Made by a program: the position numbers and the translations under genes
Shown: piece by piece, positions 1 through 64,000 of the stretch
Numbering within the stretch: the first letter of the stretch is position 1
Layout of the letters: each line of letters begins with the position of its first letter
Assembly (NCBI GenBank): GCA_050290185.1
Contig: JBNKHE010000004.1
Span: 224,001 to 288,000, forward strand
Direction: 5' to 3'
Source: Pontiella sp.
Lineage (GTDB): Bacteria; Verrucomicrobiota; Kiritimatiellia; Kiritimatiellales; Pontiellaceae
Length of the DNA: 64,000 nucleotides
Notes under the pieces: generated by a model
What the model was told of the DNA's origin: nothing
Seen by the model: only the letters and a program-made list of their open reading frames with translations
Database searches by the model: none

Positions 1-510
1 CGCGGTGACCAGCGCCTTGCGACCGTACGATCCATCGTCGGTGCAGATGATGAGTTCGTCGGCAATGGCGTCCATCTCCTCTTCAAAAATCAACAACTCC
101 TTGTTGCGGGCGCCGAGAATAATGGTGACGTGGTTGCCGGCGGCCTTGAGCGCTTCGGCGATCGGAAGCAATGGTGCGGTACCGATACCGCCGCCAACGC
201 ATACCACCGATCCCACATTCTCGATGCGGGTCGGCGTTCCAAGCGGTCCCACAAGGGCCTCGATATGATCGTCGACTTCGAGCTGGGCCAGTAACCGGGT
301 AGTCCTGCCGACCGTCTGGAAAACGATGGTAATCGAGCCTTCTTCAACATCCGCGTTGGCGATCGTAAGCGGAATTCGCTCCCCGTAGTGAACGTCGACC
401 TGAAGAATGATAAACTGCCCCGGCTGTCGTTCCCGGGCGATTAAGGGTGCCTCCAACCGCATGAGCACCACGGTTTCCGAAAGCTGTTCCTTATAGAGAA
501 TCCTGTTCAT
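1..510 (-). CDS. Sulfide/dihydroorotate dehydrogenase-like FAD/NAD-binding subunit (NfnA/SudB family); 3' end runs off the window
   Basis: Not in the ORF track; hand translation from ATG 510: MNRILYKEQLSETVVLMRLEAPLIARERQPGQFIIL..GERIPLTI..GPLG..VGGGIGTAP..TDDGSYG. Confidence 0.85.
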   Translation of the reverse strand, partial: MNRILYKEQLSETVVLMRLEAPLIARERQPGQFIILQVDVHYGERIPLTIANADVEEGSITIVFQTVGRTTRLLAQLEVDDHIEALVGPLGTPTRIENVGSVVCVGGGIGTAPLLPIAEALKAAGNHVTIILGARNKELLIFEEEMDAIADELIICTDDGSYGRKALVTA

Positions 511-827
511 ACCCACCCCAATCCTGACCGGTAGCAACTACACTTAAGCAACCTAATACGGCCGAAGGATAATATGCAATAATAGAGCCCGTTTTTATCA
601 GCATTCAGGTCGAAGAATTATCTGTTCAGCTTGCCGGTAACGCCTAAGGCATTCAGCGCCAGTTTGGGTTCGAATACTTCAACTGCAGACTTTCACAAGT
701 AGAACCTCTATTGGCATTGAAGTGGAGTGTGGATTCAGGATCACCATCAGCATGAAAACACTTCACGAAGACCCCGATCAAAAAAAGACGGGATGAAAAC
801 ATTCCGCCTGGGTTTGTTGATACCTGC

Positions 828-3773
828 CTATTTCCCGACGGCAGCTTCCAGCGGGCCGAAATAACTTTCGGAAAGCGGATTGCTGTACACAATCAATTTT
901 TGCAGGACAACACCCGGGTCCACCATCGCTATCTTCAGCGTATGCCGGCCGGGTTTCTTGATTTCATGCGAGGATCGCAACGTACGGACATTGTCGCGCA
1001 CCGCATCCGCCCAGCTGTTGTAGTCTTCCGGAATTTTCGGAAAAGCGTCAAGCACCTGCGGCGTTTGCCCATCGAAAGAAACGGCGAGCCGCAGCCCGCG
1101 TCCCGGAACAAAGTTGAGCGTCGGTCCAATGATCACATCAACGCCCACCGTACCGGTTTCGGCAATGTAGACCGGATATTCCAGGCAAGGCGCTCGATTC
1201 GGAGGAAGAATGCTTTCTGCGGTGGTCGGGAAGATTTCCATGCTGGCGGAGTAGCGGCCATAGTCTGGAATCTTCTCCCAGCGAATGCCATTCACAGGCT
1301 TGTTTTCGGTCGCCTCCGACGGAGCGATTGCAATGGGGCCCACCAAACCACCGAAACATCCTTGCGCGTTGGCGGCTTGCTCTTCGGTCGCACGATGCGC
1401 CACAACCTTTACCGCTACGGATGAGTGGCTGTTGGTAATGGTGACCTCACCGGACGCTTCCCCCACCGGAGCTTTCTCCCAATCGATACCCACCCAGAGC
1501 CGTTGGTCGGTAACATCGGAAGACTTGTCCGCCTTCACCAGAATCCAGGGGTCACTGACCTTGAGTTTGAAGTCGGCAGGCTGGCTCCCCCGCGGAAATA
1601 CGACAATATAGGAATGCTGCCGGTTTATGGAATCGAATGGAGGCAGCGAAGCTTTCCCGCTACCGCCGGGCCAGGCTTCGGACGAACCGTCGATGGCAAC
1701 GCCGAAGTCCGTAGTGTTGCCGATCTCCAGTTCCATCACTTCGGGCATAATGTTTTCCTGGGGATCTTTCCAGCTGGTGTAGCCGATGCGGGTCTGGCTC
1801 ATCATGTGGTTCCACTTCCCATCGGCCAGTTCCGTATTGTAGTAGTCGCTCAGTTGCTGATCCTGCTGGAACAATGTTCGTACCTTTTCGGCCTCGGCAT
1901 TCGCGCTGGCCCGCCCCTGCCGGGCGTAGAGATGGTTGCGGCCGGCGGCAATATACATATCGACCACGGTCGCCACGGCCTTGACCGGATAGAGCACCAG
2001 TTCGAAGTAGGCATCCTGCTGATCCGCGGGCAAAGCTTCGTTGACCTTTTCAGCCCGAACAACCAAGTCGTTCCAAGCGGTCGACACCCGTTCAGCCTCG
2101 CGATGGTTGACCAGACTGAAGGTATCGGGCTCCAGCAGCTCCGGCTTGCGCCAACCAGCTTGCTTTCCGTATTTTGAAACAATGTCTGCGATCTCCTCCG
2201 CCTGCTCCGGCCCAAATTCACGCGCCGCCCAACGATGGGTAAAATCGCCGATCTTCTCTTTCGGCATCGCTTCCGGATTCCAGGCCATGCGCAGAAAGAA
2301 TTCGATGGGTAGCTCCATGGGCTTAAGGTCGCCTACGTTGACAATCCAGATGCGGTTGGCGTCGTATTCGTAGGCCAGATTCATCTGTTCCCAGATCTTG
2401 GGGAGAGGATTCGTGTTGAGCCACTTGTAGCTCCGCGGACCGCCGACATAGTCAAAGTGATAGTACACCCCCGCCCCGCCGCTCCGCTTGCGCTCCGCCG
2501 GCGTTGGCAAGCGGCGGATGTTTCCCCAGTTATCGTCGCACCACAACAGCGTCACGTCGTCCGGAACGCGCATACCATGCTCATAGTAGTCCATGACTTC
2601 CTTGTAGAGCGCCCACAGTTGGGGCACCTTGGTGACGTCCGGATTCATGTATTCCTTCAAAATCCCGCGTTGATCGGTCACGATTCTTTCCAGCAGCTTG
2701 ACGTTGTCGTCCATGTTGCCGTCCTTGATCATTGCTTCGTCGCCGTCGCCGCGCATGCCGATGGTCACGATGCTTTCGTAGCCCTTGTTGCGCTTGATGC
2801 CGTCTACCCAGAACTCCGTGAGGCCCTTCTCGTTAGTGTAATAGTTCCACTCGCCGTTCCCCATCTCGCTCCGATGGTTGTGCCACTCCTGCTGGGCGCG
2901 GATCATTGGTTCGTGGTGCGAGGTGCCCATGACGATACCGTATTCATCGGCCAGCACGGGATTCATCGGATCGTCCTCATTGAAGGCCTTACCCCACATG
3001 GCCGGCCAGAGATAGTTGCCGCGCATGCGCAACAGGAGCTCGAACATGTGCGTGTACATCTTCGAATTGATCCCGCCGAACTTTTCTCGTGCCCAAGGTC
3101 CAAAGGCCGGCTCTTCGTCGTTGATGAAGATACCGCGATATTTCACCTTTGGCTCACCGGAGGCGTAGCGGCCGGGAAGGACGTAGGCTTCGTTGCGCTT
3201 CTTTGGCGGCACGTCTGCCCACCAGTACCACGGCGAAACGCCCAGCTGTTCGGACAGTTCATAGATACCATAGATCGTACCGCGCTTGTCGCTACCCGCA
3301 ATCACCAGCGCCTGTTCCACGCCTGGTGTCGGATTGTTGATGGTTGATATGACAAAGCTTTCCCACTTTCCTATCAGGTCGGAGGCATCAAGCTTGCCGG
3401 TAGAGACCAGCGCATCAATCAGGAAACTATGGCCCAATGTTCCGATAATGATGGGTTTCGCGCAGGCGGTCTTGTTCGTGGCGATGGCCGGCTTTCGTTC
3501 CGTCACGCGTTCAATGTCCGCTTGAAGATCCCCAATCGCGCGGATCACACCCGTATAGTCTCCGGCATCGTGCCACAACTCGGTGGTCTTACCGTTGGCC
3601 ACCACCGGAAATGCAATCGCCGGCTTCGCCGACTCCACAACGATGTTTTCCGGCAGACCCAGTCCGGCCCGGGCCGGCTCTGTTCCCGACACCATTACAG
3701 CCATCGCCGTCACCAGAACACCGAAATACCGTTGCACACTCAATTTAAGGGCTGTTTTAAGGTTCATCTCCAT
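828..3773 (-). CDS. GH115 family alpha-glucuronidase, secreted
   Basis: GSDKRGTIYG, YRGIFINDE, NYLWPAMW, GTSHHEPM, GMRGDGD, WCDDNWGN, YYHFDYVG, NVGDLKP motifs; signal peptide. Confidence 0.92.
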   Translation of the reverse strand: MEMNLKTALKLSVQRYFGVLVTAMAVMVSGTEPARAGLGLPENIVVESAKPAIAFPVVANGKTTELWHDAGDYTGVIRAIGDLQADIERVTERKPAIATNKTACAKPIIIGTLGHSFLIDALVSTGKLDASDLIGKWESFVISTINNPTPGVEQALVIAGSDKRGTIYGIYELSEQLGVSPWYWWADVPPKKRNEAYVLPGRYASGEPKVKYRGIFINDEEPAFGPWAREKFGGINSKMYTHMFELLLRMRGNYLWPAMWGKAFNEDDPMNPVLADEYGIVMGTSHHEPMIRAQQEWHNHRSEMGNGEWNYYTNEKGLTEFWVDGIKRNKGYESIVTIGMRGDGDEAMIKDGNMDDNVKLLERIVTDQRGILKEYMNPDVTKVPQLWALYKEVMDYYEHGMRVPDDVTLLWCDDNWGNIRRLPTPAERKRSGGAGVYYHFDYVGGPRSYKWLNTNPLPKIWEQMNLAYEYDANRIWIVNVGDLKPMELPIEFFLRMAWNPEAMPKEKIGDFTHRWAAREFGPEQAEEIADIVSKYGKQAGWRKPELLEPDTFSLVNHREAERVSTAWNDLVVRAEKVNEALPADQQDAYFELVLYPVKAVATVVDMYIAAGRNHLYARQGRASANAEAEKVRTLFQQDQQLSDYYNTELADGKWNHMMSQTRIGYTSWKDPQENIMPEVMELEIGNTTDFGVAIDGSSEAWPGGSGKASLPPFDSINRQHSYIVVFPRGSQPADFKLKVSDPWILVKADKSSDVTDQRLWVGIDWEKAPVGEASGEVTITNSHSSVAVKVVAHRATEEQAANAQGCFGGLVGPIAIAPSEATENKPVNGIRWEKIPDYGRYSASMEIFPTTAESILPPNRAPCLEYPVYIAETGTVGVDVIIGPTLNFVPGRGLRLAVSFDGQTPQVLDAFPKIPEDYNSWADAVRDNVRTLRSSHEIKKPGRHTLKIAMVDPGVVLQKLIVYSNPLSESYFGPLEAAVGK

Positions 3774-3890
3774 CCTTCTTTATAGCTCGTTGAAAAAAGC
3801 GGGCCGTCTCGGGTCTCCCATACTCAACAGCGCTAATCCCAGTCGGATAGCCTATCATACAGCACGCGTCAGCATCATCAATCCCATCGA

Positions 3891-3920
3891 ATGAAATCAA
3901 AATACCCGTTTATGAAACCT
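3891..3920. promoter_or_regulatory. Candidate XylR operator upstream of GH115
   Basis: ATGAAATCAAAATACCCGTTT|ATGAAAC, a 21-bp-period direct repeat nearly identical to 9499-9526. Confidence 0.5.
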
Positions 3921-4312
3921 GTCTGGATACGTCGGAGTGCCTGCGATCTCAGCGCCTCGGTCGACAACCCGCAGATAGGACATGAAACTAACTGGGTAGC
4001 ATCCCTACGATCCCCATTCCGCGCTGATGCCATTTCATATTTTCAAACCGACCTTGGAGTTCATTTTTACAACGGATGAACTTGCATTCAGGACAACGCG
4101 GCCTAATGTAGCCCGCAAATGAGAAACGTAATGCACAACCTGAAGCAGGAATGCGCGATTGGAAATCCAGTCGTGATTACCTTTGCTTGGCTGCGCAGCA
4201 AAGCAGCTTAAGTGCTCGGCGTTTCTCGGTACCCCCTTTTTGTCTCCTCTTTATTTCGTGGTTTGACGGCTTAGTAGGTTCAGCAGAAACGCTGGCCTGC
4301 GGAGAACCGACC

Positions 4313-5278
4313 ATGAAATATTCCATCATCAACAACCTGACGCCCGTCAAAGGACAGCCTTTGAAGGAGCAGGCTTCTACGCGTTCAAAAGGCATACTGC
4401 TGATGCTCGGAGCCGTTGCGGCTTTTACCGGAAGTGTTCTGACACTCCGGTCCGCCGGGATCATGGGCAGCATCTGGATGGCTACGTGCATGCGCTACGG
4501 CATCGGGCTGGCCATGGTGACGTTCATCTACTTGCCCTCGGGCCATTTCAAACCGTTGCAGCTGATCCGCAACCCCGACTTAATCATGCGGGGTGTACTC
4601 GGTTGCATGGGGGTGTATCTCTTTTATTCCACCATTCCAAAACTCGGCGCAGGGGTATCCACCTTCATCAGCACAACCTATATTGTGCTGGCCCCGCTCA
4701 TCGCCTGCATCTATCTGAAAGAACAGCTGTCCCTGAAACAGGCTGGACTCATGATGCTGGCCATGACCGGCATGTTTATCATGACCGGGCTGACCGGTGC
4801 CTCCGCGCCGCCCGTGTTCTATGTTGTCATCGGGCTGATCGGGGCCGTGCTGGCGGCCATAGTCGTGGTCTATATCCGGAAACTGACGCGGACCGAACAT
4901 AGTTCAACCATCTATGCCGCGCAGTGCTTCTTCGGATTATTGATCGGCTGTGGACCGGCGCTGCTTCAGCAGAATGGAGATCACAGTGGATCGATCAACG
5001 TTTCAGCGATGCTGCTCAGTGGAGTAATGGCTTCAATCGGTCAACTTCTGATGACGTTCGGGTATAAATACCTGCCCGTAACCGAAGGAGGGCTGATTGC
5101 ACTCTGCGCACCGGTCTCCATCATGGCCGGCGGAATCATCTTTTTCGGTGAACCCTGCTCCGGCTCGCAGGTGGCCGGTGCCGGGCTGATTCTTTCGGCC
5201 AGCATGCTGATGACCCGTTCAAAGCCGGGCTCGCCCGGCGGGCAACCATCCGGATTTATTCAGGAGTCATCCGGGTAG
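4313..5278 (+). CDS. DMT/EamA family transporter
   Basis: About 10 TM segments in two EamA repeats (LKEQLS, FFGEP); GGAG RBS before ATG 4313 (ORF track extends to 4151). Confidence 0.85.
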   Translation: MKYSIINNLTPVKGQPLKEQASTRSKGILLMLGAVAAFTGSVLTLRSAGIMGSIWMATCMRYGIGLAMVTFIYLPSGHFKPLQLIRNPDLIMRGVLGCMGVYLFYSTIPKLGAGVSTFISTTYIVLAPLIACIYLKEQLSLKQAGLMMLAMTGMFIMTGLTGASAPPVFYVVIGLIGAVLAAIVVVYIRKLTRTEHSSTIYAAQCFFGLLIGCGPALLQQNGDHSGSINVSAMLLSGVMASIGQLLMTFGYKYLPVTEGGLIALCAPVSIMAGGIIFFGEPCSGSQVAGAGLILSASMLMTRSKPGSPGGQPSGFIQESSG

Positions 5279-5285
5279 CATTCCC

Positions 5286-5317
5286 TGTCCCCAGCCGCCT
5301 AAGGCGGCATGGGGACA
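5286..5317. terminator. GC-rich hairpin after EamA, between convergent genes
   Basis: TGTCCCCA-GCCGCC-TAA-GGCGGC-A-TGGGGACA; no clear U-tract. Confidence 0.5.
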
Positions 5318-5492
5318 CATCCCGTGTCCGCCGAACCAGATGCTTTCGCCAACGTGGAGGACATGCTCGGGGGCATATGATCGCGCATGCGTTCGATCAG
5401 CATATCGCGTGAAACCGGAAAGAAGGAAGGGGGCGCGTAATGGGTTTGATCCTATATACGAATGCCGGTTAGTTTGATCTGTGGTATCACGT

Positions 5493-6662
5493 CTATTTCA
5501 CCAAGGCCTCGTAGGCCGGCTTAGGTTGATAGTTGCGATCGAAGAGCAACGGGTAATCCGTGCGCCCCCGGACCGGGAAGCCGTTTTTCCACGAATCACC
5601 GTCGCAGATCCCCCAAAAGGTCACGCGCTCCACATCGCTCTTATGGGATTCGAAAATGTCGAAGATGGCCCGATAGCGTTGTGCCTGCTTTTCCGCCACG
5701 TCATCCGGAAGACCGTCACGATAGGGATTGAGTTCGTCCTGCAGTTCAAAGCGCTGGTTGATGTCCGCCCCCGTGTAACCGAAGGCCAATGGGAGAACAC
5801 TCAAATCGAGTTCGGTGATATCCACCTTGACCTTGGCTGATGCCAGTTTTTCGATGGATTCCTCGATACTCTCCAGACTGGGATCCTCGACATGCCAATG
5901 CCCTTGCATGCCCACGGAATCGATGCGAACCCCCTTTTTCTTCAAGGGGCGAACAATGTTCTTGATCACAAAATCCCGCTTGATCGGGTCGGTCATGCTG
6001 TAGTCGTTGTATATGAGAATGGCACTGGGGTCGGCTTCGTGTGCAAACCGGAAGGCCATTTCGATGTAGTCCTCGCCAATAATTTTCAACCACGGGGAGT
6101 CGCGAAAAAAGGCTTCGTGAACATAGTTCGTCGAGCCGTCCGGTTTCAACGGGTTATCCTCATCGACCACCTGCCTGACATCCACGGCTTCGTTGACGAC
6201 ATCCCAGTATTTTACGTCTCCCTTGTACCGCCTGACCACGGTTTTGATATGTTTGTGCAAGGTTTTGATGAGTTCGTCGCGGGAAACGGGTTTCCCGTTT
6301 TCATCTTCGAAAAACCATTTGGGGGTCTGCGAGTGCCAGACGAGAACGTGGCCAACCACGTCCAGATCCAGCTTCATGGCCAGCTTCACAAACTGATCCG
6401 AGCGCTCGAAGTTAAACTTTCCCGGAGCGGGCCGCAGGGAAGCCGGCTTCATGAGATTCTCGGAGGTGACGCAGTTGAATTCGCGTTTCAGGAGTCTCAA
6501 CGCATTTTCATTCTGTTCATAGGGCTGGAACAGGTAGCGTTCCCCGAGCGCGGCACCGATCTGGAAATCGTCTCTATAAACCTTCTTGAGCGGCTTGCTG
6601 TCGGCCACACATGCTGCGGTGACCAACAGCATCGTCAATCCTCCAACTAAAACAGCTCTCAT
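5493..6662 (-). CDS. GH10 endo-1,4-beta-xylanase
   Basis: ENLMKP, GHVLVWHSQ, WDVVNEA, YNDY, GMQGHW, ITELD, RVTFWG; GGAGG RBS before ATG 6662. Confidence 0.93.
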   Translation of the reverse strand: MRAVLVGGLTMLLVTAACVADSKPLKKVYRDDFQIGAALGERYLFQPYEQNENALRLLKREFNCVTSENLMKPASLRPAPGKFNFERSDQFVKLAMKLDLDVVGHVLVWHSQTPKWFFEDENGKPVSRDELIKTLHKHIKTVVRRYKGDVKYWDVVNEAVDVRQVVDEDNPLKPDGSTNYVHEAFFRDSPWLKIIGEDYIEMAFRFAHEADPSAILIYNDYSMTDPIKRDFVIKNIVRPLKKKGVRIDSVGMQGHWHVEDPSLESIEESIEKLASAKVKVDITELDLSVLPLAFGYTGADINQRFELQDELNPYRDGLPDDVAEKQAQRYRAIFDIFESHKSDVERVTFWGICDGDSWKNGFPVRGRTDYPLLFDRNYQPKPAYEALVK

Positions 6663-6678
6663 CGAGATTCCTCCCTTA

Positions 6679-8184
6679 TCAGGCTTCGGCTGATTTTTCA
6701 TGTCTGGCCCGCCGGCGTTTGGCGAGTTCATCGCCAATCTGGTAATTCAGTTCCTTGGAAATCGGATAGAACAGCAGAATGGCAATCGCGACAACGATAA
6801 AGGCGGCCGGAGCCATGGACGAGGCCACCCGTACGCCCGTCATGGCGCGTTCGGTCAATACCACACCTTCGGCCCCGTCGTAGCCATACATGCCTAGAAT
6901 CGAGCCCTGAATATAGCCTCCGATCCCTAGGCCGAATTTGAGAGCAAAGACCACGCCCGCGAAAGTGAATCCGGTAGCGCGGCGGCCAGTCTTCCATTCG
7001 GAAAAGTCGGCGGTGTCCGCAATCATGGACCACAACAACGGAACGGTGGGTCCGTAGGCCAAGCCCCAAAGCGCGCTTTGCCACATCATGGCGCGGACGC
7101 TCGTGGAAGGAATATAGAACAGCCAAACGGTCACGACCGTGGTTACCGCAAGCGATCCCACGAAAACCATCCGCTTGCCGAACAGCTTCGACAGGGGCTT
7201 GGAACATAATACCCCTAGAAACATGGTAAAGGTTCCCAGCATGCCGAAAATGCCGTAGGCAACGCCGGGCACGTTGGAATGATCGGGTTTGAGCAAATAG
7301 CCGAAGATATCCAGAAACCTCGCAAAACCGGTCGGGGCCACCCCGTCGACCCGCTGCAGCCCCATGCCGCCGATCAGGTCAGCCAACGATTGCTGGTCGG
7401 CAATGTGTTCCATGAACAGAGGCATCGACCCGCCACGAACCACCAGCATGATGAAGATCATGAGCGTGGCACAGAAAAGGATGACCCACGGACGGTTCTT
7501 GAAGGTATCAAGCATATCCTGCTTGGCGGAAGACTGCTGGTCCGGGTCCGGCGTTACGCGTTCCCGCACCGAGAAGAAGCAGATCACGAAAAAGAAAATA
7601 GTCACGACCGCAAAAATGCCCATCGTTATCGACCATCCCTTGGCATCATTTCCGTTTCCGAATTTATCCACCAGCGGCAACGTCAATCCCTGGACGATGA
7701 ACGAAACGATCATCACAGTAACAAACCGGAATGTGGATAGGCTGGTGCGTTCGTCCACGTCACCGGTCATCACCCCGTTCAATGCGCAGTACGGTACATT
7801 ATTTACCGTGTAGACCGCCATCAGCAGGAAATACATGAGGTAGGCATAGATCATCTGGCCGGTGGGCGACCATCCCGGACTGGTGAAGGTCAGCCAGAAA
7901 ATGGCAGCAAAGGGCAGAGCCGACCAGATCAGCCAGGGACGAAAGCGGCCCCACCTGGTCTTGGTTCGGTCGGCAATGAATCCCATGGCGGGATCGGTAA
8001 AGGCATCAAAGAAACGTCCGATCAGGAACAGGAGTCCCGCCGCCTTGGGACTGAGCCCCAGTATCGTCGTAAAGAACATGAACTGGTACGCCATCAGCAC
8101 CTGGAAAACCAGATTGGCGGCGCCGTCGCCCAGGCTGTACCCGACTTTTTCGCGAAACGACAATTTTTGATGAAAATGATCCAT
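6679..8184 (-). CDS. Glycoside-pentoside-hexuronide (GPH) MFS sugar:cation symporter
   Basis: EKVGYSLGDGAAN, DAFTDPAMGFIADRTKTRWGRFRPW, WSMIADTADFSEWKTGRR. Confidence 0.92.
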   Translation of the reverse strand: MDHFHQKLSFREKVGYSLGDGAANLVFQVLMAYQFMFFTTILGLSPKAAGLLFLIGRFFDAFTDPAMGFIADRTKTRWGRFRPWLIWSALPFAAIFWLTFTSPGWSPTGQMIYAYLMYFLLMAVYTVNNVPYCALNGVMTGDVDERTSLSTFRFVTVMIVSFIVQGLTLPLVDKFGNGNDAKGWSITMGIFAVVTIFFFVICFFSVRERVTPDPDQQSSAKQDMLDTFKNRPWVILFCATLMIFIMLVVRGGSMPLFMEHIADQQSLADLIGGMGLQRVDGVAPTGFARFLDIFGYLLKPDHSNVPGVAYGIFGMLGTFTMFLGVLCSKPLSKLFGKRMVFVGSLAVTTVVTVWLFYIPSTSVRAMMWQSALWGLAYGPTVPLLWSMIADTADFSEWKTGRRATGFTFAGVVFALKFGLGIGGYIQGSILGMYGYDGAEGVVLTERAMTGVRVASSMAPAAFIVVAIAILLFYPISKELNYQIGDELAKRRRARHEKSAEA

Positions 8185-8280
8185 ATTTACCCTTTATGCC
8201 TTCGCGACATCCTTTCAGATGCCATTGTGTTCCTCTGCCCGTCCCGCGGGTTCTCTTCCGCGCGTGCAGCCGGAAGGATT

Positions 8281-9312
8281 TTAGATTGTGGTTTTTTCCG
8301 CATGCGCCGGGCCCGTTGCGCCATGCGTCTTCAGGGGCTCTTTTCTGCCCCCGCCGTCCATGGTGCGGATCGTTCCGTCTTCATTGTATTCCAGCTCGCA
8401 AACCTTCAAACTGCGCAGCCAGGTCTTTCCCTCTGAAGGAACGCAGTCGTGATGGAACAGATACCACTTCCCGTTAAACTCTGCGATCGAATGGTGCGTA
8501 GTCCAACCCACCACCGGAGTCAGAATAACACCCGTGTAGGTGAAAGGCCCATAGGGATTGTCCCCCACGGCATAGCACAGCTTTTGCGAATTCCCGGTTG
8601 AATACGAGAAGTAATATTTTCCCTGGTAGGTATGCATCCATGCAGCTTCGAAAAAACGGCGTTCATGATCCCCGGCTTTCAACACCTCGCCGTGGTCATC
8701 GAGGATGACAACCTCCCGCGGCTCTTCGCCGAATTCGAGCATATCGTCGCGCAGGATCGCCACCCGTGCGGACAATGCCGGCTCATGGTCTTCAGGCTCC
8801 TTCCCGCAATCGATGGCCTTGTTGTCCCGGTAGCATTGCAACTGCCCGCCCCACAACCCCCCGAAGTACATATAATGCGAGCCGTCATTATCACGGAATA
8901 CGCAGGGATCGATCGAGTAGCTGCCGTTGATCGGAGCCTCCTGCGCAACAAAAGGACCTTCGGGCTTATCGCTGATGGCTACGCCGATACGGAAAACCCC
9001 TTCCGGATCCTTGGCGGGAAAATAAAGATAGTATTTCCCATCCTTGCAGGCGCAGTCGCAGTCCCACATTTGACGATCCGCCCAGGGCACGTCCTCCACA
9101 TCCAGGGCAACGCCGTGATCCGTCACCTCGCCCGCGAGGTCTTTCATCGAGAAAACGTGGTAATCGCGCATGGCGAAATGATCCCCGTTGTCGTTTTCGG
9201 GGATGCCCGCGTCGATGTCGTGCGACGGATAGATATACAGTTTTCCGTTGAAGATATGCACAGAGGGATCAGCCGTGTACATATGCGTTACGAGATATCG
9301 TTCCTTTTTCAT
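8281..9312 (-). CDS. GH43 beta-xylosidase/arabinofuranosidase, cytoplasmic
   Basis: YTADPSVH, YPSHD, SIDPCVF, RFFEAAW, GWTTHHSI; no signal peptide. Confidence 0.92.
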   Translation of the reverse strand: MKKERYLVTHMYTADPSVHIFNGKLYIYPSHDIDAGIPENDNGDHFAMRDYHVFSMKDLAGEVTDHGVALDVEDVPWADRQMWDCDCACKDGKYYLYFPAKDPEGVFRIGVAISDKPEGPFVAQEAPINGSYSIDPCVFRDNDGSHYMYFGGLWGGQLQCYRDNKAIDCGKEPEDHEPALSARVAILRDDMLEFGEEPREVVILDDHGEVLKAGDHERRFFEAAWMHTYQGKYYFSYSTGNSQKLCYAVGDNPYGPFTYTGVILTPVVGWTTHHSIAEFNGKWYLFHHDCVPSEGKTWLRSLKVCELEYNEDGTIRTMDGGGRKEPLKTHGATGPAHAEKTTI

Positions 9313-9498
9313 TATTTGATCCGCTGTTTTTCACTATTCATGGTTAGTTAATATCACCCGGCATCGAAATTCTTCACCCGCGAATCTATCGCATTCAATC
9401 CATTTTAAACCCCATGCAGAATGCGGGTCAGATATTTTCATAGTACACTCCAAGGTGATGACTATCCCACATCCCGGAAATCATCACAATCGGGTCTC

Positions 9499-9540
9499 AT
9501 GAATTCAAAATCCCGCATTATGAAACATGCAAAACCGTAT
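9499..9540. promoter_or_regulatory. Candidate XylR operator between GH43 and xylR
   Basis: ATGAATTCAAAATCCCGCATT|ATGAAACATGCAAAACCGTAT (21-bp period); inverted related copy at about 9420-9441. Confidence 0.5.
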
Positions 9541-9551
9541 GCCCTACCCTC

Positions 9552-9580
9552 TTGACAAGCTGGGCTTTCGCGCCTATAGC
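9552..9580 (+). promoter_or_regulatory. Sigma-70-type promoter for xylR
   Basis: TTGACA-17 bp-TATAGC, 22 bp before ATG 9603. Confidence 0.6.
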
Positions 9581-9602
9581 TGAACAAAATAGTAATAATT
9601 TC

Positions 9603-10745
9603 ATGATCAAACGTAAACACATTATGCTGTTGCTCGAATGGTACGATTACCGTATCCATCGCGGAGTGGCCCAGATTGCCCGGGAATGTGGATGGCAGTT
9701 GAACTGCCCGAAAGATCCCGTAACCAATGAAGGCTATCTGAAAGACTGGAAAGGCGATGGATGCATTGCGTTGCTGCAGTGCCGCGAAACGCTTGAGTAT
9801 TTCAGAACCCACCAAATCCCGCTGGTTGATCTGGGCCTCGGGGAACATGGGCTGCCCATTCCCCGGATCGTCACCGACAATCGTGAAATCGGCAGGATGG
9901 CGGCCGAGCATTTCCGCGATCACGGCTATCGCGAGGTATTCGCACTGGGCCCCGGCAATATCCCGATGTACAAGGAACGCTTCGACGCCTTGAAGGAATT
10001 CATGGAGGAAGACGGGGGAAGCGCAACCGCGTTGCAAACCGCGGAAACCATGCAACCGGACGTGATGCGGGAACTCACCCGGATTGCAAGGCAACGTGCG
10101 CATCGGCTGGAAGAACTCTCGATAGGCTTTTTTGCCTATCAGGACAACATGGCCGCCGAAATGATTTCCATGTGCCTACAGAACGAGTTGCGCGTTCCTG
10201 AGAACATTGCGGTGCTTGGCGTGGACAACGACGACCTGATAAACTCCGGACTCACCGTAAGCCTCAGCAGTATTGACAGTGATCAGGAAGGACTCGGCCG
10301 GCAGGCCGCCCAGCTATTACGCGAGATGCTGGATAACCCTTCATACCAGCCGAACGATACGATTATCCGACATCCGCCAAAAGATGTGGTGGTACGAAAA
10401 AGCACAGACTGCTACGCCGTGCGAAACCCCCTGGTATCAGAAGCGCTTCATTGGATTCAAAACAACTTTCACACAGGCATTCAGGCGGTGGACGTCGCCG
10501 ACGCCATGGGCGTTACGCAGCAAGGATTGCAGAAAGCGTTTTCTGCAAACTACTCCCGTTCCCCCGGGCAGGAGATCCGGTATCAGCGCATACAGACGGT
10601 CGCACACCTGCTGAACAGCACCAATGCCCGGCTTGAGGATATTGCAGAAAACTGCGGCTTCACCTCCGTGGATACGCTTATCAGCAACTTCCGAAGGGAG
10701 TTCAGTACAACGCCGGGAAAATACCGGAAGCAAAAACGAAAATAG
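9603..10745 (+). CDS. xylR: XylR-type regulator (LacI-like sensor domain plus AraC HTH)
   Basis: DNREIGRMAAEHF, VPENIAVLGVDND, LSSID, VVVRKSTD, C-terminal AraC HTH (IAENCGF..TPGKYR); divergent from the xylan genes. Confidence 0.85.
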   Translation: MIKRKHIMLLLEWYDYRIHRGVAQIARECGWQLNCPKDPVTNEGYLKDWKGDGCIALLQCRETLEYFRTHQIPLVDLGLGEHGLPIPRIVTDNREIGRMAAEHFRDHGYREVFALGPGNIPMYKERFDALKEFMEEDGGSATALQTAETMQPDVMRELTRIARQRAHRLEELSIGFFAYQDNMAAEMISMCLQNELRVPENIAVLGVDNDDLINSGLTVSLSSIDSDQEGLGRQAAQLLREMLDNPSYQPNDTIIRHPPKDVVVRKSTDCYAVRNPLVSEALHWIQNNFHTGIQAVDVADAMGVTQQGLQKAFSANYSRSPGQEIRYQRIQTVAHLLNSTNARLEDIAENCGFTSVDTLISNFRREFSTTPGKYRKQKRK

Positions 10746-10864
10746 GATCCCGCTGACCGCCCCGACCTTGCCCGGCATCCGAACCATAAAACATGTCAAC
10801 CAAGCTCTAAACGGTGCCCATCGACTACGCAATACACCAGACGCCAACGGGCAATACCATCGGC

Positions 10865-11620
10865 TTAAGATTCATGACGCCAGGCATTTAGCTCGCCAAC
10901 AATGCCAAGGCCCTTGAGCGTCAGCTTGGGGTCGATTACGGCCTCAACGTCCCAGTCTTTGAAAATCCATCCGGCATAGCCACCGGTACAGCACACCGGG
11001 AGCATCGGTGCATCAAGGTCGTCTTTCAGGGCCGCCAGAATTTCTCGCACCATGCCGCGATAGCCCAACCGTGCGCCGATCTGCATCGCCTGTGCCGTAT
11101 TGCGCCCGACAACCGCTTTGGTTCTGGATGGCTCAACATGCGGGAGCAAAGCAGTCTTTTCTGCCAGGTAATCGAACATGAGCGGCAGGCCGGGACAGAT
11201 AATTCCGCCGATATAGCCGCGCGATGCGTGAACGATGTCAAACGTCAGCGCCGTTCCAAAATCACACACCACGGAAGGGGTTCCAAAAAGCTGCGCAGCG
11301 GCCGCGGCATTGGCCAGACGGTCGGCACCGATCCGATCGGGATTGGGATAATCGACGGGAACACCTAGTTCCATTTCATGCGAGACAAACAGCGGCGCCG
11401 GCAGGCCGGCACTCTTCAGCACCTTTTTCCAGCGTGTATTTACAGAAGGAACAACGGAAGCAATGACCACAGCATCAACAGACTTGATCGTGATAAGCGA
11501 AACGACTTCCTCCGTCGCCTTGAAACGCGATTTGCAGCGCCCTATTCCACTCACCTTACCATTGCGATAGTAACCTACCGAGGTGCTGGTATTGCCGATA
11601 TCTATGACCAGCGTCGTCAT
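10865..11620 (-). CDS. coaX: Type III pantothenate kinase
   Basis: IDIGNT, ASVVP, IGADR, DFGTALTFD, GGIICPG, TGG. Confidence 0.93.
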   Translation of the reverse strand: MTTLVIDIGNTSTSVGYYRNGKVSGIGRCKSRFKATEEVVSLITIKSVDAVVIASVVPSVNTRWKKVLKSAGLPAPLFVSHEMELGVPVDYPNPDRIGADRLANAAAAAQLFGTPSVVCDFGTALTFDIVHASRGYIGGIICPGLPLMFDYLAEKTALLPHVEPSRTKAVVGRNTAQAMQIGARLGYRGMVREILAALKDDLDAPMLPVCCTGGYAGWIFKDWDVEAVIDPKLTLKGLGIVGELNAWRHES

Positions 11621-12483
11621 ACAAAATCGAGGGCGAGATCGATGGACGGTGCGGAATGGGTCAGGGCTCCGACGGAAAGTGCATCAACACCGGTATGAGC
11701 AATGGCATGGATGGTCGTCAGATTGATTCCGCCTGATGCCTCGGTCTTGCAGATGCCTTTGCAGAGGGCCACGCACTCGCGCAGCACGGGGGGCGGCATG
11801 TTGTCGAGCAGCACCCAGTCCGGCTTTGTTTCAAGGGCCTCTCTGAGCTGCTCGATGGTGTCGACCTCGACCTCGATCTTCAGGTCGGGATATCTTGCAC
11901 GGGCAGCGGCAACCGCCTCGCCCACACCAATCCCGTGGGTACGTTCCCAGGACGCCAGGTGGTTGTCTTTAATCAACACGGCATCGAACAGACCGTAGCG
12001 ATGATTTACCCCGCCGCCGCAACGGACGGCATACTTTTCGAAGGGACGGAGCAACGGCGTGGTCTTGCGGGTGCAGAGAATATCGACATCGGGATTGTCG
12101 GCGGCCTTGACGTACTCCGCCGTAATGGTGGCCACGCCGCACATACGCTGGATAAAGTTGAGCGCGGTCCGTTCCGCCGTCAGGATGCTCTTGGCCGAAC
12201 CGCGGATGATCAACACATTGGTGCCGGCTTCCACTTGGGTTCCATCGGATACCTGTTCTTCGATTTCAAGATCGGGATTGGTTTGCAGGAAGACTTCCCT
12301 AGCCACCGCAATACCGGCGATCACGCATTTTTCGCGCGCAACGAGATGCGCTTCGGCAAGCGCCTCCGGCGAAACGAGCGATTCGGAGGTAACATCCACC
12401 CCGATGTCACCCAGGTCTTCCTGAAGCGCAAGCCGGATCGATGCGCGGACTTCTTTTCGTTCAAATATATTCGGTAGATACAC
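11617..12483 (-). CDS. nadC: Nicotinate-nucleotide pyrophosphorylase (carboxylating)
   Basis: AERTALN, TRKTTP, NHRYGLFDAVLIKDNH, EVEVD, LLDNM, EASGG, GALTHS. Confidence 0.95.
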   Translation of the reverse strand: MYLPNIFERKEVRASIRLALQEDLGDIGVDVTSESLVSPEALAEAHLVAREKCVIAGIAVAREVFLQTNPDLEIEEQVSDGTQVEAGTNVLIIRGSAKSILTAERTALNFIQRMCGVATITAEYVKAADNPDVDILCTRKTTPLLRPFEKYAVRCGGGVNHRYGLFDAVLIKDNHLASWERTHGIGVGEAVAAARARYPDLKIEVEVDTIEQLREALETKPDWVLLDNMPPPVLRECVALCKGICKTEASGGINLTTIHAIAHTGVDALSVGALTHSAPSIDLALDFV

Positions 12484-12485
12484 CT

Positions 12486-13547
12486 CTATTCCCCCTGATT
12501 TCCTTGCATTTCCTTCATAAAACTTTTCCCCGACCCCATCAGAATGCTTATAGGCTTAAGCGCTTCGATGTTTTCGCAGAAAATTTTGATCGCGGCGGCG
12601 ATCGGAACCGACAGCAGCGCACCGACAATGCCCCACATCCAACCGAAAAAGACCAGCGAGAGCAGAATGACGACGGGGCTGAGGTTCAAATGGTCGCCCA
12701 TGATTTTCGGCTCAATGACATTCCCCATCGTCATCTGGATCAGCAGCAGGAGAATCGCCGTGAAAACCGGCATCCAAACGGAGGGATAGAACTGGACGAC
12801 GGCCAACAGAATCGGCGGAATCGATGCGATGATTGAACCGATGCTGGGAATGAAGTTGAGAAAGAAAGCCAGCGCTCCCCAGGTGAGCGCAAACTCGACC
12901 CCGAGGAGGCTCAGACTCAGCCAGACCAAAACCCCGGTCGTGCCGCTGATCGCCACCTTGACGATCAGATATTGACCGATCTGTTTGGAGATGGAAGCCG
13001 TCATGGTGGAGAAGGTTTCCGCCCGGTCCGGCGGGAAGGCCCGTTCAACCTTGTACTTAAAGTAGGGTTTCCCCAGCAGCATAAAGACCAGGAAAATCAG
13101 GACCAGAAGCAGCTTTCCCAGAAAGTTCCCCATGTATATGGCGACCGACGCGGAAAGGCTGGCGAGCTTAGGCCCCAGTTTTTCCGCCCAGTTGAATCCG
13201 GCAAGATAGTCTTCGGGCAGATCCAGATTCGCGACGGCATCGTGATAGATGGTGTTCAGCTGGGTCACGTACTTGGGCGATTGGGCCAGCACATCGCTCA
13301 CCCGGCCGCTCAGGAAGATGCCGAAGAAATAGCAGACAAACAGCACCAGCACGAGCACCGCGAAAACCGCCAGTCCCAGCGGTACTTTTTTATGCACCAG
13401 ATAGTTCACCACCGGCCCGCAGATATATGAAAGCAGCCAGGCGATCATCAGCGGGATGACTACATTGTAGGCCACCTTAAACGCCGCCGCCACCGCGAAC
13501 AGCACCAGCATACTCAGCAGGCCCACCATTAAATTTGATCTCTTCAT
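12486..13547 (-). CDS. AI-2E family transporter
   Basis: LNFIPSIGS, GNVIEPKIMG..LNLSP, WGIVGALLSVP. Confidence 0.9.
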   Translation of the reverse strand: MKRSNLMVGLLSMLVLFAVAAAFKVAYNVVIPLMIAWLLSYICGPVVNYLVHKKVPLGLAVFAVLVLVLFVCYFFGIFLSGRVSDVLAQSPKYVTQLNTIYHDAVANLDLPEDYLAGFNWAEKLGPKLASLSASVAIYMGNFLGKLLLVLIFLVFMLLGKPYFKYKVERAFPPDRAETFSTMTASISKQIGQYLIVKVAISGTTGVLVWLSLSLLGVEFALTWGALAFFLNFIPSIGSIIASIPPILLAVVQFYPSVWMPVFTAILLLLIQMTMGNVIEPKIMGDHLNLSPVVILLSLVFFGWMWGIVGALLSVPIAAAIKIFCENIEALKPISILMGSGKSFMKEMQGNQGE

Positions 13548-13724
13548 CCAAATTCCCCTTAAAAACGCGTGTATTGATAAACCACCTCGGTGATTATTGA
13601 AACCCTAATCGTCACGTCCTTGACACTATTGACGGGCGTATCCGGTGGCACATCGGGCAGAAAGAGTTTGCGGGCAATGCGCCGGAACGTTAGTTTTTCC
13701 GCCACGACTATCATGGAGATCTAT

Positions 13725-16700
13725 ATGAAGTTTTTGAAGCGAACCGCCCTGTTATTCCTCGTCCTGCTGTTATCCGCTTCCCCGCTCACCGCCAAGGAAT
13801 TCCTGTCCATCGAAAAGATCGTCGGGCAGGCCGCTCTGGCCACTCCCGAAAAATATCCCGATTCGGACGACGCCCTGATCGACGATTTCATCCAGGTGGA
13901 ATACCAGACCGACGGAACCTCCGAAATGTGGGACGATACGGCGATCAAGATCCTGACAGAAAAAGGGAAGCGCGACAACCGGGTTCAAACGCTCTCCTTC
14001 AACACGTCGTACGGCACGAACTATTTCACTAGGGTCGAGATCATCAAGCCTGACGGCACAGTGGTTCCGGTCGATCTGAAAGCCAACACCAAGGTGATGG
14101 CCAACCCCGGACAGATGAGCGCAAATATCTACAACCCCAACTCGAAATTACTGCAGCTTTCCGTGCCCGGTCTGGAAGTGGGCGACACGTTGCACTACAT
14201 CGCATGCGACCTCCAAAGCAAAACCGTCGTGCCGGACACATGGAGCGACTATCAGACCTTCGAGGGCAACACACCGATCGAGCATCTGACCTATCAGGTG
14301 ATTGCCCCCACCAAACGGCCGTTGCAAAAGATTGCGCTGAAGGCCGAAATTCCCGACACGGTCTCCTTCGACAAGACCGTCAGCGATTCCGGCGATCAAA
14401 TCGTCTACACATGGACGGTACACGACGTCCCGCGCATGTTTGCGGAGCCCAACATGCCCAAACCCTACACGGTTGTTCAACGGCTGCTGGTCAGCACGGT
14501 TGATTCGTGGGAGGAGCTTTCCACCTGGTATTGGGATCTGTGCAAGCCGCGACTCGAGGCCACCACCCCCGAAATGGAGGCCATGGCCCACGAACTGACG
14601 GCCGGCTGCACCAACACGATGGACAAGATCAAGGCCATCTTCAACTTCGTCTCTCAGGATATCCGCTACATGGGCATCACGCCCGAAGAAGAGGCCCCGG
14701 GTTACGAACCCCACGACGTTAACATCACCTTCGAAAACCGCTACGGGGTATGTCGCGACAAGGCCGCGCTGCTGGCTGCCATGCTTCGCTGCGTCGATAT
14801 CGAGTCCTTTCCGGTCATCATCATGGCCGGCCCCAAGAAGGACGAGGAAGTTCCGCAGCCGTTCTTCAACCATGCCGTAACGGCCGCGCTGGGCGACGAC
14901 GGTGAATATATCCTGATGGACTCCACCGACGAGAACACCAAGGATATCTTCCCCTCCTACCTGCAGAACATGAGCTATCTCGTTGCCCGCCCCGAAGGCG
15001 AAACCCTACGAACCTCGCCCGTCATCCCCGCCGAAGAAAATCTGCTCCGGATCTCCACCACCGGATCCCTCGATACATCAGGCACATTGAAAGCCAAAAG
15101 CACCCTGCGCTTCGAAGGAATCAACGACACGGTTTACCGGGGCTATTTTTCTCAAATCAAACCGGAGGAACGCCACCGTTTCTTTGAAGGCCACCTGAAG
15201 AAATCCATGCCGTCCGCCGTACTGGACTCGCTGGAGATCCTGCCCCGGGAGCTGCGCGACACCACCCAGCCATTGACGATCACGCTGACCTACTCCGCCG
15301 ACAATCTCCTGATCAAGGGCCCCGCCAACAAGATGTTCAAACCGCCGCGCCTTGGCGGATCGCTGGGTTACGCCAATTTCCTGCTGGGCCAGACCGGACT
15401 CGAAAAAAGAAAGTACCCGCTCTATACGCGCATGACCGCAGGCATCCGGGAAACCTTGAAACTTGAGCTTCCCGACGATCTTGGATCAGTGAACATTCCC
15501 GACTATCAGGCGATCGACACCAAACCGCTTACGTGGAACGTGCAGGTCGCGCAGACCGGCAACTTGCTTTCCGCCACCAATACCTTCCTGCTCAACACCG
15601 TGGAGTTCAGCCCGGAGGAATATCTGGAGCTCAAGCAAAACCTGAAGGACATCGAATACAACCTGCGGAAGAGCCTGATCATCGATACGGTTCCAACCAC
15701 CCTTTCGGGCGATGCCGATGTACGCGTTCTCGATCAGCAGACCGAAATCATATTGGAGAGCCCCGACCGCTGGACAGAAACCCAGCACTCGAAAATAAAA
15801 GTGCTCACCTATGCGGGAACGAAAGATTCCTCGGAAATCAAGATTCCCTACAATCCGGCATGGCAGGAGATCACACTGGCTTCCGCCACGGTAACCCTGC
15901 CTGATGGAACCGTGAAGAAAATCGTCGAGGATGAAATCAACCTGATGGATTCGTCCTGGGTGGCCACCGCCCCCCGCTACCCCGCCGAACGCATCCTGGT
16001 CGCCAGTCTGCCGGGCGTCGAGGTCGACAGCGTGCTTGAATATGAAATCGTATCCAAGGTCGATGGCAAGCCGTTCTTCTCGGCCGTGCAGACCTTCAAC
16101 GGCCACGACCCCATCGACCGCAAATCCGTTTCTCTGACCGTACCCGGGTCGATGGATATCGAAATCCGGAACAATGGTGTAGCGGAAAGCAAAACCGTCA
16201 GCGACGGCACCATGACCTACACGTGGACGGCGACCAACCAACCGGCCGTGAACAAAGAGGAAGCGCTGCCGGCATGGTGGACGTTCAACCCGGCAGTCTT
16301 CATCTCAACCGGCACATGGAAGGAATACAGCGAGCAGATTCTCGACCTTCTAATGGCCGCCACCCAGCATCAATCGAATGCAGAAAACCTCGCCCGGAAG
16401 TTGACGGCCGGCATGGACAGCAAAAGAGACCAGGTCGTCGCCCTGCGAAACTGGGTGGCGGAAAACCTGCGCACTGCGGGCCCCAACCTCACCAGCCTGC
16501 CGCTGTCGTCCATCACACCGGCGGATCAAACCTTGGCCGACCGCTACGGCAACAACACGGACTGCATGGTCGTGCTCTATACCCTGCTCAAAGCTAGCCA
16601 CTTCAAGCCTGAGTTCGTTCTTTCCGGCAACATCCCCCTCGTTCGCGAAGCCGCCAAGCCGTTGATCGACATCCCGTCGCGCACGGCGTTCAGCACCGTC

Positions 16701-17519
16701 CTGATCAAGGTTGATGTGGAAGGTGAAACGGTCTACCTCAACGGCTCTTCGCAGTACGCGGAACTCGGGACTTCCGCATACGACCACCGGGCCATGCTGA
16801 ACCTTGGAAACGGAAACGTGGAACAGATTCGTGTCGCCCCGGGCAAGGACGACCAGACCCATGTCATCTATGAAATGAACATTGCCGCCAACGGCGAGAT
16901 TGGACTGACCGAAACCGCCTCCGTACAAGGCACGCGTTTCGAAGCGTTCCAGCAAACCTATGCAGAGATGACGCCGGAAAACCGCCGTCGCCATTATCTT
17001 GAATTAGTGTCGTCGATTTCCCAATCCGCCAAGGCCGCCTCGGACCTGGTCACCGACTACAGCATCTATCCCGGCAAAATGGAATATTCGGTCTATGCTC
17101 CGCGCTACGGGGTGCGGGACGGCGATTATCTCTACTTCACCCTCCCCGACGACCTGCTTGGCGGATTGCTGAAATACCGGTCCAACGAACGTACCTTGCC
17201 ATTGTCCTGGGAAAACTATGTCGACCGCGTGGCCGAGTTCATCATCATCCTGCCCGACGGCTACGAGCCGGCCATTATGCCGCGCAATTTTTCATGGCAG
17301 GCCCCCGAAGGGGCGGGCATGGTGGATGTCAGCGTGGAATACGACCCGCTCGCAAACGCTATTCGAATGGTCCAGATTGCCGACATCCAGCCGGCTTTGA
17401 TCCCGGCGGACAAGTTCCCTGCGATTATTGCGGCCGGCCGAAGGCTCGCCCACCCCGACATGCACACGATCCTGCTGAAAAAAACCGCCACGAAGAAAAA
17501 ACACAAGAAGCGGCATTGA
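13725..17519 (+). CDS. Secreted tandem DUF3857/transglutaminase-like protein
   Basis: Signal peptide; two modules each with PG(L/V)EV(G/D); first has IRYMG..YGVCRDKA..FNHA..D. Confidence 0.8.
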   Translation: MKFLKRTALLFLVLLLSASPLTAKEFLSIEKIVGQAALATPEKYPDSDDALIDDFIQVEYQTDGTSEMWDDTAIKILTEKGKRDNRVQTLSFNTSYGTNYFTRVEIIKPDGTVVPVDLKANTKVMANPGQMSANIYNPNSKLLQLSVPGLEVGDTLHYIACDLQSKTVVPDTWSDYQTFEGNTPIEHLTYQVIAPTKRPLQKIALKAEIPDTVSFDKTVSDSGDQIVYTWTVHDVPRMFAEPNMPKPYTVVQRLLVSTVDSWEELSTWYWDLCKPRLEATTPEMEAMAHELTAGCTNTMDKIKAIFNFVSQDIRYMGITPEEEAPGYEPHDVNITFENRYGVCRDKAALLAAMLRCVDIESFPVIIMAGPKKDEEVPQPFFNHAVTAALGDDGEYILMDSTDENTKDIFPSYLQNMSYLVARPEGETLRTSPVIPAEENLLRISTTGSLDTSGTLKAKSTLRFEGINDTVYRGYFSQIKPEERHRFFEGHLKKSMPSAVLDSLEILPRELRDTTQPLTITLTYSADNLLIKGPANKMFKPPRLGGSLGYANFLLGQTGLEKRKYPLYTRMTAGIRETLKLELPDDLGSVNIPDYQAIDTKPLTWNVQVAQTGNLLSATNTFLLNTVEFSPEEYLELKQNLKDIEYNLRKSLIIDTVPTTLSGDADVRVLDQQTEIILESPDRWTETQHSKIKVLTYAGTKDSSEIKIPYNPAWQEITLASATVTLPDGTVKKIVEDEINLMDSSWVATAPRYPAERILVASLPGVEVDSVLEYEIVSKVDGKPFFSAVQTFNGHDPIDRKSVSLTVPGSMDIEIRNNGVAESKTVSDGTMTYTWTATNQPAVNKEEALPAWWTFNPAVFISTGTWKEYSEQILDLLMAATQHQSNAENLARKLTAGMDSKRDQVVALRNWVAENLRTAGPNLTSLPLSSITPADQTLADRYGNNTDCMVVLYTLLKASHFKPEFVLSGNIPLVREAAKPLIDIPSRTAFSTVLIKVDVEGETVYLNGSSQYAELGTSAYDHRAMLNLGNGNVEQIRVAPGKDDQTHVIYEMNIAANGEIGLTETASVQGTRFEAFQQTYAEMTPENRRRHYLELVSSISQSAKAASDLVTDYSIYPGKMEYSVYAPRYGVRDGDYLYFTLPDDLLGGLLKYRSNERTLPLSWENYVDRVAEFIIILPDGYEPAIMPRNFSWQAPEGAGMVDVSVEYDPLANAIRMVQIADIQPALIPADKFPAIIAAGRRLAHPDMHTILLKKTATKKKHKKRH

Positions 17520-17542
17520 TGCACTTCGGTCAAGGGATCCAC

Positions 17543-18226
17543 ATGAAACTCCACTATCTACAGCATGTCCCCTTTGAAGGGCTCGGCTACATCGAAGAGT
17601 GGGCACAGGCCCGGAACGTTCAAATCAGTTGCACCCGGCTGTTTGCCAACGAATCGTTGCCGGACACCGAAGACTTCGACTGGCTCGTCGTTATGGGCGG
17701 TCCGATGGGCATTTTCGACTATGCCGAACACCCTTGGCTTACGGCTGAAAAAAAATGCATTGAACGGGCCATCCACGCAGACAAAACGGTGGTCGGAATC
17801 TGCCTGGGGGCCCAGCTGATGGCTGATGTGCTCGGAGCAATAGTTTACCCCGGCCCGGAAAAGGAAATCGGATGGTTCCCGATCCTGCGGTCGGAAGACG
17901 CGCCGGAGCTGATCCCATCCCCTCTGACCGTCTTCCACTGGCACGGCGATACGTTTGACATTCCGGAGGGCGCAGTCGGACTGGCCACCAGTGAAGCAGG
18001 AATCAACCAGGGGTTCGTCTACAACCACAAAGCGGTTGCTCTGCAATTTCATATGGAAACCACGCCCGCCAGCATGAACGCCTTGATTCAAAACTGCGGT
18101 CACGAACTGGTCAATGCGCCCTATATTCAATCCGCCGGAGAAATGCGCAGCGGGCTTTCGAATATTCCATCCGTCAATGCCGCCATGGCAACCCTGCTCA
18201 ACAACCTGTTGCAAGTCCCCTGCTGA
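17543..18226 (+). CDS. Type 1 glutamine amidotransferase (GMP-synthase-like)
   Basis: LQHVPFEG, MGGPM, GICLGAQL, EIGW, HWHGDTF, QFHME. Confidence 0.9.
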   Translation: MKLHYLQHVPFEGLGYIEEWAQARNVQISCTRLFANESLPDTEDFDWLVVMGGPMGIFDYAEHPWLTAEKKCIERAIHADKTVVGICLGAQLMADVLGAIVYPGPEKEIGWFPILRSEDAPELIPSPLTVFHWHGDTFDIPEGAVGLATSEAGINQGFVYNHKAVALQFHMETTPASMNALIQNCGHELVNAPYIQSAGEMRSGLSNIPSVNAAMATLLNNLLQVPC

Positions 18227-18244
18227 TTCCATACGCTTCAACAC

Positions 18245-19177
18245 ATGTTAATCATCAACAGCATTGCCCCGATTTTCCTGCTGATCGCGCTCGGCAAGAT
18301 TCTGCAGAAAACAGCCTTCCTCCCGGACAGTTTCTTCAAGGGCCTGAACCGCTTTGTCTTCTGGTTTGCCCTGCCCGCCCTGCTAATCAGCAGCATTAGC
18401 GAAGCGAAGCTGGAGCTGACCGCCATCTCCCGGATTGTATTGCTACTGGCATGCGGCACCCTGCTGTCCATGTTGCTGGCATGGCTGCTCTCACGTCGGC
18501 TTTCGCTGCCAGCCCCGAAAACCGGCTCCTTCATCCAGGGTTCATTCAGGGGCAACGGCGCCTTCATCGCACTGCCCGTTATCACCTATTCCCTCGGCAC
18601 CATCGACCCGCAGGCCAAAACCCTCGCCACCGTCGTGCTCGCACCGGTCGTTGTCCTGTTCAATATGCTCGGAGTTCTCGTACTCACGCATTACAGCAGA
18701 AACAGAAAAAGTGCCGGCATATCGATCATTGCCGTGCTGACCGAACTGCTCAAGAATCCACTCATCATCGCCTGCGCGTCAGGCCTTGCTCTAAATCTGT
18801 TTCACCTGCATCTGCCGCAATTCCTGATCCGCCCCCTCGATGCGCTTGGGCACACGGCCCTTCCACTGGTACTCATGAGCATCGGGGCCTCCCTCGAATT
18901 TGAACGGTTGCGCGGCGCGGCATCACCCACACTGATCGCCTCGCTCATCAAAACCATGGCCGCACCGGCCTTCGGCTTCTTGCTGGCTGGGTGGTTCGGA
19001 CTCAGTCCGACGGAAAAACTGATCGCCATCTTCTATCTCGCGGCCCCCGCCGCCGGCATGTCGTACGTCATGGCCGAAGTGATGGGTAACGATGGCCCAT
19101 TGGCCGGTCGAATCGTCGCCTTCAGCACGTTGCTCTCCGCCGGCACCATCCCTATCATCATGGCCATTGGCTTATAG
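18245..19177 (+). CDS. AEC (auxin efflux carrier) family transporter
   Basis: APIFLLIALG, FALPALL, SFRGN, KNPLIIA; about 10 TM segments. Confidence 0.88.
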   Translation: MLIINSIAPIFLLIALGKILQKTAFLPDSFFKGLNRFVFWFALPALLISSISEAKLELTAISRIVLLLACGTLLSMLLAWLLSRRLSLPAPKTGSFIQGSFRGNGAFIALPVITYSLGTIDPQAKTLATVVLAPVVVLFNMLGVLVLTHYSRNRKSAGISIIAVLTELLKNPLIIACASGLALNLFHLHLPQFLIRPLDALGHTALPLVLMSIGASLEFERLRGAASPTLIASLIKTMAAPAFGFLLAGWFGLSPTEKLIAIFYLAAPAAGMSYVMAEVMGNDGPLAGRIVAFSTLLSAGTIPIIMAIGL

Positions 19178-19208
19178 CCCACCGACCTCCACACCAACCC
19201 GATACATC

Positions 19209-19237
19209 TTTACAAGTCCCCAAAAGCATCCTATTTT
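19209..19237 (+). promoter_or_regulatory. Candidate cassette-array promoter (Pc-like)
   Basis: TTTACA-17 bp-TATTTT immediately upstream of the array. Confidence 0.45.
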
Positions 19238-19239
19238 CT

Positions 19240-19267
19240 GCCTAACACGGTAATTCGTGCGTTAGGT
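19240..19267. other. Candidate array entry site (attI-like or mini-att palindrome)
   Basis: GCCTAAC-ACGGTAATTCGTGC-GTTAGGT: perfect RYYYAAC and GTTRRRY cores in 28 bp at the GC-to-AT-rich boundary. Confidence 0.45.
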
Positions 19268-19317
19268 GGACTTTCTCTACCTAATTAACTGTTTATTTCA
19301 AAAAAAAGGATAAATCT

Positions 19318-21318
19318 ATGTCCAATAACACAAAGAATATAAAAATTAGCATTAAATACTGTTTAGCAATTACAATTCTAATGGTCTGCAGCTCAGCCAA
19401 CGCGTACCAACAAATCTTTGTAGATAGAGATGGATCAGATACAAATAGTGGCTTGAGTGCTGACTCTCCGCTTCGAACATTCACTCAAGCAGTAACTAAT
19501 GCTAATTATGCGGTGTCAAATGATCACCCTGATGGTGTCGAAATTATTTTAGGACCAGGAAAATTTGATGAGACCACTCATAGTAAAACCAACACTTCGT
19601 GCGTAATCTGGAGACTAGCCAATAATGTTTCTGTCACGGGAGCAGGTTCTGGCAAGGGCACAAATTCAACACAAATTATAAATAACATCGTTCCAGATGG
19701 TTATTATTATTACATACTCCTATTGGAACCCGGAAATAATTCTAGAATTCAAGATCTCTCTATTATCAGCCATCCTCAAGAAATGATCAAAGGCGGAGTT
19801 ATCTGCATAGGATCATTTAGAGGCTGGCTATCTCAATTTCCCACATTATCTGAGGACCGTGTTTGTTTGCTTAAAAACATCTACATGGAATCGAATGATG
19901 CCGGAATTGGTATTGCTGGATATTATCCAGATCCCTACAGCTTAACATTCAATTGTTTTGATATGGATATCAATGTCGGAACTGATGGCGTTATTACCAC
20001 ATACCGTGATAACACCCGTATAAACTTGTTTAATTCGAGTGTGAAGGTGACAAGTTGGACTAACTCCATTCACGACCCACGAACTATTGGCTTAACAGCT
20101 ATTAATTCAAGTGCTGAAATATTTGCTTATAATACTTCTATTTGGGCAATTGATGATGCCCCCGACAATGGAGCAACGTATGCCGACAGTTACTGTGTCG
20201 CGGCCTTTGATGAAGGAGTAGTTCGCACTCATAACTGCAATTTCTATAAAAGCTCAGCAACCAATGCTGTTCAGAATTCTTCTCACCTTCATACTGATCA
20301 CACAATTAGCGCCGAGTATTATACAAATGGTATAATTGAACATTCCCTTAGTCGTTTCTTTATAGGAGATACAAATTTTAATATCGTTGCTTCTAATATT
20401 CATCCTGTAGTGCGAGGCTCTAATGATTATGAAGTAGTTAATCTTTACATTGACAAAGCAGCTGCCGGAAATATGACTGGAGTCGACTGGAATAATGCAT
20501 ATACAGATATTTATGATGCATTATCAAAGGTTGAGACTGGAGATTATACCCATGGAGCAAATTTGATCTTTGCGGGTGGTGATACACATACAGTTACCAA
20601 TGTGCTTAATCTTCCTTACGGAGTGTCCCTGATCGGTACTAACCCAACAAATTTAACAACAATATCGAATACCACTCCTACGTCCTGGACCTATCAGTTT
20701 TTGACACAATCCTCCAACTTCACAGTTCTTGCAAATCTAGATCTTCAAACTACAGGGTTGGGAAATCTTCTTATCGGAGGAGCAAACACCAATCAAGCTG
20801 CTACTGTAATTGATAATTGCCTAATGAGCTCTGACGACACAACAATTGGCTACATTGATGGTTATAAGCATGGCTCTATACTCTCCATTTTTAATTCGGG
20901 CATAATCAGTTCACTGAATGGCATCGCAACTTATGCTGAGCATTTAAATATTGTTTCACAGAACACTTACATTGCCGCAGAGGGTAACCATCCGAGTTAT
21001 CCAGGATATTCGTGCGGAGTTTATGCATCACATGCCCGAATTCACTTTTATGGCACGTCCTCAAGCAATTCAACTATTGCAACCGCAAATACTCAAAAAA
21101 ACACTCTCTATCCTTACAATGGGCCAGTCTTCTCGGATAATGCTCGGATCTATCTTGAGAACTACCACTTAGATACTTCTGAAATGAAGGATATTACTAA
21201 CTATACGATGAGAGCCGTTGGATTAACGGGTCATATACTTTATCGCAATTTAGACTTCTCACCCTCGATTACAACAAATGCATCATCGAGTATAACGGAA
21301 TTGGTTGATTTCGACTAA
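19318..21318 (+). CDS. Cassette gene: secreted protein with probable tandem parallel beta-helix (pectin-lyase-like) modules
   Basis: Signal peptide; FVDRDGSDTNSGLSADSPLRTFTQAV and a second YIDKAAAGNMTGVDWNNAYTDIYDAL cap motif. Confidence 0.6.
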   Translation: MSNNTKNIKISIKYCLAITILMVCSSANAYQQIFVDRDGSDTNSGLSADSPLRTFTQAVTNANYAVSNDHPDGVEIILGPGKFDETTHSKTNTSCVIWRLANNVSVTGAGSGKGTNSTQIINNIVPDGYYYYILLLEPGNNSRIQDLSIISHPQEMIKGGVICIGSFRGWLSQFPTLSEDRVCLLKNIYMESNDAGIGIAGYYPDPYSLTFNCFDMDINVGTDGVITTYRDNTRINLFNSSVKVTSWTNSIHDPRTIGLTAINSSAEIFAYNTSIWAIDDAPDNGATYADSYCVAAFDEGVVRTHNCNFYKSSATNAVQNSSHLHTDHTISAEYYTNGIIEHSLSRFFIGDTNFNIVASNIHPVVRGSNDYEVVNLYIDKAAAGNMTGVDWNNAYTDIYDALSKVETGDYTHGANLIFAGGDTHTVTNVLNLPYGVSLIGTNPTNLTTISNTTPTSWTYQFLTQSSNFTVLANLDLQTTGLGNLLIGGANTNQAATVIDNCLMSSDDTTIGYIDGYKHGSILSIFNSGIISSLNGIATYAEHLNIVSQNTYIAAEGNHPSYPGYSCGVYASHARIHFYGTSSSNSTIATANTQKNTLYPYNGPVFSDNARIYLENYHLDTSEMKDITNYTMRAVGLTGHILYRNLDFSPSITTNASSSITELVDFD

Positions 21319-21360
21319 AAGCCGCAATCACACATCCAAAAAAATAGGAATAAATAGCAA

Positions 21361-21448
21361 GTCGAACCAGCTCATAGACCCTACTTGGACGACGCCCATC
21401 GATTCGGTCAAAGCCTGATTCCCAAGCGGATCATGAGTAACGTTGTGC
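21361..21448 (+). repeat. attC site 1 (88 bp, family B)
   Basis: GTCGAAC-CAG-CTCATAGACC...GGATCATGAG-TAAC-GTTGTGC. Confidence 0.8.
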
Positions 21449-21554
21449 ACAGATAATTTATCGGAGATAAATAACGAGTGAAAAGAGAGGTTCAAACCGC
21501 ACAATCTATAGTGTCAAACGTTTATGCCCGCTCAGGTCACACGTAACGTTGGAA
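21449..21554 (+). repeat. Right part of a long family-A attC fused directly to site 1
   Basis: AGATAATTTATCGGAGATAAAT...CAGGTCACACGTAACGTTGGAA with no left arm. Confidence 0.75.
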
Positions 21555-21570
21555 ATTAAAAGGAGAACAG

Positions 21571-22200
21571 ATGAAAAAATTATTGATAGGACTATCGGCT
21601 ATAGCGGCATCCACAGCTCTTGCATCCACAGTTGTACCCACAGAGCCTAAGGCCCAAGGAAAGAAACTGGCGGTACAGATAGTTAAAGTTGATTCAACCA
21701 AACATTACGACATGACATCTCCCGAATATCCCGACATTCTTCTAGCCCCAGATAAATTGCTAAGTGATGAATCCAATACGATAACACAATATCCAGTGTT
21801 ATATGGAGAACCTGGAACATCAGTTACAAATGATCAAACTGAAGCGATTAGCTATGTTGATGGCTATTCCATTGTTGAGGGAAAGGTAGTTCCTGAAGAA
21901 CACGTCCATAAGATTGGATTATTTATTTCTGCGGATATCTCCGAACTTAAAGGCAACGCAGTCAAACTAAACCTTAACATTCAAAATGAGCAGTTTTTTG
22001 GATATGACGAACAAACTGTGGACGGTAATCAGAAAGTGAAACTAGCCTTCTTCAACAGCCAAAGCCACAATACACCGATAACGTTGGCAATAGGAAACTG
22101 GCTAGTGCTCGGTGGCATATTGAATGAGACAACCAGTTCAAGTGCTATCTCACACACTTCTGTCTATCTGGTTCGCGTCATAGACCCATTGCAGGAATAA
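21571..22200 (+). CDS. Cassette gene: secreted protein resembling a secretin C-terminal core
   Basis: AGGAG RBS, signal peptide, IGLFISA..VKLNL..NTPITLAIGNWLVLGG..YLVRV. Confidence 0.55.
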   Translation: MKKLLIGLSAIAASTALASTVVPTEPKAQGKKLAVQIVKVDSTKHYDMTSPEYPDILLAPDKLLSDESNTITQYPVLYGEPGTSVTNDQTEAISYVDGYSIVEGKVVPEEHVHKIGLFISADISELKGNAVKLNLNIQNEQFFGYDEQTVDGNQKVKLAFFNSQSHNTPITLAIGNWLVLGGILNETTSSSAISHTSVYLVRVIDPLQE

Positions 22201-22205
22201 AATAT

Positions 22206-22354
22206 TTCCAGCCAGCGCGTGGGGACCCTACGCGGCCGAAAGCGAAGCGACAGATAATTTATGAAAGAAATAACGAGAGAAACGAGTGGTTCAAAACGCA
22301 GAATTTTCATGCCTAACGCATAAGTCCCGCGCAGGTCACACGTAACCGTTCGGC
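22206..22354 (+). repeat. attC site 2 (149 bp, long family A; R'' core is AGC)
   Basis: TTCCAGC-CAGCGCGTGGGACC...CAGGTCACACGTAACC-GTTCGGC. Confidence 0.8.
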
Positions 22355-22365
22355 ATAAGGAAACA

Positions 22366-22713
22366 ATGAAAATACTATCCATCGTAACAATAAGTTCTCT
22401 TTTTCTTTTTGGATGCAATCCATCCTCTCAAAACAGCAAATGCATAAAGAAGATAGAGGTTAGCTCTGTCACTATTGTTGATCCAACCATTCCTACGGGC
22501 GTATCTGGGTCAACCAATACAAAAGGAGGACTATCCGAGGAAAGAGAATCTCCATACAAAACCTATTATAAAACTGACTTCAGTCACATTTACATCGAGT
22601 CAGATGAGGAATGGTTAAGAATAACCCGAGTATTCAAAAAATCCGGAGTAAAAGAAACAACGGTCGATTATTATAAGCCAGATTCGGTGATAAAATTTAC
22701 GACTAAAGATTAA
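22366..22713 (+). CDS. Cassette gene: hypothetical lipoprotein
   Basis: AAGGA RBS, lipobox LFGC, bounded by attC sites. Confidence 0.7.
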   Translation: MKILSIVTISSLFLFGCNPSSQNSKCIKKIEVSSVTIVDPTIPTGVSGSTNTKGGLSEERESPYKTYYKTDFSHIYIESDEEWLRITRVFKKSGVKETTVDYYKPDSVIKFTTKD

Positions 22714-22722
22714 ACATAATGA

Positions 22723-22812
22723 GCCGAACCAGCGCGTGGACCTTACGCGGTAAAACGCACAGTTTTCATGCCCAACGCATAAGTCCCGCGCAGGTCACAC
22801 GTAACGTTCTTG
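22723..22812 (+). repeat. attC site 3 (90 bp, short family A)
   Basis: GCCGAAC-CAGCGCGTGGACCTTACGCGG...CGCGCAGGTCACACGTAAC-GTTCTTG. Confidence 0.85.
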
Positions 22813-22829
22813 CGGACGCTGCGCTTGCC

Positions 22830-22924
22830 GCAGAACCAGGCCGCTGCACCAACATTCCGGCTGGCCGTCCGCAGGCTCCGCCTGCTACCGTCCACCCGGA
22901 AAGTTGGTGAGCGCCGCATTAGAA
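22830..22924 (+). repeat. attC site 4 (95 bp, unrelated GC-rich type; R' core is ATT)
   Basis: GCAGAAC-CAGGC-CGCTGCACCAACATTCCGG...CCGGAAAGTTGGTGAGCG-CCGC-ATTAGAA. Confidence 0.75.
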
Positions 22925-22935
22925 ACGGAGATAAT

Positions 22936-23439
22936 ATGACGGAAGAAACAAAACAGAAGTTTATAGATCATCCTGCACCCAGCATCGGCTTGTTTACGCT
23001 TCTCGTTGTAATTATCTGCTTTCTGATTACCGTAATCCCAATGGCAATATCGGACATGCCCAAAGAAGAGCTTGGTTCACCTTCCGCAATCGGAATTTAT
23101 GCTGTCCTTGGCTTTGCGATTGCCATCCTGTGTTTCTACCTGTGGCCACTCTACACCACATATTACATCGTTGATGATAATGGCATAACGATAAAATATG
23201 GTCCATGGACACGTGTATCCCAATGGAATGAATTCAAAATGGTATATTGGCAAAAGGGGATGTTTGTCTCAAAGATCGGGGTGCCTTCTATCACCCCATG
23301 TGTACGCCTCTCAAATGGTCTTGTCCTTCCAAGGAAACACAAGACATGGGGACTATACATTACCCCAAATGATCCGGAAGCATTCATCCGTAAGATCGAG
23401 TTGTTTGCTCCAGAATTAACCAAAGAGATGATAAAATAG
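22936..23439 (+). CDS. Cassette gene: membrane protein with bacterial PH-like domain
   Basis: GGAG RBS before ATG 22936; 2 TM segments then TYYIVDDNGITIKYG..YITPNDPEAFI. Confidence 0.7.
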   Translation: MTEETKQKFIDHPAPSIGLFTLLVVIICFLITVIPMAISDMPKEELGSPSAIGIYAVLGFAIAILCFYLWPLYTTYYIVDDNGITIKYGPWTRVSQWNEFKMVYWQKGMFVSKIGVPSITPCVRLSNGLVLPRKHKTWGLYITPNDPEAFIRKIELFAPELTKEMIK

Positions 23440-23442
23440 GAT

Positions 23443-23590
23443 TTCTAACCAGCGCGTGGACCTTACGGGACCGCATGCGCATCGCAGATAATTTATCGGA
23501 GATAAATAACGAGTGAAACGAGAGGTTCAAACCGCACAGTTTTCATGCCTGACGTTGGTAGTCCCGCGCAGGTCACACATAACGTTGGAT
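23443..23590 (+). repeat. attC site 5 (148 bp, long family A)
   Basis: TTCTAAC-CAGCGCGTGGACC...GGTCACACATAAC-GTTGGAT. Confidence 0.85.
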
Positions 23591-23612
23591 GCAGAAAACA
23601 AGGAGAGTAAAG

Positions 23613-24041
23613 ATGGAAGACAAAGTTTCAGAAGAGCAAGAATTTCATGCAGGGCAAGCATCAACTCCGGCTGTAGAGGTTGCGCCCACACCCGAATCGT
23701 CGCCGATTGCTGGATTTACTAATGAGCAAAGAACGCTTGCGCTCTGCGCATATCTGATCCCGTTAGTAACCAGTTCAAACTTCATTGCTCCCCTCATTAT
23801 CTGGCTGTTAAAAAAAGGTGAAGACTCATACGTCGAAAATCATGCCAAGGAATCGCTCAACTTTCAGATTACGTTTGTGATCTTTGTCTTCGTTGCATGG
23901 CTGAGCATCTTTTTATTAATAGGTGCACTTTTGTTCCCTGCAGTCATAATCACTTATATAGTTTTTGGCATCATTGCCTGCGTCAAAGCGTACAAGGGTG
24001 AAGAATACAGAATCCCACTCTGCATCCGCTTCATCAAATAG
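23613..24041 (+). CDS. Cassette gene: DUF4870 membrane protein
   Basis: APLIIWL..HAKESLNFQIT..KAYKGEEYRIP..IRFIK; AGGAG RBS. Confidence 0.85.
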   Translation: MEDKVSEEQEFHAGQASTPAVEVAPTPESSPIAGFTNEQRTLALCAYLIPLVTSSNFIAPLIIWLLKKGEDSYVENHAKESLNFQITFVIFVFVAWLSIFLLIGALLFPAVIITYIVFGIIACVKAYKGEEYRIPLCIRFIK

Positions 24042-24083
24042 TCAAAAAATACCATAAGAAGACCTCTTCAGATAAATAAGGAC

Positions 24084-24229
24084 ATCCAACCAGCGCGTGG
24101 ACCTTACGCGGCCGCACGCGCAGCGCAGATAATTTATCGGAGATAAATAATGAGTGAAACGAGAGGCTCAAAACGCACAATCTATCGTGCCAAACGTTTA
24201 TTTCGCGCAGGTCACACGTAGCGTTGGCT
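24084..24229 (+). repeat. attC site 6 (146 bp, long family A)
   Basis: ATCCAAC-CAGCGCGTGGACC...GGTCACACGTAGC-GTTGGCT. Confidence 0.85.
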
Positions 24230-24256
24230 TTCATAAAATCCTAAAAGGAGCAAGCA

Positions 24257-24511
24257 ATGGAAATTGAACAAATTATTATCACATTAGTTATAGGTGGTGT
24301 TGCGGGCTGGCTAGCTGGAATTCTCTTCAAGGGAGGGGGATTCGGCCTCGTTGGAAATATAATTGTAGGGTTGCTTGGAGCCGTGTTAGGAGGATGGTTA
24401 TTTAGAGTTCTTAATATTTCAGTTGGTGGTGAATGGGTAGGCCCAATTGTTACATCGACGATAGGAGCAATCGTTCTCCTCTTTGCGATAAGCTTCGTGA
24501 AAAGGAAATAG
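24257..24511 (+). CDS. Cassette gene: GlsB/YeaQ/YmgE (transglycosylase-associated) membrane protein
   Basis: IGGVAGWLA..GFGLVGNIIVGLLGAVLGG..IGAIVLL. Confidence 0.9.
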   Translation: MEIEQIIITLVIGGVAGWLAGILFKGGGFGLVGNIIVGLLGAVLGGWLFRVLNISVGGEWVGPIVTSTIGAIVLLFAISFVKRK

Positions 24512-24599
24512 CCAACCAGCGCCTGAACCTTACGCGGTAAAACGCACAATTTTCATGCCTAACGCATATGTCCCGCGCAGGTTACACGTAACGTTCGGT
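24510..24599 (+). repeat. attC site 7 (90 bp, short family A)
   Basis: AGCCAAC-CAGCGCCTGAACC...GGTTACACGTAAC-GTTCGGT. Confidence 0.8.
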
Positions 24600-24609
24600 A
24601 AAAACATAA

Positions 24610-24936
24610 ATGAAGCAACCCATATCAACCTCTGAAACTCGACCCAAACGGAATCGACTGTTGTTTATGTCCACACTAGTTGCTCTTACTGGATTTTTTG
24701 GAATTCCTCTCACGTTCCAAATAATCGCCAAGGCAGACTTCTTCAGTATTCTTTTCTTTCTGCCATGCATTCCTCTGATGTTCAACCTAATCGGACTAGG
24801 CTTAGTTGCTTGCGATAAACTCAAGACAAAGGGACTCATTATTTACCTAATTCCATGCTTCATTCTATCATTTTTCGTAATAGCAGGCACAGCCGGCATG
24901 CTCCACTTCTTTATTGTGTATGAATCAATGCCCTAG
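24610..24936 (+). CDS. Cassette gene: hypothetical 3-TM membrane protein
   Basis: ORF fills the space between attC sites; hydrophobic segments. Confidence 0.65.
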   Translation: MKQPISTSETRPKRNRLLFMSTLVALTGFFGIPLTFQIIAKADFFSILFFLPCIPLMFNLIGLGLVACDKLKTKGLIIYLIPCFILSFFVIAGTAGMLHFFIVYESMP

Positions 24937-24969
24937 AAAGATGAACAAAACATCTCCAATAATAATGAA

Positions 24970-25064
24970 ACCGAACCAGGGCATGGACCCGACAGAGTCC
25001 GGCAGTTAATTTAACGGCAAAGAACCACTCCCCCCATTTTTGCGGGTCACGCCTAACATTAGAC
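24970..25064 (+). repeat. attC site 8 (95 bp; R' core is ATT)
   Basis: ACCGAAC-CAGGGCATGGACCCG...CGGGTCACGCCTAAC-ATTAGAC. Confidence 0.75.
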
Positions 25065-25072
25065 AAAAATAG

Positions 25073-25630
25073 ATGATTAATCTCCGTCCATTCCAATCCT
25101 CAGACATTTCCTGTTTTAATGAGTTCTCAGGGGATGATTGGACGGTTTTTAATTGGTTGGATGAGATCGGGCGGCCGATTATAAAGGAAAAGTTTTTGAA
25201 AGATCTAGAGAACCCTGAGTTGCATTCTTACATCGCGGTTGAATCGAACCAGCAAGAAGTCGTCGGGCATCTTCAAATAAAAGAAATGGAACCAGGAGTT
25301 GGTCGCTTTCACAGGTTTGTAGTAAGCAAAAAAGAGAAAAGAAGAAAAGGAATTGGAAGAGATATATTGTCCCAAGCGCTTAAAATCGCGTTCGAAGAAT
25401 TTGAGTTCGACCTGATGACTCTGGGAGTTTTTGATATTAATACTCCAGCAATCAGTTTCTGCGAATCTATGGGCTTTCAACCACACTCCTCAAAGTTGAT
25501 TGATTATCGCTTTAACGATAATCTCACCCACCCTTTGAATATGACGCTCCCGAAAGAAAATTGGGAGTCTAACAAGGCATGTGAGAGGAATGCCGAGATC
25601 GCTCCCGCTCCTCGCCATCTCTCCACTTGA
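25073..25630 (+). CDS. Cassette gene: GNAT N-acetyltransferase
   Basis: LRPF, RRKGIG, LGVFDINTPAI..SMGF. Confidence 0.85.
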   Translation: MINLRPFQSSDISCFNEFSGDDWTVFNWLDEIGRPIIKEKFLKDLENPELHSYIAVESNQQEVVGHLQIKEMEPGVGRFHRFVVSKKEKRRKGIGRDILSQALKIAFEEFEFDLMTLGVFDINTPAISFCESMGFQPHSSKLIDYRFNDNLTHPLNMTLPKENWESNKACERNAEIAPAPRHLST

Positions 25631-25638
25631 CGTTGGGC
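25567..25638 (+). repeat. attC site 9 (72 bp, unrelated type), overlapped by the GNAT 3' end
   Basis: GTCTAAC-AAGGCAT-GTGAGAG...CTCTCCAC-TTGAC-GTTGGGC. Confidence 0.7.
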
Positions 25639-25649
25639 AAAGAAAAAAT

Positions 25650-26255
25650 ATGTACATACCTGATAGATTTAAGATGAATGACAGGGAGGTAGTTAATACC
25701 TTCATTCGTAAGCATAATTTCGGACTGCTTGTCACAACCGACGGAAAAACCATCGATGAGACCTTAACACCCTTCCTAATTTCAGAAACCGAAGAGTGTC
25801 TGTACGGCCATATTGCACGGGCAAACCCGCAATGGACGAAATGGGATGACTCAACAATAGCCAAAGTGATGTTCACCGGCCCTCATTCTTATATTTCCCC
25901 AAAGTTTTATGAGTCTGAATTGAACGTACCGACGTGGAATTATACGGCGGTTTCAATCAGCGGAGAAATTAAGACCCAAAATAACAGGCCTGAAATTATT
26001 GAATTTCTAGATGCCTTGGTTACCCAACATGAAGCACCGGAAGCTCCATGGAATCTAGATAAAGATGATGAACGCTATATGAAGCTACTCGACGGGATCG
26101 TTGTCTTCAGACTCCAAATTAAGGATGTCGAAGCATCGTATAAATTAAACCAAAATAAGAAAGTAGAGGATCAGTTGAGTGTTATAGCGGCTCTGGAAAG
26201 TTCAGATAATCCAATTGATAACGAAGTTGCTAAAATGATGAAGCAGAACATATAA
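25650..26255 (+). CDS. Cassette gene: FMN-binding negative transcriptional regulator (PaiB family)
   Basis: MYIP..F, GHIARANPQW, GPHSYISP, VPTWNY, KLNQN. Confidence 0.9.
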   Translation: MYIPDRFKMNDREVVNTFIRKHNFGLLVTTDGKTIDETLTPFLISETEECLYGHIARANPQWTKWDDSTIAKVMFTGPHSYISPKFYESELNVPTWNYTAVSISGEIKTQNNRPEIIEFLDALVTQHEAPEAPWNLDKDDERYMKLLDGIVVFRLQIKDVEASYKLNQNKKVEDQLSVIAALESSDNPIDNEVAKMMKQNI

Positions 26256-26257
26256 TA

Positions 26258-26406
26258 GCTCAACCAGCGCGTGGAGCTTACGCAGCCGCACGCGTAGCGC
26301 AGATAATTTATCGGAGATAAATAACGAGTGAAACGAGCGGTTCAAAACGCACAATTTTCATGCCCACAACACAGAAGCCCCGCGCAGGTCACACGTAACG
26401 TTTCAG
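26258..26406 (+). repeat. attC site 10 (149 bp, long family A)
   Basis: GCTCAAC-CAGCGCGTGGAGC...GGTCACACGTAAC-GTTTCAG. Confidence 0.85.
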
Positions 26407-26416
26407 GAGAGAAAAT

Positions 26417-26758
26417 ATGAACAAAATATGCATCTATGCTTCTTTGTTAATTCTACTGTTGAGCGGATGCACAACACCCGAAATACAAATAGAGAAAGCT
26501 TCAGCTTTATCCCAAGAAAAAATCGAAATTATGAGAGAGCAAGTTCAGGAAGATTTACAGCAATATCAAATGCAGCAGATCAGAGCTGGTCTGCCACCCC
26601 TCCCCATTCCTCTGACCGAAGAAAACATTGCTCGCATTCAATCTGAACTAAAAGCACATACAGAAAAACCAGAGGTTTATGTTGAGGCAAAAACAACCCC
26701 TGAACTACAAAAAATGATACACGACTCCATCGTTCGTGGAATGCAGCAAGCAGATTAA
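26417..26758 (+). CDS. Cassette gene: hypothetical lipoprotein
   Basis: AGGAG RBS, lipobox LSGC. Confidence 0.7.
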   Translation: MNKICIYASLLILLLSGCTTPEIQIEKASALSQEKIEIMREQVQEDLQQYQMQQIRAGLPPLPIPLTEENIARIQSELKAHTEKPEVYVEAKTTPELQKMIHDSIVRGMQQAD

Positions 26759-26764
26759 AAATTT

Positions 26765-26855
26765 TGCCAACCAGCGCGTGGACCTTACGAGGTAAAACGC
26801 ACAATCTGTCGTGCCAAACGTTTATGTCCCGCGCAGGTCACACGTAACGTTCTGA
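26765..26855 (+). repeat. attC site 11 (91 bp, short family A)
   Basis: TGCCAAC-CAGCGCGTGGACC...GGTCACACGTAAC-GTTCTGA. Confidence 0.85.
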
Positions 26856-27054
26856 CATATATTATTGATTTTTTTACAGCATGTGTATTTGCCTGATAAT
26901 AACAGTTTTTCTTAGAAATAAACATAGTTTCGATTCGGGTTTTGCAGATACCAACTCAATAGCTTAGCGAGCACAATATTTGCATCATAGACAGGCCAGC
27001 AAATATGTTTCCATTTAGGAAAATGCAGGTAAAACATTAGTATTAGGAGGTTTT

Positions 27055-27756
27055 GTGAAGAAATGTAAGTTCGTGGCGTTGTTGGCCTTCATGGCATTTG
27101 TGGGAATATCATCGGCTGATTTAGTAAGTATCACTGTCAGGGGGAAAGCTGACACAACTAAAATGGGATATTTATCTGGTCATAGTTACAGCTTTACTTG
27201 GGTTCTCAATGATACATATACCGGCAGTCCTTGGGATGAATATTCTGCTTCTAAAAATCAATGGTATGTTCAAGAATCCATTTACCCGGCACTGTGGGAC
27301 TCAGTTCACGGAAGCGGGTTATCTGGAACGTACGTCCGTCCCTCACCATGGAATGAGGACTACTTGTCTATAAATTCTCAACTTGATACGGATCAAGTAA
27401 ACTTAACCGCCGAAGCACCCGTTACCGACATCGGTCTTACCGTGAACGGCGTCAAAGTGGCATGGGTTGCGGCTATAAATCTTCGGTTTAGTGAATTTTC
27501 ATTTCCGGAGACATTCTCTAACCCTGCAAATTATATGACAGGATATTTAGGGACATATACACCGAGTGATGGATTTATGCGCGTCGGAGACATAAATGGT
27601 AACAACATCTACTTTACTGCGACCAGTGTAGAAGTAGTTCCGGAGCCGTCGAGCGCGTTGCTGCTGGTGGTCGGTTCTGGCGGCATCCTGCTCTATCGCC
27701 GCACGAGGGAACGTCATCAAACCGAGATTCCCTCCCGCCGACATTTCTTCCAGTAG
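27055..27756 (+). CDS. Cassette gene: PEP-CTERM sorting-domain protein
   Basis: AGGAGG RBS with GTG start, signal peptide, C-terminal VPEPSSALLLVVGSGGILLYRR. Confidence 0.88.
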   Translation: MKKCKFVALLAFMAFVGISSADLVSITVRGKADTTKMGYLSGHSYSFTWVLNDTYTGSPWDEYSASKNQWYVQESIYPALWDSVHGSGLSGTYVRPSPWNEDYLSINSQLDTDQVNLTAEAPVTDIGLTVNGVKVAWVAAINLRFSEFSFPETFSNPANYMTGYLGTYTPSDGFMRVGDINGNNIYFTATSVEVVPEPSSALLLVVGSGGILLYRRTRERHQTEIPSRRHFFQ

Positions 27757-28040
27757 TTCATGGAGGGCTGATCTTGTATTGTCCTTAGGTCGTAATAGAG
27801 CCGTGGGGGTTATTATACATTGTCATGACGAGCAGGGATAACGTTTCAGAACCAGCCAAACCATAAAGATGTCCTCTATCTCCCCCACTCCCTTCAATTC
27901 ACACCTAGTAAAATCTACTAAATAATCACCAATGGTGTATTTGATGACTCACAAAGAAATTGACTAAACTAATTGTATTTTATGGGGAGTAATGACTCAA
28001 ACTTGCTCGACCAAAGACGTTAGTCTGAAAAAACAAATGA

Positions 28041-28188
28041 ATCGAACCCGTGCGTGGACCTTACACGGCCTCACGCGCAGCGCAGATAATTGATCGGAGA
28101 TAAATAACGAGTGAAACGAGAGGCTCAAAACGCACAATCTATCGTACCAAACGCTTATTTCCCGCGCAGGTTAAACGTAACGTCCGAC
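28041..28188 (+). repeat. attC site 12 (148 bp, long family A; R' core is GTC)
   Basis: ATCGAAC-CCGTGCGTGGACC...GGTTAAACGTAAC-GTCCGAC. Confidence 0.8.
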
Positions 28189-28255
28189 GAAAGAAAAATT
28201 TAAGAAACCTGCCTAATGCAGAGATTTGAAAACATTAAAATTATAAGGAGATAGA

Positions 28256-28471
28256 ATGAAAAAAATCGGCGGTACAATATTCTTTTTTGGAGCGGGATCC
28301 ATAGTTCTATATTTTGTGCATATGGAATTTATCATCTTATCTTGGATTGACATGTGGGGCCCTTTAGTCGGTTGGATAATTCGAGGAGTGTTACTTGTGG
28401 TTGGTGGTGTTCTTTGGCTCATTGGAAGGCCTGATACGGAACAAAAACGACAGTCTGAATTTGCAGAATAA
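28256..28471 (+). CDS. Cassette gene: small 2-TM membrane protein
   Basis: AAGGAG RBS; WIDMWG..GWIIR motif. Confidence 0.75.
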   Translation: MKKIGGTIFFFGAGSIVLYFVHMEFIILSWIDMWGPLVGWIIRGVLLVVGGVLWLIGRPDTEQKRQSEFAE

Positions 28472-28476
28472 TTTAT

Positions 28477-28624
28477 ATCGAACCAGCGCGTGGACCTTGC
28501 GCGGTCGCACGCGCTGCGCAGATAATTTATCTGCGATAAATAACGAATGAAATGAGAGGTTCAAACCGTACAATCTATCGTGCCAAATGCTTATTTCCCA
28601 CGCGGGTCACGCCAAACGTTAGGC
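28477..28624 (+). repeat. attC site 13 (148 bp, long family A)
   Basis: ATCGAAC-CAGCGCGTGGACC...GGGTCACGCCAAAC-GTTAGGC. Confidence 0.85.
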
Positions 28625-28645
28625 ACCTATAAAAAAGGAACAAAA

Positions 28646-28917
28646 ATGAAAAACAGATCAAACGAATATCAGTCGCCCAAACTAGTAAAATCATTGTGAT
28701 TTTATACGTAGTATTCAGCCTGCTGTATTCTCTAATCGGTATTCCAATGATTATCTTTGGTGGTTCTGAAATGAAGATAATGGGCTTCATGTATCTCTTC
28801 ATGCCAATTCTCGCAGGCATCTTTGGGTTTATCGGTTGCTGGGTTTACAACCTGGTTGCAGGGAAATTCGGTGGTGTTGAATTTGAAGTAAAAGACATTG
28901 GAGAAACAATGGCCTAA
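28646..28917 (+). pseudogene. Cassette gene: small membrane protein (DUF3566-like), frameshifted just after ATG
   Basis: ATG-AAAAA-CAG; one extra A gives MKKQIKRISVAQTSKII..YNLVAGKFGGVEFEV. Confidence 0.6.
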
Positions 28918-28999
28918 CCAGGTCATTGACCCTACTTGGACAACGCCCGTTTTTGAAGGCAAAGTCTGAGTTCCAAGAAGGTCACACGTAACGTTCGAC
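28912..28999 (+). repeat. attC site 14 (88 bp, family B body with family A right arm)
   Basis: GCCTAAC-CAGGTCATTGACCCTACTTGGAC...GGTCACACGTAAC-GTTCGAC. Confidence 0.8.
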
Positions 29000-29014
29000 T
29001 GAGAGGAACATTAT

Positions 29015-29758
29015 ATGATCAAACCAAAAACATTCGTATCTTCAGTAATCCTAACCATGGTTGCGTTAATCTCTCAACATGCTGACGGACAGGTATTGTT
29101 TGGCAGCACCAACGATGGTTCCGGCTCTGGAACTCATTCAGCAGGGCATTTAACCGGACATATAATCTACGTTTCTGAAGAAGCCATCCTCACCCATATC
29201 GGCATCATTTTTGATCAGCCTGGAGGAACGTGCAGAGCAGGAATATACGCAGACTCGGAAGACCAGCCCGGGAAATTACTTGGCGAGATTCCTGCGCTTC
29301 GCATACGTGATCGCGGAGCTACGGAACTTCCCATTGCCGAACCACTGGTTTTATCCCCTGGTAACTACTGGGTTATGATTGCATGTAACCGAGATACGAA
29401 GATTTCAAAGTCACAATCAGCTTCAACCAAGGTTTGTTATCGTCCCTTTGTCTTTGACGAAACCATGCCGGATCCCATAGGTATAACAACTAATTATATG
29501 ACGACCTCAACCGAAGACGTTTATCTCAAGTGCAACTATATTAAAGAAGACGTCTGCCCTTTCTCCTCGGCACCAGCAGGAGAGATTTACTTCCCAACAA
29601 TCAAAGGGAAAGTATATCAGGTTCAGTTTACAGAAGATATAGAATCACCCAACTGGCAACCTTTTGCACCTCCCTTTACGGCAACCGGAGCAAACACCAA
29701 TATATTTTTCTCAACACGCAATACACCAAAACGGCGGTACCGGGTTATTGTAAAATAG
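29015..29758 (+). CDS. Cassette gene: secreted protein with Verrucomicrobia-type C-terminal domain
   Basis: Signal peptide; C-terminal FPTIKGKVYQVQFTEDI..W..RRYRVIVK. Confidence 0.7.
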   Translation: MIKPKTFVSSVILTMVALISQHADGQVLFGSTNDGSGSGTHSAGHLTGHIIYVSEEAILTHIGIIFDQPGGTCRAGIYADSEDQPGKLLGEIPALRIRDRGATELPIAEPLVLSPGNYWVMIACNRDTKISKSQSASTKVCYRPFVFDETMPDPIGITTNYMTTSTEDVYLKCNYIKEDVCPFSSAPAGEIYFPTIKGKVYQVQFTEDIESPNWQPFAPPFTATGANTNIFFSTRNTPKRRYRVIVK

Positions 29759-29763
29759 AATTA

Positions 29764-29899
29764 GTCGAACCAGCGTGTGGACCTTACGCGAGCGCAGATA
29801 ATTTATCAGAGAAAAAACGAGTGAAGCGAGAGGCTCAAAACGCACTCTCCGTCGTGCCTGACGTTGATGGTCCCGCGCAGGTCACACCAGACGTTCGCT
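29764..29899 (+). repeat. attC site 15 (136 bp, long family A with small deletions)
   Basis: GTCGAAC-CAGCGTGTGGACC...GGTCACACCAGAC-GTTCGCT. Confidence 0.85.
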
Positions 29900-29911
29900 A
29901 ACAGGAATATT

Positions 29912-30574
29912 ATGATACAAAAATTAATCAAGAACACTCTGATCCCAACGCTGACCTTAATCGGATTAGCAGGATGCCAAGTTTACCATCATGCCGAAAT
30001 TTCTGGGAACGTAATTCACGACCCACAGCTAGGTTGGAATGGTTATACTGTGAATATTCCAGACGGTTACTACATTATACCAAAAAAGGTCGCAGCCGCA
30101 TCAGCTGGCCCCCTTGAGCATCCGGTTAACTGGTTGGTGAAGGAACGCGATATTTACACGCTCTCTCTAGCACTCAATTTTGATGAGCGCTTTCTATTTA
30201 AGAGCGATGATGAGCAATCATACATTTTATTTGCTTCTGAGCGGCTCGATTTTATCAAGAGCCTCAATCAATTCTCAACCGTAATAAAAAAGAGAGTAAT
30301 GTATAATATAAGGGACTACCAAAAGGTCCGGTTAAATGACAGCGATGCATTGTTCGAGCAAATGACCATCAACGGCATGATGGCCTGCCGCGTAAGCGGA
30401 CGGCTACGGCCCTATTTCAAAAAGAATTATCCCACGATTTTTTATGAAGGTTATTTTTTCCTAGGCCACTTAAACGAAACTTTTTGGGTTGAGGGGATTT
30501 CATCGGCAAAAGGTCGAACTGAGCTGCAACGCGGAGTAAAAGAGATGGCGGAAAGCCTGATGAATCCATTATAA
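29912..30574 (+). CDS. Cassette gene: hypothetical lipoprotein
   Basis: AGGA RBS before ATG 29912, lipobox LAGC. Confidence 0.7.
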   Translation: MIQKLIKNTLIPTLTLIGLAGCQVYHHAEISGNVIHDPQLGWNGYTVNIPDGYYIIPKKVAAASAGPLEHPVNWLVKERDIYTLSLALNFDERFLFKSDDEQSYILFASERLDFIKSLNQFSTVIKKRVMYNIRDYQKVRLNDSDALFEQMTINGMMACRVSGRLRPYFKKNYPTIFYEGYFFLGHLNETFWVEGISSAKGRTELQRGVKEMAESLMNPL

Positions 30575-30583
30575 TTCAAGATA

Positions 30584-30732
30584 AGCGAATCAGCGCGTGG
30601 ACCTTACGCGGGGCATACGCGCAGCGCAGATAATTTATCGGAGATAAATAACGAGTGAAACGAGAGGTTAAAAACGCATGATTTTCATGCCAGACGTTTA
30701 TGAGCAGCGTCGGGTCACACGTAGCGTTGGGA
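30584..30732 (+). repeat. attC site 16 (149 bp, long family A; R'' core is AAT)
   Basis: AGCGAAT-CAGCGCGTGGACC...GGGTCACACGTAGC-GTTGGGA. Confidence 0.8.
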
Positions 30733-30742
30733 GAATGTAAAC

Positions 30743-31537
30743 ATGAAAGTATATCATATTGATGCATTCACCGACGACCTGTTTAAGGGGAATCCTGCTG
30801 GAGTTATCATTCTGAACAATGACGACATCAGCGATGCTCTCAAACAGAGCATCGCAAGAGAATTGAAGCACTCAGAGACTGCGTTTGTCCTCATAAAAGA
30901 AGGACATGTAAATTTAAGGTGGTTTACACCGGAGCGGGAAGTTGACCTTTGTGGTCATGCAACCATTGCGTCAGCTCATATCTTATGGGAGTCTGGAGTA
31001 TTTGATTCTCAGGAGAAAGTGGACTTCCAAACTAGATCAGGCACTCTTCGAGCTATTCACAATAGAGGGAAAATTGAATTGGATTTCCCTCAGCTGTTTG
31101 TAGATGAATGTGAGCAAAACATAATCCTAAACGAAGCTTTTAGGATAGAGCCAGTTTATACGGGAAAGAACTCCAAAAGATACCTGCTCCAAATAGAGAG
31201 TCCTGATGAGCTTAGAAAATTACAGCCTGATTTTGAGTTGCTGAAGAAAGCAGATCTTGGAGCATTCATGATAACCTGCAGATCAGATCGACCGGGTTAT
31301 GATTTTCTTTCGCGATTCTTTGCCCCATGTGTTGGAATTCATGAAGACCCGGTTACCGGATCTGCACATTGTTACCTTGCTCCATACTGGGGTAGGATTC
31401 TCAATAAAAAAACCATGGTTGGTTTTCAGGAATCAAGCCGTACAGGAATCGTTGAATGTGAGCTCCAGGAAAAACATAGATTAAAAATATCAGGACAAGC
31501 TAAAACTGTATTTGAAGCTGAAATGAATATCACCTAA
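30743..31537 (+). CDS. Cassette gene: PhzF family isomerase
   Basis: DAFT..FKGNPAGV, SETAF, LRWFTP.EVDLCGHAT, EDPVTGSAH. Confidence 0.92.
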   Translation: MKVYHIDAFTDDLFKGNPAGVIILNNDDISDALKQSIARELKHSETAFVLIKEGHVNLRWFTPEREVDLCGHATIASAHILWESGVFDSQEKVDFQTRSGTLRAIHNRGKIELDFPQLFVDECEQNIILNEAFRIEPVYTGKNSKRYLLQIESPDELRKLQPDFELLKKADLGAFMITCRSDRPGYDFLSRFFAPCVGIHEDPVTGSAHCYLAPYWGRILNKKTMVGFQESSRTGIVECELQEKHRLKISGQAKTVFEAEMNIT

Positions 31538-31595
31538 CCAGAGCATTCACCCTATCGTTTTCTCCGCGCGCTCAGGGTGATGCTTAACGTTGGCC
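31532..31595 (+). repeat. attC site 17 (64 bp, classical short type)
   Basis: ACCTAAC-CAG-AGCATTCACCCT...AGGGTGATGCT-TAAC-GTTGGCC (one extra T on the left arm). Confidence 0.85.
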
Positions 31596-31606
31596 AGAAA
31601 TAACAA

Positions 31607-32038
31607 ATGAACATTACGAAACTAACAGAAGCTGATCTCCCAGCCCTTGCATCTCTCTACACGCAATTCTGGGGCGAAGAGTCATCAGTGGATAAAATGC
31701 AGTCCACATTTGCTAAACTCCAAGATAATCCTGACTACACCTTCTTAGCAGCACGTCTTGATGATCAAATTGTTGGCTCTGTAATGGGTGTAGTTTGTCA
31801 TGAGCTATACGGGGACTGTAAACCATTCATGGTCGTTGAAGATATGATAATTGATAAGACTGTACGACGGCAAGGTATCGGTTCCCTTTTAATGAATTCA
31901 ATTGAGGAAAAAGCGAAAGAGAGAGAGTGCTGTCATCTTATATTAGTGACCGATACAGACCGATATGATGCACGTCAGTTCTATGAGTCATTGGGATTTG
32001 ATCCAGAGAAGAACAAAGGATTCAAAAAGAAACTATAA
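31607..32038 (+). CDS. Cassette gene: GNAT N-acetyltransferase
   Basis: VEDMII..RRQGIGS..ARQFYESLGF. Confidence 0.9.
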   Translation: MNITKLTEADLPALASLYTQFWGEESSVDKMQSTFAKLQDNPDYTFLAARLDDQIVGSVMGVVCHELYGDCKPFMVVEDMIIDKTVRRQGIGSLLMNSIEEKAKERECCHLILVTDTDRYDARQFYESLGFDPEKNKGFKKKL

Positions 32039-32041
32039 CAG

Positions 32042-32274
32042 GGCCAACCAGTGCGTGGACCTTACGCGGCCGAAAGCGACACGTAGTGAGGCTGGAGTTC
32101 ACAGCAATGAAGCGCGGAATGGCAACCGAAGATAATTTCCGCATGCGCGAAGCCATAATTTCCAGAAGGGAAATAGTGAACAGAGAGAACGGTTCAAGAA
32201 CGAAGAGGTTCAAAACGCACAATTTTCTCATGCCCAACGCATATATCCCGTTCAGGTCACACGTAACGTTCGAC
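32042..32274 (+). repeat. attC site 18 (233 bp, extra-long family A)
   Basis: GGCCAAC-CAGTGCGTGGACCTTACGCGG...CAGGTCACACGTAAC-GTTCGAC. Confidence 0.8.
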
Positions 32275-32354
32275 AAAGATATCTAAACTAAACTATCTGG
32301 CTTTAACGTTATTAACGTTTATATGCGTCCAGCCATGCAACAGAAAGGGAACCT

Positions 32355-32939
32355 ATGAAACACACGATCGTACTAATCGTTGCAATTCTGCCTGCACTTA
32401 TTTGGGGTTGCACAACAAAGAGCATTCAAGCTCCTGCTATTGCGCTATCCCAAGATCAGGCGGAAAACAATGCAGATTTAAGAGCAATGTTACCTAGGGG
32501 TACATCGATTGAAGATGCTAAGCAGATTATATTGGCTCAAGGATATGACTGGGAGTTGAAAACAACACGTTCAAAGCTAGACGGGACTCCAACACCATCC
32601 AACCCTTATGCCATATGCACCAAGCCTAACACTGAACCTGTAACCATCGCATTTTCTTCTGACAATACAGTGGCTATAGTCAACATCCTCGAAACACCAA
32701 AAACTACTAAGATCGAAAACATTGTCTACAGTGCAATTGCTGACTATCCGAAGGAAAACGGAAGGAATCCGAACACCACCGAAGAGATCATAGAGTATAT
32801 TTTGAAAAACAATCCGAATGTCGATAAGGCTGACTTAGGATCTATTTCCTTAATAACAAGACCCAACGGAAAGAAACAGCTACGGTTTAATCCTCGAGAC
32901 TACGCGATAAGTTATGTTGACTTGCCTAAATTACAATAA
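32355..32939 (+). CDS. Cassette gene: hypothetical lipoprotein
   Basis: AAGGG RBS, lipobox-like IWGC. Confidence 0.7.
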   Translation: MKHTIVLIVAILPALIWGCTTKSIQAPAIALSQDQAENNADLRAMLPRGTSIEDAKQIILAQGYDWELKTTRSKLDGTPTPSNPYAICTKPNTEPVTIAFSSDNTVAIVNILETPKTTKIENIVYSAIADYPKENGRNPNTTEEIIEYILKNNPNVDKADLGSISLITRPNGKKQLRFNPRDYAISYVDLPKLQ

Positions 32940-32942
32940 CAG

Positions 32943-33031
32943 GCCTAACCAGCGGGCTGAGCTTACCCGGCACAACGCCCGTCGATTAAGTGAAGTTGAT
33001 TTCCCGGGTCAGTTCACCCGTAACGTTCGAT
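32943..33031 (+). repeat. attC site 19 (89 bp, family B-related)
   Basis: GCCTAAC-CAG-CGGGCTGAGCTTACCCGG...CCGGGTCAGTTCACCCG-TAAC-GTTCGAT. Confidence 0.8.
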
Positions 33032-33053
33032 TAATAAAGGAAAGAGTGAGATT

Positions 33054-33503
33054 ATGATACCAACGCAATGGACCACCCAAAGCGGGCAGAAGGATCTTCC
33101 AGAACTTTTGAAGAAACTGGAACAAGAAGGTGGCTCAATTGTTGAGTATAGATCCGTGATCTCTGCAGTAATCTTCTATCGGATATCATCAAAGCTGTAT
33201 TGGGTTTCCAGAGATAAAAGCCAATCATTCCAGGGACTCATTGTTTCCATACCAACCATGCTCCTTGGGTGGTGGTCTATACAGGGATTCTTTTGGACCT
33301 TTTCAGTTATAGTCAGCAACGTTTTGGGCGGTATTGATGTAACAGAGTTGTTCACGACTCCACCAGAGAATGGAGAGCTAAGTGATCGCATAATTAGAAG
33401 GATTGAACAGCAACGGAAAAATCAGCAATGGTCGTTTGTTGGTGGATTACTTCTCTTACTGGCAATCATCATTATTTTTTTCGTGATGCCCTGTTTAAAA
33501 TAA
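33054..33503 (+). CDS. Cassette gene: hypothetical membrane protein
   Basis: LLGWWS..GFFW..N..GGIDVT motif, C-terminal TM. Confidence 0.75.
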   Translation: MIPTQWTTQSGQKDLPELLKKLEQEGGSIVEYRSVISAVIFYRISSKLYWVSRDKSQSFQGLIVSIPTMLLGWWSIQGFFWTFSVIVSNVLGGIDVTELFTTPPENGELSDRIIRRIEQQRKNQQWSFVGGLLLLLAIIIIFFVMPCLK

Positions 33504-33506
33504 TAA

Positions 33507-33652
33507 ATCGAACCAGCGCGTGGACCGTGAATCGCACCAAGGCGCTATTTCCCCTTAAGGGAAGTTATCTATCGCTGCGCTTTCGGCGCGGAACAACGCA
33601 TTTTTGATTCGGTCAACGTTTAGCTCAACGCGGGTCACACGTAACGTTGGCA
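33507..33652 (+). repeat. attC site 20 (146 bp, family A arms with a different centre)
   Basis: ATCGAAC-CAGCGCGTGGACCG...CGGGTCACACGTAAC-GTTGGCA. Confidence 0.8.
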
Positions 33653-33666
33653 GTAAAAGGTAAAAC

Positions 33667-34455
33667 ATGAAGAAAAACATAATTGCAACGGTGATAATTT
33701 GTTTGCTGATGGAAATACACGTCACAGCGGCAAACGAGAATTTCCATACATTTACCGATACGAAAGGACGAAGCATTCGAGCTAAACTGCTTAAATTCGA
33801 GGCCTCAACCGGGCGGGTCTTCATCTTGACTGATAGCGGTAACAGGACATGGATGAATCCTTCTGCCTTATCGTATGAATCCGCAGCCTATGTCCGCAGA
33901 TGGATACAGGCCAACCAGTTTCTTTCTGAGAATTATCTACGCGTATCAATCAATAAACGGTTCATTGGTGATGAAATTTGCTATGACTTGACGATGGAAA
34001 ACCGCACGAAAAACCCGCTACCTTCTTTGAAGGTAGACTATGTTATTTATATCAACCGGAAGGGGTATAACGGGACGCCTGATGAGATGCGCTGTATTGG
34101 AGGGACAATCACGATAGACAATTTTGCCGCCCGCAAAAAGGTCGTAAAGACAACAAAAGAGGTATCCTTGGAGAAGCAGATGCGGGCCGCTTATACGACT
34201 GGCCTTAACGGCACTCTGACAACAGATAACATGAAGATTCGCGAGGATAAGCCCTTAGGGATATGGTTTAAGATCTATGGTCCCCCTCTGGATGGTGTTC
34301 GTTCGGTGCGTGATGCTTCCTTTCCAAATGCGTTAAAGGAGCATGTCGTGTGGGCAAAACATGTGTTTATTTCGCAAGATACGGATTTGAGTCCGGATGT
34401 GGATTCGATGTCAGGTCTGGATTCTCAGCTGGATAATCTGAATTCGATGATGTAG
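33667..34455 (+). CDS. Last cassette gene: secreted protein with N-terminal SHD1-like domain
   Basis: Signal peptide; FHTFTDTKGRSIRAKL..LS..SAAYVRRW; followed by a degenerate attC left arm (CAGCGCGAGGGGCCTTCCGCGG, about 34476). Confidence 0.7.
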   Translation: MKKNIIATVIICLLMEIHVTAANENFHTFTDTKGRSIRAKLLKFEASTGRVFILTDSGNRTWMNPSALSYESAAYVRRWIQANQFLSENYLRVSINKRFIGDEICYDLTMENRTKNPLPSLKVDYVIYINRKGYNGTPDEMRCIGGTITIDNFAARKKVVKTTKEVSLEKQMRAAYTTGLNGTLTTDNMKIREDKPLGIWFKIYGPPLDGVRSVRDASFPNALKEHVVWAKHVFISQDTDLSPDVDSMSGLDSQLDNLNSMM

Positions 34456-34550
34456 CAATGAACTAATTGTTCACCCAGCGCGAGGGGCCTTCCGCGGACG
34501 GAGCATCGCGGAGGAGGTTGCGCAAGGAACGAGAGTCCCCAAAATGCATT

Positions 34551-34609
34551 CGCCATCGCCGAAGGCTTCATCATTCGCTGAAGCTACGGCAGACGAGATG
34601 GCGGACAAG
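34551..34609. repeat. REP-like nested palindrome at the array's right border
   Basis: CGCCATC..GCCGAAGGCTTCA...TGAAGCTACGGC..GATGGCG-GACAAG. Confidence 0.5.
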
Positions 34610-34674
34610 CCTGTTTTAATGCCTGATATGAATTGATTGGAGTAGGGACAAGATCGCACGTAAGATTCTCCTCC

Positions 34675-35322
34675 ATGATTGAATACAAGAACATCATATT
34701 GCAGGTGCATGGCCAGACGCTCCTGAAGCAGGTGAGCCTGCATATTGCTGCGGGTGACAAGGTCGTACTGCGCGGAACATCCGGTTGCGGCAAAAGTTCG
34801 CTATTGAAATGTGCCATGGGGGCGATTCCTATCGCGGCGGGTTCGGTACGGGTCGATGGGATGGAACTCTCGGCAGAGACAGTGATGGATATCCGCAGCC
34901 GTATCGCCTTCATCGGACAGGAACCCGTACTGGGTGCCGGCTCTGTTCGCGATGCCCTCCTGCTGCCCTTCGGCTACAAGACCCATCGTCATAACCATCC
35001 GGACAAAGGAAAGATTGCCGATCTGCTCCAACGCCTGCATCTGGCGGTTGATATTCTCGAGAAACCCTGCGCCCGGATTTCCGGCGGCGAGAAACAGCGC
35101 ATCGCCATCGCCCGCGCCCTGTTGCTCGATAAGACTGTTTTTCTAGCCGATGAAATCACATCGGCCCTCGACCCGGCAAGCAAGGCCGCGGTCATGGAGG
35201 AACTCTTCAATTCCGGCATTACGCTTTTATCGGTATCGCACGATCCGGAATGGATCAGAGCGGGAAACCGCATTATCGACATCGCAAACCAGGAGCTGAA
35301 CGAGGTACGGCATGACCGCTGA
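34675..35322 (+). CDS. ABC transporter ATP-binding protein (FetA/YbbL-like)
   Basis: Walker A GTSGCGKS, ISGGEKQR, LADEITSALD, SHD. Confidence 0.88.
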   Translation: MIEYKNIILQVHGQTLLKQVSLHIAAGDKVVLRGTSGCGKSSLLKCAMGAIPIAAGSVRVDGMELSAETVMDIRSRIAFIGQEPVLGAGSVRDALLLPFGYKTHRHNHPDKGKIADLLQRLHLAVDILEKPCARISGGEKQRIAIARALLLDKTVFLADEITSALDPASKAAVMEELFNSGITLLSVSHDPEWIRAGNRIIDIANQELNEVRHDR

Positions 35323-36097
35323 ACTTTCCCTGCTATCCATGCTATGGATGTACGCACTCATGCTAGTGCCGCTGGCGATTTTCTTCTACCTGCGGCTCGG
35401 CATTGCCCGCGACACGCTGCTGGCACTGGCACGCATGACCATCCAGTTGATTCTGGTCGGCCTCTATCTAAAGTTTGTCTTCCAGCTCAACAATGCTTTT
35501 ATCAGCCTGCTGTGGGTGGTGACCATGCTGGTGGTGGCAAACATGAGCATCCTGAACAAGGCAGGCCTGAAACGCAGCCGTTTTTTCTGGCGGTCCCTGG
35601 CCGGCGTGGCAGGAAGCACGCTCCTAGCCAGCGGATGGTTCATCCTCGTGGCCATCCGCCCCGACCCCATCTACGACGCACGCTACCTGGTTCCGATCAC
35701 GGGCATGATTCTGGGGAATTGCCTGCGGAGCAACGTACTGAGTCTGGAGCGGTTCTACAGCGGCATCCGGAAAAATGAAAACGAGTTCATGACCTATCTC
35801 ATGCTCGGCGCCACGTTGCGAGAGGCCGTACAGCCCTACCTGCGCGATGCCATCAAAGCCGCCGTCAATCCCTCTGTCGCCACCATGGCCACCATGGGCA
35901 TAGTTTCCCTGCCCGGCATGATGACCGGCCAGATTCTGGGAGGCGCGATGCCGATGGAAGCCATCAAATACCAGATCGGCATCATGATCTGCATCTTCAC
36001 TTCGATGGTTGTAGCTGCGCTGGTCAACATCCTGCTCAGCCTGCCGGTCGCCTTCGACGACCACCAGCGGCTGAACGAGGGTATCTTCAGATCGTAA
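35312..36097 (+). CDS. ABC transporter permease (FetB/YbbM, UPF0014)
   Basis: RMTIQL, VPITGMILGN, GIVSLPGMMTGQILGG..P.EAIKYQ. Confidence 0.9.
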   Translation: MTAELSLLSMLWMYALMLVPLAIFFYLRLGIARDTLLALARMTIQLILVGLYLKFVFQLNNAFISLLWVVTMLVVANMSILNKAGLKRSRFFWRSLAGVAGSTLLASGWFILVAIRPDPIYDARYLVPITGMILGNCLRSNVLSLERFYSGIRKNENEFMTYLMLGATLREAVQPYLRDAIKAAVNPSVATMATMGIVSLPGMMTGQILGGAMPMEAIKYQIGIMICIFTSMVVAALVNILLSLPVAFDDHQRLNEGIFRS

Positions 36098-36154
36098 ACG
36101 TAGAAGCGACTTCCTGTCGTTTCTGCGATATCGCAGCCAGCGTATCCATCCGTT

Positions 36155-37015
36155 TTACAACGCCGAGCCGCGCCAATGCAGCTTCTGCGTAAGAACGGAG
36201 AAGTAGCTGTGATCCTGGAGTTGCAGGAAGCGGGCTTCATGCGGGCTCTTGCGGATTTCGATGCGCCCGCCCTTTTCGATCTTGTATTCATCCTGTCCAT
36301 CGATCGAAAGAATCAGTTCCTTGGTAGCGTTCACCACCTCGATTTCGATCCGGCTGGAGTCGGGCACCACCAGCGGACGCGTTCCGAGGGTGTGCGGACA
36401 GATGACATTAATCCCGAAACCGCCGATTCCCGGATGCAGAATCGGACCGCCAGCCGATAACGAATGGCCGGTGCTTCCGGTCGGGGTCGATACGATCAGG
36501 CCATCGCACATCAGCGAGCCGATCGGCTCGCCATCAATCGAAAGCTTTAAGGTGGAAATACGGGAAGACGCCCCCCAACCAAGCACAATGTCGTTCAGCG
36601 CGGATTCCTCGCCCACCGGATTGCCATTCTGGAAAATGCGGCATTCAGCAACGAGACGCCTGGACACCTTGTAGGTCCTGTGTGCGATGGCGTCGAGTGC
36701 TGCGGCGATTTCCGTATCGCCCACGCTGGTCAGAAAGCCGAGACTCCCGAGATTGATCCCCATGATCGGCACGTCGGAGCCATGCAGCGCGCGCGAGGTA
36801 TACAGCACCGTACCATCGCCTCCCAGCGCCAGCACCACATCGACCTTTTTGTCGAACGAGTCGGCGGGAAGGTACTCCGCACCGAGCGCTTCAACCATGG
36901 AAGCATCTTCGGCATAGAGCGCAAACTTGTGCTTTTCCGCCAGTTGCCGCAGCTCTTTCAGTACATGCGATGCACGAGGCCGCTTCGTATTCACAATAAC
37001 GCCAATCTTTTTCAT
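36155..37015 (-). CDS. nadK: NAD kinase
   Basis: LGGDGT, GINLGSLGFL, ALND, DGLIVSTPTGSTGHSLSAGGP. Confidence 0.95.
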   Translation of the reverse strand: MKKIGVIVNTKRPRASHVLKELRQLAEKHKFALYAEDASMVEALGAEYLPADSFDKKVDVVLALGGDGTVLYTSRALHGSDVPIMGINLGSLGFLTSVGDTEIAAALDAIAHRTYKVSRRLVAECRIFQNGNPVGEESALNDIVLGWGASSRISTLKLSIDGEPIGSLMCDGLIVSTPTGSTGHSLSAGGPILHPGIGGFGINVICPHTLGTRPLVVPDSSRIEIEVVNATKELILSIDGQDEYKIEKGGRIEIRKSPHEARFLQLQDHSYFSVLTQKLHWRGSAL

Positions 37016-37113
37016 GGCAAAAGTATAGATGGCCGGCGCCGGCTTTCCAAGAACACGGAAAGCCATTTTTAAACGGTCAGCAAGCCTGTTTCATCAACGA
37101 TCTGGACCGCTCA

Positions 37114-38412
37114 TCAATCAGTCTTCTGTGTCGCATGCAGGTAGGAGTCCAACGGAGAGGCGAACGACGTGCCCCGGTGTATTTCGCCATCATACAGGAC
37201 GCTGCCAGGAAGGAAGTCATCCGCCTTGGTATTCGAGTAGCCGGCGACATTTCCATTTTCGTCCGTGGCACCCACTGAGATGGTGGCGGGACTGGCCGCC
37301 GGGTTGACGGCAACATTGAGTCCATCGTTCCCGGCAGCAACGAAAATGGTGATCCCCTGCTCCGCGGCATACTGTACCGCATACTCTAGAAAACCGAGAT
37401 CCTCGTAGGTCCCGAAACTCAGGTTGATTATATCGATCTTTGATCCGATTGCATAATCGACCGCCCGCATGAGAATGTCGGATGAGGTCATTCCGTTTTC
37501 ATCAAACACCCGCACCGCCAATACCGGAGCCCCGATCTCCGCAGGATTCGCGCCCAAAGGGGTTATCGCTCCGGAGGCAATCAGGGCAACCAGTGTGCCG
37601 TGACCGGAAGGATCCGTCATATCGGCAGCCGGATCAACGGCGTTATAGATGCCCCGGATATAGGGCAGGTCCGCGTATTTTGGATCCAGCCCCGAGTCAA
37701 ATACAGCGATTGCCGTTTCGCCGGGAACCAGATTTAAATTCATGCCGGATCGCGTTCCGGAAATCGGAACCGCCGGATTGCCGTCGCCGGAAAAGGCGCG
37801 ATTCGGTTCTGCCGCCTTCACCTTATCCTGCGCCGATGCGATAGCCATCGCATCTTCAACAGACAGCCCTTCCCTGAGCTTGATGCGGTAGATTCCGGGA
37901 GGATCGATGACTTCGATCACGGTGCCGCCAAGCTTATCCAGCAGCGCCTTGAGATCGTCCGTGGTCGAGCCCTCGGCAAAACCCACCATGATCTCGCCGC
38001 GGACATATTTAATACCGTTGGGCCCTTCAACGACATCCAGTACCCGCTCGCCTTTGCCCAACCTTTGAACAGACGACTCATGCCCATCGGAAAAGATGCG
38101 AATGGAGGAGACCTTGTAGAATTTTCCGAGCGGGCCATCGACCAGAGTCCATTCCAGGAGATAGCTGTGCGGACTCGCCAACTGAGAGATCACCCGGTCG
38201 ACCTTGGCGTTTTCCCAGCTACCCGGAACGCGGGCGAGGTCGAGTGACGGGTCGATCAGAACCTCCACACCGCATTGTTCAAATAGTGCCAGCACCTTGG
38301 GCAGGGAGGCCCCCTCACCGTTCAGCCATACGCGATCGCCCTCCATGCGGAGCGACGCCCCCGTGGCCATCAGCGGCAATAAAAGAAACAGGATGGCAGT
38401 CTTAAATCTCAT
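37114..38412 (-). CDS. Secreted S8 (subtilisin-like) peptidase
   Basis: Catalytic motifs AVFDSG, GHGT, AAGNDG, GTSFASP; signal peptide and propeptide. Confidence 0.85.
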   Translation of the reverse strand: MRFKTAILFLLLPLMATGASLRMEGDRVWLNGEGASLPKVLALFEQCGVEVLIDPSLDLARVPGSWENAKVDRVISQLASPHSYLLEWTLVDGPLGKFYKVSSIRIFSDGHESSVQRLGKGERVLDVVEGPNGIKYVRGEIMVGFAEGSTTDDLKALLDKLGGTVIEVIDPPGIYRIKLREGLSVEDAMAIASAQDKVKAAEPNRAFSGDGNPAVPISGTRSGMNLNLVPGETAIAVFDSGLDPKYADLPYIRGIYNAVDPAADMTDPSGHGTLVALIASGAITPLGANPAEIGAPVLAVRVFDENGMTSSDILMRAVDYAIGSKIDIINLSFGTYEDLGFLEYAVQYAAEQGITIFVAAGNDGLNVAVNPAASPATISVGATDENGNVAGYSNTKADDFLPGSVLYDGEIHRGTSFASPLDSYLHATQKTD

Positions 38413-38515
38413 ACCAGCAAAATAACGGCTTCCTTCAGGAAAACAATGCATACTTTCGCGCAGCGCAAAATCTCCGGCCTTGTCTTACGGGAAAGGACTG
38501 CATTAGAGTCCCGGC

Positions 38516-39394
38516 ATGTATCCGGATATTCATGAGGCTAAACAGATCACAGTCGCAGGCATGGTGGCCAACCTGCTTCTATCCGCGGTCAAATTTACCC
38601 TGGGTATACTGGGACACTCCCATGCGGTAATCGCCGATGCCGTACACAGCCTGTCGGATATGGTGACGGACGTACTGGTATTGTTCGGATTGAAATTCTG
38701 GTCCGCACCGGCGGACGAGCAGCACCCGTATGGCCACCAGCGCTTCGAGACCATCATCACGCTGCTGATCAGTGTATTGCTGGCCGTTGTCGCTGTTGAA
38801 ATCGGATGGGATGCCGTCGAACGCCTTGGCGGGAAAGCGAGCCGGCCCCCGCTGCTGTTTGCGGTGCTGGGCCCGGCGGTGTCGATTATCACCAAGGAGA
38901 TTCTCTTCCGCAAAACCCGGGCCGTGGGCAAACGGATCCACTCGCCGGCGCTTATCGCCAATGCCTGGCACCATCGAAGCGATGCCATGAGTTCCATTCC
39001 GGCGCTCGTGACTGTGGGCATCGCCGCCATCGGCCCGCGCTGGGCGTTTCTCGATGCGCTCGGTGCCGTCCTCGTGGCCGGACTTATTCTCAAGGTAGCC
39101 TGGGAGATCGCAGCACCGGCCCTATCCGAGCTTTCCGAACGGGGAGCCGATGAACAAGATGTTCAGCAAATCGCAAATCTGGCCAAATCGGTTACGGGCG
39201 TTTGCTCGGTTCACCGGTTGCGGACCCGCCGTCTCGGAGCCGGCCTGTTTGTCGACCTGCATGTACTGGTAAACGGCGACCAGTCGGTGCGCGAAGGCCA
39301 CGACATCGCCACCGCCGTCCAGAACCAGCTTCTCGAAAAAGGGCCGGCGGTTGCAGACGTCACCGTACACATCGAGCCGGATAACGACGATTGA
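38516..39394 (+). CDS. Cation diffusion facilitator (CDF) transporter
   Basis: ADAVHSLSD, HPYGHQRFE, NAWHHRSDA, VHIEP. Confidence 0.93.
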   Translation: MYPDIHEAKQITVAGMVANLLLSAVKFTLGILGHSHAVIADAVHSLSDMVTDVLVLFGLKFWSAPADEQHPYGHQRFETIITLLISVLLAVVAVEIGWDAVERLGGKASRPPLLFAVLGPAVSIITKEILFRKTRAVGKRIHSPALIANAWHHRSDAMSSIPALVTVGIAAIGPRWAFLDALGAVLVAGLILKVAWEIAAPALSELSERGADEQDVQQIANLAKSVTGVCSVHRLRTRRLGAGLFVDLHVLVNGDQSVREGHDIATAVQNQLLEKGPAVADVTVHIEPDNDD

Positions 39395-42300
39395 TCAGCG
39401 CTTGAGCGGAAGGAACAGCACGTCCAGTTTCTTCTCTCCGTTTTCCGGATCCTTCTCATAGCGGAACAGACGCCACATGAACGAAAGCTTGTAGTATCCG
39501 TTCTTATAGGAATCGACGGTGATCGCAGGGAAGATGTCCGTGCTCATGTCGCCATTGAGTTTTTCGTAGTGGAACAGATGCCACAGCACGCGCCGGCGGA
39601 AATAGTCGTGCCCCTCTTCTTTCGATTCCTGTTCGTGCCGGGTGTCGTACAGGATGCCCAGCAACGAAGAGGTTTCCAGCCGGCTTCCTGATATACGCCT
39701 GTCGTTGATGCGATGATGCCACAACGGGAAGAACGATTGTTGTTTTGTGTAGACATGCAATGTACGGGAACCCTCTTTCCGGCCCGCTTCGTAGTCCCAA
39801 TATTCCGATGATTCTCCCAGGGAGAGCAGGTAGTGCAGTTTTTTGGTTTCCTGCACCGTCTGCGTGGTGCCGGCTTTTGCCCCCCGAGTCTTTCCCTTCC
39901 CGGTCCAGTGGTCATAGTCATAGATTCCCAAGAACCCGTGGTTCGAGCGGTTTTCGTTCTTTCTGTAATAGCCCAAAGGGAAATAATAGCCTTGGACCGC
40001 ATCGGTCGAAAGGCTTCGCTTGTGCCAGTAAGCCGGGAAAACCCAACTCCCGGATTTACCGCTTCCGATTTCATAGCGGCCCACCAAAGGCGTGGCAAAA
40101 TAGCTCCTCTGCCGGTTTTTGCCGTAGATGGCCGAATAGAAATATTTATCCTTCTCCCACAGATAGAACGGCAGGAGATGCGAACCTTCCGTGCCCGACA
40201 AGCCCTGCCGCCAATATCCCAGACCGCCCAGCAACAGATAATCCGTGGATTCGGGGGCCTGACTCCAGCCACTCAGCAAGAGCGGAATGGCATGGTTTCT
40301 TCGATTACCCGATATCCATGTGGCATAGGGGAGCGACAGAAATGACCCTTCCTCCGGAACGGCGTAGTAGAACGGGAGCACGTAGCTGTAGGAGTATGCT
40401 CCGCCCTTCCGGTAGCCGGCCAACCCGAGCGCAAACGTCCCGCCCGAACTGTCGCTGCCGGTATGCCATCCGCTCAACAGCGGAAGAACCAGATGGTTTT
40501 TCCGGTAGTCGTCGCCCCAGGTGGAATACGGGAGCGAATAGAAGCTTCCGTCCTGCGGGGCGGAATAATAGAACGGAAATACGTAGTGATAGGGATGCTC
40601 CGTACCTGATCGATATCCGGCCAGTCCGGCGGCGATGATTCCGCGGGACATCCCTTCTTCTGAATACCAGCCGCTCAGCAACGGCGGGAGGAGACGGTAT
40701 TGCCGGTCGTCGCCGTTGCGCCATGCGCTGTATGGGAGCGAAATGAAAGATCCCTGTTTCGGGGACGCGTAGTAGAGCGGCGCAACATAGGAATAGTCAT
40801 TGGGACCTCCCCGCTGGAAGCCGACCAGCCCCGCCGCCAATATGGCGCGGGTCTTTTCATCCCCGGTTTTCCAGCCGCTCAGCAACGGTGGAATCACGTG
40901 GTTCTGTTTTCCATCATCATCCCAGGTCGAATACGGCAATGAGACGAATGTACGATCCCGGGGAGCCCGGTAGTAGAACGGGAATACATAGTGCGAGCTT
41001 CCGGTTTCACTCCATCGCTGGGCAGCCAATCCGCCGAGGTAGATGTTGCGCCCGGAATCTGCATTCTTTGCCCCGCCGCTCAACAACGGCAATGCCATCC
41101 AGTTTTCCTGGTCGCCCAGCCGCCAGCGGCCGCCAAGCAACGTCATGAAATGCGCGTCATAATCTTCGTTCACATAGACCAACGGGATATAGCAGCGCCA
41201 GGCCAGCGATCCATCGTCATGCAGCTTACGGGCATAAAACGGAGTGACCAGGATCGAGCCATCGGCGGATCGGGCGCTGTAATAAAACGGGAAAGAAGCC
41301 TTCCACGCCGTTCCATCCGGATGTTTTTCCGCCATCCAAACCGGCGAATAGAACGAAGAAGAATTTGGCGTATAGTTCCGATAGTAGAGCGGAATGGTCG
41401 TGTCCCAGCCGGATCCATCAGCCTTTTTCCGGCTTAACCACGGTAGGGAATAGAACGACGAAGCCTCGGCCGAAAAGTCCCGGTAAAAGAGCGGAACCGA
41501 AGCCTGCCACCCGGAACCATCCGCACGCTTTTTTGAGAGCCACGGCAGCGAGTAGAAGGCCGATCCCTCGTCGGAATAGCTGCGGTAGTACAACGGAGCA
41601 AGTGCATGCCAGCCCGAACCATCGGCATACTTCTTCATCCACCAGGGCAATGTATACAGGGATGTTGATTGCGGGTTCGAGCTGTAGAAATAAAGCGGAA
41701 ACGAGCTGTTCCAGCCGGTGCCATCGGCATACTTCTTGCGCATCCACGGCAGGGAATAAAACGAAGAATACTGGTCGGAATAGCCATGGTAATAGGCCGG
41801 CACAACAGCACTGAATCCGGAACCGTCAGCCCGCTTTTTCCACCACCACGGCAGGGTGTATAATGCCGTGGCTTCAGGATTGGAGCCGTAGTAGTAAACA
41901 GGCAGAAGATGGTGATGCCGGCTGTCCGGTGACGAGGCCAGCCCCCCCAATCCCAGGGCATACCAGCTACATGACCAGTCATCCCCCGTGCGTCCCCACG
42001 ACAAAGCAGGGAACAGCGTCCAACTGGTGAGGCTCCCTTGCCAGGTTCGCTGCCACAGCGGCAAGGCCAGATCCCAGCTCCTGCCGCCCGGATTTTTCGC
42101 CAGGCTACGGCTGTAGGGCAACGATAGGAAAGTGGAACGTTGGCCGGTTTTTGCATAGGCGTAAGCCGGGATGACCCAGCTCCCCGAGCCGGCCCTATTC
42201 GTATAGGAGTGGATCAACGGCCATACAACATCGCGTTCAAGAGAACCCGGAGTCTGCTTCATCCCGTAAACCGGCCAGAGGTGCCAGGCATTCCAGGTGT

Positions 42301-42796
42301 CGTAGCGATGCCGTGCATAGAACGGCCATGCCAGATGCAGCGAGTTGCCGCGTTCCTTGTTCTGCCAGATCCACAGCGGAAACAAGGCATCGTGGCCGGT
42401 ACCCGCCAGCGGGCGACCTTCATGCCAGTACAGGGGCAGCACATTGAAATAATCATCACCCCAATAAACCGGAAAGAAACGATAATCCTTTTCAGCGGGA
42501 GCGAAGCGCCCGAGCGGCCACAAGACGTTGTAGACCGGATGGTCCGTGTCCAGGTCGTACGCCGAATACACCGGCCGAACCGCCTGATGTTCCGGGCTGA
42601 ATTCCATCAAAGGCCATAGAACAGCCAGTGCGGGATCGCGGTAGTAGACGATGGGCCAAAGATTAAACCGATCCGCAGCCGGACCTTCACGCTTCTCATA
42701 TTCCCCGGAATAAAACGGCGTCCCTTTCATAGACGTCGTACTGCATCCGGCCGACAACAACACTCCAACTGCCAGCGGCAGAATCCATTTCTTCAT
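39395..42796 (-). CDS. Large lipoprotein built of aromatic-rich tandem repeats, function unknown
   Basis: Lipobox LSAGC after ATG 42796; repeated FYSLPW..K..DG.GW...PLYY and FxSLPY..W..PLLSGW units. Confidence 0.75.
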   Translation of the reverse strand: MKKWILPLAVGVLLSAGCSTTSMKGTPFYSGEYEKREGPAADRFNLWPIVYYRDPALAVLWPLMEFSPEHQAVRPVYSAYDLDTDHPVYNVLWPLGRFAPAEKDYRFFPVYWGDDYFNVLPLYWHEGRPLAGTGHDALFPLWIWQNKERGNSLHLAWPFYARHRYDTWNAWHLWPVYGMKQTPGSLERDVVWPLIHSYTNRAGSGSWVIPAYAYAKTGQRSTFLSLPYSRSLAKNPGGRSWDLALPLWQRTWQGSLTSWTLFPALSWGRTGDDWSCSWYALGLGGLASSPDSRHHHLLPVYYYGSNPEATALYTLPWWWKKRADGSGFSAVVPAYYHGYSDQYSSFYSLPWMRKKYADGTGWNSSFPLYFYSSNPQSTSLYTLPWWMKKYADGSGWHALAPLYYRSYSDEGSAFYSLPWLSKKRADGSGWQASVPLFYRDFSAEASSFYSLPWLSRKKADGSGWDTTIPLYYRNYTPNSSSFYSPVWMAEKHPDGTAWKASFPFYYSARSADGSILVTPFYARKLHDDGSLAWRCYIPLVYVNEDYDAHFMTLLGGRWRLGDQENWMALPLLSGGAKNADSGRNIYLGGLAAQRWSETGSSHYVFPFYYRAPRDRTFVSLPYSTWDDDGKQNHVIPPLLSGWKTGDEKTRAILAAGLVGFQRGGPNDYSYVAPLYYASPKQGSFISLPYSAWRNGDDRQYRLLPPLLSGWYSEEGMSRGIIAAGLAGYRSGTEHPYHYVFPFYYSAPQDGSFYSLPYSTWGDDYRKNHLVLPLLSGWHTGSDSSGGTFALGLAGYRKGGAYSYSYVLPFYYAVPEEGSFLSLPYATWISGNRRNHAIPLLLSGWSQAPESTDYLLLGGLGYWRQGLSGTEGSHLLPFYLWEKDKYFYSAIYGKNRQRSYFATPLVGRYEIGSGKSGSWVFPAYWHKRSLSTDAVQGYYFPLGYYRKNENRSNHGFLGIYDYDHWTGKGKTRGAKAGTTQTVQETKKLHYLLSLGESSEYWDYEAGRKEGSRTLHVYTKQQSFFPLWHHRINDRRISGSRLETSSLLGILYDTRHEQESKEEGHDYFRRRVLWHLFHYEKLNGDMSTDIFPAITVDSYKNGYYKLSFMWRLFRYEKDPENGEKKLDVLFLPLKR

Positions 42797-42945
42797 TACA
42801 CACCCTCCAATCAACGGTTGATGCCTCCCGCTCCGCCAACTCATCGCAAACTATCACGCTCTTATAGGGATTTTAACAGCCAAAAACGTCGCGAGCTGAA
42901 TGCGTTTGACCTGCCATGACTAAATCCGCACAATCCCGCGCCGAT

Positions 42946-43728
42946 ATGAAACAAGAAAAAGCAACCGTACTCGAACACCATAACTTCCAGGGCGACTACC
43001 GCATCCTCCGCCTCGGCGCACCCGCCGTGGGACCGCTGGTCAAGCCCGGACAGTTTCTTCATCTTCAGGTTCCACAGCTGGGCGACCGCATTCTGCGCCG
43101 CCCCTTCAGCATCTACAAAGCCGGCGCCGAAGGCGTGAGCATTCTCTACAAGCCGGTGGGACGCGGCACAGAGTCCATGATCTCGCTGCAAGTCGGCCAG
43201 AAGCTCGACATCATCGGCCCGCTGGGCAACGGCTATCCGAAAATGGCCCCCGGCAAGCTACCGGTTCTGGTGGCAGGCGGCTACGGCAACGCCGCACTTT
43301 ACCTGAAGGCCAAAGAACTCCCTGTCAAAGGCGTCGCCTTTTTTGGAGGACGTGCAGCGCAGGACATCCTTTGTGTCGATGAATTCAAGGAACTCGGGTG
43401 GGACGTCCGCCCCACGACCGACGATGGCTCGCTTGGGATCAAGGGTCTTGTGACCGATGCCTTCGATCCCTGGATGAAGGAGCAGGAAAACGCTACCGAT
43501 CTAGAACTGTTCGTCTGCGGCCCCAATCCCATGCTCAAAGCCATGGGCGACCGGGCAATTGAAAACGACTTCACCGCGTGGCTTTCGCTCGACAAAAACA
43601 TGGCCTGCGGAGTCGGCGCCTGCCTGACCTGCGTCATCAAGCGCAAAACCGACGATGGATGGGAATGGGCGCGTTGCTGCAAGGACGGCCCGATCTTCGA
43701 GTCCAGAGAGATTATATGGGAAGAATAG
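42946..43728 (+). CDS. pyrK: Dihydroorotate dehydrogenase B electron-transfer subunit
   Basis: PGQF, RRPFSI, GPLGNG, TTDDGS, CGPNPM, MACGVGACLTC..CKDGP; next to pyrD. Confidence 0.9.
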   Translation: MKQEKATVLEHHNFQGDYRILRLGAPAVGPLVKPGQFLHLQVPQLGDRILRRPFSIYKAGAEGVSILYKPVGRGTESMISLQVGQKLDIIGPLGNGYPKMAPGKLPVLVAGGYGNAALYLKAKELPVKGVAFFGGRAAQDILCVDEFKELGWDVRPTTDDGSLGIKGLVTDAFDPWMKEQENATDLELFVCGPNPMLKAMGDRAIENDFTAWLSLDKNMACGVGACLTCVIKRKTDDGWEWARCCKDGPIFESREIIWEE

Positions 43729-43729
43729 A

Positions 43730-43791
43730 AACCACGGAATACACAGAAAACACGGGGAACTCTCAAACCTACTTCCGTGTATGCAGTGGTT
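43730..43791. repeat. REP-like intergenic inverted repeat
   Basis: AACCACGGAATACACAGAA...TTCCGTGTATGCAGTGGTT. Confidence 0.5.
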
Positions 43792-43810
43792 GGTAAAAAC
43801 GGATTCTTAA

Positions 43811-44725
43811 ATGAGTGTAGATTTGAAAATAAAAATCGGTGCGATGGAGATGAAGAATCCGGTGACGGTGGCTTCGGGAACATTTGGCTACGGACCGGAA
43901 TATGCCGAACTGGTCGATCTGAACCGGTTGGGCGCCATCACCGTCAAGGGCATCTGCCCCGAAGAGCATATCGGAAACCAGACCCCGCGAACCTGCGAAA
44001 CGCGCGGCGGCATGCTCAATGCCATCGGCCTGCCGGGTCCGGGGGCCAAGGGTTTCATCGAAAAATATGTTCCCTTCCTGAAACAATACGACACGCCGGT
44101 TATCGTCAATATCTGGGGCAAGGCCATGGGGGATTATGGCCGGGTTGTTGAATTGCTCGATGATGAAGATACTGTATCCGCCTATGAGATCAACCTCTCC
44201 TGCCCCAACGTAAAGGAAGGCGGCTCCGCCTTCGGAACGGATGTCGACATGTTCTCGCGGGTGATCGAACTGGTCCGTGGCAAAACGCAAAAACCGATCA
44301 TCCCCAAGCTGGCACCGAACGTTTCCAATATCGGTGAGTTTGCGAAAGCGGCGGAGAACTGCGGAGCCGACGCGATCTCGATTATGAATTCGTATCCTGC
44401 CATGGCCATCAACATCGAAACCCTCGAGCCCGAGCTGGCCAACCGGACAGGCGGACTCAGTGGTCCGGCCATCAAACCGATTGCCATCAAGCTGGTATGG
44501 GATGCCGCCAAAGCCACGAAACTGCCGATCATCGGCATGGGTGGAATCTTCGAACCGGAGGATGCCATTGAATTTATGGTGGCCGGTGCAACCGCCGTCG
44601 CCGTGGGAACCGCGAACTTCATTGATCCCTCGACTGTCGACCGGGTTATCGACGGGATCGAGGCCTATCTCGTACACAAGGGCCATGCTTCGGTTCAAGA
44701 CATCGTCGGAACTGTTCGGGCATGA
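43811..44725 (+). CDS. pyrD: Dihydroorotate dehydrogenase (family 1B) catalytic subunit
   Basis: ASGTFG, GMLNAIGL, EINLSCPNV, KLAPN, GGLSGPAIKP, GMGGI. Confidence 0.95.
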   Translation: MSVDLKIKIGAMEMKNPVTVASGTFGYGPEYAELVDLNRLGAITVKGICPEEHIGNQTPRTCETRGGMLNAIGLPGPGAKGFIEKYVPFLKQYDTPVIVNIWGKAMGDYGRVVELLDDEDTVSAYEINLSCPNVKEGGSAFGTDVDMFSRVIELVRGKTQKPIIPKLAPNVSNIGEFAKAAENCGADAISIMNSYPAMAINIETLEPELANRTGGLSGPAIKPIAIKLVWDAAKATKLPIIGMGGIFEPEDAIEFMVAGATAVAVGTANFIDPSTVDRVIDGIEAYLVHKGHASVQDIVGTVRA

Positions 44726-45303
44726 CGAAACTGCGTTTTAGCGGAACACTTGCATTGGGAGCGCTCTTTACCGCTCTCATACTGTATTATTCATTTTACC
44801 AGCCCTTCATCCCCGGTGCTGTTCAACAAGCCATTCCGTCGGAATCATCGTTTGTATACCACGCAGAGTCACTGGAAGACCTGCTGCAGAGCCCGGTCTG
44901 CGCACAGCTTGATAAAACCCTGGGTGCTGGCAACTCGCTTCGCGGGCTGCTGGAGTCGAATGAATGGACCGGACTGGCCGCGGCCTCGGAGATAGCCGTA
45001 GCCGACATCCCGTTCCAGCAAGTCGGCCAGTGCAAAAGCTGGGCGGTGGCGAGCTGGGTCGGGTGGCGCAGCCCCTGGCTACGCTGGAAGCTTGAAAATG
45101 CGTCCGACAAAAACCTCATTTTTCTTGGAAAGCATTCCGTCTGGCCAGTGTGGCGCTATGATGCACCCGACATCGCCAGAGGTATGAGCCTTACCTTCGC
45201 CTTGACGGACAATCTCTTCCTGGCTTGCCTTTCCGAGAGACCTGCGGATATTGTGTTTCTGCTGGATGCCTACGACAAAGACGTTCCGACAGCCACCCCC
45301 TAA
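44722..45303 (+). CDS. Hypothetical protein with N-terminal TM
   Basis: ATGA overlap with the pyrD stop; coherent ORF. Confidence 0.65.
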   Translation: MTKLRFSGTLALGALFTALILYYSFYQPFIPGAVQQAIPSESSFVYHAESLEDLLQSPVCAQLDKTLGAGNSLRGLLESNEWTGLAAASEIAVADIPFQQVGQCKSWAVASWVGWRSPWLRWKLENASDKNLIFLGKHSVWPVWRYDAPDIARGMSLTFALTDNLFLACLSERPADIVFLLDAYDKDVPTATP

Positions 45304-45318
45304 AAAAGGACATCAACG

Positions 45319-46287
45319 ATGACCCGAAAGATTATTGCCCTACTGGCCGCCTGCACCTTGATATCAGGTTGCAACAGCATAAAAAGCGATGGTAAATCCG
45401 AAGTTCTGCTCAACGAGGACCAGATTCAAGCGGCCCTCGCGAACGCCAAGCCTCCGCAGCAGTTCGGGTTTTCGGTCTATCCCACCGTAAACAACGGAAT
45501 CGCCATGCGCGGCAGTGCCCGGTTGCATCCCAGACATGTGGCCAGCGCTAAATTTATCTCCAGCGATCTTCCGGTCATCCACATGAACGGATCCGCAGCC
45601 CGGATGACGATGAATGCACTCCTTGACCCAAGCTCAACGGAATCATGGTTTGACTTTGAAAAAGCACAGGAATTCAAGGCCAGTTTTCTGGGACTGGACG
45701 GACGAACCATTGCTTATCAGGGGAATAGCTATGTCGGCAACATCGCGGCCTATGCAGCTGTCATTCCTCAGATGCGTATCAACCAGCTCTTTATTGAAAA
45801 TTCGCCTGTGTTTGTGCGTATGGCCCTGAACTCACTGGGCCCACTGAACCGCGGCATTCAGGATTGCAAGATCCACAGCCTGATCGGATATGATATTCTC
45901 AGCACCTTTGAATATGTCCAGTTTGACCTGGATCGGGGACGCGTAAACTTTTCAGCAACCATCGCCTACACGCCAAACGAAAACCGGCTGATCGGTGAAG
46001 CTGCAATCGTCCGGGCCAGGGGAATCGGGCTGGCCGTTGCCGGTGCCGTTGGCGGAAACAAAACCCCCATTATACTCGATGTGGCCGGCAACTATGATTT
46101 TGTCGTCAACAACGCAACCGCGTCGATCACCCCGATGATCGAGCTTGGCGAAGTGGTCTATGTGAACACCCCTACGATCCAAAGCGCCACATACGATGGA
46201 CTGCCGCGCGCGGGAATCGGTATGCTCAGGAAATATGTGGTTACCGTCTGCCCCCGAAAAGGCGTGGTTTATTTCGAGCGTCCATAG
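45319..46287 (+). CDS. Lipoprotein with probable degenerate double retropepsin-like fold
   Basis: Lipobox ISGC; ALLDPSS..LIGYDIL and IILDVAG..AGIGML. Confidence 0.55.
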   Translation: MTRKIIALLAACTLISGCNSIKSDGKSEVLLNEDQIQAALANAKPPQQFGFSVYPTVNNGIAMRGSARLHPRHVASAKFISSDLPVIHMNGSAARMTMNALLDPSSTESWFDFEKAQEFKASFLGLDGRTIAYQGNSYVGNIAAYAAVIPQMRINQLFIENSPVFVRMALNSLGPLNRGIQDCKIHSLIGYDILSTFEYVQFDLDRGRVNFSATIAYTPNENRLIGEAAIVRARGIGLAVAGAVGGNKTPIILDVAGNYDFVVNNATASITPMIELGEVVYVNTPTIQSATYDGLPRAGIGMLRKYVVTVCPRKGVVYFERP

Positions 46288-46583
46288 GTGCTGGATCTTG
46301 AACGCACCAGATGCCGAAGCGCCAGAATGGGATGGTGCCGCATCATGCGCGGACCGGAAAAGCGCATGATTTCCTGAACCTGTTTGCGCATATCCGGTTT
46401 ATAGCAATGCACCGAGCACTGGTTGCAAACCGGCTTTTTGATCCCGAATGGGCATTTTTCGATGCGCTGTTGCGCATACGTCAAAAGCCCGGAACAATTT
46501 TCGCAAAGATCCTTTGCCGCACCGTGGTGGGCGCGGCAATAGATGCGGATCATGGCTTGGATCGTCCGGGCTTCGAGATTCAT
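46269..46583 (-). CDS. YgbA family (nitrous oxide-stimulated promoter) protein
   Basis: E..TI..MI.IYC..HH..C..C..YA..R..CPF..KP.C..C.VHCY..IMRFSGPRM..HP. Confidence 0.9.
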   Translation of the reverse strand: MNLEARTIQAMIRIYCRAHHGAAKDLCENCSGLLTYAQQRIEKCPFGIKKPVCNQCSVHCYKPDMRKQVQEIMRFSGPRMMRHHPILALRHLVRSRSSTYGRSK

Positions 46584-46788
46584 GCCAGATGGTTTATTCG
46601 AAAACCCAGCCCCTGCCAAGGTTGAACCGCTGGTTCGTCGCCGGTCATTTGCTTCCAAGCCATGCGGATGTTCCGTGAATACGAGGCTTTGATTTGCAAA
46701 GCCAATACTTTTTCCATCTCAAAAAAAGCGGTTTTTAAAGGGATTTTCGGGCGCTGGAAATAAAAACAAAAATAAATGCGGTTTTCGG

Positions 46789-46816
46789 GTAACGATCTGA
46801 ATTCCCACCTCGTATT
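46789..46816 (+). promoter_or_regulatory. ECF-type promoter, copy 1
   Basis: GTAAC-17 bp-CGTATT preceded by A-tracts; mirrored at 49850. Confidence 0.65.
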
Positions 46817-46819
46817 CAT

Positions 46820-46932
46820 AGTTGAACCCAACAACACCCTATTTGAAGCAAACGCAGCTCAAGTGAACCCAAACCCATTGCGTGCTTCCGATACTTACTC
46901 CGAACCCCGCCTAACCAGCGGGGTTTTATTTT
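46820..46932 (+). ncRNA. Candidate sRNA, copy 1, upstream of the kinase (5' end approximate)
   Basis: Two TGAACCCAA motifs, a stem enclosing CTCAAGTGAACCCAAACC, TTACTCC, terminator AACCCCGC-N7-GCGGGGTT-TTATTTT; paralogue at 49881. Confidence 0.65.
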
Positions 46933-46974
46933 GCCCGCAACACACGACAGTGCTACGCTTTCCTTTAACTTTTC

Positions 46975-49194
46975 ATGGATGAAAATGGTATGGACGAGTC
47001 CGAAAACAAGGATCAGCAGCCGGAACAAAAAAACAGGCAACCCAACCGGGAGATCGGAAATCCCAACCTCTTTGCCGGCGACATCGTTTTTTCGGATACT
47101 GAAAAAATCCTTTTCGAAGAGGATTTGCAGGATCAGTCTAAATCCCACGACGATCTGATGGATGGGAATCCGGCCGACCGCTACTCGCCCAACAGAAAAC
47201 TCAACCAAGGCGGAATGAAGGCCATCTGGGAAGTCGATGACCACCGTACGGCCCGCAAGGTGGCTATGGCGCTGATTCAGGACTCCAAGATAGCCGCGAA
47301 GGAGGACATAGATTCATTCCTTTACGAAGCCCGGTTAACGGCAAACCTGCAGCATCCAAACATTATTCCAATCTACGACATCGCCGTCGATGAAGACGGG
47401 AATCCCTATTTCACCATGAAGGCGCTCAAGGGCGAAACCCTCGGCGAGATCATCAGGAAACTGCACGAAGGCAATAGTGCCTACCGTAAACGCTACACCC
47501 GAACCCGCCTGATCGGCATCTTCCTGAAGGTCTGCAACGCCATTGACTATGCCCATACCAAAGGCGTCATCCATCTTGACCTAAAGCCATCCAATGTCAT
47601 TGTCGGCGATTTCGGCGACGTACATGTACTCGATTGGGGCCTATCCACCTTGATCACCCATCTCAATGAATATGATGGAGAACCCGTTTCGTGGCATAGT
47701 ATGGACGATGTGGCCTTGGAAAATGGTCAGACGCTCACCCGATATCTCGAAAGCACCGCCAAACGCCGCCATGTCGTGGGCGGCACCCCGGGCTACATGT
47801 CGCCGGAACAGGCCCAGGGATCGCCGGCGGATATCGACTTTCAAACCGATGTCTACATGCTCGGCTCAATGCTCTACGAAATCCTGACCTACCAGTGCCC
47901 TATCCTTGGCGACACGGTCAAAGAAGTCCTTCAAAAAACTGTGCGAGGCGATTTCCCAACACCAACCAAACGCGCTCCTGAACTCCGCATTCCGCAGGCG
48001 CTTGCCGCCATCGCCATGAAAGCCATGCGGACCGCGCCGGATGAACGCTACGCCAATGTCGCCGCACTGATCCGCGACATCCATCAATATCAGGACGGCT
48101 TCGCCACCATCGCCGAAAACCCAACCTTCTTTACCCACTTTGCCCTACTGGTGCGCCGGCACAAGATGGCGGTCAGCCTGATTGCAGCCTCGGCTGCGCT
48201 TATCACAGTTATTCTGGTGCAGAGCTTCAACGAGATCAAAGCGAGCGAACAGGTAGCGGTCAGCGCCCTGGCCGCGTTGCAGGAAAAAAACGACTATATC
48301 GCCGAAACGGCCAAGCAGGTGGCCCCGGATTACCTCACCCTCGCACAACGCGAGGAAAGGACCTTTGCTTTCGACGCCGCGGAACAGGATCTAGACCGGA
48401 GCCTGGCCTTCGATCCAAACAATCCGGCGGCATGGAAGCTGAAGCTCCGGATGCTGCTGGCGCAGCAACGTTTTACCGAAGCCCGGGAAATCCTTGAGGG
48501 GGAAACCGGACCGGATGATGACGACGCCCTGCGCAAGCTGGCGCGAAGCAGCGGCTATGCCGAGCCGGTGACGGATGCAGACCTCCCCCGGCTGGCCATC
48601 GATTTCCGTTCGCATGGTATGTCCAGCGGACTCCCGCGCCTGTTCCATCACCTCAACCAGCAACCATTTGATCCGGAAACCCGCTTTCCGGCCCTGGCCG
48701 AATCCCTCAAACAACTCAACCCCAATGTTCAGGAGCTCCATTTTAGCTGGCAGGCAGGCGAACCGAATGGCTGGAACATTGACATTGGAAACAACCCGGG
48801 GCTAGACGATATTACACCGCTGTGCGGATTAAACATCGTAAACCTCAAGGCCCATAACATCGGCACACCCAACCTTGCCCTGCTTACCGAAAACGGCATG
48901 CGCTCCCTCGACCTGTCAAAGACGCAGTTGAACCATCTGTTCGACCTGGACCAGCTTGCCGGCCTACGGGAACTCAATATCAACGGAACCCGAATCCGCA
49001 ACATCTCCAATATCGTAAAGTATCCCCAACTCACCTCGCTCGACATCAGCCATATTGATGGCCTTTCGATTTCGCCACAGCTTGTTTGGTGCCGAAATCT
49101 CAAGTGGCTCACCGTTGCAGAAAGATTCCGCAATGATCCAACCATCCAGTCCCTGGCAAACCGCGGCGTCATTATCATCTACACCGACAACTGA
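46975..49194 (+). CDS. Hanks-type Ser/Thr kinase with TM, TPR-like and C-terminal LRR regions
   Basis: GGMK, EARLTANLQHPNI, IHLDLKPSN, LDWG, GTPGYMSPEQ, DVYMLG; LxxLxL repeats. Confidence 0.9.
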   Translation: MDENGMDESENKDQQPEQKNRQPNREIGNPNLFAGDIVFSDTEKILFEEDLQDQSKSHDDLMDGNPADRYSPNRKLNQGGMKAIWEVDDHRTARKVAMALIQDSKIAAKEDIDSFLYEARLTANLQHPNIIPIYDIAVDEDGNPYFTMKALKGETLGEIIRKLHEGNSAYRKRYTRTRLIGIFLKVCNAIDYAHTKGVIHLDLKPSNVIVGDFGDVHVLDWGLSTLITHLNEYDGEPVSWHSMDDVALENGQTLTRYLESTAKRRHVVGGTPGYMSPEQAQGSPADIDFQTDVYMLGSMLYEILTYQCPILGDTVKEVLQKTVRGDFPTPTKRAPELRIPQALAAIAMKAMRTAPDERYANVAALIRDIHQYQDGFATIAENPTFFTHFALLVRRHKMAVSLIAASAALITVILVQSFNEIKASEQVAVSALAALQEKNDYIAETAKQVAPDYLTLAQREERTFAFDAAEQDLDRSLAFDPNNPAAWKLKLRMLLAQQRFTEAREILEGETGPDDDDALRKLARSSGYAEPVTDADLPRLAIDFRSHGMSSGLPRLFHHLNQQPFDPETRFPALAESLKQLNPNVQELHFSWQAGEPNGWNIDIGNNPGLDDITPLCGLNIVNLKAHNIGTPNLALLTENGMRSLDLSKTQLNHLFDLDQLAGLRELNINGTRIRNISNIVKYPQLTSLDISHIDGLSISPQLVWCRNLKWLTVAERFRNDPTIQSLANRGVIIIYTDN

Positions 49195-49195
49195 C

Positions 49196-49804
49196 ATGGA
49201 ATCAGAAAACTACAATCCAACGCGGGTTACCCTGCTCGCCAAACTGAAAAAGACCGAGAACGACCAGGCGTGGCTCGAGTTCGAAACCATCTACCGCGGC
49301 TTTATCCTCAGCCTGATCCTGCGCATGGGCATCAACTCCGAGGATGCCGAGGATATCAGCCAGGCGGTCCTGACCAAGGTATGGCAGAAGATCGAGGATT
49401 TCGAATACAACCAGAACAAAGGCAAATTCCACAACTGGCTCGCCGCCATGACCCGCAACACCGTCAAGGACTTCTTTCGGACCAAAAAGAATTTCATCAC
49501 CGGCCGCGATTCGGTCGAATATCAGGAACAATACCTCGATATCGAGGAGCATGTGCTCCCCGGCATCGAAAACCTCGCGCGCGAAGAATGGGTGCTTCAC
49601 ATCACCAATCTGGCGTGGGACAACATCAAAGATGGCATCTACGAAAGCAAACGCGAGGTGTTCAAACTCGTATCACAGGATGTCTCTACCCGGGAAATTG
49701 CTGAAAAACTCGGTATTTCAGAGGCCAGCGTGCGTGTCTATAAGGCCGAGGTCTTTGAAAAAATGCGCACGGAGATCACCCGTCTCAACCGGGAACTAGG
49801 CTAA
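49196..49804 (+). CDS. ECF RNA polymerase sigma factor (kinase-associated PVC type)
   Basis: TRVTLLAKL..AWLEF..Y, DAEDISQ, GKFHNWL, EIAEKLGIS; starts 1 bp after the kinase stop. Confidence 0.9.
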   Translation: MESENYNPTRVTLLAKLKKTENDQAWLEFETIYRGFILSLILRMGINSEDAEDISQAVLTKVWQKIEDFEYNQNKGKFHNWLAAMTRNTVKDFFRTKKNFITGRDSVEYQEQYLDIEEHVLPGIENLAREEWVLHITNLAWDNIKDGIYESKREVFKLVSQDVSTREIAEKLGISEASVRVYKAEVFEKMRTEITRLNRELG

Positions 49805-49849
49805 AAATACGGATTTTATGAAAAAATCATAAAAAAAGTCCGGTTTCGG

Positions 49850-49877
49850 GTAACGATCCCCCCTGCACCCTCGAATT
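49850..49877 (+). promoter_or_regulatory. ECF-type promoter, copy 2
   Basis: GTAAC-17 bp-CGAATT preceded by A-tracts. Confidence 0.65.
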
Positions 49878-49880
49878 ACT

Positions 49881-49987
49881 TAATGAACCCAACAATTTCA
49901 TAAGGCAAACGCAACGACTCAAGTGAACCCAAACCTGTTGCAGCCAATTACTCCGGCCCCGCCCTAACCCAGCGGGGCTTTTATTTT
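49881..49987 (+). ncRNA. Candidate sRNA, copy 2, downstream of the ECF gene (5' end approximate)
   Basis: Same motif order as copy 1; terminator GCCCCGC-N9-GCGGGGC-TTTTATTTT. Confidence 0.65.
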
Positions 49988-50037
49988 ATCTGAATCAATA
50001 CTCATTATTTATCCCTAGGTTTTGGGGGATCAAAAGG

Positions 50038-50067
50038 GAAAGGCCCCGGCTTGCGCCGGGGCCTTTC
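50038..50067 (-). terminator. Rho-independent terminator after the giant subtilase
   Basis: 13-bp stem GAAAGGCCCCGGC-TTGC-GCCGGGGCCTTTC, followed on the minus strand by CCTTTT. Confidence 0.8.
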
Positions 50068-50141
50068 GAGATACCGGACCCCTTGTTTTAGGAGGGAGGA
50101 CCTGTTCCAAACAGTCCGGATTTTATTTGGGAGATTGATTT

Positions 50142-53100
50142 CTAGTTTCTGACCTCCACCTTGTAGAATCGGCAACCGTCGCTATTCGGGTCAACAATCA
50201 CCATAGGATTGCCATCGCCCGGTTCATCGACGATTAGTTGCTGCCATGTCCCGCCGATTTCGGTGCAATAGTAGACCGTGTAGTAACGACCTGCTACCGA
50301 ATCAAAGACGATATCGCAACCACCTTCAGCAGACGGCTGGATGTCGGAGACATAGAAGTAGGAAGTCGGATCGGTGGCACTGGTGCCGGCAATCACTTCG
50401 TCTCCATCCGGACTGAGGTCACCATCGGTGTCGGAATTCGTTGGATCGTACCCGGCCATGAATTCCTGATAGCTCGTCAGTCCGTCTCCATCGGAATCCG
50501 TCTCGAAGGAAGTAAGCCCGTAATTAATAACGAAACTTTGCAGCGAAGCCGTCAGCGTTGTCCAGGTCTCCCTGGGATCCGTTCCATTGGCAATTTCGAC
50601 GGTATCCAATACCCCGTCGCTATCCGTATCGGCTGACGGATTGACATACTCATAGGCACCAATATCCACCGTATAGTAGGTGTTTGTATCGGCATCCCCA
50701 TCCAAGGGACGCGGCGTATCCTCAATGTCGTACAACGGTGCGCTGTAGTATGTGCCCTTATCCACACAAGGCGACCCAGGCAAGAGGTGATAATTTCCGC
50801 CACCGACATAATTAGGAGTCGCATCGGTGTTGAAACGGTCCACCACAAAACCATATCCGTCGCTGATATCGCAATACCAAGGATCAAACTGTTTGGAACC
50901 CTGACGGCAATGCAACGAATTGTAACGATCATCCCCGGGTTCATACCGAACCGGACTAAGCCACTCGGCATCATTGCAGTAGTTAGTCCAAATGATGGTA
51001 TTGCGGATATATTCCACGAAGTTTCCGAGCGATGTAATGCCGCCTCCGCGCGTCATGGCCAGATTCTCTGCCAACGTGCAGTTAATGGTCCGTGCGGAGC
51101 AACGAGAGCCTACGTAGATGCCTCCCCCCAGACCAAAATCGGGATATTCCTTGTTCTCGGGATAATCCAGATCCAATGCGGATGTACGGTTACCGGCAAT
51201 CACGCAATTCTGAACCAACGGCAAGCTTCCGTCCAACAACAGGATTCCACCGCCATTTTCATCATCGTGCGTTTCATCTACCATATCCTCGATCAGGTTC
51301 GCAAGTTCTGCGATATTGGTTGAGGCCATGCGCGATACACCATTATACGTGTAGTAATCTGGAGCATAGTTGCCGGTCACGGAGCACTGATCGATGGTTG
51401 GAGAGCTGTTCTCGCAGCGGATGCCGCCTTGGCAATCGGAAACCGTGCACCCTATGATCTGGGCAGAAGGATCGTTGACCAGCCAGATTCCCCGCCCAAT
51501 GCCATAGATATTGCTGGCATGCTCGATGACCGTATTCCGAATTTCCAATCCGCTGCTGTCGAACACTATTATGCCACCTGCGGCATAGGAGATGGTGCAA
51601 TCCAGGATACGGGGAGTCGATCCGTCTAAGGCACGGATCGCCACGCCTTCCACGATGTTTGTGATGACGCAGTTCGTTATAACCGGACTCGAATTGAATT
51701 CGCAGTAGATGGCATCGTCGCGGCAGGTTTGAACAATGCAATCGGCAATGGTTGGACTCGTCGCGTCACGACAGACAATACCATGTTCCTCGCCACATGA
51801 GCCATCTGAACAATCCGTATTTTCCAGCGAAGTTTGAATCGTTACTCCGCGCAATACTGTATCAAGCCCTTGTCCACCTTCAAAGATGAAGCCGGCACCC
51901 AGGCCATGGCTTTTCACAATCGTCCTGGAAACGTCGTTTGTGTTTTCAGCCAAAATGCGGAGCTGAAGAGTCCCGGGATTGATATCGCGGTTTCCAACAC
52001 CGTAGTATTGCCCTTCCTGAATAAGAATAGTGTATCCATTGGAAGCGACATTGATGGCTTCCTGAATCGCATCGAACGGATGGTCGATAGAACCATTTTC
52101 GGAAGGATCACTCAATTGGGGGTCCTGTGGCTGGCCGCCAAACAGATACCAATCGTATGGGCCATCATCGTTTACAACAACCGGATCGGAGGCATTGGTG
52201 GCCTGCGTACCCCAGGCAAACTCCCAGTCATCGCTAAATCCGTCGCCGTCAGTATCCACGTTGTCGGGATCGCTTCCGTTGAGATATTCCTGATAGTTCG
52301 AGAGTCCGTCGCCATCATGATCGCCAAAAGCGCCATTATTGGTGTTGATGGTGCCATCATCGAGCGGATTCAAATAGTGGGTTTCCTCCCATCCATCAGG
52401 CAATAAATCGCCATCCGTGTCCGGATTGTTTGGATCCGTGATATACATGTTGGTAATCGGCATGCCGTTGAATGAGAGCGCCACCCGGAAGTCATTGGTG
52501 ATTTCCCAGTTGTCACCCAGTAGATCGTCATCGCTATCGGCTTTATTCGGATTCGTCGCACCGGGATAGTTTACGGCATTGGTAAGTGCATATTCACCCA
52601 AATTTGATAAATCGAGTCCAGGAATCGAGTTGTCGCCATCAGGATCATCCTGAGCATCATCCACCAGCGGATTCAGGCCATTATCGATTTCCCAACCATC
52701 CGGCATAGCGTCGTTATCCGTATCGGGATTCGCCGGATCCGTCCCCGCCAGGCTTTCTTCCAGATTGGTGGCACCGTCGGAGTCGGGATCGTTGGCGGCA
52801 TCGTCCACCAGCGGATTCAGTCCGTTGTCGATTTCCCACTGGTCGCTCATTCCATCGCCATCGGTATCGGCTTCGAGCGGATCGGTCAGATAGAGGTTGT
52901 CCACGCCATTGGTCGTCACTTCGTAGTGATCGGATAAGCCGTCGCCATCCGTATCGGATGTACGCGGATCGGTCAGATAGATCTGCACCTCCTGATAACC
53001 GTCCTCCAGCCCATCGGCGTCCTGATCGGGATTCGCGGGATCAAGATTGGCAAGATATTCGCCCCAGTTGATGATCCCGTCCGAGTCGAAGTCGTTCGTG

Positions 53101-55838
53101 TAGGACTGGTCGAGATTTCCAAAATTAACGATCTCCCAGTTATCGTACATACCGTCCTCATCGGAATCGATCGAACATCTGAAGACATGCAATCCCCTGC
53201 CCTTGCCGGCCACATAGGCATAGCCGTTGGCAATGGTGACCCCATAGGCCTCGATGTTGGCATAATGCGTATAGGGCGTGATATCGCTCAGGTCGGATGC
53301 ATCCATGATACGCAACCCTTTCGCCCCATCGGCCATGTAGAGCAACCCATCGAAATAGGCCACGTCCTCGGCCGAACCGGGGGTATCAGTGCCACCCAGC
53401 TTGGTCTTGGCTGCGTTGTAAACCAGTGCGCCATATTCCTGCAGCGCCACATACAGCTTGTTGTTCTCTGCAAACACAGCCGCACAGTTCCTGTTGCCAT
53501 CGCCATCCGCAATGGATTTAGCCGAATAGGTCGATGACTTGGCGGATGTCGCAATCTTTCCAAGGCCACCGTACATCGCCATGTAGACGGATCCTCCGAC
53601 CAGCGCCACATCGTTGACCTTGAAATTCGGATCGCCGTTGCCGGAAAACGAAGCGGTCACGTAGGCACTGCTCGGGTTGGATATATCAACTACCGTCAGA
53701 CCGTTGGAAACGGACGCCAGATAGGCAAACCCGCCACCCACATCCACTTTGGAAGCGGGAACCGAAACCGAGGACAGCAACACAGGATCCGTCGGGTCGG
53801 AAACATCCACGACGAAGAATCCGTTTTCAGCATCAGCCACATAGGCATAGTCGCCATCCACCCTCACGCCCCGGACCGAGCCGGAGGTGGAATAGGATCC
53901 CACCAACTCCGGATTTTCCGGTTGACTGAGACTTAGTATTTTGAGGCCGAATCCACCGTCGGCTACATAGGCATATCCGTTGGCAACCACGACATCGTAC
54001 GTATCGAGGCACTGGCTGTTGAAGCCCAGATATTGCAGCTTCGGCAACGTACCCATAACATCGCGAGGATTGAATCCGTAGCGGATCTCCCAGCCATCAA
54101 TCAAACTGTCGTCATCCGAATCCGGATCATTTGGAATACACGCGCTCTGGTATTCCTCAAGGTTCGTCAGAAAATCGTTGTCGCCGTCAAGCAGCGCATC
54201 GAGTGGATTGTTTGGATCCAGCCCATAGTTCTCTTCCCACGAATCGGGGATGCCGTCCTTGTCGGAGTCGCTGGCGCTGGCAAACATGGCAAAAACATTC
54301 ATGCGTCCGCCCGAGACCACCTTTCCAGCCAGAACCGGAAGCTCATCAACACTATCCAGCAAGACCTGCTTGGCCTCCGCCGGAGAGATATCCGCATTCA
54401 GGCTGATCAACAGCGTCATCGCACCTGCTACATGGGGACAGGCCATGGAGGTGCCCTGAAGCGTTTCCGTCCCGCCATCGAGATAGGTACTGACAATATT
54501 CACACCCGGTGCGGCCAGGTCCACCGAATTGGCTCCGTAGTTTGAAAATGTCGCCAGATTGTCGTTTTCGTCGGTCGCGGCCACGGCAATGACATTGGGC
54601 AAATCATAGCTGGCCGGATACTGCGGGAGCGAATCGTTATCCGACGAATCATTGCCGGCGGCGGCCACAAAAATGCAACCCTGCTCATTGGCATATTCGA
54701 CCGCATCATAGATCGTCTGGCTGTAGCCCGTACCCCCATAGGAATTCGATAGCACCTTGGCTCCATTGCGGGCCGCGTAGCGGATACCATCGACGATATC
54801 CGAATCCAGCAGGCCCTCTTCGGTTCCAACGCGCACCGGCATGATCGAAGCCGTCCAGCAAACCCCAACCACCTGGTTGGCATTGTTCCCGACTGCGCCG
54901 ATGGTTCCGGCGCAATGCGTTCCATGGCCGTCGCTATCATTGGGGTCGTCGTCGTCGGACACAAAGTCCCAGCCATTGATATCGTCCACATATCCGTTTC
55001 CATCGTTGTCCTTACCGTCTCCGGGGATTTCGATGCTGTTGATCCACAGGTTGGCCTCCAGATCGGGATGATCCAGATCCATGCCGGTGTCGATGACGGC
55101 AACCACCGCATCACTGCTTCCGGTTGTGATATCCCATGCATCGGGCATGGAAATCTTGGGCATACCCCAAAGGTTTCCGTACATCGTATCGTTGGGAACA
55201 GCCGTAAGGTGGCGTACATAATCGGGCTCGGCATAAGCAATCGACCGGGCTTCGGCCGCAAAGTATTCAACGGCCTGTTCGACCGCATCAAGTCCGGGGG
55301 CTTCGAGCCGGACAATGAAGGTATCACCATCGGATAATGTGCGAACCACGGTTGCGTTGTATTGCGCAACCAGTTCCTTTAATTCGTCCGCCGAGCTCCC
55401 CTCGCGGAGATGAACCAGTACATGATCGGCAACCATTTCCATCCGGCCGACTGGAACTAACTTCCGCTGATCAGGATCCTGGCGCAATGTTTCCGTTACA
55501 ATCCTGTTCGGATATTTTCCGGTGCGCTGTACCAGCCTCCGGGATTCCACATCCCCGTTGCTCAGCATGGTTTGACGTTCTGCAAGAACCTTGGATCCAT
55601 CCACCATTGCGGTGCCATTGAATGCTGCACCACCCAATGTTTCAGCGTCCAAGCCCGCTGACGGGGCCGTTGCACTCACTGATTGGGGTTCGGAATCCGT
55701 TTGCCCGCTGATGATCGTGGTTCTCGGCCCCGCGAAGTAGTATATCGCAACCCCTGCCACGAGTAACGCAGCACCAGCCATCGGCCATCCAAAAAACTTC
55801 TTTTTCACAACTGCTCCCATCTTGCCGTATTCCGCCAA
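50142..55838 (-). CDS. Giant multidomain S8 peptidase (subtilase, LVIVD repeats, Ca-binding DxDxDG repeats, parallel beta-helix)
   Basis: VAVIDTG, GHGTHCAG, GTSMACPHVAG; YAYVADG..GL..I.VS.P repeats; many DTDGDG..D.WE..GLNP repeats; start uncertain (55838 or 55820). Confidence 0.88.
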   Translation of the reverse strand: MAEYGKMGAVVKKKFFGWPMAGAALLVAGVAIYYFAGPRTTIISGQTDSEPQSVSATAPSAGLDAETLGGAAFNGTAMVDGSKVLAERQTMLSNGDVESRRLVQRTGKYPNRIVTETLRQDPDQRKLVPVGRMEMVADHVLVHLREGSSADELKELVAQYNATVVRTLSDGDTFIVRLEAPGLDAVEQAVEYFAAEARSIAYAEPDYVRHLTAVPNDTMYGNLWGMPKISMPDAWDITTGSSDAVVAVIDTGMDLDHPDLEANLWINSIEIPGDGKDNDGNGYVDDINGWDFVSDDDDPNDSDGHGTHCAGTIGAVGNNANQVVGVCWTASIMPVRVGTEEGLLDSDIVDGIRYAARNGAKVLSNSYGGTGYSQTIYDAVEYANEQGCIFVAAAGNDSSDNDSLPQYPASYDLPNVIAVAATDENDNLATFSNYGANSVDLAAPGVNIVSTYLDGGTETLQGTSMACPHVAGAMTLLISLNADISPAEAKQVLLDSVDELPVLAGKVVSGGRMNVFAMFASASDSDKDGIPDSWEENYGLDPNNPLDALLDGDNDFLTNLEEYQSACIPNDPDSDDDSLIDGWEIRYGFNPRDVMGTLPKLQYLGFNSQCLDTYDVVVANGYAYVADGGFGLKILSLSQPENPELVGSYSTSGSVRGVRVDGDYAYVADAENGFFVVDVSDPTDPVLLSSVSVPASKVDVGGGFAYLASVSNGLTVVDISNPSSAYVTASFSGNGDPNFKVNDVALVGGSVYMAMYGGLGKIATSAKSSTYSAKSIADGDGNRNCAAVFAENNKLYVALQEYGALVYNAAKTKLGGTDTPGSAEDVAYFDGLLYMADGAKGLRIMDASDLSDITPYTHYANIEAYGVTIANGYAYVAGKGRGLHVFRCSIDSDEDGMYDNWEIVNFGNLDQSYTNDFDSDGIINWGEYLANLDPANPDQDADGLEDGYQEVQIYLTDPRTSDTDGDGLSDHYEVTTNGVDNLYLTDPLEADTDGDGMSDQWEIDNGLNPLVDDAANDPDSDGATNLEESLAGTDPANPDTDNDAMPDGWEIDNGLNPLVDDAQDDPDGDNSIPGLDLSNLGEYALTNAVNYPGATNPNKADSDDDLLGDNWEITNDFRVALSFNGMPITNMYITDPNNPDTDGDLLPDGWEETHYLNPLDDGTINTNNGAFGDHDGDGLSNYQEYLNGSDPDNVDTDGDGFSDDWEFAWGTQATNASDPVVVNDDGPYDWYLFGGQPQDPQLSDPSENGSIDHPFDAIQEAINVASNGYTILIQEGQYYGVGNRDINPGTLQLRILAENTNDVSRTIVKSHGLGAGFIFEGGQGLDTVLRGVTIQTSLENTDCSDGSCGEEHGIVCRDATSPTIADCIVQTCRDDAIYCEFNSSPVITNCVITNIVEGVAIRALDGSTPRILDCTISYAAGGIIVFDSSGLEIRNTVIEHASNIYGIGRGIWLVNDPSAQIIGCTVSDCQGGIRCENSSPTIDQCSVTGNYAPDYYTYNGVSRMASTNIAELANLIEDMVDETHDDENGGGILLLDGSLPLVQNCVIAGNRTSALDLDYPENKEYPDFGLGGGIYVGSRCSARTINCTLAENLAMTRGGGITSLGNFVEYIRNTIIWTNYCNDAEWLSPVRYEPGDDRYNSLHCRQGSKQFDPWYCDISDGYGFVVDRFNTDATPNYVGGGNYHLLPGSPCVDKGTYYSAPLYDIEDTPRPLDGDADTNTYYTVDIGAYEYVNPSADTDSDGVLDTVEIANGTDPRETWTTLTASLQSFVINYGLTSFETDSDGDGLTSYQEFMAGYDPTNSDTDGDLSPDGDEVIAGTSATDPTSYFYVSDIQPSAEGGCDIVFDSVAGRYYTVYYCTEIGGTWQQLIVDEPGDGNPMVIVDPNSDGCRFYKVEVRN

Positions 55839-55864
55839 CGCGGAATTCCGGGCAATATTTCAGA

Positions 55865-57772
55865 TTAGTCCAGTTCCGCGAGCTCAGCGTTTGCCGAATC
55901 CTGCTTCTCTTGTTCTTTGCGGAGGATACGTTCCCGTTCCTCGATGCGCTGTTGCTCTTCGAGTTTCATCATCTTCAGCATGTCGTCAAGCTTGTCGTTT
56001 TCTTCCGACTCGTAATACTCGCGGCCATGTTCGCGAAGGATGCGGGAGTTGCGATCCTGAATAACCTGGCGACGAGCCAGCTCAGCATCGGACGGCATGC
56101 CGGTATCCGAATCAAGGTTCTGTGTATTCGCCAGTCCGACCGTAACGAAGATGATGGTCTCATCCTGTCCGCGTACAGTCTGCTCCCAAGAGAAAAGCCG
56201 TCCGAGCAATGGAATACTTCCCAGCAACGGAACCTTGTGTTCTTCTTCCGACTCGGTCACTTCCGTCAGACCGCCGATGGCCGCCGTCTGCCCGCTGGCC
56301 AGATTGAAAACGGTCTGAATACTTTTCTCGTCGATGATGGGATACGTATTGTCCCCGGCCTGTTTATCGGCAAACTTGCGGGTTAGCGAGGGCTGTATCC
56401 TCACCGTGATGTTGCTCGACGTGTTGATCGAAGGGACCACATCCAGCTTGATGCCGTATTCGAAGAAAGGCTCTTTCTCGTCTAGGGTGAAGGTGATGGT
56501 ATCCGGCGTATCGTTCAGCGCCTGCTGACGTTCCTGCCTCAAGTTCGGCTCCTTACGGATGATCGAAATGTTGGCCGGTTCTTCATTGGCCACGATAATT
56601 TTCGGATTCGATACAATATTCACGCCTTTGTTTTGCTCCAGAGCGCTAAGTATCATTCGGAATTCGTCGGCACTCAGGACACTGGTAAACACCTCTTCCC
56701 GGCCCTTGACCGAGACATCCTGCAACGCAGGCGTCACGCCTTCGAGGGTAAAGATGCCGGATCCGGGATTACGCTGCCCCCCATTCGCATAGCCACCGGC
56801 ATCCTCATAGGCATTTCCAGCGACGTCGCGGAACGTGTTTGCCGTAGTGGAATCCGTTTTAGTGCGACTAAAGCTTTTCGTGGTGGCACCCGAGGAACCG
56901 AGGCCATAGCCCTGCAGAACGGACCAGTCGACGCCAAGATCCTTCTGCGCGTCGTCGGTCAGCTCCATGAACTTGGATTCAATGTAGACCTGCTGGCGAA
57001 CCGTATCAATGGAGGAAAGTACTTCGCGAACCTCGCCTAGGCTGGACTCGGTACTCTTCACCACCAGCATGTTGCGGGAGGCAAACTCGGAGATCGTGGC
57101 GTTTTTGGGCAAGAGCTGCCGGATGAGTTCGGCGACGTTGGGAACCGTGGCATATTTCAGGATAAACGTTTCAACAACCTGCGGCTCCGGCGCACCGGCC
57201 GGGCGGCGGCGGACGCTGTAGACATTAGATCCGGCAACGCGCTGGTAGAGTTCATAGTCGTACGTATCGAGGATCGACTGGAGAGCCGGGCGCCATTCAA
57301 CATCCTTGAGATTTACTGAAATCTGGGAAGCTTCGGTGAGCTCGGGCACGATAATGTTTGCGCCGGAAAGCTGGGCGAAGAGGGTGATGGCTTCATCAAG
57401 TCCCACCTTATTCAGGCGAACGGAAATCAGGTTTTCCGTGGTCATGCCCATGCTGTTTTCAGAGTCGCTCGACATACTGAGGTTGTCCACCTGATCCGCG
57501 TCCTCCGGGTCGCTCGCATCGGAGTCATCCATAACCACATCGACCTCTTCGGCGCCCTCCTCGGCAACAACTGTTGCCTCTTCCGCCTGGCTTGAAGGTG
57601 TGGTGTCGGCAGGCGCAGCCTCTGCCGATTCAGCGGGTTGCTGATTCAACTTATTCAACAGGTTCAGCAGATCCTGGTCCTCAACCTTCTCTTGCTGTGC
57701 CTGAACCATCGTCACTGCCAGTACAACGACTGCAGTTGCGACCCAAAATCTGGCTATTGTGCATGTTCTCAT
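55865..57772 (-). CDS. Secretin (PilQ/GspD family)
   Basis: LKDVEWR.AL, QVYIESKFME..LGVDW, SNPKI..NEEPA, KVPLLGSIPLLGRLF. Confidence 0.9.
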   Translation of the reverse strand: MRTCTIARFWVATAVVVLAVTMVQAQQEKVEDQDLLNLLNKLNQQPAESAEAAPADTTPSSQAEEATVVAEEGAEEVDVVMDDSDASDPEDADQVDNLSMSSDSENSMGMTTENLISVRLNKVGLDEAITLFAQLSGANIIVPELTEASQISVNLKDVEWRPALQSILDTYDYELYQRVAGSNVYSVRRRPAGAPEPQVVETFILKYATVPNVAELIRQLLPKNATISEFASRNMLVVKSTESSLGEVREVLSSIDTVRQQVYIESKFMELTDDAQKDLGVDWSVLQGYGLGSSGATTKSFSRTKTDSTTANTFRDVAGNAYEDAGGYANGGQRNPGSGIFTLEGVTPALQDVSVKGREEVFTSVLSADEFRMILSALEQNKGVNIVSNPKIIVANEEPANISIIRKEPNLRQERQQALNDTPDTITFTLDEKEPFFEYGIKLDVVPSINTSSNITVRIQPSLTRKFADKQAGDNTYPIIDEKSIQTVFNLASGQTAAIGGLTEVTESEEEHKVPLLGSIPLLGRLFSWEQTVRGQDETIIFVTVGLANTQNLDSDTGMPSDAELARRQVIQDRNSRILREHGREYYESEENDKLDDMLKMMKLEEQQRIEERERILRKEQEKQDSANAELAELD

Positions 57773-57806
57773 CGTATTGCCTTCCTGTTTACCTCTGAAT
57801 TAAAAT

Positions 57807-58235
57807 CTAACGTACCGACACTCGGCGCAACTTTACGGATCCCGGGGGTTCGATGGAATCAACCGCCCATGTATAGACGGAGCCATCGAGGCGAACTGAA
57901 ACCGTATCTCCCACACTCTTCAACTCACCGTTGATCACCGCGTAGTACTCGCTCTCTGCGCTACTGCTTACCCCATTGATAACGACGTTTTTCATAGCTT
58001 TCTGCCAACTGCCGCCGGTTGACGCCACGGAGCTCTCCTCCGATGAGTTCTGCGTACTTATCGGCATGTAGCCTACCGGCCAGAACGGATCGCGTTTTAC
58101 AGCGGCATGGCCCTTTTTAGCATTATTAGTGCCAGTTTTTACATCGGTGCCTTCCCCGGAATATGCGATGCATGCAGCAAACGTGGTCAGAACTAAAAGT
58201 ATACAGCGGTTCTTCATTACAGTGTGGCATTTCAT
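57807..58235 (-). CDS. Small exported protein in the PilP position
   Basis: RDPFWP, AVINGE..VGD; lies between pilO-like and secretin genes. Confidence 0.6.
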   Translation of the reverse strand: MKCHTVMKNRCILLVLTTFAACIAYSGEGTDVKTGTNNAKKGHAAVKRDPFWPVGYMPISTQNSSEESSVASTGGSWQKAMKNVVINGVSSSAESEYYAVINGELKSVGDTVSVRLDGSVYTWAVDSIEPPGSVKLRRVSVR

Positions 58236-59707
58236 GGTTGATCTCCAATTAAGCTGTCCAACAAGGAATTAAGAGATTCATTATTCTCAGTATTGCTTTG
58301 ATCCATCAGAAGTGATTCGAGCTTTTCAGCACTTTTCCTGGTCGTGATGTAGTTGGAGTCCGTTGCGTCCGATGTACCGGATGGGCCGAGGTCCGGCTCG
58401 GGCTTCTCTTCACTTACGGTTTCCGGTTCAGCAACCTGGTCCGCGACAGGTTCCGTATCATTTAAAACAACCGGTTCATCGGTGGCATCCGGACCGGAAC
58501 CTGATTGCAGATTTTCCAACAAGGAGTCGATCGCATCACCAGGTTCTTCCGGTTCAATGTTTTCTACTCCTGCTGAAGGCTCTTCAGGCTCAGGCACCAC
58601 GTGTCCCTCAACATCCGGGGTTACAGTTTCCAGCACCGATTCCGGTTCGGCCAACTCGAGTGCTGCTGGAGTCTTTTCGATGGTTTCGGGCTCGGGTTCC
58701 GGCTCGATTGCTACTGCCTGTTCCGGCTCGGAAACCTGTACTTCCGGCTGGGGCTCCGGCTCTGGAGGTGTCGGTTCAAGATCAGGTTCCGTTGTTGGTT
58801 CAAGCGTCACTTCCGGTTCGGGTTGCGGCTCGATCGGTTCGATCTGCTTGGGCTCGGGCTTCGGCATAACACGCGGTTCGGGCGGTGTAGGTTCGGATTT
58901 GGGTCCTGGCTCAACCTTCACTACCGACTCAGGCCGGACGGAAGGTGGCGTCGTTGCGGATTTCGGAACTGTGCGTGGCGCGGGCGGTGTGGGCTCAGAC
59001 TTGAGTTCGGGTTGGGGCTGGGCACGCGCTGCGGCCTCGTTTGATGCTGCTTCCGCATTGAGCGCATTTTCCCGTTCCTGCAGCGCCAACTCCTGTTGCT
59101 TGGATTCAACGGAGTCCCAGCTCTCGGAAATTTTTCCAAGATTAAACGGCCATTGCAACCAAAGCTGAACACTATGCTTATCCCGCGATGCGCCGCTCGC
59201 CATATCCAGTCCGGCAAACCGAACCAACGGATAACTTTCCTTCATGCTTTTGATGAATGCTTTAACATTGTTGTATCCACCATGGGCACTAACACGCAAC
59301 GCATAGGATTCCAGTTTCAGCTCTTCGCCGGTCTCGTCTGGCGACTTGTTCTGGATGCTGGGGATTTCATCAATGGAATCAACTTCAAGCCCCGACATCC
59401 TGGCTTGCGAATAAACCACCTCGGTAGCCCATGAATAGTAGTTTCGTTCCGGCGGCGCATTTTTGATCTGTTCCTTCAGCTCCAGCATCGTCGCCTGGAA
59501 GTCGTCGCTCACCACGTTGCGTCTGGACAAGGTCCGATCGGCAGCATCAATCTTACCCTCCAACTCCGTCAGCTCCGCTTTGGCCTCCCTAACCGACGAA
59601 AGACTTAAGCGAATACCGATTACCACTACGATGAGCAGGATCACGGCCACAAGAGCGCCGAGCACCATATATTGTTTTTGCTCCTTGGTTAAGGTATTGA
59701 GGCTCAT
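58232..59707 (-). CDS. PilO/GspM-like protein with long Pro/Glu-rich C-terminal extension
   Basis: TM, coiled coil, A..SGL.V..I, GGYNNVKAFI..M; operon position. Confidence 0.7.
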   Translation of the reverse strand: MSLNTLTKEQKQYMVLGALVAVILLIVVVIGIRLSLSSVREAKAELTELEGKIDAADRTLSRRNVVSDDFQATMLELKEQIKNAPPERNYYSWATEVVYSQARMSGLEVDSIDEIPSIQNKSPDETGEELKLESYALRVSAHGGYNNVKAFIKSMKESYPLVRFAGLDMASGASRDKHSVQLWLQWPFNLGKISESWDSVESKQQELALQERENALNAEAASNEAAARAQPQPELKSEPTPPAPRTVPKSATTPPSVRPESVVKVEPGPKSEPTPPEPRVMPKPEPKQIEPIEPQPEPEVTLEPTTEPDLEPTPPEPEPQPEVQVSEPEQAVAIEPEPEPETIEKTPAALELAEPESVLETVTPDVEGHVVPEPEEPSAGVENIEPEEPGDAIDSLLENLQSGSGPDATDEPVVLNDTEPVADQVAEPETVSEEKPEPDLGPSGTSDATDSNYITTRKSAEKLESLLMDQSNTENNESLNSLLDSLIGDQP

Positions 59708-60330
59708 TTTGTGCCTCCTTCTTCGTTGGAGCCGATGATGCTGAATTCGCGCACGTTCAATCCTTCAGCGTTCTGCCGTTTACGCATATTGGTCAGCTCT
59801 ACGTCCTTGAATGCTGCACCAATGCCCGCGGAGGAAAGAAGATCCCGATGAAACTGCCATACATCATCCTCGGCCCGTTCGCCCTGGGAGATCCCTTCGA
59901 TCTGCAACTTGAAATTCAGCTGCATGTCCTCGGGAACTTCATAGACACCAGGGGTAACCGCTCCACGCAGCGCGAATCGAGTGAACTGAATATTCCGGGG
60001 AACGACTTCCTGAAGTTCATCCATCAGGTCGACCAGCGGCAGCTGGGAATCCCGCCAGCCTACAAACAGTGAGAGAACCTTCTGATTGGCCGCGAGGCTC
60101 CGGTTTTCTTCCTTGTACAAAGCAAGGGTGGGTTCAAGGTTCGTCCAGATTTCGCGGGTAGCTTTCAGATCAGCCTGAATTCCGTTGTACTGCACCAGTT
60201 TGATTCCGCTCAAAACGGCAATCAGAAGAATCGGCGTTACCACCACGCTGATCATCATGAACCGTCGGCTTACCGCACCTTGATAGCGTTGCTCGCTCTT
60301 CTTAAGCAGGTTGACTCGTGGGTAGCTCAT
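59704..60330 (-). CDS. pilN: PilN-like fimbrial assembly protein
   Basis: N-terminal RVNLL, TM, coiled coil, L..VVP.NI.F. Confidence 0.75.
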   Translation of the reverse strand: MSYPRVNLLKKSEQRYQGAVSRRFMMISVVVTPILLIAVLSGIKLVQYNGIQADLKATREIWTNLEPTLALYKEENRSLAANQKVLSLFVGWRDSQLPLVDLMDELQEVVPRNIQFTRFALRGAVTPGVYEVPEDMQLNFKLQIEGISQGERAEDDVWQFHRDLLSSAGIGAAFKDVELTNMRKRQNAEGLNVREFSIIGSNEEGGTK

Positions 60331-61340
60331 TGATCCTCCAACCCGCCAATAGCGACGCCAATGGCTGCCGAAAAACGCGTGGCCTGCTCTTCGATCTCGG
60401 GCGGGATAACATCATCGTCGTATTGGATGTTTTCAAACGGGCTCCATTTCACGACATCGGCATGCAGCATCTGCCCCATTTCAGTGGTCCAACTGGACAT
60501 AAGGCTGAGCCCGCCGGAAACGAAGATTTTGGTTACACGACAGTTCCGGTGCCGCTCAATGAAATCCTTCGAAATCGATATCTGTTTGGTCAAAGGCTCC
60601 AATACGCTGGCTAGCGATGATGAGATATTGATGGAGCGGTCGCTGAGAATCGACCGTGCCAGATCATCATCAACCCCCAGATCCGCAGCCAGCTTTTTAC
60701 GCAACTGGCTACTTCCAAAATCTACTTTTCCGACCAATACAACCACACCTTGGTTCAAGAACACAAAATTACTGGTGGATTCTCCGGCTTCGATCAGGCA
60801 GACCGCTTCGCCGGCACATTCCTCCCCTCGTGCATGAAGAAAAGCCGATATGACTGCGAGGCCGGATACTTCGAGAGAGGCGGGTGCGGGAGGCCCTGCA
60901 GGGAACATGTTCAGCATGAAACCCACATCATCCTGAGGAATGGCCGCGGCAAGGAAGCTAGAATCCTGCCGGCCTTTGCCTTGATTAATCAGTCTGGCAG
61001 ACGGCCGGTAGTCATCTGTCACATTGAGCAACTCGCGGATCTTGGAATCGGACAAGACAGAGTTGCCCTCCTGCAAAGGCGTATTCACCATGCGGATCAC
61101 GGCCTCGGGGCACGTGTAGCATAGACAGCTGTAGTACGACAGCATGTTGCGTGGCAGTTCGATTCTGGTGGATGCAGAATGGAAGTCCACTGGAGGCAGC
61201 AGGTCGATGCCCGATAACGAAACGTTATCGCCCGATTGTTTAAGCCGCACTACCTTGGTTGCCGTTGTGGAAAAATCGATTCCGACCAGATCGCTATGAT
61301 GGCGTTGAGCTTGTTTTTTCGAGAATGTTTTCTTAATCAT
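60327..61340 (-). CDS. pilM: PilM-like actin-fold pilus assembly protein
   Basis: VGIDFSTTATKVV, IFVSGG, PF..I, FSAAIGVA. Confidence 0.85.
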   Translation of the reverse strand: MIKKTFSKKQAQRHHSDLVGIDFSTTATKVVRLKQSGDNVSLSGIDLLPPVDFHSASTRIELPRNMLSYYSCLCYTCPEAVIRMVNTPLQEGNSVLSDSKIRELLNVTDDYRPSARLINQGKGRQDSSFLAAAIPQDDVGFMLNMFPAGPPAPASLEVSGLAVISAFLHARGEECAGEAVCLIEAGESTSNFVFLNQGVVVLVGKVDFGSSQLRKKLAADLGVDDDLARSILSDRSINISSSLASVLEPLTKQISISKDFIERHRNCRVTKIFVSGGLSLMSSWTTEMGQMLHADVVKWSPFENIQYDDDVIPPEIEEQATRFSAAIGVAIGGLEDQ

Positions 61341-61419
61341 TTTTCCCTTATGCTCTTATCTCAATACGGTTTCCCCTCTCCCTAGAGAACCCGCATATTT
61401 GCTGTGCGCAAACCAGTAA

Positions 61420-61436
61420 AGCAGTATCCATACCAT
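61420..61436 (-). promoter_or_regulatory. Sigma-54-like promoter for the pilM operon
   Basis: Minus strand ATGGTATGGATACTGCT: GG-N10-GC. Confidence 0.5.
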
Positions 61437-61534
61437 GATGATCCGACAATTTCCCTCTTGCTAAAAACCAGCTCGGTATCAATGATGTACACCATAAGGT
61501 TTTTCATTAGACCCCGAATTAGCAGGAGTGATGT

Positions 61535-62062
61535 GTGAGCGAAGTGAGTGACAGCAACCTGATGCCCAGCGGGGATTTGACGGAAGAAGAAGAGGTGCAC
61601 GCTCAGTGGACCATGTTGCTGACCATACTGTTGCTGATTGCCGGCTTCCTGTTTGCCAGCACCCTGCTCATGCACCAGGTTGTTCAAGCCCGATCCCCGG
61701 AGGATAAACCGATCTTTCAACTGTTTTCCCTGATTGAGAAGGGCAAGTCATTCGCAGCGCGCGCGCCCGCCCGGGAAACGCCCTCCGAGGAAATCAGGGA
61801 AACGCAATCCTCCCCGCTTGAAGGAATAAAGAAAATCGTCATCAGTCAGGTCTCCTCAGAAAAAGTAAGGTGGCCCCGGCTTAGAATGACAGGGTTCGGC
61901 AAAGCAGCAGACGGTTCCGAAGGATTTGCCATTATCAATGGAGAGCTTGTCCATCCCGGAGAACTTGCCGGAAAAGTCACGCTCGTGGAAGTACGCGCCC
62001 ACGATGTAGTCGTTGAATACAAAGGAGAGCGCAAGAACCTTACGGTTGAACTGAAGGATTAG
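61535..62062 (+). CDS. Membrane-anchored hypothetical protein, similar at the C-terminus to 57807-58235
   Basis: AGGAG RBS with GTG start; TM; FAIINGELVHPGE. Confidence 0.7.
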   Translation: MSEVSDSNLMPSGDLTEEEEVHAQWTMLLTILLLIAGFLFASTLLMHQVVQARSPEDKPIFQLFSLIEKGKSFAARAPARETPSEEIRETQSSPLEGIKKIVISQVSSEKVRWPRLRMTGFGKAADGSEGFAIINGELVHPGELAGKVTLVEVRAHDVVVEYKGERKNLTVELKD

Positions 62063-62903
62063 TCTTGGCCACCTGCGCGCGCAGTCGAGCGAGTGCCAGG
62101 TCGTAGTCTTCGGGCTCAACCAGATAGGTATGGCACCGGTGTCCACTCGCAGATTCCATCTTTTCCACCAAGGCATTGTTAAATGGATTTAATACGGCCA
62201 CCAGCAAGTCGGTTCCCAAAAATGCAAATGGCAAGGCGCCATCGTGCGCGGCAAACTCCAGCGGCAATGCTTGGGCAACCTCTTCCGATATTTCGTAACA
62301 TGACAGAATGATGCCCGGCACCCCCGAACGGGAGGACAAATAGTTCATGATCCGGTTCATTTGTGTAAATCCACGGTCATTTAAAACATGCAGTACGCTG
62401 ACGGGGACATCCAATTCCTTGGACGACACCTCGGTCAGATCGTGCAACACGCTGGAATACTCTTCCTGAGACAACTGGTTTTCCTCGTACAACCGCCAGG
62501 CGAGCGCCAACTCCTCGCTGATATCGACTTCTTTCTTTCTGGAGCTGCTGAAATCCTGCGTTGAACGGCGCTCCGGTTCGGCTGCATTTCCAGAGACCGG
62601 TTCAGAATCAGCCACCATGCGCAACCGCGCCTTTTGGGCAGCAACCTCTGATGGATATTCGGTTTCGTGCAGCGCCAGTTGATCACGAATAAAAGGAAGC
62701 AGGCTCTTTTCGTCGTTATTCACATAAACATCGATGATGCGGTTGAGGTATTCGACGGCCTTAGCGCTCTCCCCCACCTTATTATAGGCACTGTATAGGG
62801 CCTTCAACGCATCGCTGTCATTGGGCATCACTTCCAGAATCTGCTCCAGCATCGCAATGCTGTCGGCCAGGTTCTGATCAATTGTCTCTTTGGAATCTTC
62901 CAT
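62040..62903 (-). CDS. TPR protein with GspE/PilB N-terminal-like domain, no ATPase domain
   Basis: N-terminal TPR-like helices; C-terminal LPLEFA..ALPF..LLVAVLNPFN. Confidence 0.7.
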   Translation of the reverse strand: MEDSKETIDQNLADSIAMLEQILEVMPNDSDALKALYSAYNKVGESAKAVEYLNRIIDVYVNNDEKSLLPFIRDQLALHETEYPSEVAAQKARLRMVADSEPVSGNAAEPERRSTQDFSSSRKKEVDISEELALAWRLYEENQLSQEEYSSVLHDLTEVSSKELDVPVSVLHVLNDRGFTQMNRIMNYLSSRSGVPGIILSCYEISEEVAQALPLEFAAHDGALPFAFLGTDLLVAVLNPFNNALVEKMESASGHRCHTYLVEPEDYDLALARLRAQVAKTNPSVQP

Positions 62904-62940
62904 GCTCGTCTCCGGATTACTAAACAACAATCCCCCTCAA

Positions 62941-62957
62941 AGCATGAAGCAGGCCAT
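62941..62957 (-). promoter_or_regulatory. Sigma-54-like promoter for the 62903 gene
   Basis: Minus strand ATGGCCTGCTTCATGCT: GG-N10-GC. Confidence 0.45.
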
Positions 62958-63109
62958 AAACAATCCATTCACAGCATAGCCCACTTTTTTATTATTGATA
63001 ACTCCAACTCCATCCGAAAGCATCCCTCGCCTCACCCACGGAACACTTCTTCATGCAAAAAGCCAATGCAAGCGAATCCAATGCCACGGTTATGCACGTG
63101 CAGCCATGT

Positions 63110-63126
63110 TAGGCATGGGTTGTGCT
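63110..63126 (+). promoter_or_regulatory. Sigma-54-like promoter for pilB/gspE
   Basis: TAGGCATGGGTTGTGCT: GG-N10-GC, 40 bp before ATG. Confidence 0.55.
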
Positions 63127-63165
63127 TATTGAGTGCTGGTTAAATGAATCGGAAATGAAAATAAG

Positions 63166-64000
63166 ATGAGCACAACACGAAAAAGCCTGATGGATTGCCT
63201 TAAGCAGATCCGCCCCATTGAAGCGGAGATCTTCGAGGAGGCGGAAAAAGAAGCGGAATCCACCCAAAAGCCGCTGGAGCAGCTGCTGATGGAGCAGGGT
63301 GTGGTTTCCGACGTCGACCTGGTGCTGGCCACTGCGGACTATCTCGACATCCGTCCCATTTCACTGGCTTCATTCACGCCGGAACCCACGCTGGTGGAGT
63401 TGATGACGAAAGAAAAGTGGCAGGAACTCAAGGCGCTGCCGATCTGCAAGATGGGATCGCAAATCACGGTCGCCATGGCCGACCCCTTTAATATTGTCGG
63501 GCGTGAGACGATTACATCCAGCACCCAACTGGAACTGGTACCGGTCGTGGCGTTGGAACAGGAAATTGACGAGGCCACCGCATCCCTGACTTCCGAGCCA
63601 TCGCAGGCACTGGAAGATCTTCTCAAGGACATGGCCGATGAGAACGATGTCGAGATCGACCAGGATAGCCTCGACGAAGCCGGTCTGGATGAAGTCCTCG
63701 AAAACGCCGGAGAAGCCCCGGTGATCCGAATCACCAACTCCATTTTGATCGAAGCGCTTCGCAAACATGCGTCGGACATCCACATCGAACCGATGGAAAA
63801 AACCGTTCGGTTGCGAAACCGTATTGACGGCGTGCTCTACGAATCCCCCAGCCCGCCGAAAAACCTCCAGAATGCCATCATCTCACGTTTGAAAATCATG
63901 TCGCACCTCGATATTGCTGAGCGGCGTATTCCCCAGGACGGCCGTTTCAAGATCAAGGCCCTGGGCAAGGAAGTGGATGTGCGCGTCAGCATGCTTCCCA
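63166..64000 (+). CDS. PilB/GspE family ATPase; 3' end runs off the window
   Basis: Not in the ORF track; hand translation: VAMADP, EAPVIR..ASDIHIEP..RIDGVL..SRLKIMSHLDIAERRIPQDGR. Confidence 0.92.
   Translation, partial: MSTTRKSLMDCLKQIRPIEAEIFEEAEKEAESTQKPLEQLLMEQGVVSDVDLVLATADYLDIRPISLASFTPEPTLVELMTKEKWQELKALPICKMGSQITVAMADPFNIVGRETITSSTQLELVPVVALEQEIDEATASLTSEPSQALEDLLKDMADENDVEIDQDSLDEAGLDEVLENAGEAPVIRITNSILIEALRKHASDIHIEPMEKTVRLRNRIDGVLYESPSPPKNLQNAIISRLKIMSHLDIAERRIPQDGRFKIKALGKEVDVRVSMLP

Follow-up and report, generated by a model that had tools for sequence, protein, structure and literature searches.

The array of AT-rich genes between the AEC-family transporter gene and fetA in this Pontiella-like genome is probably a stand-alone satellite integron, that is, a capture platform that would be served in trans by an integrase encoded elsewhere and that is now ageing. 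Within the window (the whole 64,000-nucleotide stretch of DNA analysed), the attC-bounded gene array described in the initial annotation proved to be real and occupies 19.3–34.5 kb, where the GC content is 42.8%, against 54.9% in the remaining window. As listed in Table 1, it comprises 20 co-oriented genes (71–666 aa, all on the + strand), 20 complete attC sites, one half site and one decayed terminal site. A tblastn search (E < 0.01) of the entire 308-kb contig detected no IntI-like sequence, in agreement with the first reading, and an array with two or more attC sites and no nearby intI is by definition a CALIN. Toxin-antitoxin cassettes are absent among the 20 window ORFs, as first noted, and so are defence families (Pfam, PADLOC); Rfam gave no matches, and no transposase was found among the ORFs at either end of the array. 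A scan of 94 ORFs from the other arrays of the genome (E ≤ 1e-5), part of whose cassettes are unassembled or fall outside it, found no known toxin-antitoxin pair and one PIN-domain gene. The PVC lineage proposed from the letters alone was also correct, being Pontiella-like (Kiritimatiellales) by taxonomy, and 13 of the 14 genome records with the attI pattern described below are titled Pontiella, Pontiellaceae, Kiritimatiellales or Verrucomicrobia.

Table 1. Features of the AEC–fetA locus, 5' to 3', in window positions
Feature	Position	Strand	Basis and remarks
AEC-family transporter gene, left flank, outside the element	18245..19177	+	Pfam Mem_trans PF03547; abuts fetA in most congeners
Candidate Pc-like sigma-70 promoter, TTTACA-N17-TATTTT	19209..19237	+	Consensus; conservation in G062
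Inverted accessory box pair upstream of attI, TTCTGCCTAAC ... GTTAGGTGGA	19236..19270	+	Short-spaced subtype
Predicted attI simple site	19276..19293	+	L box 19279-19285; 5-bp spacer; crossover G|TT at 19291|19292
Cassette 1, 666-aa probably secreted beta-helix/DUF1565-like protein	19318..21318	+	No Pfam; feature score 0.95 (lead only)
attC, 88 bp	21361..21448	+	
Right half of long attC	21449..21554	+	Remnant of deleted cassette
ORF, 209 aa, weak secretin-like match	21571..22200	+	Match below cut-off; attC 22206-22353 (148 bp)
ORF, 115 aa, lipoprotein-like	22366..22713	+	attC 22723-22812 (90 bp)
ORF-less mini cassette	22806..22924	+	Other-type attC 22830-22924
ORF, bPH-like membrane protein	22936..23439	+	attC 23443-23590 (148 bp)
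ORF, DUF4870	23613..24041	+	Pfam; attC 24084-24229 (146 bp)
ORF, transglycosylase-associated protein	24257..24511	+	Pfam; attC 24510-24599 (90 bp)
ORF, 108-aa membrane protein	24610..24936	+	attC 24970-25064 (95 bp)
GNAT acetyltransferase cassette	25073..25638	+	Pfam; other-type attC 25567-25638
ORF, FMN_bind_2 family	25650..26255	+	Pfam; attC 26258-26406 (149 bp)
ORF, 113 aa, lipoprotein-like	26417..26758	+	attC 26765-26855 (91 bp)
PEP-CTERM-like ORF	27055..27756	+	Pfam below cut-off; attC 28041-28188 (148 bp)
ORF, 71 aa	28256..28471	+	attC 28477-28624 (148 bp)
ORF, 73 aa, GTG start	28696..28917	+	Apparent frameshift near 5' end; attC 28912-28999 (88 bp)
ORF, 247 aa	29015..29758	+	attC 29764-29899 (136 bp)
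ORF, 220 aa, lipoprotein-like	29912..30574	+	attC 30584-30732 (149 bp)
ORF, PhzF family	30743..31537	+	Pfam; attC 31532-31595 (64 bp, divergent)
ORF, GNAT	31607..32038	+	Pfam; attC 32042-32274 (233 bp, nested inserts)
ORF, 194 aa	32355..32939	+	attC 32943-33031 (89 bp)
ORF, 149 aa	33054..33503	+	attC 33507-33652 (146 bp)
Last cassette ORF, 262 aa	33667..34455	+	
Decayed terminal attC	about 34469..34667	+	Crossover 9 nt before fetA start, likewise in G062
fetA/fetB-type ABC ATPase and UPF0014 permease, right flank, outside the element	34678..36097	+	Pfam

What the initial annotation overlooked is the head of the array, which opens with a promoter-like site and a predicted attI; the palindrome at 19240, from which the array had been counted, is not an attC and belongs to this attI region. 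The window attI agrees with the attI beside the intact intI at 17 of 18 positions, the 5-bp spacer included. The motif has only three copies within 3 mismatches in the 3.58-Mb genome, each directly before a first cassette and one adjoining the intact intI, and chance matches are expected at a mean of 0.15 per window even at 3 mismatches. The same attI or a close variant stands in the same place beside all five full-length clade-A intI genes in the tree. These comparisons show the window site to be the predicted cognate attI of the clade-A IntI, with cassettes joined at G|TT. A complete integron would have both an intI adjoining the array, which is missing here, and an attI at its head, which is recognised here by homology and junction analysis. 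Complementarity between the four bases that follow the GTT of attI and the attC core of the first cassette was detected by script for 16 of 34 copies and by eye for 2 more, integrase-less copies among them; at the window array, 0 of 4 bases in the 5' core of cassette 1 complement its attC, a mismatch that may weaken the R box of the window attI. The candidate promoter agrees with the consensus at 9 of 12 positions, which is weak evidence alone (2 matches per 300 bp vs. 0.8 in shuffled sequences); in the relative G062 both hexamers and the 17-bp spacing are kept while the spacer sequence has diverged. The inverted accessory boxes are putative extra IntI binding sites. Their identification as an SOS box was considered and rejected, as a Verrucomicrobia LexA motif was found near none of the two intI genes, the lexA-like gene and attI.

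The match at the array head also bears on the idea that a first cassette entered a secondary (attG) site, that others were added by attC x attC recombination, and that the attI look-alike arose by chance or convergence. Insertion by attC x attG has been demonstrated (bioRxiv 10.1101/2022.09.11.507474), GTTCAC is present at both ends of the insert in G062, and the AEC–fetA gap of three congeners contains a dispersed palindrome that shares the TAGGCAGAA/TTCTGCCTA ends. However, a chance match to the intI-linked attI of this length and spacing is not expected, and the empty sites of congeners hold nothing similar. As the origin of the array head such growth is very unlikely, and largely refuted; the attG route is possible as the first landing of a circle carrying promoter, attI and cassette.

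The repeats themselves have the attC architecture first attributed to them, with R'' (RYYYAAC) and R' (GTTRRRY) cores, paired L boxes and an unpaired central spacer. Eighteen complete window sites of 64–233 bp carry AACCAG.../...ACGTT arms, and two further complete sites are of other attC types; the AAC is intact in 18 of these 20 and the GTT in 17. The 64-bp site at 31532 is divergent, with a best identity of 0.53 to any other site. On the bottom strand, the extra left-arm base reported earlier is C in 16 of the 18 window sites and in every one of the 119 distinct sites from the rest of the genome. Bottom-strand folding, on which the attC reading had been staked, gave the more stable constrained fold on that strand in 16 of 18 sites, and the pairing table includes G-T wobbles that pair solely on the bottom strand. 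The four variable bases of the 3' core complement the 5' core of their own cassette perfectly in 12 of 20 cases (61 of 80 bases, against a mean of 34.5 and a maximum of 51 in 100,000 permutations) and the site's own right end in none of the 20, which is the signature of integrase-assembled cassettes. Nor are the repeats scattered, as each of the 145 paired attC sites in the genome (111 of 88–91 bp plus neighbours) lies near another site or a contig end.

The dominant, homogeneous attC family claimed for the array exists genome-wide, in the form of the large host-specific set expected of a superintegron, but the claim fails for the window, whose sites are the least homogeneous among the genome's arrays. 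Median nearest-neighbour identity is 0.85 for window sites vs. 0.98 for unplaced sites, and 10 of 18 window sites exceed 100 bp, compared with 10 of 121 elsewhere. Nine of the 18 main-type window sites, at 146–233 bp, fall outside the 57–141 bp range quoted for attC (PMC5371416) because of a 58-bp insert. A tight pattern of this insert, sought for an autonomous partner, gave 3 matches in 2 of 89 genomes. Median pfold is 8.8e-5 for the long attC sites vs. 3.9e-3. Long attC sites (146–248 bp) would be partly missed at the default size limits of detection tools.

Two sources of recombination had been proposed for the array, an integrase acting in trans and one since lost. The genome supports the former and speaks against the latter, as two full-length IntI proteins pass TIGR02249, one of them encoded beside its cognate attI. 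This intact IntI (460 aa; TIGR02249 406 bits vs. a cut-off of 265, PF00589 also over cut-off) heads a different array, on contig C5, from which its gene is divergently oriented; it has the catalytic motifs, and its IntI-specific insertion is covered by the alignment to its best solved match, V. cholerae IntI4 (2A3V, E 2e-85). Four arrays are present in this genome, three with an attI-like head but without an intact intI. The HU-Mrp locus is a second short-type satellite with at least 28 attC sites, absent in G061 and G011; in it, 9 of 10 cores are perfect and the attC sites are 98% identical to others; the attC at 22723-22812 of the window is 98.8% identical to the first attC of this array. 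The window satellite would be old and now mostly static, with a mismatched first-cassette core and many attC sites lengthened by the 58-bp insert as signs of ageing, and the HU-Mrp satellite would be younger; three young-type attC sites located mid-array in the window, not at the array head, count against the satellite account. All four arrays appear to be in an excision-prone orientation, since the cassette strand is the G-poor strand at 8 of 8 array flanks (replication polarity inferred from marker genes), and the attC bottom strand would not lie on the leading-strand template as in a superintegron. The start of the class-B array was paired with the end of C14 by elimination, synteny having shown no pairing.

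Across relatives, the AEC–fetA interval is variable, as had been suspected, with empty, one-cassette and twenty-cassette states among sister species. It is not the ancient sedentary locus first supposed: 28 of 30 congeners have an empty site (gap of 2–104 bp), and no attI-like sequence was found in these empty sites. The other loci likewise lack the genus-wide conservation of a superintegron, the HU site being empty in the two relatives named above and the intact intI locus lacking an insert in 4 of the 5 relatives compared, so that the latter likely arrived after the AEC platform. In G062, whose flanking genes have 78–83% nucleotide identity to those of this genome, the same promoter, boxes and attI stand between AEC and fetA without intI, followed by a single, different cassette that was inserted precisely at attI and whose core matches perfectly. 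This cassette has no tblastn match in the present genome, and none of the window ORFs was found in G062 (85% complete). The branching order of G000, G062 and G023, the last with an empty site, is tentative (73% bootstrap). Single contigs from four DNA contig sets of one study, which may be the source sample, span both array junctions without differences; listed contig joints with short sides within attC repeats were taken to be artefacts, the rows listed include no loose end at attI (which speaks neither for nor against activity), neither an excised circle nor a variant array head was seen among the data, and no RNA dataset containing the window stretch was among the matches listed.

In the preferred account, a minimal platform (promoter and attI, about 90 bp, no integrase) would have landed between AEC and fetA in the ancestor of this genome and G062, and would then have been filled by a clade-A IntI encoded elsewhere. 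IntI would diffuse from its own locus, excise cassettes by attC x attC recombination and insert them at any genomic attI copy by attC x attI, while each platform's promoter would express its first cassettes, so that several expressed array heads could be run by one enzyme. Because promoter and docking site are kept, the array is probably still open to loading by an integrase encoded at another locus of the genome.

It is rather unlikely that the array is instead a frozen relic, left by a complete integron that filled between AEC and fetA and lost its intI, with only losses thereafter and a non-functional attI. Graded decay of intI beside long-spaced attI copies fits such a history, as do the age, poorer folding and mismatched first core of the window sites, and whole intI+attI units do move (a 1,470-bp copy at 99.9% in G032 and a 1,353-bp copy at 99.1% in G068, at unrelated sites). 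Among 65 attI copies across genomes, an intI or stump lies upstream of 20 of 25 long-spaced copies (7 full genes, 2 running off the contig and 11 stumps, with 5 copies without a match) vs. 0 of 15 of the short-spaced subtype, to which the window attI belongs. Against a relic, only about 30 bp separate the AEC stop from the promoter, with no trace of intI in either species, and promoter hexamers and boxes are conserved across species while spacers drift. Unrelated loci in other genomes show the short spacing again, G009 and G049 each contain duplicated intI-less modules, and the absence of the G062 cassette from this genome would require complementary losses. Against the satellite account, attI copies are present in two congeners with no clade-A IntI, namely G049 (one contig; other IntI clade only) and G041 (no IntI), so that the module can outlive its enzyme, and demonstrable losses of intI (IS110-cut stumps in G007, a clean deletion for a second attI class in G062) make descent from a complete integron likely at some depth. 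Two further readings were rejected: that satellites are born when IntI cuts its own gene at a GTT-like site, rejected for G007, where the four intI stumps end at IS110-type transposase ends, and that short-spaced attI belongs to another IntI clade, as no IntI match was found at 12 loci, on contig C4 or within up to 9 kb at C3 (the upstream flanks of two loci extending only about 500 bp).

Detachment of a fragment from an intI-linked array by genome rearrangement or an insertion sequence is a known CALIN origin (PMC4889954), and the arrays share an attC family. This origin is extremely improbable here, since the window array is headed by an attI of its own that belongs to another spacing subtype, its flanking genes are the intact ancestral pair with no transposase at either end, and the locus is common to G062, whose counterpart of this genome's intI locus is empty.

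A satellite served in trans resembles the CALINs of Cury et al. (2016, PMC4889954) in having at least two attC sites, no nearby intI and an IntI elsewhere in the genome, as described there for half of CALINs, whose cassettes may be mobilised in trans; with more than 10 sites it ranks in the top 6.6% by size. Unlike those CALINs, it is equipped with a promoter-like site and an attI of its own and so can be a recipient and not a donor only. A stand-alone attI module is not among the four CALIN origins listed in that account, according to which most integrons have an unknown attI and searches for it cover classes 1–3 only. Sedentary chromosomal integrons such as the superintegron of Vibrio (Loot et al. 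2017, PMC5371416) are similar in that a genome holds more than 100 cassettes, a single host-specific attC family dominates, and the cassettes are AT-rich with genes mostly unknown. Xanthomonas CALINs (bioRxiv 10.1101/2025.06.18.660453) likewise occupy fixed non-ilvD loci common to species and away from intI, which is frequently inactivated; unlike here, the available text of that preprint reports no attI for them, and intI is fixed at ilvD. Insertion at attG sites and SALINs (Loot et al., bioRxiv 10.1101/2022.09.11.507474) share intergenic cassettes, G|TT junctions and loading in trans, whereas here the target has accessory boxes and is a true homologue of attI; attI is described there as recombining into genome sites at no significant rate, which leaves the spread of the module unexplained. 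Delta-attI-type cassettes of mobile integrons (PMC12901181) show that attI-derived sites away from intI stay recombinogenic, but these are cassette ends inside class 1/2 arrays, and here whole promoter-attI heads lie at separate loci. A search of openly available literature listed no paper on Pontiella integrons or stand-alone attI modules.

CALINs are more numerous than complete integrons and are commonly regarded as remnants or passive reservoirs, one reason being that attI is unsearchable outside a few classes. For one uncharacterised IntI clade the attI can now be written down, and the three states in sister species suggest that integrase-less arrays can be capture platforms. How CALINs arise, and whether they go on acquiring genes, can thereby be tested directly, using one enzyme and three short sites. 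We tentatively extend this to Pontiellaceae, where a non-autonomous platform of fixed architecture (promoter and attI, about 90–170 bp) may spread to new intergenic sites without intI and found arrays, one integrase acting as the hub for a distributed, multi-promoter integron with arrays that persist in the excision-prone orientation, and an attC-targeting miniature insert damping the excision of older cassettes.

Several window cassettes have counterparts elsewhere. The DUF4870 ORF has a 77% identical copy in G061, and the transglycosylase-associated cassette, with its 90-bp attC in the window, carries a long attC in that relative. The ORF-less mini cassette is present also at C1, C7, C14 and C150, and the ORF-less stretch downstream of the PEP-CTERM-like ORF recurs in other arrays.

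The source assembly of G000 (3.58 Mb in 163 contigs, 95.5% complete) places the window at C4:224001-288000. Flanked by an AEC-family transporter gene and a fetA/fetB-type pair are 20 ORFs, without exception on the plus strand, in a stretch with a GC content of 42.8% vs 54.9% in the rest of the window. The attC architecture proposed in the initial annotation was recovered, with AAC/GTT cores, paired L boxes, a single extra left-arm base and wobble pairs favoring the bottom strand. Of the 20 complete sites, 18 have the arms described there and two belong to other attC types; in addition there is a half site and, at the end of the array, a decayed one. The decisive evidence comes from the cassette cores: a 3' core is expected to be complementary to the 5' core of its own cassette, not to the right end of its own site. 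Perfect complements of the former kind were found in 12/20 window cassettes and of the latter kind in 0/20, so that, judged by its junctions, the array was put together by an integron integrase. As initially reported, no known toxin-antitoxin pairs were recognized among the 20 ORFs, nor among 94 others, and the label CALIN fits by definition (PMC4889954). An ORF-less mini cassette also present in the window recurs in other arrays, often near their distal ends (Table).

The initial description missed an attI and promoter-like head. Immediately 5' of cassette 1 is an 18-bp site with a single difference from the one preceding the first cassette at the intact C5 intI; a third copy stands at the head of the HU array, and G000 contains no further copies within three mismatches beyond these three array heads. 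The window site consists of a 7-bp L box, a 5-bp spacer and G|TT, the geometry of attI1, and is preceded by a promoter-like site, TTTACA-N17-TATTTT, and an inverted box pair. A tree was built from 29 IntI proteins of the order: the five members of the C5 IntI clade (clade A) have this motif, or one close to it, in the corresponding position, and another clade has a different motif, which heads the tRNA-Gly array. For 34 congener attI copies, the bases following GTT were compared with the attC core of the first cassette: 16 were complementary by script and two more by eye, and the other 16, including the window attI, showed no match, in four of these for want of a called first ORF. Another attI class, characterized by long direct repeats, follows the same AEC gene directly in the relative G061, and in G000 precedes a first cassette whose attC belongs to the clade-A family and whose core matches.

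The expected variability of the AEC-fetA interval was borne out among the 30 congeners that have AEC and fetA together at a single locus. The gap is 2-104 bp in 28/30; in G009 (L107, G009:C85) it is filled by an unrelated 8-kb gene block with a multiheme cytochrome c, and in G062 it measures 565 bp. The G062 insert comprises the same promoter-like site, boxes and attI, followed by a single cassette whose core matches perfectly and whose attC is a 90-bp family member; as in the window, 9 nt separate its end from fetA. No match to this cassette was found in G000, and none of the window ORFs was found in G062 (85% complete). The site is empty in G023, which is as close to G000 as G062 is; the branching order of the three is not settled by a two-gene tree of 21 genomes. 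In three other relatives the window platform's insertion site is occupied by a 90-bp palindromic repeat with ends TAGGCAGAA/TTCTGCCTA, a motif shared with the attI accessory boxes.

A profile search of G000 yielded two full-length genes exceeding the TIGR02249 cut-off. The C5 IntI (460 aa), encoded divergently from an array, aligns with V. cholerae IntI4, integron-specific insertion included; clade-A proteins are extended at the N terminus by ~140 aa relative to the IntI4-like part, and this extension weakly resembles the SAM-like domain. Of the earlier proposal that the integrase acts in trans or was lost, loss is thus not borne out, an intact intI being present elsewhere in the genome. The second gene, on C3, has no attC nearby and an orthologue in G062 (L121), and is possibly a domesticated In0. 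A position-weight scan put the attC complement of the genome at 145 paired and 32 half sites, spread over 47 contigs; the count may be slightly high, since C15 and C20 share four identical cassettes. Synteny with relatives assembled the contig pieces into four arrays. In all four the cassette strand is the G-poor strand (8/8 flanks); rplB, secY, rpoC, gyrB, one EF-G gene and 27/39 tRNAs are on the G-rich strand, and the second EF-G gene and atpD are not.

Coordinates of arrays and associated features
Feature	Location	Remarks
Array 1, AEC-fetA	C4 (window)	
Array 2, HU to Mrp	C3 start + C1 start	at least 28 sites
Array 3, intI to rmuC	C5 start + C7 end	
Array 4, after tRNA-Gly	distal end probably C14, by elimination	intI remnant of 20 codons only
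Second full-length intI	C3:254447-255802 (L012)	452 aa; divergent, between hisF and hisI; no adjoining array
Clade-A intI	L011:1057-2439 and relatives	
Second attI class	C5:285978-286460 (L207); G061 L050; G062 L224	heads integrase-less arrays
90-bp palindromic repeat	G068, G056, G018 (L052, L058, L067)	AEC-fetA gap
ORF-less mini cassette	window 22806-22924; C1:6507; C7:248087; C14 end; C150	hairpin + foreign attC
47-59-bp insert, window	22233-22292, 23471-23528, 24111-24169, 26285-26343, 28068-28126, 28504-28562, 29791-29836, 30613-30669	in long attC sites
47-59-bp insert, elsewhere	G000 C1:508051, C5:275582, C4:107931; L050, L115, L172-L174	
Repeat proteins	window 50400-54300, 41340-41860	minus strand

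Congener attI copies were pooled with 14 genome-collection and 24 metagenome matches, giving 65 distinct copies. Long-spaced copies (first box 50-56 bp upstream; n = 25) have an intI or stump beside them in 20/25 cases, and short-spaced copies (36-45 bp; n = 15), which include both the window and HU array heads, in 0/15; in 25/65 the first box is not recognizable. Consistent with the PVC assignment made initially, 13/14 genome-collection matches have titles that assign the motif to Pontiella/Kiritimatiellales, within the PVC group. The pattern also occurs on a 2.4-kb contig (L232) whose record bears the title Altererythrobacter, probably through misbinning. Units of intI plus attI are duplicated at unrelated chromosomal sites in G032 (L115/L116; 1,470 bp, 99.9%) and G068 (L198/L199; 1,353 bp, 99.1%), with no transposase at the junctions; by this comparison, empty integron platforms in the order move as whole intI+attI units. 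The intI is often destroyed afterwards, and attI copies are kept in G049 and G041, where the clade-A enzyme is absent. Because whole units move and frequently lose intI, a unit of this kind is the probable ancestor of the short module, whose constant spacing at unrelated loci suggests later spread on its own; short modules are duplicated without intI within G009 and G049. In G007 (L118, L166-L169), one intact intI accompanies four near-identical attI copies, each with its own small array and an intI cut at codons ~76-113 by IS110-type elements.

At the level of sequence, then, the window array has a cognate attI, integrase-type junctions, differing content at an orthologous integrase-less site and an intact enzyme elsewhere. 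We infer that it works like a complete integron served from another locus: the clade-A IntI would act in trans on all clade-A attI copies, and each array head would express its first cassettes. The mismatched core of its head cassette, its diverged attC sites and the persistence of attI beyond the clade-A enzyme in G049 and G041 speak against present activity of the window array. Published work already covers CALINs, intI loss and action in trans; the literature searched contained no conserved stand-alone attI subtype and no integrons in Pontiella.

Sites longer than 100 bp make up 10/18 attC sites in the window vs 10/121 elsewhere in the genome (Fisher p = 8e-6), and eight of the long window sites carry a 47-59-bp insert at one position. 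This insert, ending in GGTTCA, is confined neither to attC sites nor to this species: it also lies inside attI repeats and other palindromic repeats in several species, and looks like a miniature mobile insert preferring hairpins. G000 also carries genes of the Y1 transposase and IS110 types. The attC of one cassette is short in the window and long in G061, indicating gain or loss of the insert in place. The computed probability of the recombinogenic fold is lower in long sites (20 long vs 119 short), with a p of 2e-4 that overstates the significance since attC sites are related. The long repeat proteins encoded elsewhere in the window, with calcium-binding-like Asp-rich repeats and 102-bp tandem units, are ordinary for the lineage.

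Follow-up and report, generated by a model that had tools for sequence, protein, structure and literature searches.

In Pontiella sp., an operon encoding a Hanks-type kinase and an ECF-type sigma factor is bracketed by a ~150-bp unit in two diverged copies, each comprising a promoter, an RNA of ~110 nt and a terminator. What do these units encode, what transcribes them and on what would their transcripts act? The original prediction, made on the 64-kb stretch of DNA analysed here (the window), was a circuit leading from the kinase to the sigma factor and from the sigma factor to two sibling sRNAs.

Two structured units around a kinase-ECF operon

Both units were found where they had been predicted, with every feature that had been listed: A1 lies before the kinase gene and A2 after the ECF gene, as direct repeats with 3 kb between them. 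Their mean column identity is 79% (alignment of 229 columns), and 70-79% across comparisons. The 18-mer CTCAAGTGAACCCAAACC occurs exactly twice in the window (46858-46875 and 49918-49935), for a chance expectation of 0.05 matches, and at least two occurrences were obtained in 0/100 shuffles. TTCGGGTAACGATC (46784-46797 and 49845-49858) is weaker alone, at least two matches with up to two mismatches being obtained in 8/100 shuffles.

All features of the locus are on the + strand. As read from the sequence, the A1 promoter (46758-46815) comprises an A-rich tract (46758-46777), a -35 element GTAAC (46789-46793), a 17-nt spacer and a -10 element CGTAT (46811-46815); the A2 promoter (49821-49876) has an A-rich tract (49821-49838), GTAAC (49850-49854), a 17-nt spacer and CGAAT (49872-49876). 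The proposed GTAAC-N17 arrangement thus stood in both copies, and the -10 element of copy 2 was corrected to CGAAT, the element being CGTAT in nearly all homologues. The predicted A1 RNA (~112 nt, 46821-46932, start placed from the promoter to within 3 nt; covariance model CM R1, 119.3 bits, fold and covariation) carries a 5' motif, GAACCCAACAA (46824-46834), a hairpin (46845-46888) with the 18-mer in its loop, UUACUCC (46895-46901) and a terminator (46902-46932). The predicted A2 RNA (~106 nt, 49882-49987; CM R1, 62.5 bits, and fold) has the same order: 5' motif (49885-49895), hairpin (49904-49945) with the 18-mer in its loop, UUACUCC (49948-49954) and terminator (49956-49987). Among A RNAs the single-stranded motif GAACCCAA is invariant and present twice, once in the hairpin loop of 19-25 nt, and UUACUCC, proposed as an anti-SD-like element, is nearly invariant and single-stranded. 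The + strand of A1 folds at -31.4 kcal/mol (z -5.2, reached by 0/200 shuffles) and that of A2 at -24.4 kcal/mol (z -2.1, reached by 8/200), while the - strands fold no better than shuffles (z -1.4 and -0.1, respectively). No conserved ORF was found in the A RNAs, in agreement with the prediction; only 27 of 75 copies have an ATG ahead of AACCC. In conclusion, A1 and A2 are paralogous structured sRNA genes, each with its own promoter and intrinsic terminator, and with predicted transcripts.

The kinase gene (46975-49194; Pfam Pkinase 3.5e-30, TPR, LRR) probably starts at ATG 46990, according to the alignment of orthologues, and encodes a kinase domain, a single hydrophobic helix, and TPR and LRR repeats. 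Aligned with PknB and 17 orthologues, the kinase shows the pattern GGMK / VAMA / HLD / DWG, which is WNK-like, and lacks the canonical beta3 lysine. The ECF gene (49196-49804, 202 aa; Sigma70_r2 6.8e-13, r4_2/GerE) begins 1 nt past the kinase stop codon. Its product scores 72.5 bits with TIGR02937, with no specific subfamily above cut-off, and keeps an acidic EDAEDISQA in sigma2.2. No anti-sigma gene was seen beside it at the locus.

Since A1 separates an ECF-type promoter from the operon, it might be a cis-acting leader or attenuator, read-through providing autoregulation, and A2 a mere terminator region; the terminator of A2 is the first after the ECF stop codon and would end the operon transcript too. 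We regard this cis-acting role as highly improbable. First, A2, with a promoter of its own, is oriented towards a convergent gene. Second, some clades carry homologues that have the same promoter and terminator and occur on their own, at unrelated loci (porin-sRNA-DEAD-box helicase and EF-G-sRNA-GspE); A is therefore an independent gene and not a leader. Third, a sigma70-like promoter (TTGCCC 46931-46936, N17, TGC-TACGCT 46951-46959), followed by the palindrome TTTTCAT-GG-ATGAAAA (46970-46985; whole element 46931-46985), lies between the A1 terminator and the kinase gene. It follows 21 of the 26 copies upstream of the kinase, and is also kept where the operon has no sRNA upstream. Autoregulation by read-through, as first proposed, may still occur, but the operon has this second promoter downstream of the A1 terminator.

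A new RNA family restricted to Pontiella

The expectation that the RNA would be novel was borne out, as no Rfam match was obtained for the A unit. CM R1 matched in 45 of 53 genomes of Pontiella (GTDB genus), including 22/22 high-quality ones, and CM R2 in 47 of the 52 other Pontiella genomes; among 36 other Kiritimatiellales genomes there was a single marginal CM R2 match (E 5.7e-4). The genome under study has two A copies and one 38-nt match elsewhere, and its relatives have one to four copies; a dispersed repeat or MITE was rejected on these numbers.

The compensating stem changes noticed between the two copies proved general. Across 75 homologous copies, double-sided changes affect 14 of the 16 pairs of the hairpin and terminator, and 95.5% of cells are paired (35-56% in slid controls). 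Double-change cells number 124, for 28.9 in shuffles (reached by 0/500), and G-U pairs occupy about 54 of 1104 cells, which fits transcription of A from the + strand. Stems that covary with many G-U pairs are the signature of a structure under selection at the RNA level. These properties, and the position of the motifs in hairpin loops, make it extremely improbable that the units act as DNA, either as orientation-free operator sites or as direct repeats for recombination around the operon. The motif does occur in opposite orientation in A and in the B sRNA genes described below, and the units do form direct repeats around 3 kb; however, the operon persists without the repeats, which are just 70-79% identical.

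The promoter and the neighbouring sigma factor

The assignment of an ECF-type promoter held across the family: TAAC-N17-CGTA is present in 72 of the 75 copies, with a spacer of always 17 nt, A2 being one of only three copies without CGTA. As had been suggested, the genome was scanned for further instances, and only the two A promoters stood out: with a PWM, A1 ranked first (49.9) and A2 second (40.9), the next match scoring 19.5. The pattern GRRTAAC-N17-CGTAW matched 21 times in five genomes (22 for the reversed-pattern control), and 11 of these matches were A promoters; the 10 others, located in coding-like sequence and devoid of an A tract, are at control level. Strong instances of this promoter in the five genomes are restricted to A genes.

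A linkage of the family to kinase-ECF loci, to be sought by covariance-model search, was found: the order A1-kinase-ECF-A2 is syntenic in 16 genomes. Orthologues of the ECF sigma (73-94% identity) are present in 46 of 53 Pontiella genomes and in none of 36 other genomes of the order, a taxonomic range common to the ECF orthologues and the A RNAs. In a small-genome clade, both promoters are retained at the operon despite diverged RNAs. From adjacency and co-distribution, the neighbouring ECF likely transcribes the A promoters.

It is rather unlikely that another sigma factor reads these promoters and that the bracket reflects co-regulation or history. In a 9-genome subclade the operon has neither a flanking A gene nor an ECF-type promoter, and A, under the same promoter, is located elsewhere; the genome under study encodes 22 ECF candidates; and GTAAC/CGTA resembles generic SigX/SigW-type motifs. 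Against this, the A promoter occupies a classical autoregulatory position upstream of the ECF operon in 16 genomes, and is found again directly after it; it is kept at the operon even with diverged RNAs; the narrow taxonomic range of the RNA family is also that of the ECF orthologue; and no further strong promoter instances mark the operon of another sigma.

As for the upstream step, we infer the kinase-ECF-sRNA wiring from adjacency. The proposed circuit gained terminated sRNA genes, an ECF-type promoter and synteny, and was weakened by the acidic sigma2.2 of the sigma factor, the missing beta3 lysine of the kinase and the nine genomes without flanking copies.

In Vibrio, LuxO and sigma54 drive the Qrr RNAs, sibling sRNAs on one dedicated promoter type that constitute essentially the whole output of the regulator, with one sRNA gene adjoining the regulator operon; Qrr RNAs require Hfq and act on mRNAs, and the system uses sigma54 and a response regulator. 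The A genes are likewise siblings with one promoter type next to a regulator operon, but the Pontiella system has an ECF sigma and a Hanks kinase, with no homology. The sigmaE (RpoE) sRNAs MicA, RybB and MicL of enterobacteria and MicV/VrrA of Vibrio are similar to A in having an ECF-sigma promoter, an intrinsic terminator and conserved single-stranded seeds, as the non-coding arm of an ECF response. They differ in that A has no sequence or structure homology to them (no Rfam match), that Hfq was not found in the Pontiella genome under study (95.5% complete), that a Hanks kinase, and not an anti-sigma, is encoded together with the sigma, that the A genes flank the sigma operon, and that the A promoter was found at sRNA genes only, with no large protein regulon.

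SigAb of Acinetobacter baumannii is also a lineage-specific ECF, and is described as having a very small direct regulon that includes the sRNA SabS and its own operon (PMC12153292). Its promoter, of the GTCAAC-N17-CGTT type, is near SigX TGTAAC/CGWC and the GTAAC-N17-CGTAT found here; unlike the Pontiella ECF, which lies beside a kinase gene, SigAb is described there as controlled by the anti-sigma-like AabA and AabB, and as having one sRNA, not siblings bracketing the operon (PMC12153292). It belongs to a different phylum and shows no homology to the system studied here. The ECF43 pairs EcfP-PknT and EcfK-PknS similarly associate an ECF with a co-encoded transmembrane Hanks-type kinase (PMC13147305, PMC7826278), and the Pontiella ECF resembles them in that no anti-sigma gene was seen beside it. 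However, phospho-activated ECF43 members are described as carrying an uncharged, Thr-bearing QTTA-type motif and no acidic sigma2.2 motif (PMC13147305), whereas the Pontiella sigma retains an acidic DAED in sigma2.2 and its kinase has a WNK-like lysine arrangement.

Complementarity to a second sRNA family

The suggestion that GAACCCAA acts as a seed gained support, as the 5' parts of a second sRNA family, found only in Pontiella and with subfamilies B1 and B2, carry complements of both A motifs. CM R3, built for the B family, matched in 39 of 52 other Pontiella genomes and in 0/36 outside the genus. In the B stem, pairing reaches 97.8% and covariation is seen in 12 of 13 pairs; the terminator loop, UUUCCCUCCUCUUUU, is invariant, CU-rich and anti-Shine-Dalgarno-like.

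For B1, 26 of 54 pairs with A have a duplex energy better than any of 200 shuffles. The duplexes of the genome under study reach -43.8 kcal/mol (z -5.9) and -36.3 kcal/mol (z -4.7). When the cost of opening the structure within each RNA is counted, A-B cofolding gains only -9.5 and -12.3 kcal/mol, reached by 8/100 and 9/100 shuffles. Cognate A-B1 pairs are the more stable, at -40.3 against -38.6 for non-cognate pairs (reached by 37 of 10000 permutations, uncorrected for phylogeny). A perfect loop 15-mer is present in 19/23 B1-positive and 5/19 B1-negative genomes (Fisher p 4e-4, uncorrected for phylogeny); no B1-like site was found in the five genomes of the B1-negative clade that retains the perfect loop. 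The B2 pattern occurs in 20/52 genomes (reversed control 0/53), and a perfect complement of 10-14 nt lies at the A 5' motif in 41 of 44 A-B2 pairs; in 16 of the 44, the best of 200 shuffles was at least as long. The genome under study has B1; B2 was not found there, and the A 5' motif is still kept. In the small-genome clade, the diverged A RNAs find no match in the B-like RNAs.

Two other functions of the motifs were considered. A could comprise classical mRNA-targeting sRNAs with GAACCCAA and/or UUACUCC as seeds, B sponging A secondarily or the complementarity being non-functional. This is an unlikely reading that nevertheless deserves serious attention: genomes in which neither B1 nor B2 was detected still conserve the loop and 5' motif, UUACUCC hardly varies and is unpaired, sRNAs that depend on sigmaE typically carry their seeds at the 5' end, and this genome makes use of Shine-Dalgarno sequences (324/1181 long ORFs, 84/1181 control windows). 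However, the mRNA target scan gave no enrichment and nothing clear (26 unconvincing TTGGGTT sites near plausible starts), the 12-mer complement occurs at chance level in the genome, and two B subfamilies with 10-19 nt of complementarity to one A motif each, kept in ~20-25 genomes, are hard to dismiss. That the motifs are kept where B partners are missing indicates that A probably has further targets besides B. A CsrB-like function, the two motifs sequestering an RNA-binding protein, is highly improbable. The motif does occur twice, with one of its copies in a hairpin loop, Hfq was not found, and A adjoins a DEAD-box helicase gene in one clade; but there are just two motifs per RNA, no candidate protein was found, and the exact complements in two other sRNA subfamilies would be left unexplained.

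We put at about even the chances that A1 and A2 are paralogous sRNAs flanking the operon, likely transcribed by its ECF, and predicted to pair in trans with B1 and B2 via GAACCCAA. A signal at the TPR/LRR ectodomain of the membrane kinase would activate the co-encoded sigma, which would fire GTAAC-N17-CGTAT promoters, their only strong instances being the two to four A genes; read-through of the A1 terminator could exert positive feedback on the operon, alongside its own sigma70-like promoter. The A RNAs would display GAACCCAACAA near the 5' end and CAAGUGAACCCAAACC in the hairpin loop; GGUUUGGG(U/G)UUCACUUG in the G/U-rich 5' part of B1 would be the pairing site of the loop motif, and the loop UUGUUGGGUUC of B2 that of the 5' motif. 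With the B terminator loop as a putative anti-Shine-Dalgarno seed, induced A RNAs would titrate or destabilise B, by sponge or anti-sRNA logic, and relieve B targets. The reverse, B sponging A, may also apply.

In SroC-GcvB-type sponges (PMC4474525), too, one RNA would sequester or destabilise another sRNA through a conserved stretch complementary to its functional region; known sponges derive mostly from mRNAs or tRNA spacers and are Hfq-dependent. In contrast, A and B are both stand-alone genes with their own promoters, with two sites per A RNA, for two B subfamilies, and their interaction is a predicted one. No regulatory RNA of this phylum was described in the literature searched. The A and B families are previously undescribed, and their complementary sequences suggest an ECF-controlled sRNA/anti-sRNA pair.

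Two sRNA genes flanking the kinase-sigma operon

Two direct copies of a unit of about 150 bp are present inside 46740-50020, with 79% column identity over 229 columns. Copy 1 lies directly 5' of a gene for a 739-aa Pkinase-TPR-LRR protein (46975-49194, + strand), and copy 2 directly 3' of a gene for a 202-aa ECF-type sigma factor (49196-49804, + strand); the sRNA genes that they carry, both on the + strand, are called here A1 (46821-46932) and A2 (49882-49987). All the motifs listed in the original prediction were found in both units, and the 18-mer said to be invariant occurs exactly twice in the window for 0.05 expected occurrences; two occurrences were counted for the promoter-like 14-mer as well, with weaker statistics than for the 18-mer. 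Between A2 and a convergent S8 protease gene (50142-55838, minus strand; 1898-aa S8 subtilase / LVIVD / beta-helix protein), a strong bidirectional terminator hairpin was observed (50031-50091). BjrC68 of Rfam was considered for this hairpin; it scored 37.7 for a threshold of 39 bits and most likely matches as a terminator only.

The predicted fold of the + strand of each copy has, from the 5' end, an unpaired stretch, a hairpin of two tiers with a large loop, UUACUCC, also unpaired, and the terminator. Compared with shuffled sequences this fold had a z of -5.2 for copy 1 and of -2.1 for copy 2, and the - strand of both copies folded no better than shuffles. The prediction that the stems differ between copies and still pair holds well beyond these two sequences: in 75 copies aligned to the model, 95.5% of the pair cells were standard pairs, and changes on both sides were observed in 14 of the 16 pairs of the hairpin and terminator. 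Double-change cells numbered 124 versus 28.9 +/- 9 in shuffles (0/500), and control structures slid by 1-3 columns were only 35-56% paired, these covariation figures being favoured by an alignment that was fitted to the structure. Single-sequence folds recovered the hairpin in roughly 27 of 31 cases, and about 54 pair cells are G-U, which would mismatch on the other strand. Conservation is highest at unpaired positions, namely GAACCCAACAA close to the 5' end, CAAGUGAACCCAAAC within the loop, and UACUCC ahead of the terminator. No start codon is conserved among the copies. The upstream-of-kinase copies of genomes G030 and G073 (loci L096:2533-2617 and L098:2474-2558) are devoid of the whole loop hairpin; the remaining 85 nt keep the promoter, the 5' motif, UACUCC and the terminator. 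These two genomes gave no B-family match (see below), and the loop motif is altered in their second A copies.

No Rfam 15 family matched the 64-kb window at the gathering threshold, and a relaxed search of the A units (E<=10) returned only noise, Trp_leader (18.9 bits, threshold 41) and ClpQY_promoter (14.4, threshold 42); the Rfam search advocated in the original prediction thus leaves the A units without a known family. Nothing relevant on small RNAs of Pontiella or its wider group turned up in the literature searched. The genome that holds the window (3.58 Mb, 95.5% complete) contains only two A copies and one 38-nt match on another contig. Relatives have 1-4 copies, at few conserved loci, and with such numbers a MITE or other dispersed repeat, which the original prediction had named among the findings that would refute it, is rejected. 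By blastn, A was found in 31 of 36 genomes of the same genus and in 0 of 24 from other families of the order. RNAalifold run on a plain MAFFT alignment produced a meaningless long-range structure with the stem misaligned, hence a first covariance model (R1) was built on a hand-set structure; it detected A in 45 of 53 genus genomes, the present one included, and in all 22 high-quality ones. A second model (R2), built on the 75 copies, detected A in 47 of 52 other genus genomes, in 0 of 1 from a sister genus and, among 35 genomes of other families, gave one marginal match (E 5.7e-4).

This search of relatives, as suggested originally, recovered the linkage with the kinase and ECF genes: 16 genomes have the order A1-kinase-ECF-A2, and several others show it as far as contig ends allow. 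In a clade of small genomes both promoters are present at both positions and the RNAs have diverged, with ACCCA and ACUCC motifs persisting. Nine other genomes have the operon without a flanking A gene or ECF-type promoter; in this clade an A gene has an Alginate_exp-like porin gene on one side and a gene for a DEAD-box RNA helicase on the other. The helicase gene has a TTGACA-N17-TAGGTT promoter of its own. Third A copies, in large genomes, are flanked by EF-G and a GspE-type ATPase gene. Loci L020, L022, L024, L027, L029, L076 and L089 show these two arrangements.

A cis-regulatory leader or attenuator of the operon was also considered. It is rejected, since other copies follow the ECF gene and face convergent genes or stand at unrelated loci, and since the operon promoter is 3' of the A1 terminator. 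Of 26 upstream-of-kinase copies, 21 have this sigma70-like promoter (TTGCCC-N17-TGnTAC..T) past their terminator; it is accompanied by a palindrome directly before the kinase start, and both are kept where A1 is absent. Because of the copies at unrelated loci and the separate operon promoter, the A units are independent genes and not leaders; with a covarying hairpin and terminator, each is a stand-alone gene with an intrinsic terminator. Autoregulation of the operon by read-through from A1 is possible and is not needed. The palindrome (46970-46985) is TTTTCAT-GG-ATGAAAA here and TTTTCCAAnnnTTGGAAAA or TTTCATACA..TGTATGAAA in relatives (equivalent sites in loci L061-L114); it lies past the sigma70-like promoter and ahead of the kinase start, where it may serve as an operator or as a 5'-UTR hairpin.

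The A promoter, the sigma factor and the kinase

The proposed ECF-type promoter proved general: TAAC-N17-CGTA precedes 72 of the 75 A copies; the spacer is always 17 nt, an A tract further upstream is common to them, and their extended consensus is TTTnnGrGTAACr...gCCctCGTAT. The -10 element of copy 2 (49872-49876) is CGAAT, whereas that of copy 1 and of nearly all homologues is CGTAT; the A2 promoter may be weakened in this genome. This architecture is near those of SigX (TGTAAC/CGWC) and SigAb (GTCAAC-N17-CGTT) (PMC12153292).

The genome scan for this promoter, proposed along with it, found strong instances only at A genes. In the genome holding the window, a position weight matrix of A promoters retrieved just the two A promoters, with scores of 49.9 and 40.9, the next site scoring 19.5; the bare core motif was not enriched there (11 matches for an estimated 20 or so expected). 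In five genomes, four of them assembled in 1-10 contigs, GRRTAAC-N17-CGTAW was present at 21 sites, of which 11 are A promoters; the other 10 are at the level of the reversed-pattern control (22), have no A tract and are coding-like. The A promoter is sharply defined, with only 2-4 instances per genome. We regard the A sRNA genes as real and new, and likewise the ECF-type promoters that precede them.

The sigma gene starts 1 nt after the kinase stop codon, and every orthologous locus examined has both genes of the pair. A sigma orthologue (at least 73% identity; 73-94% in close relatives) is present in 46 of 53 genus genomes, and outside the genus only paralogues at 29-39% identity were found. 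From its adjacency to the A genes and its co-distribution with them, this ECF sigma factor is likely to drive the A promoters. It is a divergent ECF protein: only the general ECF superfamily model of NCBIfam scored above cut-off, and its best solved relative is SigW. Its sigma2.2 region reads NSEDAEDISQAVL, with acidic residues kept, aligned to AEDIAQ of SigW. As described in a report on ECF43 (PMC13147305), members of that group have uncharged residues in place of the sigma2.2 DxxD and a conserved phospho-acceptor threonine (QTTA-type), at which phosphorylation is needed. The Pontiella sigma factor resembles ECF43 in being co-encoded with a Hanks-type kinase, but differs from it in having no QTTA-type sigma2.2 motif and in retaining the acidic residues. 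No anti-sigma gene was seen adjacent to the operon.

The kinase domain is encoded by 47140-47700, and a hydrophobic stretch read from the sequence, MAVSLIAASAALITVILV, separates it from the TPR/LRR part. Aligned to PknB, the kinase has a lysine in its Gly loop (GGMK), VAMA in place of VAVK, hence no beta3 lysine, and HLD, DWG and SPE motifs, a pattern observed in 17 of 17 orthologues. We take this lysine arrangement to be of the WNK type. A conserved N-terminal extension of about 60 aa (REIGN..LFA..I.FS.TE.ILFEEDL) lies ahead of the kinase domain, and the true start is probably the ATG at 46990.

A second sRNA family and its predicted pairing with A

The 38-nt match in the genome holding the window (160882-160919 of contig C2) is part of a second conserved element, called here B, found by blastn in 24 of 52 genomes. 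Eight B-family loci had no Rfam match at E<=0.01. On the strand opposite to the 38-nt match, B resembles a compact sRNA gene: it has an ECF-like promoter, a 5' region of about 35 nt and a 13-bp GC-rich terminator stem with an invariant CU-rich loop, UUUCCCUCCUCUUUU, followed by 7-8 U. Pairing in the stem reaches 97.8%, and 12 of the 13 pairs covary; the strand is fixed by G-U pairs, which fill about 49 of the 412 cells. A covariance model of B (R3) detected it in 39 of 52 other genus genomes and in 0 of 36 outside the genus, with 1-14 copies per genome, frequently in tandem, and several subfamilies of 5' regions (loci L183-L224 and L238-L275 were examined). A and B are two new sRNA families, well supported by covariation.

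Two of these subfamilies are complementary to A. B1, found in about 25 genomes including the present one (C2:160844-160929, minus strand), carries GGUUUGGG(U/G)UUCACUUG(A/G)G, which is complementary to the A loop. Its neighbours are often a Gfo/Idh/MocA oxidoreductase gene on one side and, on the other, a gene for a protein of about 245 aa, LuxR/GerE-like in one locus. B2 has a covarying 5' hairpin with UUGUUGGGUUC in its loop, complementary to the A 5' motif; 21 genuine sites with this pattern are spread over 20 of 52 genomes, versus 0 for the reversed control. In the remaining B copies the 5' parts are unrelated. At 40-70 nt upstream of B2 (L254-L275), some loci have a palindrome, GTTCTCA-N-TGAGAAC, and others a sigmaE-like TGAACAT-N16-GTCTAA; these two elements suggest that B2 copies are driven by different regulators.

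Full-length A and B duplexes were dominated by terminator-terminator pairing, and only accessible parts were used instead. The A loop matches the B1 5' region over 8 bp, a 1-nt bulge and a further 8-11 bp. With terminators removed, 26 of 54 same-genome A-B1 pairs were more stable than all 200 dinucleotide shuffles, and upstream-of-kinase A copies reached -36 to -48 kcal/mol with B1. Without correction for phylogeny, cognate A-B1 pairs were slightly more stable than non-cognate ones (37/10000 permutations), and a perfect A loop 15-mer was present in 19 of 23 B1-positive versus 5 of 19 B1-negative genomes. The A 5' motif matched the B2 loop over 10-14 nt in 41 of 44 A-B2 pairs, a length that shuffles sometimes attain. 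The net gain of A-B cofolding was modest, being reached by 8/100 and 9/100 shuffles, and the A motifs are kept in some genomes that lack B1 or B2. In the small-genome clade, B-like RNAs have unrelated 5' parts, and no change matching the diverged A RNAs, that is no compensatory evidence, was found; in the clade where the operon has no flanking A copies, no B1-like site was found besides the antisense of A itself.

Extended conserved complementarity of accessible regions, as expected of an sRNA sponge or anti-sRNA pair, was found for A with both B1 and B2. We propose, as a specific prediction drawn from these sequences, that A would act by pairing with B sRNAs. In a search for other targets in the genome holding the window, the complement of the A loop 12-mer was present at chance level only; TTGGGTT lay close to SD-preceded starts at 26 sites, none of them convincing, and no mRNA target is claimed. 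Hfq (PF17209) was not found in this 95.5% complete genome, positive controls having responded.

Precedents and significance

Qrr/LuxO is among the closest precedents of the A system. Others are sigmaE-dependent sRNAs, SigAb-SabS (PMC12153292) and sRNA sponges (PMC4474525). In the literature searched, no regulatory RNA is described for Kiritimatiellota.

The boldest scheme, which we consider rather unlikely, is that a receptor Hanks kinase of WNK-like type acts on the ECF sigma factor, the entire direct regulon of which would be sibling anti-sRNAs, with two decoy sites each, titrating B1 and B2, subfamilies within a multi-copy sRNA family that has anti-Shine-Dalgarno loops; a membrane signal of Kiritimatiellota would then have a purely RNA-against-RNA output. 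The WNK-like, ECF-linked kinase is a testable oddity for the biology of sigma-factor phosphorylation, and for A and B the locus yields a concrete prediction, antagonism between sRNAs. Pontiella strains, relatives of this genome among them, are in culture, which makes these predictions directly testable. Should they be confirmed, this locus would be a clear case from nature of an ECF sigma factor with a direct output of sRNAs only, beyond the small SigAb regulon, and an example of sponge sRNAs that stand alone, in a genome in which Hfq was not found.
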